Assembly: GCA_031374415.1 (NCBI GenBank)
Contig: JANMGB010000259.1
Span: forward strand, 5,169-69,168
DNA length: 64,000 nt
Direction: 5' to 3'
Source: Burkholderiales bacterium
GTDB lineage: Bacteria; Pseudomonadota; Gammaproteobacteria; Burkholderiales; Burkholderiaceae_C
The position numbers were made by a program, and so were the translations under genes. Every line of letters begins with the position of its first letter. Within the stretch, counting starts at the first letter, position 1. This document shows positions 1 through 64,000 of this stretch, piece by piece. The notes below the pieces were generated by a model that was not told the DNA's origin, ran no database searches, and saw only the letters and a list, made by a program, of their open reading frames with translations.

Positions 1-684
1 CCGATTGCCGATGTGATTCTTGTGTGGGCCAAGCTGGCATCGCCTTCTGGCGAGACGCCCTCGGCTCACGCGATTCGAGGCTTCATTCTCGAGCGCTCAA
101 TGACCGGACTGAGCACGCCCACGATTGATGGCAAACTGAGTTTGAGGGCCTCCACCACAGGTGAAATCGTCATGGATGACGTGGAGGTTCCCGAGGAGAA
201 CATGCTCCCCCATGCACAAGGCCTCAAAGGGCCATTCTCGTGCTTGAACAAGGCCCGCTACGGCATCGCCTGGGGGGCCATGGGGGCCGCAGAGTTCTGC
301 TGGCACGCCGCGCGCCGGTACACCCTCGAGCGATCCCAATTCGGGCGGCCCCTGGCCCGAAACCAGCTGATTCAAATCAAGCTGGCCAATATGCAAACTG
401 AAATCAGTTTGGGGCTGCAAGCCTGCCTGCGGGTAGGTCGCCTGCTAGACGAGGATCACGCCACCCCCGAGATGATCAGCCTGATCAAACGCAACAACTG
501 CGGCAAAGCACTGGATATCGCCCGCACTGCCAGAGACATGCATGGTGGCAATGGGATTCATGACGAATACCATGTGATGAGACATATGGTGAACCTTGAA
601 GCTGTCAACACCTACGAAGGAACGCACGACATCCATGGACTCATTCTGGGCCGCGCCCAAACTGGCCTGGCGGCGTTTGACTGA
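1..684 (+). CDS. gcdH: glutaryl-CoA dehydrogenase, C-terminal part (5' end outside window)
   Basis: Open in frame from nt 1. Translation contains [27 protein letters not shown] and the acyl-CoA dehydrogenase C-terminal helical domain. Stop at 682-684. Confidence 0.85.
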
Positions 685-1491
685 ATGCCTGCGCTGACCG
701 ACCTCCTTGCCCTGGCAGGCATAGAACATCTCAAGCCTATCGCGACGGCTTTGCTCTTGCCGCCCGCACCTTTGGTCGCCCTCATTTTGTGGGGTGCGCT
801 GGTCATTCCTCGCAGGCGTCTCGCGGGCTGGTTGCTCATCCTGTTCAGCCTGATCGTCTTATGGCTGTCAGGTTGTATAGGGTGGGCCCGCGTGCTCGAG
901 ACTCAGCTGATGACCATTCCGCCGACCCTGAGCGCGGAACGAATCCAGAAACTGCGAGCATCCCCCGACACGGCTATTGTGATTTTGGGCGGCGGTAGAG
1001 AGCGGCATGCCCCGGAATACCAGTCCTCAAACCTCTCTGAAGCCTCGCTTGAGCGATTACGCTATGGGCTTTGGCTTGCCCGGGCTACTCAGCTCCCAGT
1101 CGCATTCAGCGGCGGGGTTGGCTGGGCTCAGGCCGATGGAGATTCTGAAGCGCAAATTGCAGCACGCATTGCAGAGCTGGAATTCAATCGGGCTCTCGAC
1201 TGGACAGAAATTCGCTCAAAAGACACGCGCGAAAACGCGGCCTTCACCCTACCCATCCTGAGCCGTACTGACATCCATCACGTGATCATCGTCACCCATG
1301 GATGGCACATGCCACGTGCAGTAGCCGCCTTTCAAGCAGCCTCCCAGGGGAACATGACCTTCGAGCCAGCGCCCATGGGGCTTGGCACAGATATTCAACC
1401 CAGCGGCCTTGAATGGATCCCAACCTCAGATGGATTTTCCCGAAACCGGAGAGTGGGCAAAGAGTTGCTAGGCATACGCCTAGGGTTTTAA
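685..1491 (+). CDS. YdcF/ElyC-like DUF218 family membrane-associated protein
   Basis: ATG directly follows the gcdH stop. N-terminal TM helices are followed by DUF218-type blocks (VILGGGRE, FSGGVGW, TRENA, IIVTHGWHMPRA). Confidence 0.7.
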   Translation: MPALTDLLALAGIEHLKPIATALLLPPAPLVALILWGALVIPRRRLAGWLLILFSLIVLWLSGCIGWARVLETQLMTIPPTLSAERIQKLRASPDTAIVILGGGRERHAPEYQSSNLSEASLERLRYGLWLARATQLPVAFSGGVGWAQADGDSEAQIAARIAELEFNRALDWTEIRSKDTRENAAFTLPILSRTDIHHVIIVTHGWHMPRAVAAFQAASQGNMTFEPAPMGLGTDIQPSGLEWIPTSDGFSRNRRVGKELLGIRLGF

Positions 1492-1517
1492 GCCCCCAGC
1501 CGGTGCGCGATCAGGCC

Positions 1518-2537
1518 TTAATTCGCAGCAACCGTGTGACTCGTCTCGACCCACCGCCGAACCCGCTCCGCATCTCCGATGCGAGCAGACTTGCCGCTGG
1601 AATCCAGAAAAACCATGATCAACTGCCGACCAGCGAGTCGGGCCTGCATCACCAAACAGCGCCCTGCTTCTGAGATGTAGCCCGTCTTTTGTAAGCCGAT
1701 ATCCCAATCCGGTTTAGAGATCAAGCCGTTCGTGTTGCGGAATTGAAGCTGGCGCTGCCCTACATCAACCTCATAGGCTCGGGATGTAGAAAGATCACGA
1801 ATGATCTGGTGCTGGTAGGCCGCATTGACCAAAATTGCCAAATCGTGGGCACTTGACTGGTTGTTGCTAGACAAACCCGTCGGTTCGACGTATCGGCTGT
1901 CCTTCATGCCCAAATCTCGTGCCTTGCGATTCATCGCTGCAACGAAGGCAGCCAGTCCTCCAGGATACCCGCGGCCCAAGGCATGGGCCGCCCGATTTTC
2001 TGACGACATCAGGGCCAGATGCAACATCTCTTCGCGGCTCAATTGTGTTCCAACACGCAAGCGTGAATGACTGCCCTTTTCTGTGTCAACGTCAGCCTGC
2101 GAGATGGTCAACACTTCGTCCAAAGGCAATCCGGCCTCAGTCACCACCAAGGCTGTCATCAATTTGGTCAACGACGCAATAGGTAAAACCGCCTGCGAGT
2201 TCTTGCTGAACAGGACTTCATGGGTATCTTGATCAACTACCAGCGCGACGCTGGATTTCAAGGCCAGTTGATCTGCGGTTTCATGCAAACCGTAAACCTG
2301 ACCAAACGAAAGTTTGGTCGGCTCCGCCGGTGTCAGGCGAGCAGGTTTTCGTGAATAACTCACGCGGGACAATTTCACACGCGAAACCGCCTTCAACCTG
2401 GCAGAAGGAGTGGCCACATGTCGCGCCTTGGTCGCTTGAGTTGACTTCTTCTTCGCAGTCACTGAAGCCACAGCCGGCTCACTGCCACCCAGCCAACACA
2501 GGCCAATGACCAATCCCAAAGCCAAAATCTTAGACAT
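1518..2537 (-). CDS. D-alanyl-D-alanine endopeptidase/carboxypeptidase (peptidase S11, PbpG-like)
   Basis: Carries SxxK (ASLTK), SxN (SSEN) and KTG (QKTGY) motifs. Start moved to the internal ATG at 2537, which gives a signal peptide (MSKILALGLVIGLCWLGGSEPAVA). Confidence 0.8.
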   Translation of the reverse strand: MSKILALGLVIGLCWLGGSEPAVASVTAKKKSTQATKARHVATPSARLKAVSRVKLSRVSYSRKPARLTPAEPTKLSFGQVYGLHETADQLALKSSVALVVDQDTHEVLFSKNSQAVLPIASLTKLMTALVVTEAGLPLDEVLTISQADVDTEKGSHSRLRVGTQLSREEMLHLALMSSENRAAHALGRGYPGGLAAFVAAMNRKARDLGMKDSRYVEPTGLSSNNQSSAHDLAILVNAAYQHQIIRDLSTSRAYEVDVGQRQLQFRNTNGLISKPDWDIGLQKTGYISEAGRCLVMQARLAGRQLIMVFLDSSGKSARIGDAERVRRWVETSHTVAAN

Positions 2538-2663
2538 GGTTCTCACACCAACCCCCCATTGAAGCAGCCAAACAAGTGTAGGCGAAAGAAAAAAAGCATG
2601 CAAGATCAAAAACTTACACGCCGTTTCTCAAGTCAAAGTTGATGGGACTCCACGCTAAAACCG

Positions 2664-4205
2664 TTAACCCTGTGCCGCCACACGCTCCGTTTTACTGTGA
2701 AGTTTGTTCAATGCCGACAAATAGGCTTTGGCAGAAGCGACGACGATATCGGGATCAGACCCCACACCATTGACCACCCGCCCCCCCCGTTGCAAGCGAA
2801 CCGTGACCTCACCCTGGGATTCTGTGCTCCCCGAAGTGATGGCATTCACTGAATAGAGAAGCAATTCAGCACCTGTTTGCAACTTCGATTCGATCGCCTT
2901 CAGGCTCGCATCCACGGGCCCATTCCCTTGGCTAGCGATCGAGTGCTCCTCCAGACCGGCGGCAAACGTGACGTGGGCATGGGGACGCTCACCGGTTTCG
3001 GAATGCTGCGAAAGCGAAACGAGGCGATAAAACTCTTGCTCACTCGTCAATGAATCATCCATCAGCAAAGCCAGGATGTCCTCATCAAAAATATCGCTTT
3101 TTCGATCCGCCAGCTCCTTGAACTTCGTGAATGCAGCGTTGACGTCGGCCTCGGACTGCAACTCGATCCCCAAATCAACCAAGCGCTGCTTGAAAGCATT
3201 TCTGCCGGACAGTTTGCCAAGCACAATCTTGTTGGTTGCCCAGCCGACATCTTCAGCACGCATGATTTCATAGGTGTCACGCGCCTTCAACACCCCGTCC
3301 TGGTGAATCCCTGAGGCGTGGGCAAAAGCATTGGCCCCCACCACAGCCTTGTTAGGCTGCACCACAAACCCAGTAGTCTGAGCGACCAGGCGAGAGCTGG
3401 GCAGGATCTGTGTCGTGTCGATGTTCACGCTCAGATCGAAATAATCCTTGCGCGTCTTCAGCGCCATGACAACCTCTTCAAGCGCACAATTGCCCGCACG
3501 CTCACCCAGCCCATTGACCGTGCACTCAATCTGGCGGGCGCCCCCCAGCTTTACACCGGCCAAAGAATTGGCCACCGCCATGCCTAAGTCATTGTGACAA
3601 TGGACGGACCAGATCGCTTTATCAGAATTGGGTATGCGTTGGCGCAAATTCAGAATGAAATTCCCGTACAACTCAGGAATCGCGTACCCGACCGTGTCGG
3701 GAATATTGAGCGTCGTTGCGCCAGCATCAATCACGGCCTCCAAAACACGACACAAGAAGTCAGGGTCTGACCGATACCCATCTTCGGGCGAAAACTCGAC
3801 ATCACCGCTCAAATTTCGGGCAAAAGCAACCGAGGCCTTGGCCTGCTCAAAGACCTGATCCGGCGTCATCCGCAATTTTTTCTCCATGTGCAAAGCGCTG
3901 GTCGCCAAAAACAGATGGATACGCGTCGAGGCACCGCCCTGCAAAGCCTCTGCGGCGCGTGCAATGTCTCGTTCGTTGGCCCTTGCCAACGAACAAACGG
4001 TGCTGTCCTTCACAGCCAAAGCAATCGCACGAACCGCATCAAAATCACCATTCGATGAAGCCGCAAACCCTGCCTCGATAACGTCCACCCTCAGACGCTC
4101 CAGTTGCTTGGCAATGCGCAGCTTTTCATCTTTGGTCATGGAAGCACCTGGCGATTGCTCGCCATCGCGCAAGGTGGTGTCAAAAATAATCAGTCGATCC
4201 GTCAT
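2664..4205 (-). CDS. leuA: 2-isopropylmalate synthase
   Basis: Contains [35 protein letters not shown] and the C-terminal LeuA regulatory domain. A GGGAG Shine-Dalgarno lies about 8 nt upstream of the ATG at 4205. Confidence 0.93.
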
Positions 4206-4230
4206 GAGAGCTCCCAGAAAATCCAATTTG

Positions 4231-4269
4231 AAAAAACAATACGGCCCGCAGCCAGTGGCATGCGGGCCG
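4231..4269 (-). terminator. rho-independent terminator downstream of pssA
   Basis: On the minus strand, CGGCCCGCA-(10 nt loop)-TGCGGGCCG is followed by TATTGTTTTTTC. Confidence 0.6.
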
Positions 4270-4301
4270 CATCAAGGTTGATCACGAGCACCCCAAATGG
4301 G

Positions 4302-5117
4302 TCAACGATGAAGACCCTCTTCTTCGGGCTCATTGGTCGATGTGGCGATCAAACTAACGTGGCGCCCCTTGATCCGACGCCAGGCATACACCACATAGCC
4401 CGAGCACCCATACAAACAAAAGACACCAAAAAGAACACTGGGCGGATCCACGTTGATCAAGGCAATTCCCAAAGCGATCGCCACGATGACCACGAAGGGT
4501 ACCGAGCGCTTGAAGCTAACCTCCTTGAAGCTGTAAAACGGAACGTTTGTGACCATAGTCAAGCCCGCAAAAATGGTCAGCCCAAAACAGATCCACGCCA
4601 CCCAGCCATGTACAGCGACCGTCAACTGGTAGTCATGCATCATCCAGATAAAACCCATCACCACGGCTGCCGCAGCCGGACTTGGCAATCCCTGGAAATA
4701 GCGCTTGTCCACCACCTTGAGGTTTGTATTAAATCGCGCCAGCCTGAGCGCAGCACAAGCACAGTAGACAAAAGCCGCAATCCACCCTAAGTTTCGCAAG
4801 CCCGTCAGCCCCCAGGCGTACATGATCAACGCCGGCGCAGCACCAAAAGACACCATGTCTGACAGGCTGTCCATCTGCTCACCAAATGCGCTCTGCGTGT
4901 TGGTCATGCGGGCCACTCGCCCGTCCAAACTGTCCAGCACCATGGCACAAAAAACACCAATGGCCGCCTGCTCAAAGCGCCCATTCATGGCCATCACAAT
5001 GGCATAAAACCCACCAAACAATGCCGCCAGGGTAAACAAATTGGGAAGGATATAAATACCCTTGCGACGCGGACGAACAGGCTCATCGATCTCCTCCGCG
5101 TATTCCGGCGTGCTCAT
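4302..5117 (-). CDS. pssA: CDP-diacylglycerol--serine O-phosphatidyltransferase
   Basis: CDP-alcohol phosphatidyltransferase motif [24 protein letters not shown] and multiple TM helices. The ATG at 5117 overlaps the psd stop by 4 nt. Confidence 0.85.
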
Positions 5118-5758
5118 GGGGCACCCAGCGTCGCAAGGATGGTTGACGTCGCACAAACCTTATCGCCAGGGGCCACCTGCGGTCGGGCATGCAAGGGCAG
5201 ATACACGTCGACGCGGGAACCAAACCGAATGAACCCATAGCGCTGCCCCTTGCTCACAACATCGCCCTCTTTGACATAGCAAAGAATGCGGCGAGCAATC
5301 AACCCTGCCACCTGTACCTGCGTCACAAGCTGCCCATCCACGTCCAACACCACGGCGTTACGCTCGTTTTCAACCGAGGCCTTGTCGAGGTCAGCGTTGA
5401 CAAACAACCCTGGGAAATAGGTGACCTTCTTGATCACACCATTGACGCCGCAGCGATTGCTGTGAACGTTGAACACGTTCATGAACACACTGATCAACAA
5501 GGCATCGCGATCCGCATAGGGGTCACGCACCTTCTCGATCTTGACAATGCGCCCATCTGCCGGCGAAAGCACCGCGTCCGCCTGCGCGGGGACAGCCCTG
5601 GGCGGGTCACGGAAAAACTGAACGACAAAGACGCACACCAGCCATGCTGGCACTGCCAACCAGACCGGCGCCAACCAAGAAGCGACAAGCGCCAAAACCA
5701 AGCTGATACCGATGAAGGGCCAGCCCTCTTTCGCCAAAATAGGATGTGGATAATTCAT
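5114..5758 (-). CDS. psd: phosphatidylserine decarboxylase (short form proenzyme)
   Basis: Has N-terminal TM helices and a conserved G-S self-cleavage site in [13 protein letters not shown]. Start set to the ATG at 5758 ([15 protein letters not shown]). Confidence 0.8.
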
Positions 5759-5780
5759 GATCGCGAGGATACCCCAGCAC

Positions 5781-5814
5781 AAAACACAAAGGCCGCGGAT
5801 CCAAATCCGCGGCC
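5781..5814 (-). terminator. rho-independent terminator downstream of ilvC
   Basis: Perfect 10-bp stem GGCCGCGGAT/ATCCGCGGCC with a 4-nt loop. On the minus strand it is followed by TTTGTGTTTT. Confidence 0.65.
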
Positions 5815-5834
5815 TATTTTTGAAGCAATCAACC

Positions 5835-7504
<1,670 letters not shown>

Positions 7505-7558
7505 GTTAATGGCCTAGTTCAAAAGGGTTCCAACTCAATCGAAGCAGTGAGCTGCGCT

Positions 7559-9331
7559 TTAAAGGTCTTCAGACCCGAGCAACATTTCAGAGATCCCTTT
7601 TCCAGCCTTCACCATGGGCCACACGTTCTCACTGGGGTCCGTGCGGATGTCCAGGAAGACCGTTCTATCTTTAAGACGAATCGCTTCTCGTAACGCGCCC
7701 TCAACGTCAGCGGGGTTTTCAATCTTGAAGCCCACATGGCCGTAGGCCTCTGCGAGCTTCACGAAGTCCGGAAGCGCGTCCATGTAGCTGTGCGCGTAAC
7801 GCCCGCCGTAATCCAACTCTTGCCACTGACGCACCATGCCAAGGTAACGGTTGTTCAGCGACAAAATCTTGACGGGCGTCTTGTACTGAAAGCAGGTTGA
7901 CAGCTCCTGAATACACATTTGGATCGACCCCTCGCCCGTGATGCAAAACACATCGGCATCCGGCTTGGCCAACTTGATCCCCATGGCATACGGAAGGCCA
8001 ACTCCCATGGTGCCCAAGCCACCAGAATTGATCCAACGACGTGGCTGATCAAAGCGATAGTACTGAGCTGCCCACATTTGATGCTGCCCGACATCCGACG
8101 TGATGTAGACATCCGAGTCACGGGTCAGCTCCCACAGCTTTTCCACCACAAACTGTGGCTTGATCACCTCGGAGCTGCCTTTGTAAGTCAAACAGTCACG
8201 CTGACGCCATTGAGCAATCTGCTGCCACCAGGCGGTCAGCGGAACCACAGGGTGAGTCGCCTTGGCCTCTTTGATCTGGACAATCAGCTCCTGCAAAACA
8301 TCCATGACATCCCCCACGATCGGAATATCAACCTTGACACGCTTAGAAATTGAAGAAGGGTCAATATCGACGTGGATGATCTTCCGCTGGACGGAGGCAA
8401 AGTGTTTGGGGTTGCCAATGACACGATCATCAAAGCGCGCGCCCACTGCCAACAACACGTCACAGTGCTGCATCGTCATGTTGGCCTCGTAAGTGCCATG
8501 CATTCCCAACATACCCAAGAATTTGGGATCGCTCGCGGGGAAGGCGCCCAGGCCCATCAAGGTGTTGGTACAGGGAACACCCAGCAAATCCACCAACTCC
8601 CGCAACTCAGCCGACGCATTGCCCAAAATAACGCCGCCACCGCTATAAATATAGGGGCGTTGTGCACTCATCAGCAGCTGGACGGCCTTGCGAATCTGTC
8701 CTCCATGACCCTTGCGCGCCGGGCTGTAAGACCGCATCTCAACAGCGTTCGGGTAGTGGAAGGGCGTCTGCGCCAGCGAAACATCTTTGGGAATATCAAC
8801 CACCACAGGCCCTGGCCGGCCGGTGCGCGCAATATGGAATGCCTTCTTGAGCGTCAGAGCAAGATCCTTGACATCCTTGACCAAGAAATTGTGCTTCACG
8901 ATAGGCCGGGTTATGCCTACGGTGTCGCACTCCTGGAAAGCGTCCAAGCCGATGGCGGGTGTCGGGACCTGGCCCGTCAAGATCACCATCGGGATGGAGT
9001 CCATGTAGGCCGTGGCAATGCCCGTGACGGCATTCGTGACCCCTGGCCCGGATGTCACCAGGGCAACGCCCACGTCACCCGTTGCGCGAGCGTAGCCGTC
9101 AGCCGCATGCACGGCAGCCTGCTCGTGGCGTACCAAAACGTGTTGAATGGAGTTTTGCTTGTAGAGTGCGTCATAGATGTACAAGACCGCCCCACCGGGA
9201 TAGCCCCACAAATATTTCACACCCTCATGCTGCAAGCAGCGAACCAAAATTTCAGAGCCGTTGGGCTCTGTGGAAGAATCCGGAAGAGAAGGCGCAGTCG
9301 CGCCCCTGGCATCCGCAGCAGACGTGTTCAT
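7559..9331 (-). CDS. ilvI: acetolactate synthase large (catalytic) subunit
   Basis: ThDP enzyme blocks GYPGGAVLYIYDAL and GGLGTMGVGLPYAMG...GEGSIQM...NN; 590 aa. Confidence 0.93.
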   Translation of the reverse strand: MNTSAADARGATAPSLPDSSTEPNGSEILVRCLQHEGVKYLWGYPGGAVLYIYDALYKQNSIQHVLVRHEQAAVHAADGYARATGDVGVALVTSGPGVTNAVTGIATAYMDSIPMVILTGQVPTPAIGLDAFQECDTVGITRPIVKHNFLVKDVKDLALTLKKAFHIARTGRPGPVVVDIPKDVSLAQTPFHYPNAVEMRSYSPARKGHGGQIRKAVQLLMSAQRPYIYSGGGVILGNASAELRELVDLLGVPCTNTLMGLGAFPASDPKFLGMLGMHGTYEANMTMQHCDVLLAVGARFDDRVIGNPKHFASVQRKIIHVDIDPSSISKRVKVDIPIVGDVMDVLQELIVQIKEAKATHPVVPLTAWWQQIAQWRQRDCLTYKGSSEVIKPQFVVEKLWELTRDSDVYITSDVGQHQMWAAQYYRFDQPRRWINSGGLGTMGVGLPYAMGIKLAKPDADVFCITGEGSIQMCIQELSTCFQYKTPVKILSLNNRYLGMVRQWQELDYGGRYAHSYMDALPDFVKLAEAYGHVGFKIENPADVEGALREAIRLKDRTVFLDIRTDPSENVWPMVKAGKGISEMLLGSEDL

Positions 9332-9571
9332 TGGGAACCTTTGTGAATTTCTCTAACGAAAAACCATTGGTGCACCTCTCCTCACTCTTTTGAAGTGGGT
9401 GCGGTGCCTGTGCGACCAAAATACATAGGGCCAGCGTTCGACCCCTGTTAGTGACCAACTGTTGTGCAACGGGATATTATCGCACCAATTGCACAGTGAG
9501 CAGTGCCCCGGTGAACCGGTGACATAATCCGCGACCACTTTTCAGCGCTTTGGCGTGAAAGCGTTTCTCCC

Positions 9572-10132
9572 TTGGCCTCTGACAAAGAACTCTCCGATTT
9601 CCTCAAAAGCATCGAGAAGCGCGCCTTCAAACGCACCGCTTTCGCCGTACGGGATGACGACGCGGCACTCGACATCATCCAGGACGCCATGATCAAGCTG
9701 TCGCAAAGCTACGGGGATCGCCCTGCCGCCGAACTTCCGCTGCTGTTCCATCGAATTCTGTCGAACACGACCATGGACTGGTTTCGGCGTAAGAAGGTGC
9801 GGCAAGCAGTCATCGTGAACTTTGGGGAGTTCGAAACGGACGAAGGCGATCACGATCTTTTGGAAACTTTGGAGGTTTTGACCGAATCTCACTCGACGGA
9901 GAGTGCGGCTGAAGCCACTTCTCGGGCACAGATTTTGCTGTTAATCGAAGAGAAGCTAAAAGAATTGCCAACTCGTCAACGAGAGGCCTTCCTGCTGCGT
10001 TACTGGGAAGAGCTCGACGTTGCCGAAGCTGCGCAATCCATGGGTTGCTCAGAGGGCAGCGTCAAAACCCACTGCTCAAGGGCGGTTCGTGCTTTAGCAA
10101 GGGGTTTGGCCCATCTGAAAATGAAACCGTGA
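9572..10132 (+). CDS. ECF-type RNA polymerase sigma-70 family factor
   Basis: Region 2 (ALDIIQDAMIKL, FHRILSNTTMDWFRRKK) and region 4 HTH (RQREAFLLRYWEELDVAEAAQSMGCSEGSVKTHCSRAVRAL). Confidence 0.85.
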   Translation: MASDKELSDFLKSIEKRAFKRTAFAVRDDDAALDIIQDAMIKLSQSYGDRPAAELPLLFHRILSNTTMDWFRRKKVRQAVIVNFGEFETDEGDHDLLETLEVLTESHSTESAAEATSRAQILLLIEEKLKELPTRQREAFLLRYWEELDVAEAAQSMGCSEGSVKTHCSRAVRALARGLAHLKMKP

Positions 10133-10139
10133 GTCAACC

Positions 10140-10556
10140 ATGAAGAATGCACAATTTTCGACTGAAGCAATTGAAGGCAGGGTTGCCCTGGAGCTGACAC
10201 GTGCACTTTCAGAGTCGACCCGTCAGATGCCGCACGACATCTCAGAGCGGCTGCGTGTTGCGCGTGAAGCCGCTTTGCGCGTCCAAAAACCAGAAGCTGC
10301 GCAGACCTGGATTCAATCCGGTCAGGCAGCGCTCATGCATGGGTCTGGAGACACTGGGCCAAAGTGGGCGCGCTGGGCCTTGTGGTTGCCCGTACTGGTC
10401 TTGGCGTGTGGCATTTACCTCATTCAGGCTGCTCACCAACAGTCTCAAGTTTCAGCGGCTGCCGATGTAGACGCCATCCTTCTCGCTGACGACCTGCCCC
10501 CCGACGCCTACAGTGACGCTGGGTTTCTTGAATTTCTCAAACTTCCGTCCCCTTGA
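10140..10556 (+). CDS. DUF3619-like single-TM protein (possible anti-sigma partner)
   Basis: Starts 7 nt after the sigma gene and has one TM helix (WALWLPVLVLACGIYLI). The family call is from memory of conserved Burkholderiales synteny, not from a search. Confidence 0.5.
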   Translation: MKNAQFSTEAIEGRVALELTRALSESTRQMPHDISERLRVAREAALRVQKPEAAQTWIQSGQAALMHGSGDTGPKWARWALWLPVLVLACGIYLIQAAHQQSQVSAAADVDAILLADDLPPDAYSDAGFLEFLKLPSP

Positions 10557-10568
10557 GGGGGCTTTTGC

Positions 10569-11282
10569 ATGAACCACCTCGCACGTCGGTTGGCTGCTGG
10601 TTTACTTGCCACAGCATCGTGGGGTCTGGCTGCCGCTCAGAGCACAACGCCCTCCGCACCAAGCTCTTTGGAGGACGGCAGAACGTGGGCCTCGCTGGGG
10701 GCTTCAACACAAGGCGTCTTGGCGCCGCTGAGCAACCAATGGCCTGCGCTTTCAGCCAGCACCAAAGAAAAGTGGATTGGCGTGGCCAAACGCATGCACA
10801 AGATGGCCCCGGCAGAACGCGAGCGTGTTCAGGCACGGATGGCCAGTTGGGCCAGCCTCACTCCCATTGAGCGCGGCCAAACCCGCTTGCTTTTCCAGGA
10901 GGCTCTTCGTGTCGCACCGGAAACCCGGGCAGAACAATGGAAGCGATACAACGAACTGTCTGAAGACGAGAAGCGACAGCTTGCTGCCCGGGCCGTGCCA
11001 CCGACCGTTGCCCGTCAGGTGAGCTCTTCAACCGGCAGGGGGGCTTTGTTTTCGGTCACCGAGCCTTCTCGCCCTTCTGGCAAAGTCAATACGACGCCCT
11101 TGTTGTCTCCACTACCGCAGGGGATTGCCCCGTCGGTGATTCAGGCTCAACCTGGCGCCTCCACGACGCTCATTTCTTCGAAGCCAATTCCCCCAGCCCA
11201 CCAACCTGCCGGTTCTCCGAAGATCGCTGCAACCCCCAAGGCAGACGTGCGCACACCAGAAGCTGACAATAAGCCTCAATGA
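10569..11282 (+). CDS. DUF3106-like secreted protein
   Basis: Signal peptide (LLATASWGLAAAQS), repeated Trp-containing helical segments (KEKWIGVAKRM, EQWKRYNEL) and a Pro/Ser-rich tail. Confidence 0.5.
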   Translation: MNHLARRLAAGLLATASWGLAAAQSTTPSAPSSLEDGRTWASLGASTQGVLAPLSNQWPALSASTKEKWIGVAKRMHKMAPAERERVQARMASWASLTPIERGQTRLLFQEALRVAPETRAEQWKRYNELSEDEKRQLAARAVPPTVARQVSSSTGRGALFSVTEPSRPSGKVNTTPLLSPLPQGIAPSVIQAQPGASTTLISSKPIPPAHQPAGSPKIAATPKADVRTPEADNKPQ

Positions 11283-11776
11283 TGAGCGCGGTCGGGGTTC
11301 AGGCGCCTAAGTTGTGGCGCCGAATGGCTTGTTTTCTCTATGAGGGGATGATGCTTTTCGGCTTGGGCCTCATTCCAGGTGCGGTCGGCGCAGGGCTTAA
11401 AGCCATTTTCGAGCTCAGCTTTGCGTCCGAGATCGAAGCCGGGCTCAGGGTGTTGACTTTCGCTGTATATGCCGTTTACTTTACCTGGTGTTGGTCTCGA
11501 CGGGGTCAAACCCTGCCGATGCAAACCTGGCACATTCAAGTCGTGACATTGCAGGGCCAGTTACTCACACAAAAGCAAGCCTTTTTGCGCTTCCTGGCGT
11601 GTTGGATTTGGATCGCGCCCAGCGCCCTCATTTGTCTGGTGGCCGGATTCAACCGCTGGCAAGCGATCGCTTGTGTGCTGCTTGGCTTTGGGGTCTATGC
11701 GACCCTTTCCCTCCTGCACCCCCAGAGACAGTTTTGGCATGACGCATGGTGCGGTACCCAGCTGATTTCAAAATAG
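11279..11776 (+). CDS. RDD family membrane protein
   Basis: Has a 4-nt overlap with the upstream stop. Three TM segments and an RDD-type core (SRRGQTLPMQTWHIQVV). Confidence 0.6.
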   Translation: MMSAVGVQAPKLWRRMACFLYEGMMLFGLGLIPGAVGAGLKAIFELSFASEIEAGLRVLTFAVYAVYFTWCWSRRGQTLPMQTWHIQVVTLQGQLLTQKQAFLRFLACWIWIAPSALICLVAGFNRWQAIACVLLGFGVYATLSLLHPQRQFWHDAWCGTQLISK

Positions 11777-11786
11777 TCGTGTCATT

Positions 11787-12173
11787 TTGAAGCAAACACA
11801 CCCCCATCAAAAAAGATCAGGCTTGGACCGCCTGGTACATGCCGCCAGGTATTCGCTGCAGGGCCTGCGGGCCGCTTATCAGAATGAGAAAGCCTTCCGG
11901 CTTGAGGTTTGGTTGGCCCTCGTCATGATTCCCACCGCGTTTTGGCTGGGTCACGGTTGGGTGGAGGTGGCCCTGCTGGCTGGCTCGGTGATTGCCGTGA
12001 TGGCGGCAGAGTTGCTGAACTCGGCCATTGAAGCGGTTGTGGATCGCATCTCGCTCGATTTGCATGATCTGTCGAAGCGGGCCAAAGACCTGGGCAGCGC
12101 CTGCGTTCTCATGTGCGTGATCTTGACCGTAGGCATTTGGACGGCAGCACTGGTCTCGCGCTTCACGCCCTGA
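11787..12173 (+). CDS. dgkA: diacylglycerol kinase
   Basis: 128 aa with three TM helices and the conserved AELLNSAIEAVVDRIS block. Apparent TTG start. Confidence 0.8.
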   Translation: MKQTHPHQKRSGLDRLVHAARYSLQGLRAAYQNEKAFRLEVWLALVMIPTAFWLGHGWVEVALLAGSVIAVMAAELLNSAIEAVVDRISLDLHDLSKRAKDLGSACVLMCVILTVGIWTAALVSRFTP

Positions 12174-12189
12174 ATGTACCCACGATAGA

Positions 12190-13728
<1,539 letters not shown>

Positions 13729-13732
<4 letters not shown>

Positions 13733-14259
13733 CTCTTGAGGTAAGCAGCGATGCCCTTGCTGATCTCTGCGCGCGCCGCGTCTGGGCCCTCCCAGCCTTT
13801 GACCTTGACCCACTTACCCTTCTCCAGGTCTTTGTAATGCTCAAAGAAGTGCTGGATTTGATTGAGGCGCAACTCGTGAAGGTCTTCGGGCTTTTGCCAG
13901 CTGGTGTAGATGGGCAAAATTTTGTCGATGGGAACCGCTAAAAGCTTGGCGTCACCGCCAGCCTCGTCGTCCATGTTCAACATGCCAATCGGTCGGCAGG
14001 TCACCACCACGCCAGGCGCCAGAGGAAATGGCGTGATCACCAATACGTCGACTGGATCGCCGTCGTCGGCCAGAGTTTGGGGCACGTAGCCGTAGTTGCA
14101 GGGGTAGTGCATGGCGGTGCTCATAAACCGATCAACGAACATGGCGCCAGTTTCTTTGTCAACCTCATACTTGATGGGATCCGCATTCATTGGGATCTCA
14201 ATGATCACGTTGAATTGATCAGGTGCATTTTTTCCAGGGGTAACGTTGTGAAGGCTCAT
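13729..14259 (-). CDS. ppa: soluble inorganic pyrophosphatase (family I)
   Basis: [23 protein letters not shown] start and motifs [11 protein letters not shown] and DGDPVDVLV. Start trimmed to the ATG at 14259. Confidence 0.93.
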
Positions 14260-14440
14260 GGGTGCATGTGAAGTGAGGATAAACCCCGATCTTATATGGC
14301 CCGGCTGACAACAGGGTTGGCCGGTTTGCCAGGGGAGTGGGCTTCCCGTAGCATGGGTTCGACTGAGGCCGAGTAACCGCCGCCACGGCTCGCCGTGTGC
14401 GGTCACAGGGTCAGCCCCCTTAACTGGAAGGAGCCGAACC

Positions 14441-16489
14441 TTGATCTCCACTCAGCAAGCACTCTATGGTGTCGCAGCATGTGGTGTGGCCGCCGTTGTG
14501 TACGGGTTCGCTCAGCGCGCTTGGATTTTGCGCCAAAGCATGGGTAGCGCGAGAATGCAAGTGATCGCCCTCGCGATACAGCAAGGCGCTGCAGCGTATT
14601 TGTCTCGGCAGTACAAGACGATTGCCGTCGTGGGTTTGATCCTGGCAGGTTTGTTGGCCGTCTTCATCGGCGGCCTCACTGCGGGGGGTTTTGTGGTGGG
14701 GGCGGTGTTGTCGGGTGCTTGCGGCTTCATCGGGATGAACGTCTCTGTACAGGCGAATGTGCGAACCACCCAAGCGGCCACCCAGGGTCTTGCGCCCGCC
14801 TTTTTGCTTGCCTTCAGGGGCGGTGCCATCACGGGCATGCTGGTGGTTGGCTTGGGATTGCTGGGCGTGACATTGTTGTTCTTCGCCCTGACAAAAGGGG
14901 GATCAGTACTCGGCGCCAGCCAAGAAGCTCTGCGACCTTTGTTGGGGTTCGCCTTTGGGGCCTCTCTCATTTCAATTTTTGCAAGACTGGGTGGAGGGAT
15001 TTTCACCAAAGGTGCGGATGTGGGTGCCGACCTGGTCGGCAAGGTCGAGGCAGGCATTCCCGAGGATGACCCCAGGAATCCGGCGGTGATTGCCGACAAT
15101 GTGGGTGATAACGTCGGCGACTGCGCAGGCATGGCTGCCGATCTGTTTGAAACTTATGCGGTCACCCTGATTGCCACCATGACCTTGGGCGCGTCACTCG
15201 TTGCCACGGCCCCGCTGGCTGCCGCAACCTACCCGCTGATGCTCGGTGGGTTTTCCATCCTGGCCTCGATGCTTGGATGCCACTTTGTGAGAGCCTCAGA
15301 GGGCATGACGAATGTGATGCCGGCACTGTACAGAGGCCTGCTCGTTGCGGGGGGGGTTTCGCTGGCTGGATTTTTCGTGATCACGCAATTTGCGATGCCC
15401 GACGATGCCCTCGGCGCACATACCCAGTGGCGATTGTTCGGTGCCTGCGCGGTGGGCTTGGTGCTGACGGGCGCCTTGGTGTGGATCACGGAGTACTACA
15501 CCGGAACGGGTTACGCACCCGTTCAGCACATTGCCCAAGCATCAACGACAGGACATGGAACCAATGTCATTGCCGGTCTGGGTGTCTCAATGCGTGCCAC
15601 TGCCTGGCCAGTCGCGTTTGTGTGTGTCGCCATTGCGACCGCACACCAACTTGCCGGGCTGTATGGCGTCGCAGTGGCGGCCACCGCGATGTTGAGCATG
15701 GCGGGCATTGTGGTGGCTCTGGATGCTTACGGCCCCATTACAGACAACGCAGGAGGCATCGCGGAAATGGCGGAGTTGCCTCAGAGCGTTCGCGATGTCA
15801 CCGACCCCCTTGATGCTGTGGGCAACACCACCAAAGCGATTACGAAGGGATACGCGATCGGCTCAGCGGGCTTGGCTGCCTTGGTCTTGTTTGCGGACTA
15901 CACCCACGCCCTGGAGGCCCAAGGCACTCATGTGGCCTTCGACTTGTCAAATCACATGGTGATCATCGGCCTGTTCATTGGGGGCATGATCCCCTACCTT
16001 TTCGGTGCAATGGCCATGGATGCCGTCGGGCGCGCGGCCGGTGCCGTGGTAGTGGAGGTGCGTCGTCAGTTTCGCGAAATCCCAGGAATCATGGACGGCA
16101 GCCACACACCAGAATACGGACGCGCCGTGGACATGCTCACGACGGCCGCCATCAAAGAAATGATCGTTCCCGGCTTATTGCCGGTGGTGGCACCCGTGGC
16201 TGTCGGATTGTTGCTGGGTCCGAGCGCCTTGGGAGGCTTGCTCATGGGGACCATCGTGACGGGCTTGTTCGTGGCGCTGTCGATGTGCACAGGGGGTGGC
16301 GCCTGGGACAATGCCAAAAAATACATCGAAGAGGGGCATCATGGCGGTAAAGGATCAGATGCCCATAAAGCAGCCGTGACAGGTGACACGGTGGGCGACC
16401 CCTACAAAGACACCGCAGGGCCTGCCATCAACCCGTTGATCAAGATCATCAACATCGTCGCGCTCTTGCTCGTGCCTCTCATAAGTTGA
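14441..16489 (+). CDS. hppA: membrane-integral H+-translocating pyrophosphatase (K+-independent type)
   Basis: 682 aa polytopic protein with [39 protein letters not shown] and [19 protein letters not shown] carries the Lys variant associated with K+ independence. GGAAGGAG lies 7 nt upstream of the TTG start. Confidence 0.93.
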
Positions 16490-16702
16490 GGCTCGGGCAT
16501 CGAGGAAGTGTCTGACAAACAACTCGTTACACGCATTTTCGCCAATCCGCGAAAATTTCCACAGTTTGGGCGTGCTTCACTCAAAGAAAACCGTGCCCGC
16601 GGCTTGAAACAGCCGCGGAGAAAAATTTCTTGCATCGCGGTCATCCGTTCAATCAGAACCTGCGTTGTTAGGCCAGGTCCATTGATTCCCCAAGTGAACG
16701 GT

Positions 16703-16879
16703 ATGAAGGCTTCGGTCATGAAAAATTTGAGCAATGCCCACCAGGCTCCCAAAACTTCGCCCCAGCAGTTTGACTGGGCTCAGGACAAAGGCAGCAAGTT
16801 GGAGCCGTTCTACATCGCGGCCATCGGCAGTGACCGACGCAGCTTGGCTCGAGCCATTAAGTTTGATCAGCGCCGCTGA
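16703..16879 (+). CDS. hypothetical small protein (58 aa)
   Basis: An ORF with GC-rich third positions, followed about 40 nt later by a strong same-strand terminator. No recognisable SD and no motif recognised. Confidence 0.3.
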   Translation: MKASVMKNLSNAHQAPKTSPQQFDWAQDKGSKLEPFYIAAIGSDRRSLARAIKFDQRR

Positions 16880-16921
16880 CCCTGTCTCTCGGCAGAACTT
16901 TGTTACCTTCAACTTTTCGGT

Positions 16922-16948
16922 AAGGTGCCACGCGGCACCTTATTTTTT
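16922..16948 (+). terminator. rho-independent terminator
   Basis: AAGGTGCC-ACGC-GGCACCTT perfect 8-bp stem followed by ATTTTTT. Confidence 0.6.
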
Positions 16949-17058
16949 GGGCTGGCCAAACGCGTGGGATTTGGTTTTAGGTCGCCACAGAACAGCGTGA
17001 CTTCGGGTTCTGCTCGACGCGGTCATATATCCTCCGCGATTCACTCTTCACCTCTGCA

Positions 17059-19104
17059 ATGAACCCGACTGTTCTCAAGAGCTTGTTCGCAGGCACCATC
17101 TTCAGCAGTGCATTTTTGTTGTTCCTTGTTCAACCCTTGATTGCCAAGCAAATTTTGCCTTGGTTTGGCGGATCGGCCGCGGTGTGGTCGATTTGCATGG
17201 TGTTTTTTCAGGTGATTTTGCTGGCCGGCTACGCCTACTCTGACTGGATCACGCGATTGGCGGCTCGTACTCAGGCCAAAGTCCATGTCGGGCTGCTGTT
17301 GGGGAGTTTGTTTTTTTTGCCGGTTGTCACGAACGCGCGCTGGAAGCCCAGCGGAACAGAGGATCCCACGATTTGGATTTTGGGGCTGCTTCTGACAACG
17401 ATTGGCTTGCCGTATTTTTTGCTGTCGACCACGGGGCCTTTGGTGCAATCGTGGCTCGCACGGACCCCTTGGGGCGCTCAGGTTTACCGCTATTTTTCGC
17501 TCTCGAACCTGGCGTCGTTGGCCTCGTTGCTGGCCTACCCCGTATTGATTGAGCCGCGGACTGCCCTGCTCCAACAGGCCTTGGGGTGGTCGTATGGGTA
17601 CGCTGTTTTTGTGGCGCTGTGCGCTTGTGCCAGCTTTTATGCGGCGCGGCAGTCTCAAGCGCAATCGGCGGCTGCACCCACTGCGCCCGCGCCCAACAAG
17701 ACAGAGACGGTGAACTCACCTGCGCCCACCTGGGGGACGCATCTGATGTGGCTGGCGTTGCCGGCCTTGGGCTCGTGGTTGCTGCTGGCAATCACCAATC
17801 ACATCACGCAAAACGTTGCAGCGATTCCTTTTTTGTGGGTCTTGCCGCTGTCTGTTTATTTGTTTTCTTTTGTGCTGACGTTTGAAAGTGACCGTTGGTA
17901 TCGGCGCGGTATTGCCTTACCAGCCACGGCCATCGTTTTGGCACTGTGTGCATTCGGCCTTCAAGACAGCATTGGCTCAGATGTCAAAACTGCGCTGCCG
18001 ATCTATGTGGTTGGACTGTTTGTGTTGTGCATGTTTTTGCATGGTGAGATGGCGCGCATCCGGCCGGGACCACGGTACCTGACTCGGTTTTACTTGATGC
18101 TGTCGCTCGGCGGTGCGCTGGGTGGCGTGAGCGTGGGATTGATCGCCCCCCAGGTATTGCCTGCTTACTATGAGTTGGGGATTGGTTTGGCGCTCACGGC
18201 GCTGCTGGGTATTGCTGTGCTGCGGCCCGCTCGCATGCTCATGGCGGGCAGCCTGCTTTTGACGACTTTGTGTGTGTTTTACCTGGTCGTGCAAGTACGG
18301 GCGGATAGGCATGATGCCCGACAGATGATGCGGAATTTCTATGGCACGCTGATTTCTTTGGACAGCATAGATACAAAGCATCCCGCCAACAGCGTGCGCC
18401 AGCTTTATCACGGGTCGGTCAAGCACGGGGAGCAGTATCTCTCTGTAGAACGTCGACGCGAACCCACCACGTATTACGGTGCCACATCCGGTGTGGGCCG
18501 CGCCTTGACCACCGCCCCCGCAGGCGCACGCAAGGTCGGCCTGATCGGCTTGGGGGCAGGAACGCTTGCGAGCTACGGACGAGCCGGTGATGTCTACCGC
18601 GTCTATGAGATCAACCCGCAGGTGTTTGATTTGGCTGACAGTGAGTTCACTTTTTTGAAGGACAGTGCGGCACGCATTGATCGAGTCTTGGGCGATGCCC
18701 GCCTGGCGATGGAAAGGGAGGCGCCTCAAGACTTCGATGTGTTGGCAGTGGATGCATTTTCGGGCGACTCAGTGCCCATCCATCTGATCACGACGGAAGC
18801 GATGGATGTTTATATGCGCCATATGAAGCACGATGGTGTCGTGGCTTTTCATGTGACTAACCGCTTTTTGGCACTGCCGCCTGTGGTGGAGAAGATCGCG
18901 CTGGCCAAAGATTTGCATGTGGCTTTTGTGCATGACGATGCCAAGGACTCTGATCTGCGACGCACAGACTGGGTGCTGGTGAGTCGCAGTGCAGTGCGAT
19001 TGCAGCACCCCGACATCAAGTCGGTGACCTCAGCCATTGCGCCGATTCCAGGGCTTAAACCTTGGTCGGATGACTTCAATAACTTGTTTGGGGTGCTGAA
19101 GTGA
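17059..19104 (+). CDS. fused polytopic membrane domain / spermidine-synthase-like methyltransferase-fold protein
   Basis: About 400 aa of TM helices, then a spermidine synthase-like C-terminal domain (GLIGLGAGTLASYG...VYEINP...FDVLAVDAFSGDSVPIHLIT). Confidence 0.75.
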   Translation: MNPTVLKSLFAGTIFSSAFLLFLVQPLIAKQILPWFGGSAAVWSICMVFFQVILLAGYAYSDWITRLAARTQAKVHVGLLLGSLFFLPVVTNARWKPSGTEDPTIWILGLLLTTIGLPYFLLSTTGPLVQSWLARTPWGAQVYRYFSLSNLASLASLLAYPVLIEPRTALLQQALGWSYGYAVFVALCACASFYAARQSQAQSAAAPTAPAPNKTETVNSPAPTWGTHLMWLALPALGSWLLLAITNHITQNVAAIPFLWVLPLSVYLFSFVLTFESDRWYRRGIALPATAIVLALCAFGLQDSIGSDVKTALPIYVVGLFVLCMFLHGEMARIRPGPRYLTRFYLMLSLGGALGGVSVGLIAPQVLPAYYELGIGLALTALLGIAVLRPARMLMAGSLLLTTLCVFYLVVQVRADRHDARQMMRNFYGTLISLDSIDTKHPANSVRQLYHGSVKHGEQYLSVERRREPTTYYGATSGVGRALTTAPAGARKVGLIGLGAGTLASYGRAGDVYRVYEINPQVFDLADSEFTFLKDSAARIDRVLGDARLAMEREAPQDFDVLAVDAFSGDSVPIHLITTEAMDVYMRHMKHDGVVAFHVTNRFLALPPVVEKIALAKDLHVAFVHDDAKDSDLRRTDWVLVSRSAVRLQHPDIKSVTSAIAPIPGLKPWSDDFNNLFGVLK

Positions 19105-20320
19105 GATGCTCAGCCGAGCTCTTTGAGAAGCTCAAGGGCAAGGTTTCCCAGCCTCGGTAGAGCAGGTTGCCGCTCGGCTTGGCAGCCCCAGCCAGGTGGG
19201 GTTGCTGGCCGCGTTGTAAGAGGGTGCTCCAGACCGCTTGGGCTTCGAGGTAGGTGAGCGCAGCGCCAATGCATGCGTGCGGCCCGGTGCCAAATGACAG
19301 GTGGGGTGCCTGCCTGCGACTCAGATGCAAGGTGTGCGGGTCGGTATAGACCTTGGGGTCGCGGTTGGCCGCGCCAACCAAGGGAATGACCAATTCGCCA
19401 CGCTGGAATGCGTGCCCATGCATTGAAAAGGCCTGTGCCACACGGCGGCCTGTGTATTGCACAGGGCTGTCAAAGCGGAGCATTTCACGCATCGCCTGGG
19501 GCAACAACTCTGGCTCGTTCTGCATTTGAGCCCAGGCACCGGGTTGCTTGAGTACGGCATGCATGCCGTTGCCCAGCAAATGGCGCGTGGTTTCATGGCC
19601 GGCAAATAGCAACATCACGCATTGGGCTAGCAGCTCTTCTGTCGAACGAATGTGGCCTTGGGCTTCGGCTTGCAAGAGGATGCCGGTCCAGTCTGCCGGC
19701 TGTGTTGCTTGAGGGCGCTGCCGGCGACGCCTGAGCTCGCGTTGAAAGACTGCCGCCAGGGCGAGCGCGCCGCGTTGAGCACGCAGGCCCAAAGTCAAGT
19801 CGGGCGAGGGATGTCCAATGAAGGCTGCAATGTCATCAGACCAGCTGACGAAGTCGTCAGTTTGAATGTCTTGTAAACCCATGAGGCGCGCGATGACCCT
19901 GGCAGGAATGGGGCGTGCGATGGTTTGCATGAAATCAAAGGGCTGCCCCGCTGGCAGGGCGTCAAGGGCGGCATGGACATCGTCACGAATGTGCTGGCTG
20001 AGTGCTTGCCAAGCTGAGGGGTGAAATGCGGGGGCCAACACCCGGCGCAGGCGAGTGTGGTCAGGCGCGTCAAGAAAAAGCAGTGCACGTGCAAACAGGC
20101 GTTGAAACGGCGCCAGCTTTTCTCGGGCGGACTCGTCAGTGTCGAGCAACCAGCCGCCTGTTCGGCGAGCTGACAGACGCTCGTCTTTGAGCGCAGCAGC
20201 CACATCGTCATAGTGACTGAGCAGCCACGCCCCACCGAAAAACTCCTCGCTGTATTGAACACGCCCTTGAGCCTGAAGACTGGCGTAGGCGGGGTAAGGA
20301 TCTGCGGCAGAGAACATCAT
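19076..20320 (-). CDS. cytochrome P450, last gene of the bio operon (BioI-like candidate)
   Basis: I-helix AGHETT, ExxR (EMLR) and heme-thiolate loop FGTGPHACIGAAL. Its ATG overlaps the bioD stop (ATGA). Confidence 0.9.
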   Translation of the reverse strand: MMFSAADPYPAYASLQAQGRVQYSEEFFGGAWLLSHYDDVAAALKDERLSARRTGGWLLDTDESAREKLAPFQRLFARALLFLDAPDHTRLRRVLAPAFHPSAWQALSQHIRDDVHAALDALPAGQPFDFMQTIARPIPARVIARLMGLQDIQTDDFVSWSDDIAAFIGHPSPDLTLGLRAQRGALALAAVFQRELRRRRQRPQATQPADWTGILLQAEAQGHIRSTEELLAQCVMLLFAGHETTRHLLGNGMHAVLKQPGAWAQMQNEPELLPQAMREMLRFDSPVQYTGRRVAQAFSMHGHAFQRGELVIPLVGAANRDPKVYTDPHTLHLSRRQAPHLSFGTGPHACIGAALTYLEAQAVWSTLLQRGQQPHLAGAAKPSGNLLYRGWETLPLSFSKSSAEHLTSAPQTSY

Positions 20321-21003
20321 TTTTTGAGGGTGCGCAGGATGAGTGCGCTATCAAGTGCTGCCGCCGCTTGAGCCGGATGGGGGGCGGGCATCCAGGGAAT
20401 GTCACCCCAGCATGGGGCAGGCAGCAGGGACTTCAAGCTCGCCAGGTTGTCGTCTGCCCAGGGCATGTGGGGATCGATGCGATTGCAAACCCAACCCGCC
20501 AGTGTGAGACCACGGGATGCGATGGCTTGCATGGTCAAAAGTGAATGATTGATGCAGCCCAGGCGCAGGCCGACCACCAGAATGACTGGCCATTGCAGTT
20601 CAGCCGCAACGTCGTCGAGTCCCCAACGCGGGTTCAGACCGAGCGGGACGCAGAAGCCCCCGGCACCCTCGGCAATGATCATGTCCAGCTCGTCGCCCAG
20701 AGCCTGAGCCCTTGCCTGCCAGCCGCGGCGCGGCAAGCTCACGCCTTGCATTTGCGCCGCAAGATGCGGTGCGCAGGCGGCGCGAAACTGATAGGGGCCA
20801 ACTTGCTCCCGGTTGACAGGGATGCTGGAGGCCGCCTGAAGGGCCTCTACGTCTTCGTTATCACCAGACTCGCTCGTACCTGCCGCCACGGGCTTGAATC
20901 CGGCTACGCGCCAGCCTTGCGCGGACAGCAGGTGCAACAGGGCTACGCTGACACAGGTCTTGCCTACGCCCGTGTCGGTTCCGGTGATGAACAGACCGCT
21001 CAT
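20317..21003 (-). CDS. bioD: dethiobiotin synthase
   Basis: P-loop GTDTGVGKT; 228 aa. Start overlaps the bioF stop (TGATG). Confidence 0.88.
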   Translation of the reverse strand: MSGLFITGTDTGVGKTCVSVALLHLLSAQGWRVAGFKPVAAGTSESGDNEDVEALQAASSIPVNREQVGPYQFRAACAPHLAAQMQGVSLPRRGWQARAQALGDELDMIIAEGAGGFCVPLGLNPRWGLDDVAAELQWPVILVVGLRLGCINHSLLTMQAIASRGLTLAGWVCNRIDPHMPWADDNLASLKSLLPAPCWGDIPWMPAPHPAQAAAALDSALILRTLKK

Positions 21004-22226
21004 CAGCCGTCAGCGCGCGCGGCATGACCAAGCGCCGATAGCAGGCAATCAAGGTCGGCTACGGTGTGGCTCGCACTGAGCGTGACGCGCAGCCTGGCCG
21101 TGCCCAAGGGGACGGTGGGCGGTCGGATGGCAGGCACCCACAGGCCGGCTTGCTCCAGTTGACGGCTCAAACTCAGCGCTGCCATGTTGTCGCCAATCAG
21201 CAAGGGCTGGATGGGGGTGTCGGACTCTGCCCAACGCCACCCTGGCGGGAGGTCAGCCGACGGAGCTTGGTGCAAGCGGCGAATCAAGGTTTGCAGCTGT
21301 TGTCGTCGGGCATGACCCTGCTCCCCTTGGATCAAACGCAGGCTGTGCAGGACGGTGTGGGCCTGCGCTGGGGGCGATGCCGTGGTGTAGATGTAGCTGC
21401 GTGCAGTGTTGACGAGCCAGTCGATCAGGGTGGCGTGTGCGACCACGAACGCACCCGCTACGCCAGCCGCTTTGCCCAAGGTGCCCATGTAGACCAAACG
21501 CTCGCTCGAAACCTTCCAGTGGGCCAGGCTGCCCTGCCCTTGCTCGCCGAGGACACCAAAGCCATGGGCATCATCGATGATCAGCCAAGCATCATGTGCC
21601 TGCGCCAGCCGGAGTAGCTCAGGCACAGGCGCCATGCTGCCGTCCATGCTGAACACGGCGTCTGTCACGATGAATTTGAGTGGTGTGTCGCAACGCTGAA
21701 GTTGATCCGCCAGGCGCTCCAGGTTGGCGTGCGGATAACGTTGAACTTTGGCTGCGGCCAGTCGAGCACCGTCAATCAGAGAGGCGTGGTTGAGTTTGTC
21801 GCAGAAAAGCGTGGCGTCGGCTGAACCTAGGGCAGTGAGTACAGCGATGTTGGCCGTGTAGCCCGTGGAAAAATACAGGGCGCGCGCTTGAGAAATATGA
21901 GGAGCCTGCCACCGGGCTAACTCGCTCTCAAGTTGAGCGTGGGCCGCGCTGTGACCGCTGATCAGGTGGGATGCGCCACTGCCTACCCCGTAGCGTTGCG
22001 CGCCTTGGGCCCACGCCTCAATCAGTTCAGGGTGATTCGCCAGACCCAGGTAGTCGTTACTGCAAAAAGCGAGCATGGGGGTGCCCAGATCGCTGGCGTC
22101 CGACTGAGGGCACTCGGCGCGGACTCGAAGGTGGGGGGCGCAGGGCCCCAGGGAGACCCGGACCTGCCGACGGGTGTGCTCCATACTGCGGGCCTCCAGG
22201 CGTTGTTGCAGGAGATCAAGCAGCAT
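21003..22226 (-). CDS. bioF: 8-amino-7-oxononanoate synthase
   Basis: Alpha-oxoamine synthase blocks SNDYLGL, HASLIDG and the PLP-Lys context GTLGKAAG. Overlaps the bioA stop by 11 nt. Confidence 0.9.
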   Translation of the reverse strand: MLLDLLQQRLEARSMEHTRRQVRVSLGPCAPHLRVRAECPQSDASDLGTPMLAFCSNDYLGLANHPELIEAWAQGAQRYGVGSGASHLISGHSAAHAQLESELARWQAPHISQARALYFSTGYTANIAVLTALGSADATLFCDKLNHASLIDGARLAAAKVQRYPHANLERLADQLQRCDTPLKFIVTDAVFSMDGSMAPVPELLRLAQAHDAWLIIDDAHGFGVLGEQGQGSLAHWKVSSERLVYMGTLGKAAGVAGAFVVAHATLIDWLVNTARSYIYTTASPPAQAHTVLHSLRLIQGEQGHARRQQLQTLIRRLHQAPSADLPPGWRWAESDTPIQPLLIGDNMAALSLSRQLEQAGLWVPAIRPPTVPLGTARLRVTLSASHTVADLDCLLSALGHAARADG

Positions 22227-23550
22227 GGAGCACGGCGCTCAAGGTCGACAGGGTCCGCTCGGCCAACCAGGCGTAGTCCTCAACCGACAACAGATAGGGG
22301 GGCATCAGGTAGACCGTGCGCCCGATGGGGCGGATCAGGAGTTCGTGCTGAAGGCCGGCCTGATGGAAGCGCTCAGCGAAATCGGGCCGCTGGGTTTGGA
22401 CGTCAAAGGCCCAGACCATGCCGCATTGGCGAATGTGGGCGACGTGCTCATTCGACCGGAGACCCTCCCAAGCCTTGCTGATGGGCGCAGTGAGTTGGGC
22501 GTTGCGACCAAGAATGTCGTCGTGCTCGAACCGCTCTAGGACGGTCTGGGCCGCGCGACAGGCCAATGCATTGCCACTGTAAGAATGCGAGTGCAAAAAT
22601 GTGCGCGCGGTGTCATCGTGCCAAAACGCTTGAAAAATGGCTCCTCTGGTGAGTACCACTGACAACGGGAGGTAGCCGCCCGTGATGCCCTTGGACAAGG
22701 TGATGAAGTGGGGCCAAAGTGGCGGTTGGCCAGGGCGGGTCGCTTGCTCAAACGCAAAGAAGCTGCCGGTACGGCCGCAACCGACTGCAATTTCGTCCGC
22801 AATGAGGTGCACGTTCCAGGTCTCGCACAGCGCATGGACACCCCGCAGGTACGCTGGATCGTGCATGGCCATGCCTGCGGCACACTGGATCAGTGGCTCG
22901 ATGATCAGGGCGGCGATGTGGTCTGCGCGGGAACGAAACAGCTCACTCAAGGCGTGTAGTGCGCGCTGTGTGACATCGGCCGGGGTTTCGCCAGCTTGGG
23001 CTTGACGCGCATCGGGGGAGGCGACGATGTGCGCCCGCATGAGCAACGGATCGTAGGCGTCTCGAAAGACGGCAACGTCAGTGACTGACAATGCGCCCAG
23101 GGTCTCGCCGTGATAGCTGTTTTGTAGGCATACGAACTCGCGCTTGTGAGCCTTGCCTTCGTTGCGCCATGCGTGAAAACTCATCTTCAGGGCGATTTCA
23201 ACCGCCGATGCGCCATCGCTGCCATAGAAAGCATGCCCCAGCACACCGCCTGTACGCGCTGAGAGTTTTTCGGCCACCTGGACCGCACTGTCTTGAGTGC
23301 AGCCAGCCAGCATGACGTGGGGCAAGGTGTCGAGTTGGTCTTTGAGTGCCGCGTTGATTTGGGGGTCGGCATGGCCGAAGAGGTTGACCCACCAGGAGCT
23401 GATGGCATCAAAGTAGCGGCGTCCTTCGGTGTCATAGAGCCAAGGCCCGCGACCCCGTGCAATCGCCAGGGGGGGAGTGTCGTGCGCACGCTTCATGGGC
23501 GTGCAGGGGTGCCAAACGCTGCGCAAGCTGCGAGCCGCCAAATCGTTCAT
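22216..23550 (-). CDS. bioA: adenosylmethionine-8-amino-7-oxononanoate aminotransferase
   Basis: Class III aminotransferase with LIADEIAVGCGRTG and PLP-Lys in LSKGITGGYLPLS. Start trimmed to the ATG at 23550 so it no longer overlaps bioB. Confidence 0.9.
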   Translation of the reverse strand: MNDLAARSLRSVWHPCTPMKRAHDTPPLAIARGRGPWLYDTEGRRYFDAISSWWVNLFGHADPQINAALKDQLDTLPHVMLAGCTQDSAVQVAEKLSARTGGVLGHAFYGSDGASAVEIALKMSFHAWRNEGKAHKREFVCLQNSYHGETLGALSVTDVAVFRDAYDPLLMRAHIVASPDARQAQAGETPADVTQRALHALSELFRSRADHIAALIIEPLIQCAAGMAMHDPAYLRGVHALCETWNVHLIADEIAVGCGRTGSFFAFEQATRPGQPPLWPHFITLSKGITGGYLPLSVVLTRGAIFQAFWHDDTARTFLHSHSYSGNALACRAAQTVLERFEHDDILGRNAQLTAPISKAWEGLRSNEHVAHIRQCGMVWAFDVQTQRPDFAERFHQAGLQHELLIRPIGRTVYLMPPYLLSVEDYAWLAERTLSTLSAVLHAA

Positions 23551-23578
23551 GGCCGAGGTCTGTCTCGTTTGAACAGTA

Positions 23579-24595
23579 TCAGCAGGCCAGCAGGCCGAGC
23601 TTGGCGAACAGACGTTGATCTCGCTCCCAGTCGGGGTTGCCGGTGGTGAGAAGTTTGTCGCCATAAAAAATGGAGTTGGCACCCGCCAAAAAACAAAGGG
23701 CCTGGACGGCGTCGCTCATGGCTTGGCGCCCAGCCGACAATCGCACGCGCGCTTTGGGCATGGTGATGCGGGCCACAGCAATGGTGCGGACAAACTCCAG
23801 GGGGTCGAGCGGATCCGTGCCGTGAAGCGGAGTGCCTTCAACCTGAACCAAGTTGTTGATGGGCACCGACTCAGGGTAAGGCTCCATGTTGGCAAGCTGG
23901 GCGATGAGGCCCGCTCGCTCGGTGCTGCTCTCACCCATGCCGACGATGCCACCGCTGCAAACATGCATGCCCGCCTGGCGAACATGGGCCAGGGTGTCGA
24001 GGCGGTCTTGATAGTCACGGGTGGTGATCACGCGACCGTAGGCCTCCGGCGCGGTGTCGAGGTTGTGGTTGTAGTAGTCCAGGCCAGCGCCTTTGAGGGT
24101 GCGGGCTTGGGCCTCACTCAACATGCCCAAGGTGCAGCACGCTTCGAGGCCGAGGTCTTTGACGACGCCGATCAACTCGGCAACTTTCTCGATGTCGCGG
24201 TCTTTGGGGGCGCGCCATGCGGCCCCCATGCAAAAGCGGGACGCGCCCTGCGCCTTGGCCGCCTCGGCCGCCTCGCGCACCGCCGACACATCGAGCAGCT
24301 TGCTGGCCTCAAGCCCGGTGTTGTAGTGAACCGATTGGGGGCAATAGCCGCAGTCCTCCGGACAACCCCCTGTCTTGATGGACAGCAAGGTCGACAACTG
24401 AACCTCGTTGGCGGGAAAGTGCTGGCGGTGCACCTGCTGAGCCTGAAACAGCAAGTCGTTGAATGGCAAGGCGAAAAGCGCCTCGACCTGGGCGATGGGC
24501 CAACGAAGCTCGGTGGAAGCGGCGGATGCCACTGCAACTGAATCTCCGGGCGAGTGCCAGCGTACAGCTTGCTCGGTCATCATGGGTGAATTCAT
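23579..24595 (-). CDS. bioB: biotin synthase (radical SAM)
   Basis: CxxxCxxC cluster motif [11 protein letters not shown], plus YNHNLDT and GGIVGMGE. Confidence 0.93.
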
Positions 24596-24807
24596 GGGTT
24601 TGCTCGTTTGCGCCCGCGCAGCTGGTCCGGCGGGTAACGCGACAGTTTATCGCCTGTTGTCGATCAGGTGCGCCCCCCTTGACAATGAAATTGATCGCCG
24701 TTGATCATGTGTGAGACCACAGTGGCAGGGGTGGCGTAGTCACACTTGGTTCGTGCTGTTCCGTGTCCGATGAACAGCTTCTTCTTGCAACAATCACTGG
24801 AGTCACT

Positions 24808-25836
24808 ATGAAAATCAGACAGTTTTTCCTCCCACGCAGCGGCTCGTTGGCTTGCACAGCCTTGATGCTGTTCATCCCGCTGACGTCAATGGCCCAAAGC
24901 CCCATCGTCATCAAGTTCAGCCATGTCGTGGCCGTTGACACGCCCAAGGGCAAAGCGGCTGAATTTTTCGCGAAACGAGCCGGTGAGTTGACGGCAGGCA
25001 AGGTCAAGGTGGAGGTCTATCCCAATAGCCAGCTGTATAAAGACAAGGAAGAAATGGAAGCCCTGCAGTTGGGCTCGGTTCAGATGCTGGCCCCCTCGCT
25101 GTCGAAGTTTGCGCCACTCGGCGTGAAAGAGTTTGAGGTGTTTGATCTGCCCTTCATTTTTGACGATTACAAAGACCTGCACAAGGTGACGCAAGGCCCC
25201 ATCGGGCAGAGTCTGCTGTCCAAGTTGGATGCCAAAGGCATCACCGGCCTGGCATTCTGGGACAACGGCTTTAAGTCTTTCTCTGCGAACAAACCTGTGC
25301 GCAAACCTGAGGATTTCAAAGGCCTAAAGATGCGCATCCAATCGTCCAAAGTCCTCGAGGCTCAAATGCGCGCTTTGGGCGCTTTGCCCCAAGTGATGGC
25401 GTTCTCCGAGGTCTACCAGGCGCTCGATACGGGTGTCGTCGATGGCACGGAAAACCCTCACTCAAATTTGTTCACGCAAAAAATGTTTGAGGTGCAAAAG
25501 CACATGACCTTATCCGACCATGGCTATCTGGGCTACGCGGTGGTGGTCAACAAGAAATTTTGGGATGGCTTGCCGGCCGATATTCGCACCCCATTGAATC
25601 AAGCCATGACAGAGGCCACCAAGGCGGCCAATGATCACGCACTCAAAGACAATCAAGAGTCACTTGCCAAGGTCAAAGCAGCCGGCAAGACGGATGTCTA
25701 CACCCCCACGCCCGAACAGCGTCTGGCACTGAAGAAGGCCCTGGTGCCAGTGCACAAGCAGATGGAGTCGCGCATCGGTGCTGAGATCATTCAGCAGATC
25801 TACAAAGAAACCGGGTTCGACCCCGACAAGCTCTGA
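24808..25836 (+). CDS. dctP: TRAP transporter substrate-binding protein (DctP family)
   Basis: Signal peptide after the ATG at 24808 (GGAG SD upstream). DctP-type sequence (KFSHVVAVDTPKG...AFWDNGFK...TENP). Confidence 0.88.
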   Translation: MKIRQFFLPRSGSLACTALMLFIPLTSMAQSPIVIKFSHVVAVDTPKGKAAEFFAKRAGELTAGKVKVEVYPNSQLYKDKEEMEALQLGSVQMLAPSLSKFAPLGVKEFEVFDLPFIFDDYKDLHKVTQGPIGQSLLSKLDAKGITGLAFWDNGFKSFSANKPVRKPEDFKGLKMRIQSSKVLEAQMRALGALPQVMAFSEVYQALDTGVVDGTENPHSNLFTQKMFEVQKHMTLSDHGYLGYAVVVNKKFWDGLPADIRTPLNQAMTEATKAANDHALKDNQESLAKVKAAGKTDVYTPTPEQRLALKKALVPVHKQMESRIGAEIIQQIYKETGFDPDKL

Positions 25837-25927
25837 TTTTTGGGGCGCCCGGGTTGATGGGAGCGAGTGGCGCTCCTATCGCACCCCCTTTGTCGCACCG
25901 CGCATTTTTTTGGCGTGAGGAGAATCC

Positions 25928-26545
25928 ATGAAATGGCTTGACCATCTCGAGGAGTGGATCATCTCCACTCTCATGGCGGGCGCTACCGTCATTATTTTCG
26001 TGGCGGTGATTCACCGCTATTTGTCTGGCGTTGCGATTCCGGGTTTGCAAGACTGGTTGCTGAGTTTGAACTTCAGCTGGGTCCAAGAGGCCACCATCTA
26101 TGCATTCGTTTGGATGGCCAAGTTTGGCGCTGCCTATGGCGTGCGCACGGGCATCCATGTGGGTGTCGATGTCTTCATCAATCTCATGCAAGACAAGCGT
26201 CGCAAGATTTTTGTCTTGTTTGGTTTGCTGGCGGGAGGGTTTTTCACCGGCGTGATCGCGACCTTGGGTGCCTATTTCGTGTGGGAGAACGGCGCGCACT
26301 ACGCTTTTTATAAGCTGGCTGATTTGCGATTGGACGGTTTGACTGAAGGGCCGACCACGCCGGATCTTGAATGGCCCACCTGGATCATCTACCTCGCTAT
26401 TCCGCTGGGCTCGGCACTGATGAGCTTTAGATTTTTGCAAGTGGCCTGGTCTTTTGCACGCACTGGCGAGCTGCCGCACCACGACCATGGGCATGTCGAT
26501 GGCCTAGAGGACGAAGTCGACCCATCCACGGGAGTGAAGGCATGA
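25928..26545 (+). CDS. dctQ: TRAP transporter small permease (DctQ family)
   Basis: 205 aa, four TM helices, located between dctP and dctM. Its stop overlaps the dctM start by 4 nt. Confidence 0.8.
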   Translation: MKWLDHLEEWIISTLMAGATVIIFVAVIHRYLSGVAIPGLQDWLLSLNFSWVQEATIYAFVWMAKFGAAYGVRTGIHVGVDVFINLMQDKRRKIFVLFGLLAGGFFTGVIATLGAYFVWENGAHYAFYKLADLRLDGLTEGPTTPDLEWPTWIIYLAIPLGSALMSFRFLQVAWSFARTGELPHHDHGHVDGLEDEVDPSTGVKA

Positions 26546-27822
26546 ATGGTTTGATTATTTTTGGTCTGCTGGTGGCTCTGATGCTGACGGGGATGCCCAT
26601 CTCGATCGCTTTGGGCCTGACGGTGTTGACGTTCATTTTTGGCTTCACTCAAACCCCCATCGAGGCGGTGGCGTTGAAATTATTCACCGGGATTGAGAAG
26701 TTTGAAATCATGGCGATCCCGTTTTTCATTCTGGCGGGCAACTTTCTCACCCATGGCGGGGTGGCCAAACGCATGATCAACTTCGCCAGTTCCATGGTGG
26801 GACATTGGTATGGTGGCCTGGGCTTGGCGGGTGTGATGGCTTGCGCCCTGTTTGCTGCGGTGTCGGGGTCGTCACCCGCCACGGTGGTCGCGATTGGTTC
26901 GATTTTGTTGCCCGCCATGGTGAAGGCCGGCTTCCCGCCCCGCTTTGGAGCTGGGGTGATCACAACCTCCGGGGCACTGGGCATTTTGATTCCGCCCTCG
27001 ATTGTGATGGTCATGTATTCGGTGTCGACCAACACCTCACTGGGTGACATGTTCTTGGGCGGTGTCGTGCCCGGGATAGCCTTGGCCATTTGCCTGGGCG
27101 TCACGACCTGGTGGCGCGCCCGCAAGAACAACTACCCTCGCCTGCCCAAGGCCAGCTGGACCATCAGGCTGAAGACCTTGCGTGAGTCGTTTTGGGGCTT
27201 GCTTTTGATTGTGATCGTGATGGGGGGCATTTACGGCGGGCTGTTCACACCCACTGAGGCAGCCGCTGTGAGTGCCGTTTATGCCTTTGTGGTGGCCGTC
27301 TTTATCTACAAAGACCTGACGTTCAAGGATGTGCCGCGGGTGTTGTTGAGCTCAGCCAACATGAGCGCGATGTTGCTCTACATCATCACGAACGCCGTGT
27401 TGTTTAGCTTTGTGCTTGCCAATGAGCAAATCCCGCAGCACTTGGCCGACTGGTTGGTCGGGATGGGCTTGGGCAGCATTGGCTTCTTGTTGGTGTGCAA
27501 TATTTTGCTGTTGGTGGCGGGCAACTTCATGGAGCCTTCGTCGATCGTGTTGATCCTGGCGCCAATTTTGTTTCCTGTGGCCATCAAGCTGGGTATCGAC
27601 CCGGTGCACTTCGGGATCATGATGGTGGTCAATATGGAAGTGGGCCTTTGCCACCCACCCGTGGGCTTGAACCTCTACGTGGCCTCGGGGATCACGAAGA
27701 TGGGCATCACCGAATTGACCATCGCGGTATGGCCCTGGCTGCTGACGATGCTGGGCTTCTTGGTGCTCGTCACGTACTGGCCCCCGCTGACCTTGTGGCT
27801 CCCTCAGTTGATGAAGGGTTGA
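26542..27822 (+). CDS. dctM: TRAP transporter large permease (DctM family)
   Basis: 426 aa polytopic protein with a typical DctM N-terminus (MPISIALGLTVL...FEIMAIPFFILAGNF). Confidence 0.9.
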   Translation: MNGLIIFGLLVALMLTGMPISIALGLTVLTFIFGFTQTPIEAVALKLFTGIEKFEIMAIPFFILAGNFLTHGGVAKRMINFASSMVGHWYGGLGLAGVMACALFAAVSGSSPATVVAIGSILLPAMVKAGFPPRFGAGVITTSGALGILIPPSIVMVMYSVSTNTSLGDMFLGGVVPGIALAICLGVTTWWRARKNNYPRLPKASWTIRLKTLRESFWGLLLIVIVMGGIYGGLFTPTEAAAVSAVYAFVVAVFIYKDLTFKDVPRVLLSSANMSAMLLYIITNAVLFSFVLANEQIPQHLADWLVGMGLGSIGFLLVCNILLLVAGNFMEPSSIVLILAPILFPVAIKLGIDPVHFGIMMVVNMEVGLCHPPVGLNLYVASGITKMGITELTIAVWPWLLTMLGFLVLVTYWPPLTLWLPQLMKG

Positions 27823-27839
27823 TGTTGTGCACGCGGATC

Positions 27840-28967
27840 TCAGGCCTTGGGTGGGGCCTGAGGTGCCGCCAGGGCCCAGTGGATGTGTTCAGTGATGAGT
27901 GCATCCGTTGTTTCTTGTTGCAGGTAGGCTTGCAGAGCGGCACGCACAGCCAGTTTGAGCGCGACGGCCGGCCGTGTTGAGCGCAACAAGTTGCCCAATG
28001 CGACGGCCAAATTGCGCTGCCAGCGTTGATAGCCAATGCGCCGGATGGGGCTGCCCTCGGTTCTGCGCGCAAAGTCAGCCGCATCCCAATGCCACAAGGA
28101 CAAAAGCGTGACGTTGTCCAAGGGGGTACGAACATCAAAGTCAGGCACCGTGCTGCGCTGGGCGTATTTGTTCCAGGGGCAAATCAATTGACAGTCGTCG
28201 CAGCCATAGATGCGGTTGCCGAGCAAGTGTCGAAGGTGTTCGGGAATAGGGCCGTCGTGTTCGATGGTGAGATAGGAGATGCAGCGCCGCGCGTCTAAGC
28301 GATAGGGCGCGATGATGGCTTGGGTGGGACACACATCGATGCAGGCCGTGCAGCGCCCGCAGTGGGCGCTGCTGGCAGGTGTGGTGGGCAGCGCGATGTC
28401 CACATAGATCTCGCCCAAAAAAAACATGGATCCCGCGTTGCGGTCCAGAGCCAAGGTGTGCTTGCCGCGCCAACCGATGCCGCTGCGGGTGGCCAGCTCG
28501 ACCTCCAGAACAGGCGCCGAATCGGTAAACACGCGGTGACCCAAAGGCCCTAACCATTGGGTCATTTGGGTCGCCAATTGCTGCAATTTTAAACGCAGCA
28601 CCTTGTGGTAGTCACGCCCCCTGGCGTAGAGGGATACCGTCGCTTGGGCGGGGTCTTCCAGTCGGGCCCACTCGACCGCTTGCCACTGGCTTGGTGCCTG
28701 CTTTGGAAGGTAGTCCATGCGGGCGGTGATCACGCTGATCGTGCCGGGCACCAATTCAGCTGGACGCGCGCGCTTGAGGCCGTGACGCTGCATATAGTCC
28801 ATCTGACCATGGAAACCTGCGGCCAACCAGGCGAGAAGGCCGGGCTCGGCATCAGACAAATCAACATCCGCCACGCCAATCTGTGAAAATCCGAGCGCCC
28901 GCCCTTGCTGCTGGAGTTTTTCGAGCACCTCGGTGTCACTGAGCCCTGAACCTGGAGTGGATGTCAT
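27840..28967 (-). CDS. queG: tRNA epoxyqueuosine(34) reductase
   Basis: Two 4Fe-4S ferredoxin motifs (CGRCTACIDVCP, CDDCQLICPWN) and a C-terminal HEAT-like tail. Confidence 0.9.
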   Translation of the reverse strand: MTSTPGSGLSDTEVLEKLQQQGRALGFSQIGVADVDLSDAEPGLLAWLAAGFHGQMDYMQRHGLKRARPAELVPGTISVITARMDYLPKQAPSQWQAVEWARLEDPAQATVSLYARGRDYHKVLRLKLQQLATQMTQWLGPLGHRVFTDSAPVLEVELATRSGIGWRGKHTLALDRNAGSMFFLGEIYVDIALPTTPASSAHCGRCTACIDVCPTQAIIAPYRLDARRCISYLTIEHDGPIPEHLRHLLGNRIYGCDDCQLICPWNKYAQRSTVPDFDVRTPLDNVTLLSLWHWDAADFARRTEGSPIRRIGYQRWQRNLAVALGNLLRSTRPAVALKLAVRAALQAYLQQETTDALITEHIHWALAAPQAPPKA

Positions 28968-29447
28968 TTGGTGATTTTAGAAAATCTGGTTGAAACCTGG
29001 GATGGTGAGGCCGCCTGCAGCCACAGTGCCCAGCAGCTCGCAGCGCGGCCGGCGCTGCCCAACGCCTTGATTGAACTGCAGGGCGATCTTGGCGCGGGTA
29101 AAACCACGTTCGTGCGCCATTTGCTGTACGCCTTGGGCGTGACGGGCACCATCAAAAGCCCCACCTACGCCTTGATGGAGTCGTATATTTCACACAGAGC
29201 GAAGTCGATCACTCATTTTGATTTTTACCGATTCAACGACCCGCAAGAATGGGAGGATGCAGGATTCAGAGAGATTTTCGCCGCCCCAGGCTTGAAATTA
29301 ATCGAGTGGCCTGACATGGCTCGTGCCTTGCTGCCAGTGCCTGACTTGCAATTGCATTTGACGGCCCCGTCCGAGAACATGAGACAAGTGCGCTGGGACG
29401 CCCTCACACCTCGGGGACTCACCCTGCTTCCGAAGGCCCGCCAATGA
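28968..29447 (+). CDS. tsaE: tRNA t6A37 biosynthesis ATPase TsaE
   Basis: P-loop GDLGAGKTTFVRHLL and SPTYALMESY. Start is TTG 28968 or GTG 28971. Confidence 0.85.
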   Translation: MVILENLVETWDGEAACSHSAQQLAARPALPNALIELQGDLGAGKTTFVRHLLYALGVTGTIKSPTYALMESYISHRAKSITHFDFYRFNDPQEWEDAGFREIFAAPGLKLIEWPDMARALLPVPDLQLHLTAPSENMRQVRWDALTPRGLTLLPKARQ

Positions 29448-30739
29448 GCTCGAAGCGCATCACACGCCGCGCGGCACTGCAATCGATGGGCACGCTGGCG
29501 CTGATGCTGGGCGTTCACACACCCAGCCGGGGCGCTCAGATTGTGGCGGTTCGGGTTTGGCCGGCCGCCGATTACTCTCGTGTCACCCTGGAGAGCGAGA
29601 CGGTCTTGTCCGCCCAGCATTTCATGGCCGACAACCCGCCCCGGCTGGTGGTGGATGTGGACGGCCTGGAGCTGAGCCCCGCCCTGCGCGAGGTGGTGGG
29701 CAAGGTGCGTGCAGACGACCCGTTCATTGCGGGCATCCGGGTGGGACAGTTTCAGCCACGTGTGGTGCGCCTCGTGGTGGACCTGAAACAAGCTGTGGCA
29801 CCGCAGTTGTTTGCCATCAACCCGGTGGCGGCGTACCGACACCGGCTGGTTTTTGATCTCCACCCTGTGGCGGCACAAGATCCGTTGTTGGCCCTGGTGC
29901 AGGAGAAAACCCAGGCCGACAAACAAGCGGCTCAAACCGTTCAAGATGCCCTGGGGGAATTCATTGGGCAGACCGACAAAGCCCACAAGGCACCCGCCCC
30001 GCGTGAAGCCAAACCTTCGCAGGTCATGGAGAGTTTGATTGTGGTGGCGCTGGATCCCGGGCATGGCGGTGAAGACCCTGGCGCGACCGGGCCCAGCGGC
30101 TTGCATGAAAAAGATGTCGTGCTGTCGATTGCCTTGCAACTGCGGGACCGACTGAACGAGATGCCCAACATGCGCGCGTTTTTGACACGCGACCGTGATT
30201 TCTTCGTGCCACTGCAAGAGCGTGTGCGCAAGGCACGGCAAGTGCAGGCCGATTTGTTTGTCTCGATTCACGCCGATGCTTTTTTCAAACCCCACGCGAA
30301 AGGGGCTTCCGTGTTCGCCCTGAGCCAAGGGGCCGCCAGCAGCACAAGCGCACGCTGGATGGCCAGCCGAGAAAACGCAGCGGACATGGTGGGCGGGGTG
30401 AACATCAAGGCGAAAGATGCGAGCGTGCTGCACACGCTGTTGGACATGAGCACCACCGCTCAGATCAAAGACAGCCTGCGCTTGGGCAGTGAGGTCTTGG
30501 GGCAAATTGGCAAGGTCGGAGCCTTGCACAAAGACCGTGTGGAGCAAGCCGGTTTTGCGGTACTCAAAGCGCCTGACATTCCTTCGATTTTGGTCGAGAC
30601 GGCATTCATCTCAAACCCCGAAGAAGAAGCCAAGCTCGCTAACCCCACCTACCAAGCGCAACTGGCTGCGGCATTGGCCAAGGGCATTCAGCGCTACTTT
30701 GCGAAAAACCCGCCTTTGTCACGCAAGCGTCGAATTTAG
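29444..30739 (+). CDS. amiC: N-acetylmuramoyl-L-alanine amidase (AmiC-like, Tat-exported)
   Basis: Twin-arginine signal (ITRRAALQSMGTLAL), an AMIN-like N-domain, then Amidase_3 (VALDPGHGGEDPGA, SIHADA, VLVETAFISNPEE). Confidence 0.88.
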   Translation: MSSKRITRRAALQSMGTLALMLGVHTPSRGAQIVAVRVWPAADYSRVTLESETVLSAQHFMADNPPRLVVDVDGLELSPALREVVGKVRADDPFIAGIRVGQFQPRVVRLVVDLKQAVAPQLFAINPVAAYRHRLVFDLHPVAAQDPLLALVQEKTQADKQAAQTVQDALGEFIGQTDKAHKAPAPREAKPSQVMESLIVVALDPGHGGEDPGATGPSGLHEKDVVLSIALQLRDRLNEMPNMRAFLTRDRDFFVPLQERVRKARQVQADLFVSIHADAFFKPHAKGASVFALSQGAASSTSARWMASRENAADMVGGVNIKAKDASVLHTLLDMSTTAQIKDSLRLGSEVLGQIGKVGALHKDRVEQAGFAVLKAPDIPSILVETAFISNPEEEAKLANPTYQAQLAAALAKGIQRYFAKNPPLSRKRRI

Positions 30740-30745
30740 CGCCTA

Positions 30746-31027
30746 GTACCCCGTCTCAGTGGATTTGAAAGGTTCATTCGCCAAGGCGAATAGGTGGCGC
30801 ATTGGCAGGCGGAGCGTGCAGGAATGGAGTGCGCGCGGGCCTGTTGCGCCTCAGGCACCCTCCTGGATCCCCGCCTGCGCGGGGATGACGGGTGCATGCG
30901 GGGATGATGGGCGCGGGGGTTGGCATCTCGCCACGTCATTCCCGCGCAGGCGGGAATCCAGCAGCCTGTGCACTTCACGATGGGCCCCGCAACAATTCAA
31001 CCTTTCAAATCCACTGCGACGGGGCAC
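30746..31027. repeat. MITE-like nested inverted-repeat element filling the amiC/dedA intergenic space
   Basis: Terminal inverted repeats are 30749-30774 (CCCCGTCTCAGTGGATTTGAAAGGTT) and 30999-31024, matching 25/26 as reverse complements. Inner inverted pair is 30864-30890 / 30934-30960. Each inner copy is itself a hairpin (ATCCCCGCCTGCGCGGGGAT / ATTCCCGCGCAGGCGGGAAT). Confidence 0.75.
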
Positions 31028-31030
31028 CAG

Positions 31031-31693
31031 TCAACTACCCGCTTGTCCGGCCGACGCCGCTTGGCGCTTGGCATGCCAACCGCCATAGATCGCAATGAGC
31101 CCGGGGATGATGATCAAGGCCCAGATGATTTTTTCGAGATGCTCTTGAACCAATGGAATGTTGCCAAACAAGTACCCGACCGTGAGCAAGCCAACGACCC
31201 AGAGCACGCCACCCACCACATTGAATGTCGTGAAGCGCGTGCGACTCATCTCGGACACACCAGCCACAAAGGGGGCAAAGGTGCGCACGAAGGGCATGAA
31301 ACGGGCCAAGATGATCGTCATGCCACCGTGTTTTTCATAAAAGGCATGCGCAGCCTCGAAGGCAGCTTTGTTGAAAAAGCGCGATCGCTCCCACTGGAAT
31401 ACTTTGGGCCCACAGTAACGACCGATGTTGTAGTTGACCTGATCACCCAAAATAGCCGCCACCAGCAACACCACCATCGCCACGGGCAGGCTCATGAGCC
31501 CAGTGCCGCACAGCGCGCCGGTCACAAACAAAAGTGAGTCGCCAGGTAAAAATGGCATCACGATCAGGCCGGTTTCGACAAACACAATCAAAAACAGCAG
31601 TGCATAAACCCAGACACCGTACGACTGAACAAAGGTTTTGAGGTGCACATCAACGTGCACGATGAAATCAATCAAAAAGTGGGCAAGTTCCAT
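31031..31693 (-). CDS. dedA: DedA family inner-membrane protein
   Basis: DedA/SNARE-associated signature FVETGLIVMPFLPGDSLLF; 220 aa, multi-TM. Confidence 0.85.
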   Translation of the reverse strand: MELAHFLIDFIVHVDVHLKTFVQSYGVWVYALLFLIVFVETGLIVMPFLPGDSLLFVTGALCGTGLMSLPVAMVVLLVAAILGDQVNYNIGRYCGPKVFQWERSRFFNKAAFEAAHAFYEKHGGMTIILARFMPFVRTFAPFVAGVSEMSRTRFTTFNVVGGVLWVVGLLTVGYLFGNIPLVQEHLEKIIWALIIIPGLIAIYGGWHAKRQAASAGQAGS

Positions 31694-31780
31694 GGGTCGG
31701 CATTATCAGGGTTGTTCCCCCGCATGTCACTGGCCTGGCCTTGCGTGAACCGAGGTGTGTGCGGCGCATAGAATGCGTGG

Positions 31781-33643
31781 ATGCACGTCAACACCATGGA
31801 GCCCCCCGTCGGACCGCGGCCCATCCGGGAACTGCCAGATGAGCTGGTGAGCCAGATCGCCGCAGGCGAAGTCATCGAACGCCCTGCTTCCGTGGTCAGA
31901 GAGTTGGTCGACAATGCGCTTGACGCGGGTGCCCGGCAGGTCACAGTCAAATTGATGGCGGGCGGCATTCGCAGCATCGTGGTCGAAGACGACGGACAGG
32001 GCATACCACGCTCAGAGTTGGGCCTGGCCCTGCGCCGCCATGCCACCAGCAAAATTGGGTCGCTGTCCGACCTCGAGCAGGTGGCCACCATGGGCTTTCG
32101 GGGGGAGGCGCTGGCCGCCATCGCGTCGGTGTCCGATGTAGCACTGTCGAGCCGCACGCCGACGGCGGACCACGCCTACCGACTGGATGCACGCTCCGGT
32201 GAGGTCTTGGCTGCTGCAAGGGGGGTGGGCACCAGCGTCGAAGTCCGGGAGCTGTTTTTCAATACACCTGCCCGCCGAAAATTTTTGAAAACAGAATCCA
32301 CCGAATTGGCCCACTGCGTGGAAGCTGTTCGGCGACATGCCTTGGCCCGGCATGACGTGGACTTCTCCTTATGGCACGAGGGCAAGCTCGTACAACACTG
32401 GCGTCGAGGCGAGCTGGAGCAGCGTTTGGCGGATGTCCTGGACACTGACTTTCGCAATCAAAGTCAGGCCGTCTCGCTAGAGATGAGCGTGCTGCGCATC
32501 CACGGTAGGGCAGGCTTGCCCGAGGCAGCCCGCAGCCGTGCGGATCACCAGTATGTGTATGTCAATGGCCGATTCGTTCGTGACAAGCTCATCAGTCATG
32601 GCATACGTTCGGCCTACGAAGACATTTTGCACGGCGGACGCCAGCCCGCTTATGTGCTGTTCATTGACATCGATCCCGACAAAGTAGATGTCAATGTCCA
32701 CCCCACCAAAATCGAGGTGCGATTCAGGGATTCACGCGAGATTCACCAAGCGGTTCGGCGAGCCGTGGAAGCTGCATTAGCCGCTCCACGAGCTGCCTTG
32801 GCAGGGGGACTTCAGGCCACACAAGCACAGACCCAGGCCGAGTTTTCGCTGGAATCAGGCTTGCCCAGCAACACCTCGCAAGGCCCCATTCAACGTGCAG
32901 AACCCACTTGGGACGCTGCGCCCCGGCATCAAGGTCGCCTTGGCCTGGAACAAGCGGCCATTCTTTATGCGCGTGAGCCCTCCCCGACCTCTTTGCTGGG
33001 CGTAGGAGCCGCCGCGGGAACACCCACCCCGATTTCATACCTGCCCACTGAGGCAGGCTCATGGCCCCTGGGTCGTGCACTGGGGCAAATCGCTGGCATT
33101 TACATCTTGGCGGAGAACACCCAGGGCTTGATCATCATTGACATGCACGCGGCCCACGAGCGAATCGTCTACGAGCGGCTCAAGGGTGACTTGGCCGAGG
33201 CCAAACTGGCCTCACAGCCTTTGCTGATTCCTGCCACCTTCACGGCAACCGCCCAGGAGATCGCCTGTGCGGAGACCCATGCAGAGCAGCTCCAAACCTT
33301 GGGCCTTGACTTGGCCCCCCTGTCACCCACGTGCCTCGCGATCCGCTCGCAACCCGCGGCCCTGGCTGGTGCCGATGTGGTGTCGATGGCCCGTGCGGTG
33401 CTGGCCGAGTTTGCGCAATTTGATGGCAGCACTGTGATTCAGCGAGCGCAGCATGAAATTTTGTCCTCGATGGCCTGCCATGGTGCCGTGCGCGCGAACC
33501 GCCAATTGACGCTGGAAGAAATGAATGCGCTACTGCGTGACATGGAGCGCACAGAACGTGCAGACCAATGCAACCACGGACGCCCTACATGGCGCCAAAT
33601 CACCTTGCGTGAGCTGGACCAGATGTTCTGGCGTGGTCGCTGA
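31781..33643 (+). CDS. mutL: DNA mismatch repair protein MutL
   Basis: GHKL ATPase N-terminus (IAAGEVIERPASVVRELVDNALDAGA, GFRGEAL) and a C-terminal dimerisation domain (ACHGAVRAN...CNHGRPT). Confidence 0.93.
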   Translation: MHVNTMEPPVGPRPIRELPDELVSQIAAGEVIERPASVVRELVDNALDAGARQVTVKLMAGGIRSIVVEDDGQGIPRSELGLALRRHATSKIGSLSDLEQVATMGFRGEALAAIASVSDVALSSRTPTADHAYRLDARSGEVLAAARGVGTSVEVRELFFNTPARRKFLKTESTELAHCVEAVRRHALARHDVDFSLWHEGKLVQHWRRGELEQRLADVLDTDFRNQSQAVSLEMSVLRIHGRAGLPEAARSRADHQYVYVNGRFVRDKLISHGIRSAYEDILHGGRQPAYVLFIDIDPDKVDVNVHPTKIEVRFRDSREIHQAVRRAVEAALAAPRAALAGGLQATQAQTQAEFSLESGLPSNTSQGPIQRAEPTWDAAPRHQGRLGLEQAAILYAREPSPTSLLGVGAAAGTPTPISYLPTEAGSWPLGRALGQIAGIYILAENTQGLIIIDMHAAHERIVYERLKGDLAEAKLASQPLLIPATFTATAQEIACAETHAEQLQTLGLDLAPLSPTCLAIRSQPAALAGADVVSMARAVLAEFAQFDGSTVIQRAQHEILSSMACHGAVRANRQLTLEEMNALLRDMERTERADQCNHGRPTWRQITLRELDQMFWRGR

Positions 33644-33695
33644 TCTCCTCTCCCCTCAGGCTCAATTGAGTTTGACCTTACCCCTTATTTTTTCC

Positions 33696-34862
33696 ATGGC
33701 CACTCTGAAGATAAAAAAATCGCCCGGCACCGGTTCACGCTCAACGCGTGCACCGGTGCGCGGTGTCAACGGCTTGCGTGCTCGACCCACGCTGGCTGAC
33801 AAAGAAGCGCAACGTACCCCGCAGGCGGCAACAACTCCTCGGAGTTCATTTGACAATCAGCGGCCCGCACCAGCCTCAGGGCCCGTCAAGGTCCGTCGGC
33901 CCCCCAACGCCGAGGCGCACCCATTTGGTCCGACGCCCGGGCCACAGCCCCCGGGGTGGTCTTCTGACAACACCGCATTTTCTCCTCAACCACCACGCGT
34001 GCACCCAGGGCCGCACAGGCGCGCGCCTTTCGAGACGCCTGGCGCCATTCCTGGACGCTCCCCTGCGCGGCCCGAGCCCGCCCGACGATTGCACCGACCC
34101 GCGGCGCCTGCCCCTGACATGCGTTTGTCCAAACGCATGAGTGAGCTGGGCATCGCTTCAAGGCGTGAGGCTGATGAATGGATTGCCAAAGGTTGGGTGC
34201 GCGTGGACGGCAAGGTGGTCAGCGAGCTGGGCTCTCGTGTCAGGCCCGGGCAGTTGATCACTGTCGACACGCCAGCCAAATTTCATCAAGCTCGCAAAGT
34301 CACGGTGCTGTTGAACAAGCCAGTCGGCTACGTGAGTGGGCAAGCAGAGGATGGACACGAGCCCGCCTGGGTATTGATTCGCCCAGAAAACCAGTGGCTA
34401 GAAGATAGCTCAGGCATACGCTTTCGTCGAGAGCACACCCGCGGACTGGCCCCCGCCGGTCGGCTTGATTTGGACTCGGTCGGCTTGCTGGTGATGACGC
34501 AAGATGGCCGCATCGCCAAGCAGCTGATCGGCGAAGAGAGCACTGTTGAAAAAGAGTATTTGGTCCAGGTCGCGCCAGTGAAGGGTGGGCCACCCTTGTC
34601 AGAAGCCGGCCTGGCGCTCTTGAATCATGGGCTGGCGTTGGATGATGTTGATCTCAAGCCTGCGCGTGTCGATTGGGTCACAGAGGGCCAACTTCGCTTC
34701 GTACTGCAAGAGGGCAGAAAACGTCAAATTCGACGGATGTGTGAGGCCGTCGGCCTGCAAGTGGTAAGCCTGCAGCGTGTACGAATTGGACAGGTGCAGT
34801 TGGGGTCATTGCCGCCAGGTCGGTGGCGTTACTTGCGGATGGACGAGACTTTCAGCGCGTAA
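33696..34862 (+). CDS. pseudouridine synthase (RsuA/RluB/RluF family) with Pro/Arg-rich N-terminal extension
   Basis: S4 domain (MRLSKRMSELGIASRREADEWIAKGWVRVDGKVV) plus catalytic block GRLDLDSVGLLVMTQDG. The ORF part upstream of 33696 overlaps mutL. Alternative start is the ATG at 34119. Confidence 0.75.
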   Translation: MATLKIKKSPGTGSRSTRAPVRGVNGLRARPTLADKEAQRTPQAATTPRSSFDNQRPAPASGPVKVRRPPNAEAHPFGPTPGPQPPGWSSDNTAFSPQPPRVHPGPHRRAPFETPGAIPGRSPARPEPARRLHRPAAPAPDMRLSKRMSELGIASRREADEWIAKGWVRVDGKVVSELGSRVRPGQLITVDTPAKFHQARKVTVLLNKPVGYVSGQAEDGHEPAWVLIRPENQWLEDSSGIRFRREHTRGLAPAGRLDLDSVGLLVMTQDGRIAKQLIGEESTVEKEYLVQVAPVKGGPPLSEAGLALLNHGLALDDVDLKPARVDWVTEGQLRFVLQEGRKRQIRRMCEAVGLQVVSLQRVRIGQVQLGSLPPGRWRYLRMDETFSA

Positions 34863-35051
34863 CATGGGGGCCTGAGAGGCTTCAGGGGTTTGCATACAGC
34901 GGTATCACGTTTTCCTCGCGGTCGCGGTCTATATCACAAACAAAAACAGTTTGGCAGTGCAATTTGCACCAGTGAAACCAGGCTCACTCTGGGCACACTG
35001 CAAATGCACATCAGTAGGCTACGGTTTGATACATCTGAGGAGTGACCCTTG

Positions 35052-36260
35052 ATGATTTCCATCTTTTCACGCGTCGTGTGGTCTGTCGGGATAGCCTCTG
35101 GACTACTGGCTGGCACCGCTCTGGCAAATCCCAAACCTGTGCGAATCGGGTTCATCTGTCCACTCACGGGCGGATCGCAAGACTTTGGCAACAGCGCGCG
35201 CCTGGGCGCGGAGTTGGCCGTCAAAGAGATCAACGAAGCGGGCGGCTATTTGGGACGCAAGGTTGAGCTGGTTCTGCGTGATGACAAAGCCAACCCCGAT
35301 GAAGGCCGCAAGGTCTCAGAAGATTTGGTGCTCAAAGAGAAGGTCGACTTCACGGTGGGCTTTTGCAATACCGGTGTAGCGATGAAGTCACTCGAGGTGT
35401 TCCAGGACAACAAGCATCTGTTGATGGTGCCTGTGTCGGCCGGAACTGCGGTGACGGCCAAGTACCCTCCGGCATCCAGCTATGTATTCCGCATGTCAGC
35501 CAAAGACACGCTGCAAGCCGGCTTTTTGGTTCAAGAAGTGCTTCGCCGTGGGATGAAAAAGGTCGCGATTTTTGCTGACAAAACCGGCTATGGCGAAGGC
35601 GGCTTCAAGGACGTTGAGAAGTTCTTGGCCGAACAAAAACTGACCCCTGTTTACGTAGGGCGCTTCGACCTGGGCGTGAAATCGCTCCAGCAGCAGGTGC
35701 AAGAAGCCAAGGCCGCTGGGGCCGATGTGATCATTGGCTGGACCGTGGGGCCAGAGTTCGCCGTGTTGGCACAAGCACGCACTGCTGCGAAATTTTCAGG
35801 CCCACTCTACGGCTCGTGGCCCTTGTCGTTTCGGACGGTGTCTGAACGAGCGCAGGGCTCTGCCGAGGGCGCCATCATGGTGCAAACCATCATTCAAGAC
35901 GTCAGCAATGAGCGTCGGTCCTCCTTCATCGCCCGACTGAAGCGCTACGCGGGCAAAGACTATGTCGATTCATTGATGGCTGCAGCGCAAACCTACGATG
36001 CGGTGCAGTTGATGCTGCGTGTGCTGTTTCAAACGAAAGGTGACACCTCTGCAGACGCCCTGAAGGCAGCCCTGGAGAATTTCAACACCCCCTACCGTGG
36101 AGTGATCACCACACACGACAAGCCATTTTCATCGACGGACCACGACGCGTTCAGTCGTAACATGATCTGGCTGGGGACGTGGTTCAAGGGGGAAGTGCAG
36201 TACTACGATCCCGAAGATGCCAAGCGTTCAAGCATCATCCGCCGTAAAGAGCAGCCCTAG
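35052..36260 (+). CDS. ABC transporter periplasmic substrate-binding protein (Leu/Ile/Val-binding-like, type I PBP)
   Basis: Signal peptide, then IGFICPLTGGSQDFGNSARLGAELAVKEINEAGGYLGRKVELVLRDD. A GAGGAG SD lies upstream of TTG 35049 / ATG 35052. Confidence 0.8.
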   Translation: MISIFSRVVWSVGIASGLLAGTALANPKPVRIGFICPLTGGSQDFGNSARLGAELAVKEINEAGGYLGRKVELVLRDDKANPDEGRKVSEDLVLKEKVDFTVGFCNTGVAMKSLEVFQDNKHLLMVPVSAGTAVTAKYPPASSYVFRMSAKDTLQAGFLVQEVLRRGMKKVAIFADKTGYGEGGFKDVEKFLAEQKLTPVYVGRFDLGVKSLQQQVQEAKAAGADVIIGWTVGPEFAVLAQARTAAKFSGPLYGSWPLSFRTVSERAQGSAEGAIMVQTIIQDVSNERRSSFIARLKRYAGKDYVDSLMAAAQTYDAVQLMLRVLFQTKGDTSADALKAALENFNTPYRGVITTHDKPFSSTDHDAFSRNMIWLGTWFKGEVQYYDPEDAKRSSIIRRKEQP

Positions 36261-36357
36261 GGCGTGTTATCGAGACGGTCTGCTCGTTACGAGAGCCTGT
36301 CGGTCGCTGTATCGTATCCTCCAGCTTGGTGCCTCCGTCTCTAGCGCCGTCAGGCTC

Positions 36358-37404
36358 CTACGCCAGATCAGCGGCTGAGGTGAAGGCGTCTGCGAAAAAC
36401 TCGTCGGCAGGCAGACCGCATCGCTGTACCAAGTCAGCCCGAGCGGCGGCGACCATCATGGGGGCGCCGCACGCGTAGACCTGATGCTTGGACAGGTCTG
36501 GCCAATCTTGCATCACCGCCTGATGAACCCAGCCGACACGCCCCTGCCAAGCATCGTCCGAATGCGCGTCAGACAACACGGGCTCGTAACGCAACAAGGG
36601 CCACTGCTCGGCCACCTGTTGCACCCACTCGTGCAGGTACAAATCAACGCGACTGCGGCAGCCCCAGTACAGGGCCACAGGCTGCGGTGATTGGCGAGCA
36701 CGCAGGTGTTCGATCAATGCTTTGATGGGTGCAAAGCCAGTGCCTGAAGCCAGCAGGATCAATGGCTTGGTACTGTCTTCTCGCCAATAAAAACTGCCAT
36801 AAGGGCCTTGCAGCCGCAAGATGTCACGCTCTTTCAAGGTGCTAAACACTTGATCGGTGAACACGCCGCCCGGCATGTGCCGAATGTGCAGCTCAATTCC
36901 GGGGTGGCCCGTGCCCAAGACTTCCAGCTGGCGATGGGGGGCATTGGCCATGGAGTAGCTGCGGCGCTCACCACTGGGCAAAATGAACTCGACGTATTGC
37001 CCGGCGCGCCACTGCCAATGTTCGTTGGTAGGCAACTGCAGGCGCAGCAACATCACATCGGGGGCTAGACGCTGCAGGGTATGCACGCGCGCGGGCATCT
37101 TGCGCACGGGGTAGTCGCCCATATCGACAACGCCGCGTGCCTCGATGCACAGATCCGTTTGGGGGGCGGCGCGGCAGGTCAAAATCAATCCGGCTTCTTC
37201 TTCTCCCGCACTCAGTGCCTTGGCTTGGTGGGTACCGTGAATGACCCTGCCCTCTTTCAGGCGACACTTGCACGATCCACACGCACCGTCTTTGCAGCCG
37301 TACGGCAATCCGACACCGTGACGTATGGCTGCCATCAAAATCGGCTCGTCGCGTTCAACTGAGAAAGAATGCCCACTGGGCTGGACGGTGACGGTAAATG
37401 ACAT
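36358..37404 (-). CDS. 2Fe-2S ferredoxin / FNR-type flavin reductase fusion (CDP-6-deoxy-delta-3,4-glucoseen reductase-like)
   Basis: Plant-type 2Fe-2S motif CKDGACGSCKC...C, FAD-binding RRSYSMAN and NAD(P)-binding LLASGTGFAPI. Confidence 0.8.
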   Translation of the reverse strand: MSFTVTVQPSGHSFSVERDEPILMAAIRHGVGLPYGCKDGACGSCKCRLKEGRVIHGTHQAKALSAGEEEAGLILTCRAAPQTDLCIEARGVVDMGDYPVRKMPARVHTLQRLAPDVMLLRLQLPTNEHWQWRAGQYVEFILPSGERRSYSMANAPHRQLEVLGTGHPGIELHIRHMPGGVFTDQVFSTLKERDILRLQGPYGSFYWREDSTKPLILLASGTGFAPIKALIEHLRARQSPQPVALYWGCRSRVDLYLHEWVQQVAEQWPLLRYEPVLSDAHSDDAWQGRVGWVHQAVMQDWPDLSKHQVYACGAPMMVAAARADLVQRCGLPADEFFADAFTSAADLA

Positions 37405-37490
37405 GACGTACTCAATCTGGACTCAATATGGCTCGCACCAGCAGGTCAAGGTCAAAATCACCGCTGTGTGTCGACCCCCTATTGTCCCCT

Positions 37491-38396
37491 ATGCCATCGC
37501 CTGAGCGTCCTCGTTCCTTGCCCCGGATTTTTAAGCGCCCCCGGTTGTTGATCGTGGGGTGCGGCGACGTGGGCTTGCGCGTGGCCAAGCTGCTGCGTAG
37601 TCGCTTCCGATTGCGGGCGTTGACCTCTTCGGGGTCGCGTTGCGATACCTTGCGCGAAGCAGGCGTTCTGCCATTGCGCGGCAATCTGGACAACGCACGG
37701 TCCGTGCGACGTTTGGCAGGTCTTTCAGCCCGCGTTTTGCACTTGGCACCCCCCCCCTTGCAGGGCCTGACCGACCCACGCACGCGGCACTTGCTGCAAG
37801 CGCTGTCGCGCTCGCCCGCCACCCGGCGTTTGGTCTATGGCAGCACCACCGGCGTCTATGGCGATTGCCAGGGGGCGCAGTTTGATGAAACCCGCGCAGT
37901 CGCACCGCAAACAGCTCGGGCGCATCGGCGGGTGGATGCCGAACAGCAAGTGCGCGCTTATGGCGGGCGTGGTCGCTGCATCAGTGTTTTGCGCATCCCA
38001 GGTATTTACGCCCCTGACCGAGAGGGTGGACCGAGAGAACGTTTATTGCGCGGTGCGCCGGTCTTGCAAGCCGAGGAGGACGTGTACACCAATCACATCC
38101 ATGCAGACGATCTGGCGCGCGCCTGCGTCCGAGCGCTGTTTCAAGGCCGCCCCCAAAGGGTGGTTCATGTGTGTGACGACAGTGACATGAAGATGGGCGA
38201 CTACTTTGACTGGGCTGCGAGCTTGCTGGGTTTGCCTCGTCCCCCACGCATCTCACGGGCCCAGGCTGAGACGACGCTGTCGGCCATGGCCCTGAGTTTC
38301 TTGAGCGAGTCACGCCGCCTGCGCAACGAGCGTTTGAAACGAGAGTTTCGACTGACGTTGCACTACCCCACGCTGGCCGATGTCCGGGGGCTATAG
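37491..38396 (+). CDS. NAD(P)-dependent epimerase/dehydratase-type SDR
   Basis: Rossmann start LLIVGCGDVGLRV and extended-SDR-like body. Start set to the ATG at 37491; the longer ORF begins at 37428. Confidence 0.65.
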   Translation: MPSPERPRSLPRIFKRPRLLIVGCGDVGLRVAKLLRSRFRLRALTSSGSRCDTLREAGVLPLRGNLDNARSVRRLAGLSARVLHLAPPPLQGLTDPRTRHLLQALSRSPATRRLVYGSTTGVYGDCQGAQFDETRAVAPQTARAHRRVDAEQQVRAYGGRGRCISVLRIPGIYAPDREGGPRERLLRGAPVLQAEEDVYTNHIHADDLARACVRALFQGRPQRVVHVCDDSDMKMGDYFDWAASLLGLPRPPRISRAQAETTLSAMALSFLSESRRLRNERLKREFRLTLHYPTLADVRGL

Positions 38397-38418
38397 AAGA
38401 TGCGCTGGGCTGGCTGCA

Positions 38419-39006
38419 TTAGCGTCGGCCAAAGGGTGGGTGGCCCCGCCAATAACGAATGAGGATGAATGCGCCGAGCATGCCCCCCAGGTGCGCAAAG
38501 TGGGCAACACCCGACGCGGTTCCCGTGACACCCAACAGCAACTCAAGCCCGCCATAAATGGCCACCAAGAATTTGGCTTTCATTGGTATGGGGGGGATGA
38601 GGGGCATGATGATGCGGTTGGGGAACATCATGCCGAAGGCCAGCAACAAGCCAAACAGGCCTCCAGAGGCACCCAGGGTGGGCCGTGGCGCCACCAATAA
38701 ATTAACCGCCAGTTGGAGCAAAGCCGCGGTGATGACGCTGGCGATGAACAGCTGGATGTAGCGCTTGGGGCCCCATAAACGTTCAAGCTCCGCACCGAAC
38801 ATCCAGATACCGAGCATGTTGAAAAACAGATGGTTGAAGCTGCCATGCAAAAACGCGTAGGTCACTATTTGCCAGGGCATGAAACCTAGACCCACAGGGT
38901 ACAGCGACAACCAACTGCTCAGAAGATTGCCCAATACATAGTCAAGACAGAACAGGGCCACATTGATCAACATGAGGGCCTGGGTGATCGGTGGGATGGA
39001 GGGCAT
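38419..39006 (-). CDS. rhomboid family intramembrane serine protease
   Basis: Six TM helices. Catalytic Ser in GASGGLFGLL and His in HFAHLGG. Confidence 0.85.
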   Translation of the reverse strand: MPSIPPITQALMLINVALFCLDYVLGNLLSSWLSLYPVGLGFMPWQIVTYAFLHGSFNHLFFNMLGIWMFGAELERLWGPKRYIQLFIASVITAALLQLAVNLLVAPRPTLGASGGLFGLLLAFGMMFPNRIIMPLIPPIPMKAKFLVAIYGGLELLLGVTGTASGVAHFAHLGGMLGAFILIRYWRGHPPFGRR

Positions 39007-39170
39007 GCGGGCGAGCGATTCAACGCTGGAAAATGGGCGGCCAGAACCAACACAGCTGTTGGCAGATAAAAAGATTGTAGTGGGCTGCCCGCTGTCGTGC
39101 GCATGGGCACGAGCATCATGCGAGGGGAAACCAAAACTGAGGGGTCAACCGTTGGGAGAACCCCAAGGGA

Positions 39171-39257
39171 TGGTGCCGGAGGCCGGACTCGAACCGGCAC
39201 AGTATCTCTACCGGGGGATTTTGAGTCCCCTGCGTCTACCAATTTCGCCACTCCGGC
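39171..39257 (-). tRNA. tRNA-Leu (anticodon CAA), CCA encoded
   Basis: The reverse complement folds by eye. Acceptor stem GCCGGAG/CTCCGGC; anticodon stem GGGGA/TCCCC with loop CTCAAAA; long variable arm; T-arm CCGGTTCGAGTCCGG; 3' CCA. Confidence 0.9.
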
Positions 39258-39352
39258 TGAAGGGCAAATTCTGAAGCGCTGTGTACGTCAGAAAGGTGGG
39301 ATTATGGCACGTCTGGATGGCCTTGTGGCAACTCGCCTGCGACAATGAGAGC

Positions 39353-40270
39353 ATGTCGAAAGCTCACCCCACCTACCGTACCCTGGAAGATGTCATTGGT
39401 CACACACCTCTGGTGCGTTTGACCCGGATTCCGGGCGCTGAAAACGATGCACGCAACAATGTGATTCTGGCCAAACTGGAGGGCAACAACCCTGCAGGTT
39501 CGGTCAAGGACCGGCCGGCCATGAACATGATTCGCCGCGCGCAAGAGCGCGGCGACATCCGGCCCGGCGACACCTTGATTGAGGCCACTTCGGGCAACAC
39601 GGGCATCGCCTTGGCCATGGCGGCTGCTATTCGGGGCTACCGGATGGTGTTGATCATGCCGGAGGACTTGTCGATTGAACGCGCCCAGACCATGAAGGCT
39701 TTTGGCGCTGAGCTGATCTTGACGCCGCGCTCAGGGGGCATGGAGTACGCCCGGGATCTCGCAGAAAAAATGGCCAAGGAGGGCCGTGGCCGGGTGTTGG
39801 ATCAGTTTGCCAGCGAGGACAACCCCAGCGTGCACTTCGAAACGACTGGCCCTGAGATTTGGGCAGACACACAGGGCCAAGTCACCCACTTCGTGAGTGC
39901 CATGGGCACCACCGGCACCATCACGGGGACATCTCGGTTTTTGAAATCGCGCAATCCGGCGGTGAAAATTGTGGGCGCGCAACCTGAGGAGGGCTCTCGC
40001 ATCCCGGGCATCCGCAAATGGCCAGAGGCTTATCTGCCTAAGATTTTTGATCCCAGTTGCGTTGATGAGGTGATTTCGGTGAATCAAGCGCAGGCTGAGG
40101 ACATGGCGCGTCGTCTGGCACGCGAGGAAGGCATTTTTGGCGGCATTTCGGCAGCCGGCGCCTGCTGGACAGCGTTGCAAGTGGCACAAAATGTCAGTGA
40201 TGCCACCGTAGTTTTCGTGGTTTGCGACCGCGGTGACCGTTATCTTTCAACGGGCGTTTTCCCAGCCTGA
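39353..40270 (+). CDS. cysM: cysteine synthase B
   Basis: PLP-Lys block NPAGSVKDRPA, plus SGNTGIALA and GTTGTITG. Start set to the ATG at 39353 (MSKAHPTYRTLEDVIGHTPLV). Confidence 0.88.
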   Translation: MSKAHPTYRTLEDVIGHTPLVRLTRIPGAENDARNNVILAKLEGNNPAGSVKDRPAMNMIRRAQERGDIRPGDTLIEATSGNTGIALAMAAAIRGYRMVLIMPEDLSIERAQTMKAFGAELILTPRSGGMEYARDLAEKMAKEGRGRVLDQFASEDNPSVHFETTGPEIWADTQGQVTHFVSAMGTTGTITGTSRFLKSRNPAVKIVGAQPEEGSRIPGIRKWPEAYLPKIFDPSCVDEVISVNQAQAEDMARRLAREEGIFGGISAAGACWTALQVAQNVSDATVVFVVCDRGDRYLSTGVFPA

Positions 40271-40291
40271 GGCCATTGACAAGGAGCTGAC

Positions 40292-40519
40292 ATGGAAGTC
40301 AATAAGGAGCTGGACGCCCGGGGTCTGAACTGCCCCCTGCCTATTCTGAAGGCCAAAAAAGCCTTGGCAGACATGAGCAGTGGTCAGCTGCTCAGGGTGC
40401 TGTCTACCGACCCAGGATCGAACCGGGACTTTCAGGCTTTTGCGCGGCAGACCGGCAACGAGTTGGTGGGCCAAACCACCAACGGTGACGCGTTCGTGCA
40501 TGTGTTGCGGCGACGCTGA
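40292..40519 (+). CDS. TusA-family sulfurtransferase
   Basis: 75 aa with active-site CPLPILKAKKAL. Confidence 0.8.
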   Translation: MEVNKELDARGLNCPLPILKAKKALADMSSGQLLRVLSTDPGSNRDFQAFARQTGNELVGQTTNGDAFVHVLRRR

Positions 40520-40582
40520 TGGTTTGCCGCCCTCCCCCGCCGTGACCTTGCGCGGGGGCTGCCTGAGAAAGAAACCCGCCGA

Positions 40583-41449
40583 TCAAATCTCGACGGTTTT
40601 GAGGTACTCGCGGAAACCCGCGCCAAGTTGCGGGTGGGACAGGGCGAGTTCAACGTTGGCCTGCAGGAACCCTTCTTTGCTGCCGCAGTCGTAGCGTTTG
40701 CCTTGATACTGAAAGGCGAAGACCTTTTCTCGGCGCAGCAACCCTGCAATGCCGTCAGTCAGCTGAATTTCACCGCCCACGCCACGCGGTTGGTTGGCAA
40801 TTTCATGGAAAACACCGGGCGTGAGGATGTAGCGGCCTGCGACGCCCAGCCTTGAGGGCGCATCAGCAGGTGCTGGCTTCTCAACGATCCGGCTGACATC
40901 CATCACGCGGTCATTGACAGACTGACCCGCGATGATGCCGTAGCGACGGGTGTGCTCTTCGGGAACTTCCTGGACGGCCAGGATGGACGCACGCCACTCG
41001 GCGTATTGCTCCACCATTTGGGTCAGAACGGGAGGCTGGCCCACCATCAGGTCATCGGCCAGCAGCACGGCAAAGGGCTCGTTGCCAATCAGGCGTTGCG
41101 CACACAACACCGCATGCCCCAAACCCAGCGCCTGGGCCTGGCGAACGTAGACGCATTCCATGTCGTCAGGCTTGACGCTGCGGACCACTTCCAAAAGCTC
41201 ATGCTTGTGTGAGTTTTCCAGCGCGACTTCGAGCTCGAAGGTCATGTCGAAGTGATCTTCAATGGGGCGTTTGTGGCGGCCGGTGACGAAGATCATTTCG
41301 CGCACGCCCGCAGCGTAGGCCTCCTCAACAGCGTATTGAATCAGCGGTTTGTCGACCACTGGGAGCATTTCTTTGGGCTGTGCCTTGGTCGCGGGCAAAA
41401 AACGCGTGCCCAGCCCGGCTACGGGGAAAATCGCTTTATTGATGTGCAT
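40583..41449 (-). CDS. galU: UTP--glucose-1-phosphate uridylyltransferase
   Basis: [34 protein letters not shown]. Start trimmed to the ATG at 41449. Confidence 0.92.
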
Positions 41450-41736
41450 AAACTCTCTCTTTGTGTGCAAAAAATTCGGGTTACTGAGTAAACCAATGAA
41501 TTGATGAAAATGATGGGCGCTGCGCCCCGCTGTGCCACCAGGTCGCCAAGGAGCGATGCCCCTGGGAGCTGAAGCGGGCGTCCGACATGCGCTGCATTTG
41601 CTGCAAATCCCGGCGGCAATCTGTCCGCCACTGGAGCCCGAGACCCGGCGTGAGTTTAGCCGGCATGCTTACACAAACTCAGTGAAATGTGTCCCAAGAT
41701 GTTTGCACGCAAGGTTCGAGCCACCCACGCGATGGA

Positions 41737-42423
41737 TCATGAATGCAGCCATGCCAGCGCCGCTGTCCACGTGGCACCGAGCGGCAAACTGTGAACGCTC
41801 ACAGGCACCCGACTGCCATCCGGCAGGTGCAGCTCAGGTGCCGACAATGCCGGGCCTGAACCGACGTCGATGGTCTCTAGGGGCAATTTCAAGCCCCACC
41901 CCACCGCCTTGATGCAGGCTTCTTTGCGCGCCCATGTTTGATGAAAGGCGAGCTGGCGTTCGAGGGGAGGCAGGCCGTACCATGCCTGCTGCTCAAGTGG
42001 TGTGAAGTGCCGCTGAACAAGTCCTTCGGCATCGCGCAGCTCACGCACTTGTTCGATGTCAACCCCGACTTGCCCGTGCATTGACACCGCAATCAGCGCG
42101 GCAGTACCACTGTGGCTGAGGTTGAAATGACAGCCTGGTGCGTCGGGCAAATAGGGCTTGCCATGAGGCCCGCTAGCGAAGCTCAGCGCCTCGGGCGTGG
42201 TGTGTAGCTTGTCGGCCAACAGCTGGCGCAAAGCCACATGTGAAGCAACAAACCGTTGACGGTGAGACTCTCGATAAAACCGCTGGGCGCGCCCGCGCTC
42301 AGTGTCCGAGAGGACGCCTGGACGGGCCAGCTCAGAATGGCTCAGGTCTGCTTGCCAAACTTCACCCAAGGGCCAGACGTGAACACACACAAGCATCTCA
42401 GTGAGGGAGCCCATGTTGAACAA
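41737..42423 (-). CDS. Sfp-type 4'-phosphopantetheinyl transferase
   Basis: Blocks GKPYL, FNLSHSG, GVDIE and WARKEACIKAVG. Start is ambiguous: 42423, 42414, or 42396 (the last lies 1 nt after the upstream stop). Confidence 0.85.
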   Translation of the reverse strand: MFNMGSLTEMLVCVHVWPLGEVWQADLSHSELARPGVLSDTERGRAQRFYRESHRQRFVASHVALRQLLADKLHTTPEALSFASGPHGKPYLPDAPGCHFNLSHSGTAALIAVSMHGQVGVDIEQVRELRDAEGLVQRHFTPLEQQAWYGLPPLERQLAFHQTWARKEACIKAVGWGLKLPLETIDVGSGPALSAPELHLPDGSRVPVSVHSLPLGATWTAALAWLHS

Positions 42424-43525
42424 GGAAGTCGCAAATTTCGGCCTGATCGTCGACCGACAAATCGGGATAGATCGGCAGGCAAATCACCTGGGACGCCACT
42501 TCGGTGGCCACGGGCAGGTTGGTCGGACTGGACGACGCCAAGCCTGCGTAGTTTGGGAAGGTGGAGATCAAGGGGTAGAAGTATCGGCGTGAATAGATGC
42601 CTTGCACTTTCAAGGCGTCGTAGATCTCATCGCGGGTCAGCCCGTAGCTGGGTTTGACCAGCATGGGGAAGTAAGCGTAGTTCCAGCCAGACAGTTGGGG
42701 TGAGCCCATGCATTGCAAGCCGACAACGCCTTGCAGCGCCTGCCGATATCGGGTGTCGACCTCGCGCCGAGCGGCGATGGCGCGGTCAACGTGTTGAAGC
42801 TGCAGGAGGCCAAACGCGGCATTGATCTCGCTCATTTTGCCGTTGATGCCTGCAATGTCGACGGTGACTTCGTCCAGGATGCCGAAGTTCTTGAGCTCGT
42901 CAATGCGCCGTTTGGACTTGGCGTCGTGAGAGACGATGGCCCCACCCTCAAAGGTGTTGAAAACCTTGGTCGCATGGAAGCTCATGATGGACAGGTCACC
43001 ATGATTGAGCACACTGCCGCAGTGGCATTTGACGCCAAAGGCATGCGCCGCGTCATAGATCACTTTGAGGCCATGCCGCCTTGCGATGTCTTCGATGGCA
43101 TCGACATCGCACGGCGTCCCGTAGCAGTGCACGGGCATGATGGCCGAGGTTCGGGGCGTGATGGCCGCTTCAATCTTGGCCGGGTCGAGGTTGAGGCTGA
43201 CGGGGTGGATGTCGACAAACACGGGCTCAATACCATTCCAGACCAAAGAATGCGACGTTGCCACAAATGAAAACGGCGTGGTGATCACCTCACCTCGGAT
43301 GCCCAAGGATTGCAAGGCCGTGATCAAGGCAATGGTGCCGTTGGTGAACAGGGAAATGTGCTTGACCCCGAGATAGTCACACAGGGCAGCCTCGAGTTCG
43401 TGGTGAAAGGGGCCTTCGTTGGTGAGGATTTTGCTGTCCCAAATTCGTTCCAGGTAAGGAATGAATTCTTGCAGCGGCGGCAGCGCCGGACGCGTGACGT
43501 AAATGGGCTTGTTGGACTTTGTCAT
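42398..43525 (-). CDS. DegT/DnrJ/EryC1/StrS-family PLP-dependent (sugar) aminotransferase
   Basis: Fold-type I sugar aminotransferase pattern (YVTRPALPPL..., AIMPVHCYG, PLP-Lys in SFHATKVF). Confidence 0.88.
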   Translation of the reverse strand: MTKSNKPIYVTRPALPPLQEFIPYLERIWDSKILTNEGPFHHELEAALCDYLGVKHISLFTNGTIALITALQSLGIRGEVITTPFSFVATSHSLVWNGIEPVFVDIHPVSLNLDPAKIEAAITPRTSAIMPVHCYGTPCDVDAIEDIARRHGLKVIYDAAHAFGVKCHCGSVLNHGDLSIMSFHATKVFNTFEGGAIVSHDAKSKRRIDELKNFGILDEVTVDIAGINGKMSEINAAFGLLQLQHVDRAIAARREVDTRYRQALQGVVGLQCMGSPQLSGWNYAYFPMLVKPSYGLTRDEIYDALKVQGIYSRRYFYPLISTFPNYAGLASSSPTNLPVATEVASQVICLPIYPDLSVDDQAEICDFLVQHGLPH

Positions 43526-43545
43526 TTTAGGGGGACGTTAGAGCG

Positions 43546-44556
43546 TTAGGGTCGATGATTGACAGAGGTGGGGACCACCCCCACCTCAATGCGCGACCGC
43601 CACAACGCTGATTGCCTGAAGAAGTCTGGCAAGTGCCGGGGGGGATCGGTATCCGGCTTGCGCTGCAACACCCGCCGCATGCGCCAAAGTGAAAAAGCGA
43701 CCATCCAAAAGATGTCCGTCAACGCAGCGTACAAACGGCCGTGATTTTTGACAAAGTAGCGGCGACGTGACTCAAACCAATAAGCTGGCAGGCGCTTCGG
43801 ACGGTCCGTCTTGTTGGTGACCCCCGTGCTTTGCCCTGCGATGTGCATGACACGACTTTGGGGAACGTACCAGCAATCCCATCCGGCTTGTTTGGCCTGC
43901 AGGCAGAAATCGGTCTCTTCAAAATACAGAAAATAGGACTCGTCCATCAAGCCAATAGCCTGGAAGACTTCGCGTCGAATCATCATGCTCGCGCCGGGGA
44001 GCCAATCAACCCGCTCGGGCGTTGAGCTCATCTGGCGCGCGAGAACATGCTTGGACAATAACTTGCTCACCACACCCAGACGCAAGCCGCTGTCAAACTC
44101 ACTCCAGAGGCTGGGGAAGCGAAAGGTCCAGGGCCACAGCGCACCGTGCTCGTCTTCCAAGCTGCTGCCAGTGATGCCGACCTGGGGGTGCTGTGCCATG
44201 AAATCGGTGAGGGCACCCAGGGCACCAGGGCGTACCAAGGTGTCTGGGTTGACCAGCCAATAAAAATCGGCTGGATGAGCAGAATAAAAGGAGGGTCGAA
44301 TGGCGACGTTGTTGCCATATGAGAAGCCCCCGTTGAGATCGGAGCGACTGAGTCGCACCCAATCCCCCCAGCCCGACTGGCGGATGTGCTCGGCAATCAA
44401 GTCGGCAGAGCCGTCTCCTGAGGCGTTGTCAACGACCACCACTTGCGTGCCAGGGTTGGCTTGTACCTCGCCTTGAAGCGAAGACAGGCAGTTCACGACC
44501 AAAGCGCCGCTTCGGTAGTTGACAATGATGATCAGTGTGGTCGGGGTGCTGCTCAC
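43546..44556 (-). CDS. family 2 glycosyltransferase (WbbL/rhamnosyltransferase-like)
   Basis: IIIVNYRSG...VVVVDNASGDGS, and YFLYFEETDFCLQAKQAGW. Starts 9 nt after the PKS stop. Confidence 0.85.
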   Translation of the reverse strand: MSSTPTTLIIIVNYRSGALVVNCLSSLQGEVQANPGTQVVVVDNASGDGSADLIAEHIRQSGWGDWVRLSRSDLNGGFSYGNNVAIRPSFYSAHPADFYWLVNPDTLVRPGALGALTDFMAQHPQVGITGSSLEDEHGALWPWTFRFPSLWSEFDSGLRLGVVSKLLSKHVLARQMSSTPERVDWLPGASMMIRREVFQAIGLMDESYFLYFEETDFCLQAKQAGWDCWYVPQSRVMHIAGQSTGVTNKTDRPKRLPAYWFESRRRYFVKNHGRLYAALTDIFWMVAFSLWRMRRVLQRKPDTDPPRHLPDFFRQSALWRSRIEVGVVPTSVNHRP

Positions 44557-44565
44557 GCGTACTCC

Positions 44566-47500
44566 TTAGGCCTTGCGGCTCGCATCTTGGGCCACAGCGG
44601 GTGGTGTCATTGCCTGAGAAGATGCCTTTTTCAGGGCGACATCGAGATGGCGTTGCATGCGGTCGGCCAAGACGCGGACATGGGGCTCTTGCAACATGGT
44701 TGAGTGACCGCCAGGGATGTCTTCGGCTGACACGGGTGTGGCGACGCGGCCCTGCCACCCGAGGAGGGGGTCAACGAATTTTTCGATGTAAGGGGCATCG
44801 GCCAGGGTGCCATCGCCCTTCATGGCGCGAAAGACCACCACGTCTGCGCGGCGCAAGATACCCTGAGGCACGTGCTCTTTGTGGGCGTGCTCGTAGACTT
44901 GCAGGTAGGTGATGTCGGGCGCCGGCATTTGGTCGTCGGCCCCGCCACCGGAGTGCTGGCGCAACTGCTGCACAACACGGGCATTGCGCGAGTCTTGCAA
45001 GCGTTTGGAGATTTCGTATTGGATCAGGTTGCGGCCCTTGCGCAGCACCATCGGAACAACCTTGACCCAACGACTCCACAGGGGCTCACCCTTGTCTTCG
45101 GAGACGGTATCTAGAAAACGGTGCAGCCGCGCTGAAGCGGTGCGAAATGGGCGCTCTTTGGCTTGTACATCGCCCGCATCGATGATGCCCACAAACTGTG
45201 TGGTCTCGCCGGCGTCGTCCAGTTGACGGGCCATTTCAAAGGCGATAACGCCCCCTGCGCACAAGCCGGTGAGGAAGTAGGGTCCATGGGCCTGCACCTG
45301 GCGGATCTGGGCCACATGGGCCGCGGCCATGGCGGAGATGGTGGTGTGCACCACCTTGCCGTCGGTGCGAATTTCGGGCTGCAACCCGTACACCGCTTGT
45401 TCGTGCCGCAGCGCAAGCGCCAAGGTGCGATACAACAAGGTTTCGCCGTTGCCGTCGTGCACGAAGAACAGCGGAGCGTGGGGCGTGCCTCCCGCGGGTG
45501 CCGGGCGAATGGTGATCAGTGTTTTACTCAGCACAGTGCGGGGCTTCGGTGACGCGCCCTCGACGGTGGTCGCCGCTTGGCCGGGTTCGGGCTTGGGCTC
45601 GATCAGGGCAGCCAGCGTTTCAACGGTGGGGGCTTCCAGCAGGGCGGTCAAGGGGAGCACCTTGCCGGTACGCTTTTTGAGTTTATTGATGACTTGCAAG
45701 GCGAGCAAGGAATGCCCACCCAGGTCAAAGAAGTTGGCCGAGGCGCTCACCCTCGCCACCCCCAGCATGTCGCCCCACATGTCGGCAATGAGGATTTCGG
45801 TGGCCGTGGTGGGGGCCACCCAATGGGGGTCATCAACGGGTGCAGCAGTGTCCTGCGATCGGGGCACAGCCGAAGGCAGTGGCGCCAAAACGGCCCTGAG
45901 GTCTTGGGCAGACACCACAACTTGGGGCCCCGCGCCTGCGGACAAAATGCGGTGCAGGGCTTGGATACCTTCAGCCGTGAGGATGCCTTGGGTCAGACCG
46001 AGCGCCAAGAGCTCGTTGGCCACCGCCTTGGGCTTTGACGTCACCGGGTGCGCGGGATGGCTGGGCGCCCCCGTGCTGCCGGCCAGGAGTGCTTTGTCAC
46101 GCACACGGATCATCAAAAATTCTTCGATGTCGACCAGCACGCGACCTTGCTCGTCCATGACGGAGATGTCGTAGGCCGCCAGATCACCGTTGGAGCCGTT
46201 GTCGCCTTTGTAGCGGATGTGGCTGAGGATGTGCGGTGGCAAGTCGGCCAGAATGCGCACGCGCCCGTAGGAGGCTGGCACGAAGAAATCAGTGCCCTCG
46301 TCAAAGCCCGGGATCAGCGCTTGGGCGCCCGCAGTGGCCATGTCCATCATGGCAGGGTGAAGCTTGAATTGAGTCAAATCAGCCTCGAAAGCGCTGGGCA
46401 AGCTCAAACGCGCCAGAGCCTCTTGGTGGCCAAAATCAATGCGACGCAGATTGCTCCAGCGGGGACCAAAGTCGAGGTGCAGGGGTTTTTCCGTGCCGTC
46501 GAAGACTTGCGCACGCGCGCGGCAACGCTCGGCTATCTGGGCCAGGGGAGCCAGCGCGACCACGCCGGGATCGACGTAACTGACTTCGCCCCGAACGTTC
46601 TCGACCCAGGCCCGGTCTTCAGGAACACCCGGCTGATGCCCCATGACCGTGAAGTGCTGTCCCTCGCTGCTGCGACGGAATTGCACGCGCAGTTCTTTGT
46701 CTTCTCCTTTGTGCACGACAAAGGGGGACAAGAAGGTGACGTCGCGCAGTTCAATGACCTGGGGGCCGGGTGCAGGGTGGTGCGCAAAGGCGGCACGCAC
46801 GAGTTCGAGGTAGCCGGTGCCGGGAATCAAGGCCTCGCCGCCTTTGATCCGGTGCTCATCGAGCAACCAATGGGTGGCAATGCTGAAGTGGCTGCTGTAC
46901 TCGCGCTCGTCGGGCGCGTCTTTGATGCACTCGGCGACCAGCGGATGCCCAACATGTGCCGAGGCGGGGGCGACCCAGCCCAGTTGCTGCGCCAGAGCCG
47001 CGGCCATACCAACCTCTTGCCATTGGCTCCAGTTGACGGCCACGGTGTGGGTACCGTCGCGGGTCATGCGGTCTTGGGCGTAGGCATCGAGGAAAGCGTT
47101 GGCGCTGGCGTAGTCGACCTGCCCCGCCAAACCGGCAAACGAGCTGATCGATGAAAACAGCACCATAAAGTCCAGCGGCGCATCTGCCTGCACAGCCTGG
47201 AAGGCGGCTTCGAGTACCACCGTGCCTTGAACCTTAGGCGCCCACACCGCTGACACGGTGGCATCGTCTTTGAGTTGGATCACGCCGTCGTTGAGCACAC
47301 CAGCGGTGTGGAACACCCCCTGCAGTGCGCCAAAACGCGCACGTGCTTGCTTGAGCAGGGTCTTCATGGCGTTGAGGTTCGTCACGTCGGCGGCGACCAC
47401 CATCACCTCGGCTCCGTGCGCTTCCAGGGCCATGATTTGGCGGATGCGTTTGGCGGTGGCGTTATGGGGATCGGTGCTTTGCAAGCAAGTGACCCAGTCT

Positions 47501-50500
47501 TTGCGCTCCGGCAAGGGGCTGCGGCCAACCAAAATCAGCTTGGCTTTGAGGGTGCTGGCGAGGTGCTCGGCCAAGGCCAAGCCCACACCGCCCAAGCCAC
47601 CCGTGATGAGGTAAACGCCCCCCGCGCGCAAGCCCGCTTGAATGGAGGGCGCGGCCAATGGGCTCGGGGCATAGCTTTGAACCCAGCGCGCCATGCCGCG
47701 GTAGGCCACCACATCTTCTTCTGCCGGGGCATGACACTCGTTAAGCAAGCACTCGATCAGTTGCCGCTCACGCACCGAGCCCTCGGGAGGTAAAAGGACG
47801 TCCACACTGTGGCAACGGATATTTGTGAACTCACGGGGGATGACCTTGCAAGGCCCCAGCACAGTGGCCTTGGCGGGCTGCAAGTGGGTTTCGCCGGCCA
47901 CGCGTTGCAGGTGATCCGTCACAACGCACCAATGCATGGGTTCACTGAGATCTTCATGGCCCACGGCTTGCGCCAAATGGAGCAAGCTGTCGAACCCTAA
48001 GCGGCGCAGCTCGTCGATGCCCCGCAGACCGGGGTCGATGGGCTTGTTGCCAGTGAGTGTCCAGAGGTGATACACGGTCTGGGGCGCATGACCTTCGGTG
48101 CTGAGGGTAGCGACGAGTCTGTCGTAGTGGTCTGGCTGGGCTGGATTGAGGGTGAACTCATCGCCTTTGCGCAGGTAGGTTTTGCCCGCGCGGACCACGC
48201 TGACATGGGCGCCGCCTTGACGCAGACGTTGAATAAGGCGCGTGCTCAGAGGGCTGTCGTCCGCCAGCACGCAGGTCGACGGCGTCGGCGCGTCTCCATC
48301 GGCAGCGGCGGGCTCCGCCGGTGTGACCACGGAGGGCAGCTCACGCTGCTGCCAGATCGGTTGGTAGAACCAATCGGCCAAATCACTGCGCTTGTCGAGG
48401 GTGGGCTCAGGGGCCAGGGTCAGGCTTTGACCCGGCTCAACCCAGTGGCGTTGGTGATCGAAGCAGTAGGTGGGAAGGGGCACGCGCAAGCGCTTTTCCT
48501 GGCCCCGCACGAGATCCCAGTCAACCGGTGCCCCCACGGCCCACAGGCGACCCAATACGCCGAGCACGAAGGCTTGGTCAGCCACGTCTTCATCAGGGTG
48601 GCGCAAGGAGTTGAGGACAGGCTGATCCGCCGCACGCGCCGGATGCTGCCGCGATAACGAAGCGAGAGTGCGGCCTGGGCCGACTTCCAGCAGCACGCGG
48701 CTTTTGTCTTCCAGCAGCACTTGCAGGCCATCGGCAAAGCGCACAGTGCGACGCAGGTGTTGCACCCAATATTGGGGATCGGTGGCTTGCTGTGCCGTCA
48801 TCCAGGTGCCGGTGACGTTGGAGATGATCGGCAGGGTGGGTGGCTTCATGGCGATGCGTTGGAAGAACGCACCGAACTCTTGAAGAATGGGCTCCAGCAT
48901 GCTGGAGTGCGCGGCCACGGAAATGCGCACGCGGGCAGCATCGATTTCTTGGCCAGCGAGTTGCTGCTGCAAGGCGTCGATGGCGGCCACCGGGCCAGAG
49001 GCCACCGACAGCTGCGGGCCGTTGAGCGCAGCGATGGACAACTCGGGGCCCATGAGAGCGAGTAGCTCGGCCTCGGGCAAGGGCACGCTGAGCATGCCGC
49101 CCTCGGGCAGGGTTTCAAACAGGCGCCCGCGCAAAGCCACCAGCCGCAACGCGTCCTCCAGACTGAACACGCCGGCGAGGTGAGCTGCCGTGTATTCGCC
49201 CATGCTGTGGCCGATCATGGCAGTGGGCTGCAGGCCCCAGGACATCCAGAGTTTGGCTTGGGCGTATTGGACGGTCAGCAAGCATGGCAAGGCCATGGAG
49301 GGGCGCTCAAGCAGCTGGGCGGCCGCTTTTTCTTGGCCGGCAGGCGGAAACAGCAGGCTCTTGAAGTCAGCCTGTTCGTGCCGCGCCAGCAAGGCCAGAC
49401 ATTCGTCGACCGCGTGGCGAAAGACTGACTCGCTGGCGTACAGGCCGGCGCCCATGGTGGGGTATTGAGCCCCCCCACCAGCGAACATAAAGGCCACAGT
49501 GCGCCCCCCGTCGGGTGCTGTTTCGGTGATGAGGCGTTTGGGGTCAGGGTGGGCCAGCGCATTGGCGGCATCTTGAACCGAGCTGCTGACAAGCACGCGC
49601 CGGCGGGTCATGGACTCGCGACCGACTTGCAGGGTGTAGGCCGCATCGGCCAACGACGTGTCGGGATACTCAGTGAAATGGGTGGCCAAAGCAGCCGTGT
49701 TGGCATCCAGCGCCGTGGCCGTCTTGGCCGACAGCAACAGAACCTGGTGCTCACGTGAGGGGCCGCTGCGCTCGCGCGCTGGGGCTTCTTCCAGAACGAT
49801 GTGCGCGTTGGTGCCACCGACACCCAGTGAGCTGACGCCAGCGCGGCGGGGCTGGCCGGATGGCGGTGTCCAGGGCTTGAGGCTGGCGTTGACGTAAAAC
49901 GGGCTGCGCTCAAACTCACACGCCGGGTTGGGTGATTTGAAGTGCAGCGAGGCAGGCAACTCGCGGTGTTGCATGGCCAGGGCCACTTTGATGAAACTGG
50001 CCACCCCGGCCGCGGTGTCGGTGTGACCGATGTTGCTTTTCACAGAGCCCACGCCACAGAAGCCTTTGGCATCGGTGCCTTGGCGGAAGGCTTGACTCAG
50101 CGCAGCGATTTCAATGGGGTCGCCCACTGGCGTACCCGTACCATGGGTTTCAACGTAAGAGATGGTCTCGGGCGACACGTTGGCCAGGGCCAGGGCCTCG
50201 GCGATGGCCTGAGCTTGACCATCGACGCTGGGTGCCAGGTAGCCCATCTTGCCCGAACCATCGTTGTTGATGGCAGACCCTTTGATGACCGCGTGAATAT
50301 GGTCACCGTCGTTGATGGCATCAGCCAACCGGCGCAAAACGACCACGCCGACTGCGCTGCCAAAGACAGTGCCTTTGGAGTCGGCATCGAAGGCATGGCA
50401 GTGACCATCGGGAGAGAGAATTTCACCCTCGTGATAGACGTAGCCATGGCGGTGGGGCAACTCGATGGTGACACCACCGGCCAGCACCATGTCGCACTCC

Positions 50501-51117
50501 CGGTTCAGCAGGCTTTGCACACCCGTGTGGATGGCCACAAGCGAGGTCGAGCAGGCCGTCTGAACGTTGACACTGGGGCCCTTGAGATTGAGCAGGTAGG
50601 ACACCCGTGTGGTCAGAAAGTCTTTGTCATTGCCCGTGTGGCGCACCAAGAAAAAACCAACGGCCTGCATCAGCTTGGGGTTGGTGAGCAGGTTGTAGGG
50701 CATGTAGGCGTTGTGGCCTGAGCCACCGAAGACGCCGATGGCGCCCGCAAAGCGACTGGGCACGTGGCCCGCGTTCTCCAGGGCCTCCCAAGCACACTCG
50801 AGGAAGTGTCGGTGCTGGGGGTCCATGATGGCAGCCTCACGGGGGCTGAAACCAAAGAAGGGGGCGTCGAACATCTCCATGTCAGGCAGTACCGCACCGC
50901 GCTTGACGTAGTTGGGGTTGCTCAGCAGTGTCGGACTGACCCCTGCGGCCAGCAACTCGTCATCAGTGAAGGTGGTCAGCGACTCTACGCCCTCACGCAG
51001 GTTGTGCCAGTACTGCGCAATGTTGCGCGCCCCTGGGAAACGCCCCGCCATGCCCACCACGGCGATGTCGGTGTCAAAGGTGTCACTGGTGTAGGCGTCG
51101 CTCATATCAAATCTCAT
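44566..51117 (-). CDS. type I polyketide synthase, KS-AT-KR-DH-T-TE (2183 aa)
   Basis: KS (TACSTSLVAIH, HGTGT, GHTDTAAG); AT (GHSMGEY); KR (GGLGGVGLALAEHL, YASANAF); PS-DH-like (LDEHRIKGGEALIPG); carrier (FFDLGGHSLL); TE (FFVHDGNGE, GLCAGG, GGH). Alternative start is the ATG at 51105. Confidence 0.93.
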   Translation of the reverse strand: MRFDMSDAYTSDTFDTDIAVVGMAGRFPGARNIAQYWHNLREGVESLTTFTDDELLAAGVSPTLLSNPNYVKRGAVLPDMEMFDAPFFGFSPREAAIMDPQHRHFLECAWEALENAGHVPSRFAGAIGVFGGSGHNAYMPYNLLTNPKLMQAVGFFLVRHTGNDKDFLTTRVSYLLNLKGPSVNVQTACSTSLVAIHTGVQSLLNRECDMVLAGGVTIELPHRHGYVYHEGEILSPDGHCHAFDADSKGTVFGSAVGVVVLRRLADAINDGDHIHAVIKGSAINNDGSGKMGYLAPSVDGQAQAIAEALALANVSPETISYVETHGTGTPVGDPIEIAALSQAFRQGTDAKGFCGVGSVKSNIGHTDTAAGVASFIKVALAMQHRELPASLHFKSPNPACEFERSPFYVNASLKPWTPPSGQPRRAGVSSLGVGGTNAHIVLEEAPARERSGPSREHQVLLLSAKTATALDANTAALATHFTEYPDTSLADAAYTLQVGRESMTRRRVLVSSSVQDAANALAHPDPKRLITETAPDGGRTVAFMFAGGGAQYPTMGAGLYASESVFRHAVDECLALLARHEQADFKSLLFPPAGQEKAAAQLLERPSMALPCLLTVQYAQAKLWMSWGLQPTAMIGHSMGEYTAAHLAGVFSLEDALRLVALRGRLFETLPEGGMLSVPLPEAELLALMGPELSIAALNGPQLSVASGPVAAIDALQQQLAGQEIDAARVRISVAAHSSMLEPILQEFGAFFQRIAMKPPTLPIISNVTGTWMTAQQATDPQYWVQHLRRTVRFADGLQVLLEDKSRVLLEVGPGRTLASLSRQHPARAADQPVLNSLRHPDEDVADQAFVLGVLGRLWAVGAPVDWDLVRGQEKRLRVPLPTYCFDHQRHWVEPGQSLTLAPEPTLDKRSDLADWFYQPIWQQRELPSVVTPAEPAAADGDAPTPSTCVLADDSPLSTRLIQRLRQGGAHVSVVRAGKTYLRKGDEFTLNPAQPDHYDRLVATLSTEGHAPQTVYHLWTLTGNKPIDPGLRGIDELRRLGFDSLLHLAQAVGHEDLSEPMHWCVVTDHLQRVAGETHLQPAKATVLGPCKVIPREFTNIRCHSVDVLLPPEGSVRERQLIECLLNECHAPAEEDVVAYRGMARWVQSYAPSPLAAPSIQAGLRAGGVYLITGGLGGVGLALAEHLASTLKAKLILVGRSPLPERKDWVTCLQSTDPHNATAKRIRQIMALEAHGAEVMVVAADVTNLNAMKTLLKQARARFGALQGVFHTAGVLNDGVIQLKDDATVSAVWAPKVQGTVVLEAAFQAVQADAPLDFMVLFSSISSFAGLAGQVDYASANAFLDAYAQDRMTRDGTHTVAVNWSQWQEVGMAAALAQQLGWVAPASAHVGHPLVAECIKDAPDEREYSSHFSIATHWLLDEHRIKGGEALIPGTGYLELVRAAFAHHPAPGPQVIELRDVTFLSPFVVHKGEDKELRVQFRRSSEGQHFTVMGHQPGVPEDRAWVENVRGEVSYVDPGVVALAPLAQIAERCRARAQVFDGTEKPLHLDFGPRWSNLRRIDFGHQEALARLSLPSAFEADLTQFKLHPAMMDMATAGAQALIPGFDEGTDFFVPASYGRVRILADLPPHILSHIRYKGDNGSNGDLAAYDISVMDEQGRVLVDIEEFLMIRVRDKALLAGSTGAPSHPAHPVTSKPKAVANELLALGLTQGILTAEGIQALHRILSAGAGPQVVVSAQDLRAVLAPLPSAVPRSQDTAAPVDDPHWVAPTTATEILIADMWGDMLGVARVSASANFFDLGGHSLLALQVINKLKKRTGKVLPLTALLEAPTVETLAALIEPKPEPGQAATTVEGASPKPRTVLSKTLITIRPAPAGGTPHAPLFFVHDGNGETLLYRTLALALRHEQAVYGLQPEIRTDGKVVHTTISAMAAAHVAQIRQVQAHGPYFLTGLCAGGVIAFEMARQLDDAGETTQFVGIIDAGDVQAKERPFRTASARLHRFLDTVSEDKGEPLWSRWVKVVPMVLRKGRNLIQYEISKRLQDSRNARVVQQLRQHSGGGADDQMPAPDITYLQVYEHAHKEHVPQGILRRADVVVFRAMKGDGTLADAPYIEKFVDPLLGWQGRVATPVSAEDIPGGHSTMLQEPHVRVLADRMQRHLDVALKKASSQAMTPPAVAQDASRKA
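44668..45486 (-). other. PKS thioesterase domain with Cys at the nucleophile position (approx.)
   Basis: aa ~1878-2150. GPYFLTGLCAGGVIAFEMA has the Cys1953 codon at 45259-45261. C-terminal GGHSTM. Confidence 0.8.
45598..45825 (-). other. PKS carrier (T/ACP) domain with PCP-like GGHSL motif (approx.)
   Basis: aa ~1765-1840. FFDLGGHSLLALQV with Ser1803. Confidence 0.8.
46093..46956 (-). other. PKS dehydratase (PS-DH, hot-dog) domain located after the KR (approx.)
   Basis: aa ~1388-1675. HPLVAECI...HWLLDEHRIKGGEALIPGTGYLEL resembles the LxxHxxxGxxxxP block. Confidence 0.65.
47083..47625 (-). other. PKS ketoreductase catalytic subdomain (approx.)
   Basis: aa ~1165-1345. NADPH site TGGLGGVG; catalytic Tyr context VDYASANAF. 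Confidence 0.8.
48538..49500 (-). other. PKS acyltransferase domain (approx.)
   Basis: aa ~540-860. GHSMGEY has Ser637. The downstream motif reads VAAHSSM rather than HAFH or YASH. Confidence 0.8.
49783..51072 (-). other. PKS ketosynthase domain (approx.)
   Basis: aa ~16-445. Active Cys at aa 189 in TACSTS; His motifs HGTGT and NIGHT. Confidence 0.85.
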
Positions 51118-51248
51118 TCCACGGGCGCTTTATGCGCCCGTTTCCAAACTGTCATACAAACCAAAACTCGCGAGCACGGTGCTCGCCAACATGCGCCTCG
51201 CGCGGCAAAGCACGGTCACCTGATCATCGGTGCCCTGCTTTTCGCAGC

Positions 51249-54200
51249 TCATCCCCGCGGCCCAGCTGAAGGCCGAACTTGGCGCCGTTGAAGCGCAGCC
51301 CGGCGGCCCTCAGCGCGGTCTTTGCCTTGCTGTGCAGCCGCCCCATCACCGCCCTCCTGGGACAGGTAAGCGCTCAAGCTTTGGATGGTCGGGAAGCGGA
51401 AAATGTCGGTGATCGACAAGTCACGCTGTAACACGTCACGCAACTTGCGATGTACCTGAACCGCCAACAAAGAGTGCCCGCCAAGATCGAAGAAATTGTC
51501 ACGCGTGCCCACTTGAGGCAGGTTGAGAACTTCCTTCCAAACGGTGGCAATTTGCTGCTCGGTGTCACCCGCTGGCGGCACGTAGGCCTCGGCCACCGGG
51601 GCTTGGGCGCCATCCGGTGCCGGCAGGGCCTTGCGGTCCACCTTGCCGTTGGGTGTTTGAGGCAAGGCCGACAGGGTCACGAAGTGTGAAGGCACCATGT
51701 AGTCGGGCAAGCGGTCCCGGAGGTGCTCTTTGAGCTCAGTCACGGTCGGTGATTGCTGCCCGGCCACCACGAAGTAGGCCACGAGCCGCAAGTCACCCGG
51801 AATGTCTTCACGCGCCACCACCACGGTTTCACGCACCGCCAGGTGATGGAGCAAGGCGGCTTCGATCTCGCCAAGTTCGATGCGGTAGCCACGCACTTTG
51901 ACCTGGTGATCCAGGCGGCCCAGGAACTCGACCGTACCGTCCGGCCTGAACATGGCCAGGTCACCGGTGCGGTACACACGCCCCCCTGTGGCGCCTCGAA
52001 CGGGGTGCGCGATGAAGCGCTCCGCGGTCAGCTCGGGTCGGTGCAGGTAGCCGCGAACGACACCACGCCCGCCGATGATCAACTCGCCTGGCACACCCAC
52101 TGGCACCGGTTGTTGGCGGGTGTCGAGGACGTAGAGCTCTTGGTTCACCAAGGGACGCCCGAGCGGCACAATGCCGTCAATACGCTCGACTCGGTGCACA
52201 GCCGACCAGATGGTGGTCTCGGTCGGGCCGTACATGTTCATGACCTCGCCCTGGCTGAGCAGGCTCTTGAGCTCCTGGGCCAATGAGGGCGGAAAGGCCT
52301 CGCCACCGATCATCATGCGTTTGAGCTGCGACAGGCCCTGCTTGGCCTTGTCATCAAGCAGAAGCATGCGGGCCATCGAGGGGGTGCATTGCAAATGCGT
52401 CACCCCGTGGCGCTGCATCAGGGCAGGCAGGGCATGGTCGGCGCTGGCCGAACGGCGCGGGGTCGCGATTTTGCGCAACTCGTTCAGATCGGTGAGGTGA
52501 GTCATGACCGTGGCGGAATCAATGCCAAAGTCGATCAGGCAGGCAATGTCGTCAACGCCGATGGCCTTGAGCTTGTCGATCATGACCAGGCAAGCCTCGG
52601 GCGTGCCGAACAGGCCACTGGTCTCGTAGTAGCGATTGAACGAGTGCTCAAGCAGGCCCGTCATCTCGTCGTCACTCAGGCTTTGCAGGTCAACGCCCGC
52701 GGCCGAGGTGTCCATGCCGTCGCGCTTCTTAAAGGCAGGGAACGACCAGGCGTATTGCTTGATGAGGCTGACTGAGCTGCGCAGGTACTCGATGAGCGGC
52801 AAGCGCACCTTCTCGCGCACATCGGCTTCATCCGACCCCACCAGCGTGTGCAGCATCAGGGACACATAGCCCTCACCGGGGTGCCCAGAGTCCTTCCACG
52901 CCTGGCGGTAGGCGGCGAGTTTGCCGGTGAGCTCGTCCACGCTTTGACCCAGCAAGTGGGTCAGGACAAAGGCACCCAGGCGACCCGCCGCGGCGAAGGT
53001 TTCCGGGTTACCGGCTGAGGTCACCCAGATCGGCAACTCTTTTTGCACCGGGCGCGGCAAGATGCTGATGTCGACCATCTCACCCGTCGCGCCAGGAAAA
53101 CCGACCTTCTCACCACGCCACAGTTTGCGCACGACGTCGATGTCGCGCAGCATGACTTGCTTGTTGGTGGCGAAATTTTCTGGGCGCAGCACAAAGTCGT
53201 TGGGCTGCCAGCCCGACGCAAACGAGATGCCCACGCGACCGCGAGAGATGTTGTCAACCACCGACCAGTCTTCAGCCACACGGATGGGGTGGTGCAAGGG
53301 CAGCACGACGCTGCCGGCGCGGATTTGAATGCGCTCGGTCACCGCCGCAATGGCCGCACTGGTGACTGCCGGGTTGGGATACAAACCACCGAAGGCATGG
53401 AAGTGCCGCTCCGGCGTCCAGATGGCTGCAAAGCCGTGCTGGTCGCCATAACGCGCGCCGTCGAGCAACAGCTTGTATTTGTTGTCGTTGTTTTCAGACT
53501 CATCGCTCGAAAAGTAGAACAAGCTGAAATCAATCGGGCGTGCCGCATGAGGCCCACGAGCCGGCGTGGCCGCAGAGCGGTCTTCGTTGGTGGCAATCAC
53601 CACCTTGTAGCCACGGGCGAGCGTCCAGCACAGCTCGAGCACGGAAATGTCGAAGCTCAAACTCGTGACCGCCAACCAAACGCCTGCAGGGTCTTGGCCC
53701 AGGTGCTGGTCCATGCCCGCGAAAAAATTGACGGCGTTGCGGTGCTCCACCATCACACCCTTGGGCTTGCCCGTCGAGCCCGAGGTGTAGATGACGTAGG
53801 CCAGGTGCTTGGGCTCGGCGCCGCCATCGAAACGCTCGGCGGATTCTTTGCCGATGCTGTCCCAATCGGCATCCAAGGCAATGACCGTGGCGCGGTGCGG
53901 CGGCAGGTCAGCGCGCAGGCGCTCTTGCGTCAGCAACACAGGCACCTTGGCATCTTCGACCATGTAGGCGATGCGATCTTTGGGATAGCTCGGGTCGAGG
54001 GGCAGATAAGCCCCACCCGCCTTTTGAATGGCCAGCAAGCCGACCATCATCTCAATGGAGCGCTCAGTGCACAGGCCCACCAACACATCCGGCCCCACCC
54101 CCAACGAAGCCAGGCGCCGAGCCAACTGATTGGCGCGGCGATCCAACTCGCTATAGCTGAGAGCCTGGTCTTCACAGACCAGAGCGATGTGCTCCGGGGT

Positions 54201-55943
54201 GCGGGCGACCTGCTCTTCAATCAGACGGTGCACGCAAGCATCCGAGCGCCAAGGGCCTTCGGTGGCATTCCACTGAGTGAGCACCTGGGCTTGCTCAGCA
54301 GCGCCCAGCAACGGCAACTCAGACAAATGACGTTGCGGATCGGCATCGGCGGCGCGAATCAGGGTGGCCCATTGGGACTGCATCTGGGCGACCACCGCGG
54401 CATTGAGCTTGGTGGCATCAAAGCACCAACGGCTTTGCTCACCTTGGCGACTCACGGCAATGGTGAGCTCGCTGCCAGGCAAGGGCTGAGCGGCATCCAG
54501 GCTGTCAACGATGATGACGGCCACGGGCAACACGCGCGGTGAGCCGTTGAGGGCCATGGCGCGAAGTTCGGGCGCCCGGGCGACCAGATCTGTGGCGTAG
54601 GTGACGCGCTTTCTGAGTTGAGTGAGTTCAGCCTGAGCTGCCGCCACGACCGCACCCGCACCTTGCGAAAAATCGAAGCTCATGCGCAAGGGCACTTGCC
54701 TTGCAAACCACCCCTCGACACCCCGAACCGCAGCGCTCAACGTGGCGTCGGAGAAGCCCACATCGAACACATCTTTGTCAGTCAGACGGGCCAGGTAGGC
54801 CAAAGTCAACGCCAGCACCTGATCCGCGCGCTCAGCACCCAGCGCGGGAGTGCCCGGCACAGGGGCATCACTGTGGCTGTAGTTGGCCCCGACCAACGGG
54901 GCACTGCGATCAATGTAGGGCAACTCAAGCAGCGTTTGACTGGCCAGGCGTTGTTGCCAGAAGCCCTCAAAACGAGCCACATCGGCGTTCAGGGTGGTCA
55001 GGCGGTCGGCCAGGGCCGGTGTCAAGGCATCAAACAACAAACCAGTGCGCAGCTGGAAGTGGGCTGCCGCCTCTTGGGCTGTCAAGACCTTGCCGTCCAA
55101 GGTCTCAAAACGCTGGAGCTTGATGTCCTGGCTGCCGGTGGCCACGGTCACGGCTTCGGCATCCACGGTGACCAAGGTGCCGGGCGCAGCACCTGAGGCG
55201 GTGTCCGTGACCGTCACTGCGCCCACCAACAGGGGCTGCCCGCTCCAGCTGGCTTTGGCGCCGCCTATCGGGTTGGCGTAACTGCCAAAATCGAGAGCGC
55301 GAATCAGCGTAGCGATGTGCGATGCATCCAGGGCCCAGTCGATGGCGCACGCGGCAGCGGGCCGGTCTTTTCGGCCGTAGTAGCGCCCGATCGGGGCTGA
55401 CTGAGGTTGCGCCTGCAAGCTGCCTGCCATGAGGCCACGCACGACAGGCTCAAAGCTGTCCATGCCCGCTTCAAAGCACTTGGTGTTGAGCGTGAGGGCC
55501 GTCTCATCAGGGGCCAGACTGACAGCACGTTGAGCAAGGATGGCGCCCTGGTCCACCTGTGCCGTCATCAGGTGCCAAGTGATGCCATGTTCAGCCTCAC
55601 CGTTGAGCATCGCCCAGATGGGGGTGTTCAAACCACCGTACGCTGGCAGGGGACCGTCGTGAAAGTTGATCGCTGCGCGAGTTGGCAGGGCAATGACTTC
55701 GGGGGGCAGTACCGAGAGATTGGTGATGCTGAAAAGATAGTCGAAGGGCCGCAGATCCTGGCTAGAGAGCATGGCCTGTGCGTTGTCCAATACTCGAATA
55801 CCGCGCTCGGCAGCCCAACGTTTGATGGGCTGAGCGCCTGACACGACCGCAACGATGTGGTGGCCTGCTTGCTCAAGAGTTTGAGCACATTGGATCAATA
55901 GGGACTCGGAACCGACCAGAACGCAGCGCCATGAATTAGACAT
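51249..55943 (-). CDS. NRPS: formyltransferase-like domain, condensation C-lobe remnant, adenylation domain interrupted by a luciferase-like monooxygenase, and T domain
   Basis: Fmt-like INFHDGPLPAYGG...VDQGAIL; A cores LAYVIYTSGSTGKPKGV, NMYGPTETT, YRTGDL, GRLDHQVKVRGYRIELGEIE, PNGKVDRKAL; LLM block FSLFYFSS...IWTPERHF...; PCP FFDLGGHSLLAVQV. Start is ATG 55943 or TTG 55958. Confidence 0.9.
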   Translation of the reverse strand: MSNSWRCVLVGSESLLIQCAQTLEQAGHHIVAVVSGAQPIKRWAAERGIRVLDNAQAMLSSQDLRPFDYLFSITNLSVLPPEVIALPTRAAINFHDGPLPAYGGLNTPIWAMLNGEAEHGITWHLMTAQVDQGAILAQRAVSLAPDETALTLNTKCFEAGMDSFEPVVRGLMAGSLQAQPQSAPIGRYYGRKDRPAAACAIDWALDASHIATLIRALDFGSYANPIGGAKASWSGQPLLVGAVTVTDTASGAAPGTLVTVDAEAVTVATGSQDIKLQRFETLDGKVLTAQEAAAHFQLRTGLLFDALTPALADRLTTLNADVARFEGFWQQRLASQTLLELPYIDRSAPLVGANYSHSDAPVPGTPALGAERADQVLALTLAYLARLTDKDVFDVGFSDATLSAAVRGVEGWFARQVPLRMSFDFSQGAGAVVAAAQAELTQLRKRVTYATDLVARAPELRAMALNGSPRVLPVAVIIVDSLDAAQPLPGSELTIAVSRQGEQSRWCFDATKLNAAVVAQMQSQWATLIRAADADPQRHLSELPLLGAAEQAQVLTQWNATEGPWRSDACVHRLIEEQVARTPEHIALVCEDQALSYSELDRRANQLARRLASLGVGPDVLVGLCTERSIEMMVGLLAIQKAGGAYLPLDPSYPKDRIAYMVEDAKVPVLLTQERLRADLPPHRATVIALDADWDSIGKESAERFDGGAEPKHLAYVIYTSGSTGKPKGVMVEHRNAVNFFAGMDQHLGQDPAGVWLAVTSLSFDISVLELCWTLARGYKVVIATNEDRSAATPARGPHAARPIDFSLFYFSSDESENNDNKYKLLLDGARYGDQHGFAAIWTPERHFHAFGGLYPNPAVTSAAIAAVTERIQIRAGSVVLPLHHPIRVAEDWSVVDNISRGRVGISFASGWQPNDFVLRPENFATNKQVMLRDIDVVRKLWRGEKVGFPGATGEMVDISILPRPVQKELPIWVTSAGNPETFAAAGRLGAFVLTHLLGQSVDELTGKLAAYRQAWKDSGHPGEGYVSLMLHTLVGSDEADVREKVRLPLIEYLRSSVSLIKQYAWSFPAFKKRDGMDTSAAGVDLQSLSDDEMTGLLEHSFNRYYETSGLFGTPEACLVMIDKLKAIGVDDIACLIDFGIDSATVMTHLTDLNELRKIATPRRSASADHALPALMQRHGVTHLQCTPSMARMLLLDDKAKQGLSQLKRMMIGGEAFPPSLAQELKSLLSQGEVMNMYGPTETTIWSAVHRVERIDGIVPLGRPLVNQELYVLDTRQQPVPVGVPGELIIGGRGVVRGYLHRPELTAERFIAHPVRGATGGRVYRTGDLAMFRPDGTVEFLGRLDHQVKVRGYRIELGEIEAALLHHLAVRETVVVAREDIPGDLRLVAYFVVAGQQSPTVTELKEHLRDRLPDYMVPSHFVTLSALPQTPNGKVDRKALPAPDGAQAPVAEAYVPPAGDTEQQIATVWKEVLNLPQVGTRDNFFDLGGHSLLAVQVHRKLRDVLQRDLSITDIFRFPTIQSLSAYLSQEGGDGAAAQQGKDRAEGRRAALQRRQVRPSAGPRG
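51354..51575 (-). other. NRPS thiolation (PCP) domain (approx.)
   Basis: aa ~1462-1535. DNFFDLGGHSLLAVQVHRKL. Confidence 0.85.
52464..53546 (-). other. luciferase-like (LLM) flavin monooxygenase domain inserted in the A domain (approx.)
   Basis: aa ~805-1165, lying between the A4 region (SFDISVLE) and the TPS/A5 region (LQCTPSMARMLL, NMYGPTETT). Confidence 0.75.
54279..54836 (-). other. condensation-domain C-terminal-lobe-like remnant (approx.)
   Basis: aa ~375-560. LAYLARLTDKDVFDVGF...GWFARQVPLRMSF resembles the C4/C5 region of C domains. No HHxxxDG is seen anywhere upstream. Confidence 0.45.
55059..55934 (-). other. NRPS N-terminal formyltransferase (Fmt/ArnA-FT)-like domain (approx.)
   Basis: aa ~9-300. 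Asn98/His100 lie in INFHDGPLPAYGG and Asp136 in VDQGAIL, positioned like the Fmt catalytic triad. Confidence 0.7.
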
Positions 55944-56301
55944 AGTTTGTAGTATCAATTTCGGAAAATAGAATTCGACTGTTGATCAAGCTCGCCAATA
56001 AGCGGTCGTGTCAGGAACTGCTGCTTCCACAGTGAGCGTTTGCCCTCACCGTGAGGGCTGACGCAGCTGTATTATCGACCCGCCAATGGGCTTTAGGCGA
56101 GGTCATCTTCCCCTCATTTTGGGGGACAGCGTGCGGTTTGACCGTGCATTTGGCGGATGCGCGCAACCCCAAGTCAGGCGCTAAAAACGCAGTTTCAACG
56201 CACAAAATCCGATTCCTGCACGGATTGTTTGCAGCGAGATAAACCGGATTGCTGTACTCGGGCGTTGCCCAAAAAGCACAGTAGACCAAACTGCTCAAGG
56301 A

Positions 56302-57495
56302 TCAAGGGGCTGGCCACCAAGTGGCAGCGTCATCGCTGGGGTCAAAGTACAGTGGGTTGCTGGCGTCGAGTTGGGAGAAACGTTTTACACACTGTTTCAT
56401 GTGGCGGCCAGACCGCCAGGAGGCGACCCAACCCGTTTCTCGTTGAGACCACTGCGTCCAAAACACACTGCAAAACTGGTCCCGATATTGGCTTTGACAG
56501 GCCGGCAAGCTGAGGGTGGTGGCTTGTGCCAAGTCAGCAGAGATCACCTCCCAGGCGACTTCCTGTAGAGATCGAGCCTGCGTGGCGGTGACCCCCTCTG
56601 GCGCCCAAGCGCCCACGGGGGAGCGCTGGTAAATGGCCCCGAAATTCAGCAGCGCCGTGTAATAACTGCCCAGGGGTGTCAGGTGCACTTGGTCGGAAAA
56701 CAACAACTCGACGGTGGCAGCCACGCTAGCTTGCGTGACACCTGGCAAGCCCTGCGCGCTCGTGGCCCGCTCAATCAACTGCGCCAGGGCAGCCCCCGCC
56801 GGGATGGTGTGGACGCGATCGGCCCTGCCCTTGGCTGCCAAAGACATATTGACGCGGGTAGCGACGCAACGCCACATCGGCGAGGCCGCACGCTCATAGG
56901 CGATCCAGTCCGCCGGCTGGCTGGTATCCCTGATGTTGGACCAAGGCTCAAACAGGTAAGTTTGAGCCTTTGAGTTGGCCGCCATAGAGCGCTCATGAAA
57001 ATGAAGCAAAGCCGGGATCGTGTCTTCCCAAATGAGTGAACCCGCCAGACCATGAAGCTCGGTCATCAACAGCGTGTCATAGGGGCCACCGGGCACGGTT
57101 TGGGGCGCACGCAACTCGGCCAGGACATCGAGTCCCTGACCCTCACGGTTGTCGCCTTGCCTGTAGCCTGACCAGGGCTCGCTGCCCGGCGCCCCTCGGG
57201 TGCGCGCTTGGATGGATGAACCCACCACAATCTGGTGGTTAAACCACAGTGGCTTGGACAAACTCTCTGCGATGCTTGCCAGATGGGCTGGCATGGGTAC
57301 GTTGGTCAAACTATGACCCGATATGAATACTCGCGCAGCCTCACGCGCCACAGGCACAGGCTTGGCCATGGTTTCCAGTGCCAAAGGAGAAGCCGGTCGG
57401 GGGGACGGGGCGCAGGCACAAAGCATCATCACCCCAAACACCACAAGAGCCTGTGCACGAAGGCGAAACCAACGGAGTGGCAACATAGATTTCAT
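56302..57495 (-). CDS. putative SGNH/GDSL-fold hydrolase lipoprotein
   Basis: Signal peptide ending in the lipobox-like LCAC. Block I-like VFISGHSLT and block V-like FSDQVHLTPLG (DxxH). The ATG overlaps the upstream stop (ATGA at 57492-57495). The fold call is tentative. Confidence 0.5.
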   Translation of the reverse strand: MKSMLPLRWFRLRAQALVVFGVMMLCACAPSPRPASPLALETMAKPVPVAREAARVFISGHSLTNVPMPAHLASIAESLSKPLWFNHQIVVGSSIQARTRGAPGSEPWSGYRQGDNREGQGLDVLAELRAPQTVPGGPYDTLLMTELHGLAGSLIWEDTIPALLHFHERSMAANSKAQTYLFEPWSNIRDTSQPADWIAYERAASPMWRCVATRVNMSLAAKGRADRVHTIPAGAALAQLIERATSAQGLPGVTQASVAATVELLFSDQVHLTPLGSYYTALLNFGAIYQRSPVGAWAPEGVTATQARSLQEVAWEVISADLAQATTLSLPACQSQYRDQFCSVFWTQWSQRETGWVASWRSGRHMKQCVKRFSQLDASNPLYFDPSDDAATWWPAP

Positions 57496-59186
57496 TGATG
57501 GGCTGAGGGATCACTCAAATAGTGACTCAAGGGCGAGCCACCCTTGTCGATGGCGGCGCGAATCAACTGCTCAAGGACATGCACGTTCCAAACTTTGCCA
57601 TAGGACAACTCGCCCCGAAGCGGATCTTGTTTGGCTTCAATCACGAGGCACCCCTTGCCACGAGACAGCTTCGACTCGGCCCAGCTCAAGCGCCCGCCAC
57701 GCAGCACCACGCCTTCGTCTTGCACCTGCCAGGCGCCAACGGTCAGTGTGCGCCCTGCTTTGAGCGCATGCGCCATTTCGTACATCAGCCGCACACACAC
57801 AGCGCGCCACAAGCTGTCGGTAAACGCCGTGTACGCCGCCTCGGCTCGCATGCGAATTGTCAGGGTGCGAGTTGAATCAGCGATCTCAACGCTGTGATAA
57901 GTGCCAACCGGAAAACCATGGAGCAACTGGCGATTGCTTTCCCAACGCACCTGCGCAATATCGCTCAAACGCAGGTGTTGACCCTGCCAGCTCACCCCCT
58001 CCGGGTCAATGCGCAAGGGGTGTTTAGACCACAGACCCACCTGGGCCTGAAATGAAATCGCACGCCGCCACTCAACGTCCCAGCGTTGCACCTGGAGTCG
58101 CTCTTCCTCGATCTCCTTGAGACGCAGCGCATCAGACTCAAGCTGCTCGCGAACACGCGGCACGGCTGCGAAGAGATCGAGCGACGCGGTCGTCATGCGG
58201 TGCGCCATCGACCACAGGCCATGCTGATTGAACAAGCTCACACCCAACTCGCGCAACTCACCCGCCAGTTGCTCGCTGTGAACGTTGGCCATACCGCGGG
58301 CCTTCATGCTGAGCTGGATAGGACGCGCGACATGGCACCAGTGGCGGGCAACCAACAACACTTGTTCGACGGCGGGGGCAACCGTGGCCTCACCCTCGGC
58401 TCCCTGGGCCAAGATACGCTCGCCCAGTTTGGCCATGTTCTCGCGCTCAGCCTCCAGGACGGCCTGGGTTTCGAGTGCATAGGCATCCACCAAGTCATCG
58501 ATCAGCGCGCAAGCAGTCACTGAGCCTTGAGCCGTTGCGCGACTGACCAGGGCTGTCATGGTATCCACCAGCATGGCCGACGGCATGCGGTCAAGAAAGT
58601 CCATCAGCACATCTTTGTACTGCTTGCGTATCGATGACAGCACGTCATCGACGGCGGCCAAATCATGCACCTCAGGAAAGCCAGACACCTTCCGATCGCT
58701 GTTCACGCTGGCAACAATCTCAGTGACTTCAAGGCGCTCGACCACCGCACCAAACTCACGGATAAATTCAGCCATCCTGGTTTCGTCGGAAACTCGAGGC
58801 GTCATGCGCTCAAAGCCAGCACACATGAGGTTGGCGCGAGCCAACGGTGGCAAACCAGCCGGGCGCGCCATCACGCGAACAGGGTCTGCTGCGAGAGACG
58901 CCAAGAGGTTATCGACCACACCTGCCTCAACGCCAGAGAACCAACCCAGCTCCGCACGCAAACGGGTGCGTGGGTTCGTCAGGTCAGAGCGTGCACGCTG
59001 GCACAGCGCCTGATCACCATGCAAACCGCGCTCTTCGGCATGCTCGATGATGGTGCGGCGATCGTCCAAGGGCGTCACCCCCAACACAGAAAAAGGGTTT
59101 GAGCCCAGGAGATCAGACCTTGCCTCAGAGGCCTTGGGATTGACACGCATGATGTTTCGTTCGGTCCTGCTCACATGGGCACGCAC
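57492..59186 (-). CDS. J-domain-like protein (HGD in place of HPD) with large uncharacterised C-terminal region
   Basis: N-terminus NPFSVLGVTPLDDRRTIIEHAEERGLHGDQALCQRARSDLTNPRTRLRAEL has the helix I-III layout of a J domain. Start is GTG 59186 (16-nt overlap with the upstream gene) or ATG 59150. Confidence 0.6.
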   Translation of the reverse strand: MRAHVSRTERNIMRVNPKASEARSDLLGSNPFSVLGVTPLDDRRTIIEHAEERGLHGDQALCQRARSDLTNPRTRLRAELGWFSGVEAGVVDNLLASLAADPVRVMARPAGLPPLARANLMCAGFERMTPRVSDETRMAEFIREFGAVVERLEVTEIVASVNSDRKVSGFPEVHDLAAVDDVLSSIRKQYKDVLMDFLDRMPSAMLVDTMTALVSRATAQGSVTACALIDDLVDAYALETQAVLEAERENMAKLGERILAQGAEGEATVAPAVEQVLLVARHWCHVARPIQLSMKARGMANVHSEQLAGELRELGVSLFNQHGLWSMAHRMTTASLDLFAAVPRVREQLESDALRLKEIEEERLQVQRWDVEWRRAISFQAQVGLWSKHPLRIDPEGVSWQGQHLRLSDIAQVRWESNRQLLHGFPVGTYHSVEIADSTRTLTIRMRAEAAYTAFTDSLWRAVCVRLMYEMAHALKAGRTLTVGAWQVQDEGVVLRGGRLSWAESKLSRGKGCLVIEAKQDPLRGELSYGKVWNVHVLEQLIRAAIDKGGSPLSHYLSDPSAHQ

Positions 59187-60859
59187 TTGTTTTCAGGGCC
59201 GGGCAAGCACCACCACAGAGGGCGCTCAGCGGGCTCGACGCGCTTGGGCATGCGAGGTGCGGACGCATTCGCAGGGGGAGCGGTTGGCGTTGCATTGACA
59301 GACGCCGGCGGGGCGGGAGGCCGCAAGGGTTGGTCGTCGAGCACATCGTCGCGACGGGCGAGCCAATCTGACTTCGCGCGTGCCTCGATTTGACCGCGGT
59401 CAGCCTCGACCACAGCGACGACGCGCTGCAACTCGCTGCGCTCGTACTTAAAGTTTCGGCACCGGGCGTTGTAATCGTTGAGCAGATCGTTGTACCGACT
59501 CACCTCTTTAGCCACCTCCGCACGCACCAGTTGGTTCTGCGTGTTCAAACGCATATTTTGCGCCACGCAATAGCGAATTTGCCCCGCCTCCAGCAATCGA
59601 CCCTCACCTCCAACGGGAGGACGCGACTCCGCGGGCAGCTCAGCAGGTTGAACTGGAACAACATCCCGGGGTGGAGGTGGAGGTGACTGCGGCGCAGGCT
59701 CTGCTGTGCGCTCAGGCAGTGGGGGCGGCGCAGCCGCTGTCGCCGATACCGGTGGGGCGGGCGCCGCCGCCGAAGCGCTTGGCGCCCCAGGGGGTGCGAT
59801 CTTGGGACGCTCTGGCGTCGTCACCTTGGGTGAGTCGGCCTGCGGCCGCGCATTGGGGCGCTCATAGCGCGAGAACCATTGCACCACACCCACCGCCAAT
59901 GCGACGACCAGCAACAGGCCCGCGGCCAACCAAATCCACACGGCCACACCACCACCGCTGTGGGGCGGGCGCAAACCAGGTACGCCATATGCAGGTGGAT
60001 CAGGGACCACCTGCGCAGGTGCAGATGGCATCGACATCGAAGGCGGTGGCGCCTCGGGCGTGACCGCCTGCGCCAACGGCGGAGCTGGCACAGGCGCCCC
60101 GGGGCCTGCTTGCGCCCCCGGCAACAGCGGTGGGGGCAAAGGCGGCAAGGCGCCAGCTGCTGGCGATGGGGGCGGCAAAGGGGGCAACATCTCTGCCACA
60201 GCGGGAGCGTCAGACGTGTCGGGGCCAGACTCAAGGACGCCCATCACCGTACAGTCCACAAGCACCGGCAGCTCTCCATTGCCATCTTGCCAGCTTGGCT
60301 CGACACGCCCCGGGGGCGGCGCAAGTGCGTGAAACGAAGGCCCTGGCAGCAATGCGGACGATGGATCCGAGACCACAAAAGGCAACGGTGGGGGCAGTGC
60401 AGGCTGTTTGGGCTGCAGACCTGCCCAGGTGGGCGTGGGCGTGGGCGTGGGCGTGGGCGTGGGCGTGGGCGTGGGCGTGGGTGCAGGTGCAGGTGCAGGT
60501 GCAGGTGCAGGTGCAGGTGCAGGTGCAGGTGCAGGTGCAGGTGCAGCCATGGCAGCCGGCGTAGGCGTAGGCGTAGGCGTAGGCGTGGGCGCCTCAGGCG
60601 CAACAGGTGGCGGCGTCAGACCTGGCACGCCAGGGCCAGTGGGCAAGGCAAAGGCCGTAGGCACCTGAAACGCACTGGGCGAAATGTAAGAAGTGGGCGC
60701 CACGTAGGCGGATCGGGCAACGGGCAGCCGTGTGGGCGGCTCGACACGCTGCTCAATCGACTTCTCAGGCTTCACACCGCCCCGCCCATTGGGGAACAGA
60801 TCGGCCAAACCAGCAAAACCCTGAGCTGGCGGATGTGATGGCTGACGTGGCTCTCTCAT
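59171..60859 (-). CDS. proline-rich single-pass membrane protein with (PT)n/(PA)n repeats
   Basis: 562 aa. AGGA SD 8 nt upstream of the ATG. About 300 aa of Pro-rich N-terminal region, one TM helix (VAVWIWLAAGLLLVVALAVGVVQWF, aa ~300-325), a Pro-rich linker, then a helical Cys-containing C-terminal domain. Confidence 0.7.
   Translation of the reverse strand: MREPRQPSHPPAQGFAGLADLFPNGRGGVKPEKSIEQRVEPPTRLPVARSAYVAPTSYISPSAFQVPTAFALPTGPGVPGLTPPPVAPEAPTPTPTPTPTPAAMAAPAPAPAPAPAPAPAPAPAPAPTPTPTPTPTPTPTPTPTWAGLQPKQPALPPPLPFVVSDPSSALLPGPSFHALAPPPGRVEPSWQDGNGELPVLVDCTVMGVLESGPDTSDAPAVAEMLPPLPPPSPAAGALPPLPPPLLPGAQAGPGAPVPAPPLAQAVTPEAPPPSMSMPSAPAQVVPDPPAYGVPGLRPPHSGGGVAVWIWLAAGLLLVVALAVGVVQWFSRYERPNARPQADSPKVTTPERPKIAPPGAPSASAAAPAPPVSATAAAPPPLPERTAEPAPQSPPPPPRDVVPVQPAELPAESRPPVGGEGRLLEAGQIRYCVAQNMRLNTQNQLVRAEVAKEVSRYNDLLNDYNARCRNFKYERSELQRVVAVVEADRGQIEARAKSDWLARRDDVLDDQPLRPPAPPASVNATPTAPPANASAPRMPKRVEPAERPLWWCLPGPENKCVPM
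60431..60587. repeat. three adjacent perfect hexanucleotide tandem arrays inside the Pro-rich gene
   Basis: (GGGCGT)x8 at 60431-60478, (GTGCAG)x11 at 60481-60546, and (GGCGTA)x4 plus GGCGTG at 60558-60587. On the coding strand they encode the PT and PA dipeptide runs. Confidence 0.95.
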
Positions 60860-60980
60860 CTGATGATCCTAAGACGAAACCCACTGGCCGCGGGGCGTGG
60901 GAACGGGCAACGGCCGGCCAAAGAGGGCTCCACCAGGCAACTCATGGCTGAAAGGGATCCAACTTGTCCAGAGGCATCGA

Positions 60981-63479
60981 TTAACCGATCAAGATGTTCG
61001 AGTGCGCAAGAAGTTGGTCATCGGCCCCCCAGCGAATGCGCGTGGACTCCAGAACGTCGAGCGTCTGACGCAACTTGTCCATCTCATTGTGCTCAAGGGC
61101 CAGACGGCCCGCCTCAACGAGTTCGGCGTGTTCGTCGACATTGGGAAAGAAGTGGGTGGACTCGGCCAGCCAATTGAACCGGTCCACCACGAACCAGTCT
61201 TGGCGGAAGAGGATTTCCCAATTTTTGCCTCGCAACTCTTGCAAATAGCCTTCAAAGTCGCCGCTGTTGTTGCCAATGGCCCGACGAGCGGTGTTGACCA
61301 GGTGATCGAAGGCGGTGGTCTCAGCGGGGCGGGCGTGCTTGCGCACGCTCTCATCAAACACCTTGACGCAGTTGTCGAGCTCGATCTTGCGAATGACGCG
61401 CAGATGGGTCTTGCGGGCGACAGCCAGCAATTTTTTGGCTTCCTGCACGTCGTCCATCGCCTGCTTCGCCAACTCTGGGTCGCCGTCCGTCTCGCAAGCA
61501 GCGGCGGCACGCTCAAGGCGGCGAATAGCCTGCGCCAGCATGGGATCATCGACCGCCCCAGCGACATCATCAATGCGCGCCGCCACACGTTCCGCTTCGT
61601 CAGCAATGCGCTTAGAGGCCACCGAAAAGTCGATCTGCCCCTCCTGCCGTGAATAATAGTTGCGGCCGCTTTGGAAGTTGCCACCGATGGAGGGCACGGT
61701 CAGCTCCATGCGGATGTTGCCGGAGTCAAGCACTTCGTACTCGAGCACCAGATCCACCCCTTTACCGATGACGCCTTCAGAGAAGTCTGAGCCACGAACC
61801 TCGAACATGCCAATGAAGCGGTTGTCAGAGACGGGGTCGTCAATGGCGCCTTCCCAGAGCTTGAACTTCAATGAACTGGGCTCGCCAGCGCGCAGGGCCT
61901 CATCGGCCTTGAAAGTCTTTTTGCCCTTCTTTGGCAGGGGCTCGCCCTCGCGAACAAGGTAGTCCAAGATGAAACGCCCGCCGAGCTTCTCGCGCGCCTC
62001 AACCCCCACCGAATGGGAGGCTGGAATCGCATCGATTTGTGCTGCAGTGCGCGCAATGACAATCTTGTCTTGCGACAACTCAACCGGCCCGCCTGCGCTG
62101 TCAAAGGCAAATAGCTTGAAGGTGTTTTCACCCGCCTTGCTCAAAGGCACCTCGACTGAAGCACCATCTTGCAAGGCAAGACTGCCTGAGGTCCAGCCCG
62201 TGTCAAGGCTGTCGAGCTGAAAAGCCGCACCCGGCAAGACCTCGCCCACCAGCTTGGCGACGATTTTGGCTTTGCTATCAGGCGTGCGTGCAACGTAATT
62301 GAATGCCAGCTGAACCTCACCCCCCTCGGCCGAAATTTCGCCTCGACCGCTCTTGCGACTTCGATTGTGGGTTGTCCAATCGATGGATTCAGCAAACACC
62401 GCAGCGCCCTCTGACACCGCGGTCATGGGATTGACCTCGGTCGATGCGGCAATGCCCAGCTCACCAGCCACCTTGTCACGCAATGGCTTGTATTGAGTGG
62501 GCCCACCGACAAACACCACGCAACCGACGTCATGCGGCGACAAACCCGATTTGCTCATGGTTTCGCGCACGGCCGCAATCGACTCATCGACTTTGTCCTT
62601 GATCAACGCATCAAAGGCAGCACGAGTCACGGGGATGTCGAGGTAAATGTCCTTGCCCTGGCGGTCACGCACCCCCAGCTCGCTGTCGTCCAGGCTGATG
62701 ATGGACTCCAGCTTGGCCGACAACTCGATCTTGGCGCGCTCGGTGGCCCAGGCGGCCATGTGCCGCAGGGTCGCGTACTGTTTGTCGATAGAAAAGTTCT
62801 CGGGCAAATCAAAGTGCTCAAACAACCAAGGCTTGACGATGTTGTCCATCATCAGGCGGTCAAAGTCACGGCCACCGCACATGGCAATGCCACCGTGCGC
62901 CAACAAGCTGACACGGCCGTTGATGCTCTCCGCGATGGCCACATCCAGCGTGCCGCCACCCAGGTCATAGACCAAAAAGATGCCATCGATCTTGCGCTGG
63001 CGCATCACACTCATGACCGCCGCCACGGGCTCTTGCATCAGCGCCACTTTGCCCAAGCCCGCGGCCTCTGCGGCGGCCAGGCTGGCATCTTTTTGCATTT
63101 GGTTGAACGCCGCAGGCACGGTGATGACCGTGCCGGTGTCGGGGTCGTTGCGGATTTCTTCGGGCAAGTAACCGTACAACACACGCAAAATTTCAGCCGA
63201 ACAATCCTCAGGGCTCATCACCATGTCAACAGCTTCAAGGCGGATGGGGGTGCTGGTGCCCATCAAGCGCTTGAACAGCGTCGCGGCGTTGTCAGGGTTG
63301 CGCGCGGCGTTGTCGTAGGCGCGTTTGCCCACATACTTGTTCCCCCGACGATCAATGAAAATAGCCGACGGCGTGACGTCGTTTTGTTCGGGGCTTTTGA
63401 AAATACGCACATGCTCACCATCAAAGGTGGTGATGGCGCTGTTGGTGGTGCCCAAGTCGATGCCGACATAATATTTCAT
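60981..63479 (-). CDS. atypical Hsp70-family ATPase (832 aa)
   Basis: NBD motifs GIDLGTTNSAI, VITVPAAFNQMQKDA, MQEP, LVYDLGGGTLDVAI and VVFVGGPTQ. SBD-beta-like block IPASHSVGVEA...LKFKLWEGA...FIGMFEV...VDLVLEYEVLDSGNIRMELTV. Also has an extra internal insert and a long C-terminal helical region. Confidence 0.9.
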   Translation of the reverse strand: MKYYVGIDLGTTNSAITTFDGEHVRIFKSPEQNDVTPSAIFIDRRGNKYVGKRAYDNAARNPDNAATLFKRLMGTSTPIRLEAVDMVMSPEDCSAEILRVLYGYLPEEIRNDPDTGTVITVPAAFNQMQKDASLAAAEAAGLGKVALMQEPVAAVMSVMRQRKIDGIFLVYDLGGGTLDVAIAESINGRVSLLAHGGIAMCGGRDFDRLMMDNIVKPWLFEHFDLPENFSIDKQYATLRHMAAWATERAKIELSAKLESIISLDDSELGVRDRQGKDIYLDIPVTRAAFDALIKDKVDESIAAVRETMSKSGLSPHDVGCVVFVGGPTQYKPLRDKVAGELGIAASTEVNPMTAVSEGAAVFAESIDWTTHNRSRKSGRGEISAEGGEVQLAFNYVARTPDSKAKIVAKLVGEVLPGAAFQLDSLDTGWTSGSLALQDGASVEVPLSKAGENTFKLFAFDSAGGPVELSQDKIVIARTAAQIDAIPASHSVGVEAREKLGGRFILDYLVREGEPLPKKGKKTFKADEALRAGEPSSLKFKLWEGAIDDPVSDNRFIGMFEVRGSDFSEGVIGKGVDLVLEYEVLDSGNIRMELTVPSIGGNFQSGRNYYSRQEGQIDFSVASKRIADEAERVAARIDDVAGAVDDPMLAQAIRRLERAAAACETDGDPELAKQAMDDVQEAKKLLAVARKTHLRVIRKIELDNCVKVFDESVRKHARPAETTAFDHLVNTARRAIGNNSGDFEGYLQELRGKNWEILFRQDWFVVDRFNWLAESTHFFPNVDEHAELVEAGRLALEHNEMDKLRQTLDVLESTRIRWGADDQLLAHSNILIG

Positions 63480-63862
63480 GATTCAACCGATCCCTCTGCA
63501 AGTTTCAACAACACGGTTCCGGCTTTCACGAGCCCTGTCGAGCCCATGACCACGGGCTCCACCATTTGCTCAACCACCAACACGTCATCCGGGCCAAAGT
63601 CACCGATGTTGAGCGGCGACGCGGCCATCCCGGGGTCATACATCTGGCCCTCCAGGCTGACGATTCGCATGTCCACCATGGCCAGACTCTCGTCCACCCG
63701 CTTCAGGAAATAACGCATTTGGTTGGCATACCGTGCGGCTTCGGCTGCGTCGAGCCGCGTCAACATGCGCCCAAACACCTTGGCAAACCGCCAACTCTCC
63801 AGGGCCATGTCAATGAGGGGTTGCTGCAAGCTGGCATCAGCCCCACTGTCTGTGCTGATCAT
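63476..63862 (-). CDS. GrpE-like nucleotide-exchange-factor candidate (128 aa)
   Basis: The C-terminal part (VSLEGQMYDPGMAASPL...DDVLVVEQMVEPVVMGSTGLVKAGTVLLK) resembles the GrpE beta-domain pattern G-x-FDP...V-x-GY-x-RPA-x-V. GGAAG SD before the ATG at 63862. Its stop overlaps the Hsp70 ATG (ATGA). Confidence 0.55.
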   Translation of the reverse strand: MISTDSGADASLQQPLIDMALESWRFAKVFGRMLTRLDAAEAARYANQMRYFLKRVDESLAMVDMRIVSLEGQMYDPGMAASPLNIGDFGPDDVLVVEQMVEPVVMGSTGLVKAGTVLLKLAEGSVES

Positions 63863-64000
63863 GTCACTTCCTTTGCGCCGAGAACATCGGCCCGCATGGT
63901 ACCCGACGCCGATATCTCCATAGAGAGTGTCCGACCGCACACGCCGCTGTGGAGCTTGGCTGGATGAATGCTCCAGAGCGAACAACCGCCCATGAAGTGC

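Follow-up and report, generated by a model that had tools for sequence, protein, structure and literature searches.

A hybrid NRPS-PKS locus of a Burkholderiales bacterium and its possible link to the acylation of surface glycans

Results

Gene organization of the locus

The analyzed window comprises 64,000 nucleotides of a Burkholderiales bacterium (GCA_031374415.1, JANMGB010000259.1:5169-69168). Five uninterrupted genes are located on the minus strand at positions 41737-55958 in the order NRPS, PKS, GT2 glycosyltransferase, DegT-type sugar aminotransferase and PPTase (see Table 1), with intergenic spacings of 131 nt (NRPS-PKS), 9 nt (PKS-GT2) and 20 nt (GT2-DegT); with the TTG as start codon, the DegT and PPTase genes overlap by 26 nt, whereas the ATG at 42396 would leave 1 nt between them. 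The compact cluster described in an earlier note on this DNA was thereby confirmed in its open reading frames and spacings, as were its one amino-acid module and one ketide module accompanied by GT2, sugar aminotransferase and PPTase, all named domains being recovered with Pfam/NCBIfam profiles. The 1564-aa form of the NRPS is identical to the database protein P0001. The five genes showed neither the frameshifts nor the pseudogenization that had been considered beforehand, and every core motif was intact (A1-A10, carrier Ser, KS, AT, KR, DH, TE). The five-gene locus is an intact hybrid NRPS-PKS assembly line, and the order of its genes exceeds chance expectation by far, the NRPS-PKS pair being found again across phyla with the same gene and domain order in about 50 of the 80 genome loci.

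Table 1. Positions of genes and protein domains at the locus (counted from the first nucleotide of the window; amino acid ranges refer to the NRPS protein).
Feature	Position	Strand	Characteristics
NRPS	51249-55958	-	1569 aa from TTG; likely ATG at 55943 (1564 aa)
F domain, N- and C-subdomains (aa 1-295)	55059-55943	-	Pfam Formyl_trans_N, Formyl_trans_C
Condensation remnant, C-lobe only (aa 296-575)	54219-55058	-	sub-threshold Pfam Condensation
A domain interrupted by MOx (aa 576-1440)	51624-54218	-	AMP-binding in two stretches, Bac_luciferase, AMP-binding_C
MOx, FMN-dependent luciferase-like monooxygenase (aa 806-1157)	52473-53528	-	TIGR04020, 522 bits (cutoff 244)
Carrier T1	51363-51557	-	PP-binding; GGHSL at aa 1488
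PKS	44566-51117	-	2183 aa
KS	49939-51072	-	Pfam; Cys-His-His triad TACSTS/HGTGT/NIGHT
AT	48607-49491	-	Pfam; GHSMGE, non-canonical motif VAAHS
psiKR+KR	47014-48267	-	Pfam; KR Tyr intact, B-type-like LND
DH	46087-46947	-	Pfam; His/Asp intact
T2, PCP-like carrier	45601-45789	-	Pfam; GGHSL
TE	44677-45474	-	Pfam; nucleophile Cys (C1953) in GLCAGG, plus GGHS His
GT2	43546-44556	-	336 aa
DegT	42398-43525	-	375 aa
PPTase	41737-42423	-	228 aa
galU (UTP-glucose-1-phosphate uridylyltransferase)	40583-41470	-	TIGR01099, 369 bits, above cutoff
SGNH-fold lipoprotein-like gene	56302-57495	-	397 aa

The flanks consist of housekeeping genes (ilv/leu, bioDFAB, TRAP, mutL, queG); in agreement with the first inspection, no transporter, regulator or MbtH gene was present among the annotated flanking genes, and no Wzx, Wzy, initiating transferase or chain-length/export proteins were found among the annotated genes of the window. 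A promoter/terminator scan yielded sites no more numerous than in shuffled sequence, and operon boundaries were not defined thereby. The galU gene, situated 266 nt beyond the PPTase gene, had been regarded as a source of UDP-glucose; as no galU adjoins the cassette in relatives, and the gene is thus not a conserved partner, this link is probably coincidental and galU is probably a mere neighbor outside the system.

A gene upstream of the NRPS, overlooked in the earlier note, is a probable sixth member of the cassette. Its product did not match any Pfam or NCBIfam profile and displays a lipobox-like LCAC motif in its N-terminal signal; the AF2 model (pLDDT 92) retrieved the DUF4886 structure 4i8i (E 2e-8), CE2 esterases, the periplasmic SGNH domain of OafB, and PatB in Foldseek comparisons. 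An SGNH fold without a sequence-profile match designates the protein as a divergent member of the SGNH/GDSL superfamily, and its structure resembles that of glycan O-acyl esterases and transferases. SGHS (59-62), D268 and H271 are nearly invariant among the homologues (block-I Ser S59/S62 and block-V Asp-x-x-His). A homologue often adjoins the cassette, as in loci L004, L006, L084, L031, L015, L021, L042 and L171; the protein is not exclusive to the cassette, one homologue (L170) being located between ftsH and folP.

Domain architecture of the NRPS and PKS proteins

The catalytic Asn/His/Asp residues of the F domain (N93, H95, D131) are invariant in the family. Its best solved relative is the formyltransferase domain of ArnA (5e-25), and sugar N-formyltransferases also outscore the F domain of LgrA, which is a far weaker match (4e-6). 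The subsequent condensation remnant aligns to positions 185-339 of the 456 positions of the Condensation profile (28 bits in the protein P0059, 15 bits in the window), lacks the HHxxxDG motif and is kept together with F across the family. All ten core motifs, A1-A10, were located in the A domain, into which the MOx is inserted between A4 (FDISVLE, aa 764-770) and A5 (aa 1236). The specificity code, read by eye with GrsA numbering, is DILQMGMIWK and thus identical at 9 of 10 positions to the DILQLGMIWK of MOX-bearing Gly domains, on the basis of which the A domain is predicted to be glycine-specific; the three initial positions D-I-L that had been given previously are correct and extend to this glycine-type code, the motifs of which are kept in 58-75 loci. 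The top NCBIfam match of the NRPS, "SolG", reflects generic A-T similarity only, with a score far under the cutoff.

The domain order of the PKS is KS-AT-psiKR-KR-DH-T in all relatives and differs from the canonical KS-AT-DH-KR-ACP. The nearest solved KS-AT structures are those of hybrid-type modular KSs, e.g. CurL, the KR and DH are closest to MlnE/PksJ and GphF/CurF, respectively, and the nearest solved relative of the T-TE part is AB3403, which likewise contains a Cys TE. The AT carries a non-canonical VAAHS motif, which makes the identity of the extender unit uncertain. The position of KR before DH is unusual, and iteration is conceivable. This order, kept in all family members, departs from that typical of modular cis-AT PKSs and resembles that of iterative PUFA and enediyne synthases; repeated KS-AT-KR-DH-T-TE rounds might accordingly generate a formylglycine-primed polyene or long chain, i.e. 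a glycolipid or pigment exported by Wzx-type flippases. However, an iterative system of the PUFA/enediyne type is unsupported by the aforementioned solved relatives, which are of modular hybrid or trans-AT type; there are no ER or product-template features, and a variant of the cassette in the Piscinibacter clade carries a crotonyl-CoA carboxylase/reductase, an enzyme typically encountered where a single unusual extender unit is used. Iteration is therefore considered very unlikely.

GT2, aminotransferase and PPTase

The GT2 protein matches Pfam GT2 families and is devoid of TM helices, i.e. soluble; its AF2 model (pLDDT 87) corresponds in fold only to generic GT-A enzymes, and a sequence search of the PDB yielded no match. 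An orthologue is located at most 700 nt after the TE in 22 of 48 genome loci and 38 of 69 metagenome loci. That only about half of the assessable loci show this adjacency, and none of the genome loci of Chloroflexi or Myxococcus, counts to some extent against the glycan-linked reading given below. Cyanobacterial GT2 homologues (57-65% identity) adjoin other T-TE(Cys) proteins, the partners of the pair being FkbH-T-TE and A-T-C-A-T-TE proteins. The T-TE(Cys) part of the window shares 35-39% identity with these cyanobacterial FkbH-T-TE(Cys)/NRPS-TE(Cys) proteins, whose downstream GT2s are 62-65% identical, in contrast to only 26-30% identity with the Ser-type TEs of its own NRPS-PKS family, which are accompanied by GT2s of 36-54% identity; as judged from these values, TE and GT2 co-vary. 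At one GT2 locus that lacks a TE, the place upstream of the GT2 is taken by a WcaB/EpsC-like polysaccharide acetyltransferase.

The aminotransferase matches Pfam DegT_DnrJ_EryC1 at 1e-102, its best solved relatives being DesI (2po3), GDP-perosamine synthase and ArnB and its best NCBIfam match PLP_DesI (below cutoff); it is predicted to be a DesI-like NDP-4-keto-sugar C4 aminotransferase and a lineage-specific accessory. The gene is present in the close relative L084, and only this closest clade has one: no protein of more than 35% identity occurs in the 160 other surveyed loci, and the 374-aa gene that follows the GT2s of the Piscinibacter clade is not a DegT. The sugar aminotransferase is hence, contrary to expectation, not a conserved cluster partner, and its lineage-specific presence excludes a general mechanism based on the N-acylation of an amino sugar. 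The PPTase (Pfam ACPS and AASDHPPT_N; NCBIfam HetI-like with 130 bits, below cutoff) is of the Sfp/HetI type, and many relatives have a PPTase adjoining the cassette.

The affinity of the F domain to ArnA and sugar N-formyltransferases, combined with a C4 aminotransferase whose relatives include ArnB, DesI and perosamine synthase and the presence of a GT2, might indicate that F, DegT and GT2 jointly make and transfer a 4-formamido sugar in the manner of ArnA, ArnB and ArnC, the A-T/PKS product being separate. This appears highly improbable: in hundreds of genomes, most of them without a neighboring DegT, the F domain belongs to one polypeptide with an A-T initiation module, membrane anchors like those of ArnC are absent from the GT2, and no ArnA decarboxylase domain, ArnD, ArnT or ArnE/F is encoded among the annotated genes of the window.

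Distribution and genomic context

Relatives of the N-terminal NRPS region were found in at least 574 species genomes of more than 10 phyla and in at least 525 metagenome matches, and the F-plus-C-lobe head forms 1462 clusters at 50% identity; the nearest relatives are Burkholderiales MAGs. Cultivable carriers of the cassette include Caldimonas manganoxidans ATCC BAA-369, Piscinibacter gummiphilus, Novosphingobium sp. BL-8A and BL-52, and Sphingobium sp. Leaf26. The cluster, for which an unusual domain set had been noted, is thus not a rarity, its family extending to hundreds of species in numerous phyla. That the locus does not represent a recognized pathway still holds true: no matching characterized pathway was found, full-text literature searches yielded no description of this architecture or cassette and no characterized member, and the clusters of myxoglucamide and carenaemin are both different. 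Recurrent neighbors of the cassette are Wzx (12+17 loci), Wzy, Wzz-like, Wza/Wzc-like, GT4, AT3-SGNH and other GT proteins. The link to Wzx/Wzy polysaccharide systems thus holds at the family level, in many relatives, whereas the cassette of the window itself resides among housekeeping genes; the missing transporter is, in the relatives, plausibly the Wzx flippase.

Discussion

Proposed product and its offloading

Since the cassette is widespread and usually resides inside polysaccharide clusters elsewhere, decoration of a surface polymer seems more likely than release of a free molecule, and the recurrent Wzx/Wzy/Wzz/Wza-Wzc and glycosyltransferase neighbors favor a glycan-linked product over the small free acid or lactone that had been expected originally. 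Attachment of the product to a surface-glycan sugar is thus tentatively preferred to a free antibiotic-like metabolite, at a confidence slightly short of even.

In this glycan model, each chemical step of which we infer, both carrier domains would be primed by the PPTase and glycine would be loaded on T1 by the A domain, as predicted from its code. Gly-S-T1 would then be N-formylated by the ArnA-like F domain (as suggested by its position and intact N/H/D triad) and hydroxylated at the glycine alpha-carbon by the embedded FMN monooxygenase, as proposed for SolF, MtaG and MelG; the resulting carbinolamide might either be retained or collapse to formamide and glyoxylyl-S-T. If a single non-iterative round with malonyl-CoA is assumed, KS-AT would add one C2 unit, followed by B-type-like KR reduction and DH dehydration, and the T2 thioester would be 4-formamido-(4-hydroxy)but-2-enoyl or 4-oxobut-2-enoyl. 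The Cys-TE may accept this acyl group and act as an acyltransferase towards the sugar handled by the co-evolving GT2, possibly an NDP-4-amino-4,6-dideoxyhexose from the DesI-like aminotransferase in this lineage. The acylated sugar would join a glycan, with the export machinery encoded elsewhere in the genome, and the periplasmic SGNH lipoprotein could trim or re-position the acyl group.

The compactness of the cassette, its own PPTase and the lack of polysaccharide genes in the window would also agree with a free small product, as envisaged in the earlier note, in the form of a glycoside. In this case, the GT2 would glycosylate the acyl chain, either still bound to the carrier or already released, at a hydroxyl, e.g. 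the hemiaminal OH installed by MOx, and the TE would hydrolyze or cyclize the chain to a soluble N-formyl amino-acid-derived glycoside, butenolide or pyrrolinone. Every GT2-partnered line could carry a hydroxylated acyl group (FkbH glyceryl; hydroxyglycine in the present case), the GT2 is weakly similar to rhamnosyltransferase and MftF-type small-molecule GT2 families, and Cys-TEs are known in ring-forming release. However, the 57-65% identity of the GT2s is maintained between systems with completely different acyl groups, which argues that the acyl chain is not among the GT2 substrates. Furthermore, the window is devoid of an exporter, the Wzx/Wzy/Wzz/Wza-Wzc neighborhood recurs in relatives, and the trans double bond predicted from the B-type-like KR and the DH would disfavor closure of a five-membered ring; a free glycoside is consequently regarded as rather unlikely.

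A different explanation concerns the structure of the acyl group and is compatible with either offloading model: F and MOx might serve only to convert Gly-S-T into glyoxylyl-S-T by formylation, hydroxylation and loss of formamide, from which the PKS would build a reactive 4-oxobut-2-enoyl (fumaraldehydyl) group. MtaG and MelG hydroxylate N-acyl-glycine with subsequent C-N cleavage to an alpha-keto acyl thioester, a published account attributes to MOX the cleavage of the carbon backbone in Gly moieties, and F and MOx always occur together in the protein class of ~1560 aa. On the other hand, hydroxyglycine can be retained, as in SolF, and the route to a C2 aldehyde starter would be costly; in addition, F-plus-C-lobe heads occur in ~1200-aa proteins that are, as judged by length, too short for MOx, which points to a role of F independent of MOx. 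The glyoxylyl starter is accordingly considered unlikely.

With regard to the preferred glycan-linked product, a more far-reaching proposal, possible albeit doubtful, is that the carrier-TE(Cys) and the conserved soluble GT2 constitute a portable offloading pair that couples diverse thiotemplate lines (FkbH-glyceryl, dipeptidyl and formyl-hydroxyglycine-ketide) to Wzx/Wzy-type surface glycans in many phyla and that would, at the present locus, install an electrophilic N-formyl hemiaminal/enoyl group on a polysaccharide. In that case, the pair would define a previously unrecognized class of "assembly-line-decorated" bacterial glycans.

How bacterial surface polysaccharides are charged, how immunogenic they are, how phages and antibodies recognize them and which material properties they have is controlled by their non-carbohydrate substituents; to our knowledge, few of the enzymes that attach the more exotic acyl groups have been identified. 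If glycan acylation holds true, formylation, alpha-hydroxylation and ketide extension would be added to the reactions available for decorating glycans, an orphan "NRPS-T1PKS" match that ranks among the most common in environmental Proteobacteria, Planctomycetes, Chloroflexi and Myxococcota would be explained, and a genome-mining rule (TE+GT2 pair, Wzx context) could separate envelope-modifying lines from drug-like clusters. Even with a free glycoside as product, the ArnA-like F domain, C-lobe remnant, Gly/MOx unit, KR-before-DH order and Cys-TE would represent a compact system for in-module hydroxylation of formylglycine.

Comparison with known systems

The concept of a carrier-bound (amino)acyl group that is moved to a sugar or envelope polymer, and not hydrolyzed, is common to the present proposal, the Pks13 TE, Dlt and AlmEFG. 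Dlt and AlmEFG perform carrier-dependent acylation of envelope glycopolymers and lipid A, respectively, with AlmE activating glycine and DltD exhibiting an SGNH-like extracytoplasmic fold, and the Pks13 TE transfers the mycolyl group to trehalose. Pks13 catalyzes the condensation step, and the mycolic acids are then exported as trehalose monomycolate. The Pks13 TE is a detectable relative of the window TE, although no closer than other TEs (AB3403 being the best). In contrast to Dlt/AlmEFG, the locus contains neither an MBOAT (DltB) nor an AlmG-type transferase, and the acyl group would be built by a full NRPS-PKS.

In the conglobatin (CongA) and oxazolomycin (OzmO) systems, an F-A(Gly)-PCP loading module hands N-formylglycine to a KS for malonyl extension. 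Compared by description, the window NRPS similarly has an N-terminal F, a glycine A domain and a carrier before the KS; it differs by the additional C-lobe remnant between F and A, the MOx inserted into the A domain, the presence of KR and DH in place of a cyclodehydratase that forms an oxazole, a single PKS module and the terminal TE and GT2. Unlike the F-A-T of LgrA, F is not fused directly to A (the remnant of 280 aa lies in between) and is only remotely similar to the LgrA F domain.

The in-module monooxygenases of MtaG and MelG (myxothiazol, melithiazol) alpha-hydroxylate Gly with cleavage, whereas the hydroxyl is retained in SolF (solanimycin). These proteins share with the window NRPS the luciferase-like MOx inside a glycine A domain and the nearly identical code, the insertion being placed between A4 and A5 in the window. 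They are C-A(MOX)-T(-TE) elongation or termination modules acting on peptidyl- or acyl-glycine; the window module, in contrast, is an initiation module with formyl as acyl group that feeds a PKS, F replacing the donor side.

Homologues of an F domain, a C4 aminotransferase and a GT2 also co-occur in the ArnA/ArnB/ArnC modification of lipid A with L-Ara4N; given the missing decarboxylase domain, deformylase, flippase and ArnT, the unanchored GT2 and the fusion of F to an NRPS, the locus is not a member of this system. Finally, carenaemin of Collimonas arenae (cpl PKS/NRPS) has an altogether different assembly line for three amino acids, two separate loci and a diffusible product; its production nevertheless requires an oligosaccharide locus of the Wzx/Wzy type that includes a WcaB-like acetyltransferase, and thus provides a precedent for an assembly line coupled to a Wzy pathway.

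Organization of the cluster

The locus is a hybrid NRPS-PKS belonging to a large, uncharacterised, polysaccharide-associated family. As the earlier note had described, its five genes form a compact minus-strand cluster (see table): all are uninterrupted, with intergenic gaps of 131 nt (NRPS-PKS), 9 nt (PKS-GT2) and 20 nt (GT2-DegT), and the DegT and PPTase genes overlap by 26 nt with the TTG start of the PPTase or lie 1 nt apart with its ATG at 42396. For the NRPS, the ATG at 55943 is the probable start; the resulting 1564-aa form is an exact match to a database protein. The domain set given previously was recovered with Pfam and NCBIfam, and the catalytic motifs of NRPS and PKS are all intact. 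Among the annotated window genes, no transporter, regulator, MbtH, Wzx or Wzy gene was seen in the cluster flanks, the first three having already been reported as absent; the remaining window carries ordinary betaproteobacterial housekeeping genes (ilv/leuA, pssA, pyrophosphatase, bioDFAB, TRAP transporter, queG, mutL). Inside the NRPS-PKS spacer, a perfect inverted repeat (ACGGGCGC-ATAAA-GCGCCCGT) stops 3 nt short of the PKS ATG, at the expected position of the ribosome-binding site and could be an element of translational control or coupling.

Coordinates of features in the window (cluster genes according to the six-frame ORF list)
Feature	Position	Strand	Description
PPTase	41737-42423	minus	228 aa
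DegT	42398-43525	minus	375 aa
GT2	43546-44556	minus	336 aa
PKS	44566-51117	minus	2183 aa
Inverted repeat	51121-51141	minus	8 bp
NRPS	51249-55958	minus	1569 aa from TTG
SGNH-fold ORF	56302-57495	minus	
ORF	block 57492-63985	minus	169 aa
Hsp70-like protein	block 57492-63985	minus	832 aa; N-terminal half Pfam HSP70 and MreB_Mbl, long C-terminal half without match
Proline-rich protein	block 57492-63985	minus	562 aa; PAPAPAPA and PTPTPT runs
J-domain-like protein	block 57492-63985	minus	564 aa; N-terminus SNPFSVLGVTPLDD (by eye)
Cytochrome P450	region 19076-24595	minus	414 aa
MFS/spermidine-synthase-like protein	17059-19104	plus	681 aa

A predicted formylating, glycine-specific initiation module

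The NRPS begins with a two-subdomain formyltransferase (F) domain (aa 1-295) with invariant N93, H95 and D131. Among solved structures, the UDP-Ara4N formyltransferase domain of ArnA is nearest to it (5e-25), followed by Met-tRNA formyltransferase and sugar N-formyltransferases; the F domain of LgrA is remote (4e-6). The following region (aa 296-575) matches only the C-terminal lobe of condensation domains (a sub-threshold hit to Pfam positions 185-339 of 456) and, since HHxxxDG is missing, probably plays a structural role. The module thus differs from the F-A-T arrangement of LgrA by the inserted C-lobe and the ArnA-like F domain, and from MtaG-type modules by having no functional C domain.

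All motifs A1-A10 of the A domain were found, its A4 block reading FDISVLE (aa 764) as previously noted together with the D-I-L start of the code. Between A4 and A5 (NMYGPTE, aa 1236) it is interrupted by a 350-aa FMN-dependent luciferase-like monooxygenase (MOX) of the MupA/Atu3671 type (TIGR04020, 522 bits versus a cutoff of 244). The complete specificity code (GrsA numbering), D-I-L-Q-M-G-M-I-W-K, is identical in 9 of 10 positions to DILQLGMIWK, which a 2025 survey found common to all four MOX-bearing Gly-activating domains. Because of this match and the conservation of the code-bearing motifs in 58-75 related loci, glycine is strongly predicted as substrate. The sequence itself thus shows intact domains, a glycine-type code and a conserved architecture.

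The PKS and its cysteine thioesterase

The KS possesses the Cys-His-His triad and the AT a GHSMGE motif. The extender unit is uncertain since the AT specificity motif, VAAHS, is neither HAFH nor YASH; malonyl-CoA is assumed by default. The psiKR+KR region exhibits an LND motif (LDD-like, B-type) and the catalytic Tyr; the DH comes after the KR, contrary to canonical reductive loops, and this unusual order is kept in every relative. The second carrier domain of the assembly line is PCP-like (GGHSL), and the TE motif GLCAGG provides Cys rather than Ser as nucleophile, as in the nearest solved T-TE, Acinetobacter AB3403 (GWCFGG). A glycolipid made by an iterative PKS would be an alternative; the nearest solved relatives are modular hybrid-type for KS-AT (8xju/8xjy, 7zma, CurL), MlnE, PksJ and StsA for the KR, and GphF and CurF for the DH, with no pointer to PUFA- or enediyne-type iterative synthases among them.

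The Cys-type TE occurs in the window clade, Methylibium, Caldimonas and all Sphingomonadales, and a Ser type (GFSGGG and similar) in Piscinibacter, Planctomycetes, Chloroflexi and Myxococcota. In cyanobacteria, GT2 homologues directly follow other carrier-TE proteins (one A-T-C-A-T-TE NRPS and two FkbH-T-TE, FkbH domain 311-315 bits). Because these are closer to the window proteins (GT2 57-65% identity; T-TE 35-39% over ~400 aa, Cys included) than are the Ser-type TEs (26-30%) and accompanying GT2s (36-54%) of its own NRPS-PKS family, TE(Cys) and GT2 are regarded, from sequence comparison, as a unit moving jointly between unrelated assembly lines. One GT2 locus of cyanobacteria lacks a TE and has, upstream of GT2, a gene for a WcaB/EpsC-like polysaccharide acetyltransferase. 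From these observations we infer that the TE may be an acyltransferase acting with GT2 on a sugar. The two FkbH-T-TE(Cys) proteins (~1020-1050 aa) immediately precede GT2s 59-62% identical to that of the window (L167 6784-11041, L168 6899-11032), in L168 beside Wza- and Wzc-like genes, which suggests that the pair handles carrier-bound glyceryl units there.

Accessory genes and conserved neighborhood

The nearest relatives of DegT, namely DesI, GDP-perosamine synthase and ArnB, are C4 aminotransferases for NDP-4-keto sugars. An Arn-like formamido-sugar pathway would accommodate this and the ArnA-like F domain; in contrast to the Arn pathway, no decarboxylase, ArnD/T/E/F or membrane-anchored GT was found among the annotated window genes. 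GT2 is soluble, without TM helix; it has no sequence match in the PDB, and its confident AF2 model (pLDDT 87) gave only generic GT-A matches. The PPTase is Sfp/HetI-like. Directly upstream of the NRPS, an ORF with a lipoprotein-like signal peptide and no family match is predicted to adopt an SGNH-hydrolase fold (AF2, pLDDT 92), with conserved SGHS and D..H residues and best matches to DUF4886, CE2 esterases, PatB and the periplasmic domain of OafB (LPS O-acetyltransferase); its homologue adjoins the cassette in at least 8 loci and also occurs elsewhere.

The KS-AT-KR-DH-T-TE PKS adjoins the NRPS in ~50 of 80 genome loci. Past the TE, a GT2 orthologue begins within 700 nt in 22 of the 48 genome loci that could be assessed (all 22 proteobacterial) and in 38 of 69 metagenome loci obtained by means of a Ser-type TE probe; many metagenome loci have the order PKS-GT2-NRPS. 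A Wzx flippase is located near the cassette in 12 genome and 17 metagenome loci; Wzy, Wzz-like, ParA/BY-kinase-like, GT4, GT2 and AT3-SGNH acyltransferase genes also recur. DegT is restricted to the window's own clade, none above 35% identity being present in 160 surveyed loci. The link with galU (266 nt beyond the PPTase) suggested for UDP-glucose supply is probably coincidental, no convincing galU being present in these 160 loci. One relative (L084, 85% identity) shows the order GT4 - SGNH - NRPS - PKS - GT2 - DegT - PPTase - GT4. The Piscinibacter-clade variant has a Ser TE, an additional crotonyl-CoA carboxylase/reductase and a second GT2. In two Piscinibacter/Rhizobacter-clade loci of this kind (L001 21272-24536, L085 21227-24500), the carboxylase/reductase is matched by TIGR01751 (577 bits), the PKS is followed by a pair of paralogous GT2 genes and the AT motif reads VAGHS; the extender suggested for this variant is an unusual alkylmalonyl unit.

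Proposed chemistry

F domains are known to formylate the starter on its carrier, and in conglobatin and oxazolomycin an F-A(Gly)-PCP module supplies a KS with formylglycine. Flavin monooxygenases located within modules hydroxylate glycine at its alpha-carbon, with subsequent C-N cleavage in MtaG/MelG and retention of hydroxyglycine in SolF. One malonyl extension, ketoreduction and dehydration would yield a 4-formamido-(4-hydroxy)but-2-enoyl thioester or, if the formamide is lost, a 4-oxobut-2-enoyl thioester; a glyoxylyl-starter variant is a rival form of this chemistry. The TE would pass the acyl unit to a sugar, in the window's lineage maybe a 4-amino sugar from the DesI-like enzyme; GT2 would build the acylated sugar into a glycan exported by machinery encoded elsewhere, on which the SGNH lipoprotein may act in the periplasm. 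Two points against this glycan model are that polysaccharide export genes are lacking in the window and that only about half of the loci have an adjacent GT2; the competing product is a small free molecule (a glycoside, butenolide or pyrrolinone), akin to that of the earlier note. Although orphan clusters are common, this one stands out by the breadth of its family, the consistency of the glycan context and the portability of the TE(Cys)-GT2 pair, which jointly offer a testable, potentially general idea.

Distribution of the initiation module

The locus joins known parts, namely formylating loading modules, MOX-interrupted glycine A domains and a hybrid KS. The earlier note did not recognise the pathway, and literature searches returned no description of this combination of parts. 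Its family is large and widespread. More than 100 full-length NRPS relatives of identical architecture (55-86% identity) occur mainly in Burkholderiales (Piscinibacter, Rhizobacter, Methylibium, Caldimonas) and Sphingomonadales. The F-plus-C-lobe head (N-terminal ~570 aa) was detected in at least 574 species (one genome per species) of Proteobacteria, Planctomycetota, Chloroflexi, Myxococcota, Verrucomicrobia, Acidobacteria, Gemmatimonadota, Bacteroidota/Ignavibacteria, Actinomycetota and Spirochaetes. When 1.84 billion representatives were searched without a profile, 1462 clusters were obtained at E<=1e-30, including multi-modular and ~1200-aa proteins, the latter, by length, expected to be without MOX insertion. 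In the database representatives P0366-P0511, the 570-aa head is found on proteins of ~1170-1235 aa, a length fitting F-C*-A-T (C*, condensation remnant) without MOX, and on multi-modular proteins as long as 4364 aa. Because of this occurrence, the head seems to represent a general kind of formylating initiation module that differs from the LgrA type and is as yet undescribed. In two Solirubrobacterales/Actinomycetota MAGs (L059, L079), the TE apparently follows F-C*-A(MOX)-T directly, without PKS (tblastn); this version would release or transfer formyl-(hydroxy)glycine itself.

Other genes of the window

In the block of four genes immediately upstream of the cluster, only the Hsp70-like protein had a Pfam match; both ~560-aa proteins are shared with L004, the closest relative, and the block may represent a non-canonical Hsp70/J-protein system. 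The 681-aa protein bears a fused MFS/spermidine-synthase-like signature (NF037959, 52 bits). The P450, with sub-threshold family matches only, lies directly downstream of bioB-bioA-bioF-bioD on the same strand, a position reminiscent of a BioI-type pimelate-forming P450 in a proteobacterial biotin operon.

What the first reader, a model, noticed from the sequence alone, without database searches (positions are those of the whole stretch)
56302..63862. Self-contained non-canonical Hsp70 module: GrpE-like, 832-aa Hsp70, Pro-rich membrane protein, J-like protein, SGNH-like lipoprotein
Five same-strand genes are packed like one operon. The junctions are an ATGA overlap at 63476-63479, a 121-nt gap, either a 16-nt overlap or a 20-nt gap at about 59171-59186, and an ATGA overlap at 57492-57495. 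A 340-nt gap then separates the module from the NRPS gene. Together the genes encode all three actors of an Hsp70 cycle (exchange factor, Hsp70, J-like cochaperone) plus two envelope-targeted proteins. None of them looks like housekeeping dnaK/dnaJ/grpE. The Hsp70 has an extra insert and a long tail, the J-like protein lacks HPD and has no Zn-finger or DnaJ C-domains, and the GrpE-like protein is only 128 aa. I cannot match this gene combination to any characterised system. One hypothesis is a dedicated chaperone machine that handles or anchors the Pro-rich envelope-spanning protein and the lipoprotein hydrolase. Another is a stress or conflict (for example anti-phage) module that uses Hsp70 as sensor or switch. 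Both are speculation.
Basis: partly seen in the sequence, partly recalled or inferred. Interest (0 to 1): 0.85.

Follow-up and report, generated by a model that had tools for sequence, protein, structure and literature searches.

The report
Decayed mobile Hsp70–GrpE-like envelope cassette
The window holds a damaged copy, missing its AAA+ motor gene, of a widespread and apparently undescribed mobile gene cassette that couples an unusual Hsp70, a GrpE-like exchange factor and a Cdc48-like ATPase to tagged cell-envelope proteins.

Summary
The five ORFs and their junctions are as described, but the five-gene module is drawn wrongly.

- **Conserved cassette.** 82 related loci from many phyla show an invariant order: 124-aa protein, ~830-aa Hsp70, ~480-aa Cdc48-like AAA+ ATPase, single-pass envelope protein, ~550-aa protein.
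- **The 121-nt gap is a deletion scar.** A strain with the same flanking genes (87% nt identity) still has the AAA+ gene. The window lacks ~1.3 kb and keeps only the gene's first ~70 and last ~25 nt.
- **The lipoprotein is a neighbour.** It occurs only in that one strain and in none of the other loci.
- **GrpE-like is supported by fold only.** The AlphaFold2 model has pLDDT 90 and its nine best PDB matches are all GrpE.
- **J-like is not supported.** There is no conserved HPD motif, no HMM match and no fold match.
- **Shared tag.** The envelope proteins carry a cytosolic N-terminal tag, GF[AS]GLSxLVSDV[DE]. Up to three different membrane proteins per locus share it.
- **Mobility.** The cassette rides on ICEs, Tn7-like transposons, plasmids and integrase islands.

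I found no description of it in the literature. My best guess is an ATP-driven machine that remodels its own tagged envelope proteins, probably in a conflict or defence role. The function is untested.

The parts
63476..63862 (-). GrpE-like small protein (128 aa). Its stop overlaps the Hsp70 start in ATGA.
   Evidence: ORF. 374 homologues, all named 'hypothetical', none with a Pfam domain. AlphaFold2 model has pLDDT 90: two long helices plus a C-terminal beta domain. The nine best Foldseek PDB matches are all GrpE, E 5e-4 to 6e-2. It precedes the Hsp70 gene in 76 of 76 loci.
60981..63479 (-). Non-canonical Hsp70 (832 aa). NBD 62382-63479; beta-rich insert 62046-62381; divergent SBD-beta-like region 61680-62045; helical tail 60984-61679.
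   Evidence: Pfam HSP70 E=6e-55 over aa 79-364. 32% identity to E. coli DnaK residues 1-377, with the DLGTTNS, K70, E171 and DLGGGT motifs kept. A diverse family profile aligns colinearly with DnaK residues 407-616; 1 of 2000 shuffles reaches that score. Homologues are 55-92% identical across phyla.
60860..60980 (-). Deletion scar of the Cdc48-like AAA+ ATPase gene. It keeps a frameshifted first ~70 nt and the last ~25 nt.
   Evidence: blastn shows window 63915-60911 = L003 9559-12571, then window 60884-60635 = L003 13937-14189; alignment. L088, with the same flanks, carries a 465-aa AAA gene and the window lacks L088 6829-8137. The AAA family profile matches p97/VAT/NVL in the PDB at E 1e-64.
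59171..60859 (-). Single-pass envelope protein (562 aa). Cytosolic N-terminal tag 60782-60820 (GFAGLADLFPNGR); Pro-rich linker with perfect hexanucleotide repeats 60429-60591; TM helix 59867-59947; conserved two-Cys extracytoplasmic domain 59351-59623.
   Evidence: Homologues carry PG_binding_1 or SLT domains C-terminal of the TM helix, which sets the N-in/C-out topology.
57492..59150 (-). 552-aa helical plus tandem PH-like protein (alternative GTG start at 59186). Small N-terminal helical domain 58941-59117; helical domain 58056-58925; beta+helix modules 57759-58052 and 57546-57746.
   Evidence: An identical 552-aa gene call exists in public data (P0241). AlphaFold2 model has pLDDT 89.5. There are sub-threshold DUF6585 matches in the C-terminal modules of 14 of 38 members. 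No J-domain signal.
56302..57495 (-). Putative lipoprotein (397 aa). It is a neighbour on the NRPS/PKS flank, not part of the cassette.
   Evidence: No tblastn hit in L001-L085. An 85%-identical homologue occurs only in L088, next to the same NRPS. No Pfam, NCBIfam or PDB match.

Best explanation
The window carries a crippled copy of a conserved, horizontally mobile five-gene cassette. The genes are:
(i) a GrpE-like nucleotide-exchange factor, translationally coupled to
(ii) an ~830-aa Hsp70 with an intact ATPase domain, an inserted beta domain, a very divergent substrate-binding domain and a long helical tail;
(iii) a single-ring Cdc48/p97-like AAA+ unfoldase, which is deleted in this window;
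(iv) a single-pass envelope protein, made of a short cytosolic N-terminal tag GF[AS]GLSxLVSDV[DE], a variable linker, a TM helix and a conserved two-Cys periplasmic domain, followed in relatives by variable peptidoglycan-binding, lytic-transglycosylase or Cys-repeat domains;
(v) a ~550-aa helical protein ending in tandem PH-like modules, or in a TM anchor in some relatives.

Proposed mechanism (inferred). The cytosolic ATPases recognise the shared N-terminal tag of the cassette's own envelope proteins. Protein (v) acts as a membrane-proximal adaptor. The ATPases then remodel or extract those envelope proteins, which makes an ATP-driven switch linking the state of the peptidoglycan and envelope to a cytosolic response.

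Because the cassette is accessory cargo of ICEs, Tn7-like transposons, plasmids and integrase islands, I think its most likely role is in conflict or defence against phages or other mobile elements. In this window the AAA+ motor is gone, so the full mechanism cannot run. The four remaining genes are intact and still look constrained.

Shown: gene content, synteny, the deletion, domain homologies, tag sharing, mobility. Inferred: who binds the tag, extraction or remodelling, and the biological role.
For: - Synteny. The small gene precedes the Hsp70 gene in 76 of 76 loci. The AAA gene follows it in 73 of 74. All five genes are present in 53 of 55 loci long enough to tell. The loci span Beta-, Gamma- and Alphaproteobacteria, Planctomycetota, Nitrospira, Acidobacteriota, Geobacteraceae and Armatimonadota.
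- Deletion of the AAA gene.
- GrpE-like fold.
- Hsp70 ATPase motifs kept. Weak colinear similarity to the DnaK substrate-binding domain.
- The AAA protein is Cdc48/p97/VAT-like, with Walker A GPPGCGKT, Walker B DEME and RRGRFD.
- Envelope protein topology, from PG_binding_1 and SLT domains and two invariant Cys.
- The tag is shared by two membrane proteins in 18 loci and by three in one locus.
- Mobility. Tn7-like cargo on a Shewanella plasmid. A PFGI-1-class ICE in P. aeruginosa. Integrase, toxin-antitoxin and transposase neighbours. Integrases, Tn3 transposases, type I restriction-modification genes, reverse transcriptases and Cas1 among 135 sampled flanking ORFs. Distant small+Hsp70 pairs sit next to a DNA methyltransferase, a UvrD-helicase/ATP-dependent-endonuclease pair and a RES toxin.
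- Repeated decay of copies, as expected for costly accessory systems: the window, L048, L055, L063 and L092.
- Constraint. Pairwise dN/dS is 0.04-0.25. The window branch is not relaxed: 180 synonymous/49 non-synonymous changes against 192/39, p=0.24.
Against: - No protein of the cassette has a recognisable toxic or effector domain such as a nuclease, NADase or pore.
- No PADLOC model matches and no experiment exists.
- Known defence genes make up only a modest share of sampled neighbours, and I ran no background control.
- The Hsp70 is unusually conserved for a defence gene: about 70% identity over the whole protein's best hits, which are mostly Betaproteobacteria, and 55-65% over the C-terminal half across phyla.
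- Which component binds the tag is unknown.
- The similarity to the DnaK substrate-binding domain is marginal. It is not found by Pfam, by the PDB HMM search or by hhalign against a single DnaK sequence.
- The window's tag is degenerate in its second half (GFAGLADLFPNG).
Confidence: 0.45

Rival explanations
1. A mobile stress-tolerance or envelope-proteostasis module. The Hsp70/GrpE-like/AAA+ set maintains, inserts or clears membrane and periplasm-spanning proteins under heat, oxidants or envelope damage. This would be analogous to transmissible heat-resistance islands that carry extra chaperones and proteases.
For: - All enzymatic parts are proteostasis-type ATPases.
- The Hsp70 and AAA proteins are very strongly conserved (dN/dS 0.04).
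- Many hosts come from wastewater, sludge or soil.
- No effector domain was found.
- The accompanying proteins are envelope proteins with peptidoglycan-binding or SLT domains.
Against: - The envelope proteins encoded in the cassette carry a dedicated shared tag, which points to self-contained clients rather than general proteostasis.
- The distribution is rare and sporadic: 269 matching stretches in a collection of 185,579 species genomes.
- Copies decay frequently.
- No sHsp, ClpK/ClpG or DegP-type genes were seen among the neighbours listed (only the 25 most frequent families are shown).
Confidence: 0.25
2. A function that serves the carrier element itself, such as ICE or transposon establishment, mating-pair or cell-wall remodelling during conjugation, or entry exclusion.
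For: - In P. aeruginosa the cassette and six further conserved envelope genes lie inside a PFGI-1-class ICE, between an SNF2 helicase/HTH_17 pair and PilL2, TIGR03759 and TraG.
- Some envelope proteins carry a lytic transglycosylase domain.
- The cassette also occurs on conjugative plasmids.
Against: - The same cassette is Tn7-like cargo with no conjugation genes nearby.
- It sits at chromosomal sites without mobility genes in the window's lineage.
- The extra six genes are present in only 10-23 of ~70 loci.
Confidence: 0.12
3. One reading: a self-contained five-gene Hsp70 cycle (GrpE-like, Hsp70, J-like cochaperone) that handles the Pro-rich membrane protein and the SGNH-like lipoprotein.
For: GrpE-like fold. 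Tight gene packing. The envelope protein is conserved in the cassette.
Against: - The lipoprotein is absent from all other loci.
- There is no support for a J-domain or for SGNH.
- The conserved AAA+ member is missing here because of a deletion, so the set is not self-contained.
- The long Pro-rich linkers are seen only in this lineage (window, L008); other homologues examined have 4-14% Pro.
Confidence: 0.07
4. This is the housekeeping DnaK-DnaJ-GrpE system of the organism.
For: None beyond the Hsp70 nucleotide-binding-domain homology.
Against: - It scores 207 bits against the DnaK equivalog cut-off of 822.
- It is 32% identical to DnaK over the nucleotide-binding domain only.
- It is found in a small fraction of species and on ICEs, Tn7-like elements and plasmids.
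- There is no DnaJ.
Confidence: 0.01

Closest known systems
Canonical DnaK-DnaJ-GrpE chaperone system
   Same: An Hsp70 ATPase domain with its catalytic motifs. A partner with a GrpE-like fold encoded immediately upstream and translationally coupled. Probably a beta-sandwich plus helical-lid substrate-binding region.
   Different: - About 830 aa, with a ~110-aa insert where the VLLLD linker would be and a ~230-aa extra helical tail.
- The GrpE-like protein is 124-128 aa and is not detected by the GrpE Pfam model.
- No J-domain protein.
- An obligatory Cdc48-like AAA+ partner and dedicated envelope proteins.
- Sporadic and mobile rather than universal.
E. coli HscC with membrane-anchored DjlB/DjlC (specialised Hsp70 acting at the membrane; PMC8215388)
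   Same: A specialised, non-essential, horizontally spread Hsp70 with partners at the inner membrane. Some homologues of the 550-aa protein are tail-anchored, like DjlB and DjlC.
   Different: HscC is 550-580 aa, needs no exchange factor, and its partners have bona fide J-domains with HPD. Here there is a GrpE-like factor, no HPD, an AAA+ partner and tagged envelope proteins.
Hsp70 working with AAA+ unfoldases: Hsp70-ClpB/Hsp104 disaggregase; Cdc48/p97 and Msp1 extraction of membrane proteins (established knowledge of these families)
   Same: Co-occurrence of an Hsp70 system with an AAA+ unfoldase of the classical clade. The closest solved relatives are p97, VAT and NVL. The likely substrates are membrane proteins.
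   Different: The AAA+ protein has a single ring-forming domain with a novel ~240-aa N-domain, unlike the two-ring ClpB. It is encoded in one operon with its presumed substrates. No ubiquitin-like or protease partner was seen.
Hsp70-like modules in predicted or known defence systems: CoCoNuT CnuD (PMC11090510) and DnaK-like fusions to EACC1-protease modules (PMC12642450)
   Same: They set a precedent for Hsp70-family ATPases recruited into mobile conflict systems.
   Different: Those are fused to or paired with McrBC-type GTPases, HEPN RNases or proteases, and often have degenerate ATPase motifs. This cassette has none of those partners and keeps its ATPase motifs. PADLOC finds no match.
Transmissible locus of stress tolerance / locus of heat resistance (own knowledge, not tested against its sequences)
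   Same: A mobile island of extra proteostasis genes spread among Beta- and Gammaproteobacteria.
   Different: That island carries sHsps, the two-ring ClpK/ClpG, DegP, thioredoxin and KefB, and no Hsp70. No shared genes were recognised here.

Membership tests
Hsp70 (PF00012) | Actin-like nucleotide-binding domain that matches the family HMM | tested here: met
   Pfam HSP70 E=6.2e-55, 187 bits against a cut-off of 20.6.
Hsp70 (PF00012) | Catalytic and phosphate-binding motifs (D8, K70, E171, DLGGGT) | tested here: met
   BLASTP alignment to E. coli DnaK: IDLGTTNS, FKRLMG, QEPVAA and YDLGGGTLD are conserved.
Hsp70 (PF00012) | C-terminal beta-sandwich substrate-binding domain plus helical lid | tested here: inconclusive
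   No match from Pfam, the PDB HMM search or hhalign. A diverse family profile aligns colinearly with DnaK 407-616 at 8.6 bits, a score reached by 1 of 2000 shuffles. No structure model was made of this region.
DnaK (housekeeping equivalog, TIGR02350 / NF001413) | Score above NCBIfam's curated cut-off | tested here: not met
   207 bits against a cut-off of 822; 205 against 648.
GrpE (PF01025) | Match to the family HMM | tested here: not met
   No Pfam or NCBIfam match. The family HMM finds no GrpE in the PDB. hhalign against E. coli GrpE pairs the expected regions, but only at E=0.069.
GrpE (PF01025) | GrpE fold: long helices plus a C-terminal beta domain | tested here: met
   AlphaFold2 model with pLDDT 90. 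Foldseek ranks 1-9 are all GrpE chains (9a81, 9bls, 1dkg, 3a6m, 9blt, 4ani, 8gb3), E 5e-4 to 6e-2, probability 0.82-1.0, TM-score 0.37-0.54.
GrpE (PF01025) | Nucleotide-exchange activity on its Hsp70 | not testable with these tools
   Only the gene linkage is known: an ATGA overlap here, and the gene sits upstream of the Hsp70 gene in 76 of 76 loci.
J-domain proteins (PF00226) | Match to the DnaJ HMM | tested here: not met
   0 of 22 N-terminal domains match, even at E<=10. The window protein has no Pfam or NCBIfam match.
J-domain proteins (PF00226) | Conserved HPD tripeptide between helices II and III | tested here: not met
   The family consensus at that position is L-x-L-D-H-D-x-C. The window's 'HGD' is not conserved across the family.
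J-domain proteins (PF00226) | Four-helix J fold | tested here: inconclusive
   The model has short helices at residues 19-23, 31-44, 47-58 and 60-68. The full-length Foldseek search shows no J-domain among its top 50 matches and nothing at E<=1e-3. The isolated domain could not be searched.
SGNH/GDSL hydrolases | Match to a family HMM or to a solved structure | tested here: not met
   No Pfam, NCBIfam or PDB match for the 397-aa protein.
Classical AAA+ (PF00004), Cdc48/p97-like | AAA domain with Walker A, Walker B and arginine fingers | tested here: not met
   In the window the gene is deleted and only a 121-nt scar remains. In relatives the feature is met: PF00004 E=6e-30, PDB profile matches to NVL, VAT and p97 at E 1e-64 to 1e-57, and GPPGCGKT, DEME and RRGRFD are invariant.
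Known anti-phage defence systems (PADLOC-DB v2) | Match of any component to a defence-system HMM | tested here: not met
   Only a 13.8-bit, E=0.004 match of the Hsp70 to PDC-M61B. The relatives' AAA protein gives a generic 80-bit match to IetA against a cut-off of 510.

The most novel reading that the evidence does not exclude
The cassette is a new class of bacterial conflict or immune system. A dedicated Hsp70/GrpE-like pair and a Cdc48-like AAA+ unfoldase read out, or pull on, peptidoglycan-anchored single-pass sensor proteins through a shared cytosolic N-terminal tag. This would be a prokaryotic counterpart of eukaryotic membrane-protein extraction by Hsp70 and Cdc48, here used as an envelope-breach switch.
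Probability: 0.3. Interest if true: 0.85.

Novelty: new variant of a known kind. Interest (0 to 1): 0.68.

Why it matters
[quoted passage not shown] This finding gives one such derivative a defined genetic system:
- a fixed set of partners;
- a candidate recognition tag shared by its envelope proteins;
- a clear mobile lifestyle;
- presence in tractable or clinically relevant hosts, including P. aeruginosa, Achromobacter, Aeromonas, Serratia, Legionella, Bordetella and Comamonas.

If it is a defence system, it would add a chaperone-based mechanism that senses the envelope. If it is a stress module, it would be a new transmissible proteostasis island. Either way, the tag, the ATPases and the naturally occurring AAA-less copy in this window make the question directly testable.

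Tried and rejected
- **Family scans of the five proteins.** Pfam, NCBIfam and PADLOC recognise only the Hsp70 nucleotide-binding domain.
- **HMM searches against the PDB.** Profiles for the small protein, the Hsp70 C-terminal half, the N-terminal domain of the 552-aa protein and the periplasmic domain found nothing meaningful.
- **hhalign against single E. coli DnaK, GrpE and DnaJ sequences.** All were insignificant. Single-sequence templates are weak, so this is not strong negative evidence.
- **Foldseek of the 552-aa model.** No match at E<=1e-3 in the PDB or among viral models.
- **Phage origin.** No match in 50,697 phage genomes and only 6 in 2.9 million IMG/VR contigs, so I rejected a viral origin.
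- **E. coli.** No near-identical DNA in 5,426 E. coli genomes (megablast only).
- **Relaxed selection after the loss of the AAA gene.** Not detected.
- **Promoter and terminator scan.** Uninformative.
- **Literature.** Nine searches found no description of this gene set, and the Tn7-cargo survey does not mention Hsp70. Subscription-only papers were not searchable.
- **Defence-gene enrichment among neighbours.** I sampled 135 flanking ORFs but had no background control, so this counts as weak evidence only.

Full report
**1. The observation**

All five minus-strand ORFs exist with the stated junctions.
- The small gene is best read as 128 aa, from the ATG at 63862. Homologues are 123-129 aa and align from residue 1.
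- An identical 552-aa gene call for the fourth protein exists in public data (P0241). A close relative is called from the upstream GTG (P0242, 564 aa).
- Profile scans recognise only the Hsp70 nucleotide-binding domain (PF00012, E=6e-55). They find no GrpE, DnaJ or SGNH family and no PADLOC defence model.

**2. What the module really is**

The Hsp70 has many full-length relatives that are 67-92% identical.
- small protein;
- Hsp70;
- AAA ATPase (PF00004, ~480 aa);
- a membrane protein;
- a ~550-aa protein.

I scanned one genome per species (185,579 species) with a profile of the family-specific C-terminal half of the Hsp70. This gave 269 confirmed stretches, and I kept 80 loci. They come from Beta-, Gamma- and Alphaproteobacteria, Planctomycetota, Nitrospira, Acidobacteriota, Geobacteraceae and Armatimonadota.

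I mapped the window's proteins onto these loci by tblastn:

| Test | Result |
|---|---|
| Small gene precedes the Hsp70 gene | 76 of 76 loci |
| AAA gene follows within a few bases | 73 of 74 loci with enough sequence (the exception, L055, has a truncated Hsp70) |
| All five genes present | 53 of 55 loci long enough |
| Gene order | envelope protein then 550-aa protein in 51; reversed in 2 |
| Hits to the 397-aa lipoprotein | none |

**3. The 121-nt gap is a deletion scar**

- The window aligns to L003 up to 66 nt into the AAA gene. The alignment resumes ~15 nt before the AAA gene's stop.
- The gap still reads ATGCCTCTGGAC... with a 2-nt frameshift, and ends ...GTGGGTTTCGTCTTAG. These match the start and end of the AAA gene.
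- L088 is a strain with 87% nucleotide identity. It has the same upstream region and the same downstream lipoprotein, NRPS and PKS genes. It carries an intact 465-aa AAA gene, and the window lacks L088 6829-8137. The loss is therefore specific to the window's lineage.
- The remaining genes show no decay. Pairwise dN/dS against L088 is 0.07 (small), 0.04 (Hsp70), 0.25 (envelope protein) and 0.12 (552-aa protein). These equal the values between two intact copies.
- With L003 as outgroup, the window branch has 180 synonymous and 49 non-synonymous changes, against 192 and 39 on the L088 branch (p=0.24). Either the deletion is recent, or the remaining four genes retain some function.

**4. The lipoprotein**

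It has an 85%-identical homologue only in L088. L003 shares the upstream flank but diverges immediately after the 550-aa gene. The lipoprotein therefore belongs to the NRPS/PKS side. It has no family or PDB match.

**5. The components**

(a) **Small protein.**
- It has 374 homologues, all unnamed.
- The AlphaFold2 model (pLDDT 90) has two long helices and a C-terminal beta domain.
- The nine best PDB matches are all GrpE, from E. coli, human mitochondria, Thermus, Geobacillus and M. tuberculosis (E 5e-4 to 6e-2). The next match is at E=0.56.
- Sequence methods do not reach GrpE.
- I accept 'GrpE-like fold' and leave exchange activity untested.

(b) **Hsp70.**
- It is 32% identical to the DnaK nucleotide-binding domain and keeps the catalytic motifs.
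- A ~110-aa beta-rich insert follows.
- Next comes a segment with the spacing pattern of the substrate-binding beta domain. It aligns colinearly with DnaK 407-616 when a diverse family profile is used. The score is 8.6 bits, and 1 of 2000 shuffles reaches it.
- The protein ends in a ~230-aa helical tail.
- The family is deep: 625 clusters at 50% identity match the C-terminal half, and full-length ~825-865-aa members go down to 25% identity.

(c) **AAA+ protein (in relatives).** It has a single classical AAA domain, closest to the NVL, VAT and p97 domains (E 1e-64). Walker A, Walker B and the arginine fingers are invariant. The ~240-aa N-domain is novel.

(d) **Envelope protein.**
- Its layout is an N-terminal motif, a linker, one TM helix, a linker, a conserved ~90-aa domain with two invariant cysteines, and variable C-terminal domains.
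- The variable domains include PG_binding_1, SLT and Cys-rich repeats. These place the C-terminus outside the cytoplasm and the N-terminus inside.
In the window it partly consists of perfect hexanucleotide repeats at 60429-60591.

(e) **The 552-aa protein.**
- The AlphaFold2 model (pLDDT 89.5) shows a small N-terminal helical domain, a long helical domain and two beta+helix modules that look PH-like.
- Those modules give sub-threshold DUF6585 matches in 14 of 38 members.
- Seven of the 27 aligned homologues replace the C-terminus with a hydrophobic anchor. Long variants begin with a CxxC...CxxC zinc ribbon.
- The N-terminal sequence NPFxxLGV...ARSDLTNPRxRLxAE resembles a J-domain to the eye, but every test failed. 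No HPD is conserved, 0 of 22 members match DnaJ Pfam, no J-domain appears in the PDB HMM search, and none appears among the top Foldseek matches.

**6. A shared tag**

The motif GF[AS]GLSxLVSDV[DE] lies 15-30 residues from the N-terminus of the envelope protein. In 18 loci it is also found on a second, unrelated single-pass membrane protein encoded a few genes downstream, and in one locus on a third. This is the strongest hint to mechanism: the cytosolic machinery probably recognises a common handle on several envelope proteins. In the window the motif reads GFAGLADLFPNG (60782-60820), and L088 has the same variant.

**7. Genomic lifestyle**

- On a Shewanella plasmid the cassette directly follows tnsABCDE, so it is Tn7-like cargo.
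- In P. aeruginosa it lies in a PFGI-1-class ICE.
- In Methyloversatilis and Paraburkholderia it is flanked by integrases, transposases, MazEF and DUF4365.
- On a Vibrio plasmid it lies near a PLD-domain protein, an integrase, RelE/ParE and a group II intron.
- Distant small+Hsp70 pairs on Sinorhizobium and Aminobacter plasmids have different partners. They sit beside a large DNA methyltransferase, a UvrD-helicase/ATP-dependent-endonuclease pair, or a RES toxin.
- A sample of 135 non-redundant flanking ORFs includes integrases, Tn3 transposases, type I restriction-modification methylases, reverse transcriptases, Cas1, WYL and ICE proteins, alongside ordinary housekeeping genes. I had no background control.
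- The cassette is essentially absent from phages.
- An identical 550-aa protein is annotated as MULTISPECIES across Pseudomonadota, which indicates recent transfer.
- In the window's lineage the cassette is resident. Its dS matches that of the neighbouring NRPS.
- Ten to 23 loci carry up to five further conserved genes downstream: proteins of 214, 165, 350 and 217 aa and an RDD protein. In L086 and L100 a ~92-95-aa protein follows them. None of these genes is in the window.

**8. Mechanism**

Shown: the parts list, their homologies, the tag sharing, the topology, the mobility and the deletion.

Inferred: the Hsp70/GrpE-like pair and the AAA+ unfoldase act on the tagged N-termini of the cassette's own envelope proteins, with the 550-aa protein as a membrane-proximal adaptor. 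This would couple the state of the cell wall to an ATP-dependent remodelling or extraction step.

I favour a conflict or defence role (about 0.45) because of the mobile, sporadic and frequently decayed distribution and the variable envelope component. A transmissible stress or envelope-proteostasis role (0.25) and an element-serving role (0.12) remain open. The absence of a recognisable effector is the main weakness of the defence reading. In this window the system lacks its AAA+ motor.

**9. Comparison with known systems**

The cassette works like an Hsp70 system, with an ATPase and an exchange factor, joined to a Cdc48-type unfoldase. It is not DnaK/DnaJ/GrpE and it is not HscC/DjlBC. It is not any system in PADLOC. 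It differs from the Hsp70-like modules of CoCoNuTs (PMC11090510) and from the EACC1-protease fusions (PMC12642450).

A 2026 review states that DnaK derivatives other than HscA and HscC are unexplored (PMC13580251). Nine literature searches found no description of this cassette. Papers behind subscription could not be searched, so an earlier comparative-genomics mention cannot be excluded.

**10. Verdict**

The J-like assignment, the SGNH assignment and the five-gene boundary do not.
- The specific copy in this window is degenerate.
- It nevertheless points to a widespread and apparently uncharacterised Hsp70-centred mobile system with a testable recognition tag.

Noticed in passing
L086 11864 and 16526; L010 12867, 16992 and 19047; window 60782-60820: The N-terminal motif GF[AS]GLSxLVSDV[DE] is shared by two or three otherwise unrelated single-pass membrane proteins in the same locus. 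46 loci have one copy, 18 have two and 1 has three.
   Followed up: partly
L086 18211-18840 and 18859-19137: The RDD-family protein and the 92-aa two-TM protein that follows it begin with the same peptide, MAYEDPNAPS. This is a second shared N-terminal motif in the extended gene cluster.
   Followed up: no
window 60429-60591: Three adjacent hexanucleotide tandem arrays (8.8, 11.2 and 5.7 copies; 100%, 100% and 96% matches) encode (PT)n and (AP)n in the cytosolic linker of the envelope protein. This stretch does not align with the close relative L088, so the linker length probably varies by slippage.
   Followed up: partly
L086 13280-13360 (N-terminus of the 672-aa homologue of the 552-aa protein): Long variants of the 'J-like' protein start with a CxxC...CxxC zinc ribbon and a ~125-aa extension that the window's copy lacks.
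   Followed up: no
L048, L055, L063, L092: Other decayed copies exist: frameshifts in the small and AAA genes (Achromobacter sp. M1), a truncated Hsp70 and a frameshifted AAA gene in two copies from one Accumulibacter MAG, and an ISNCY insertion in the Hsp70 gene of a Sinorhizobium medicae plasmid.
   Followed up: partly
window 44566-55958: Two very large minus-strand ORFs lie next to the module, of 2183 aa and 1569 aa. Their L088 counterparts (83% nt identity) carry PKS domains (ketoacyl-synt, Acyl_transf_1, KR) and an unusual NRPS-like set (Formyl_trans_N/C, AMP-binding, Bac_luciferase, PP-binding). The 397-aa lipoprotein travels with this cluster.
   Followed up: no
L100 1444-4077 and L027 5808-8132: An SNF2/ResIII-type helicase of ~760 aa lies just upstream of the cassette in 7 loci. 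In the P. aeruginosa ICE copy (L100) a DUF6094 protein and an HTH_17 gene accompany it.
   Followed up: no
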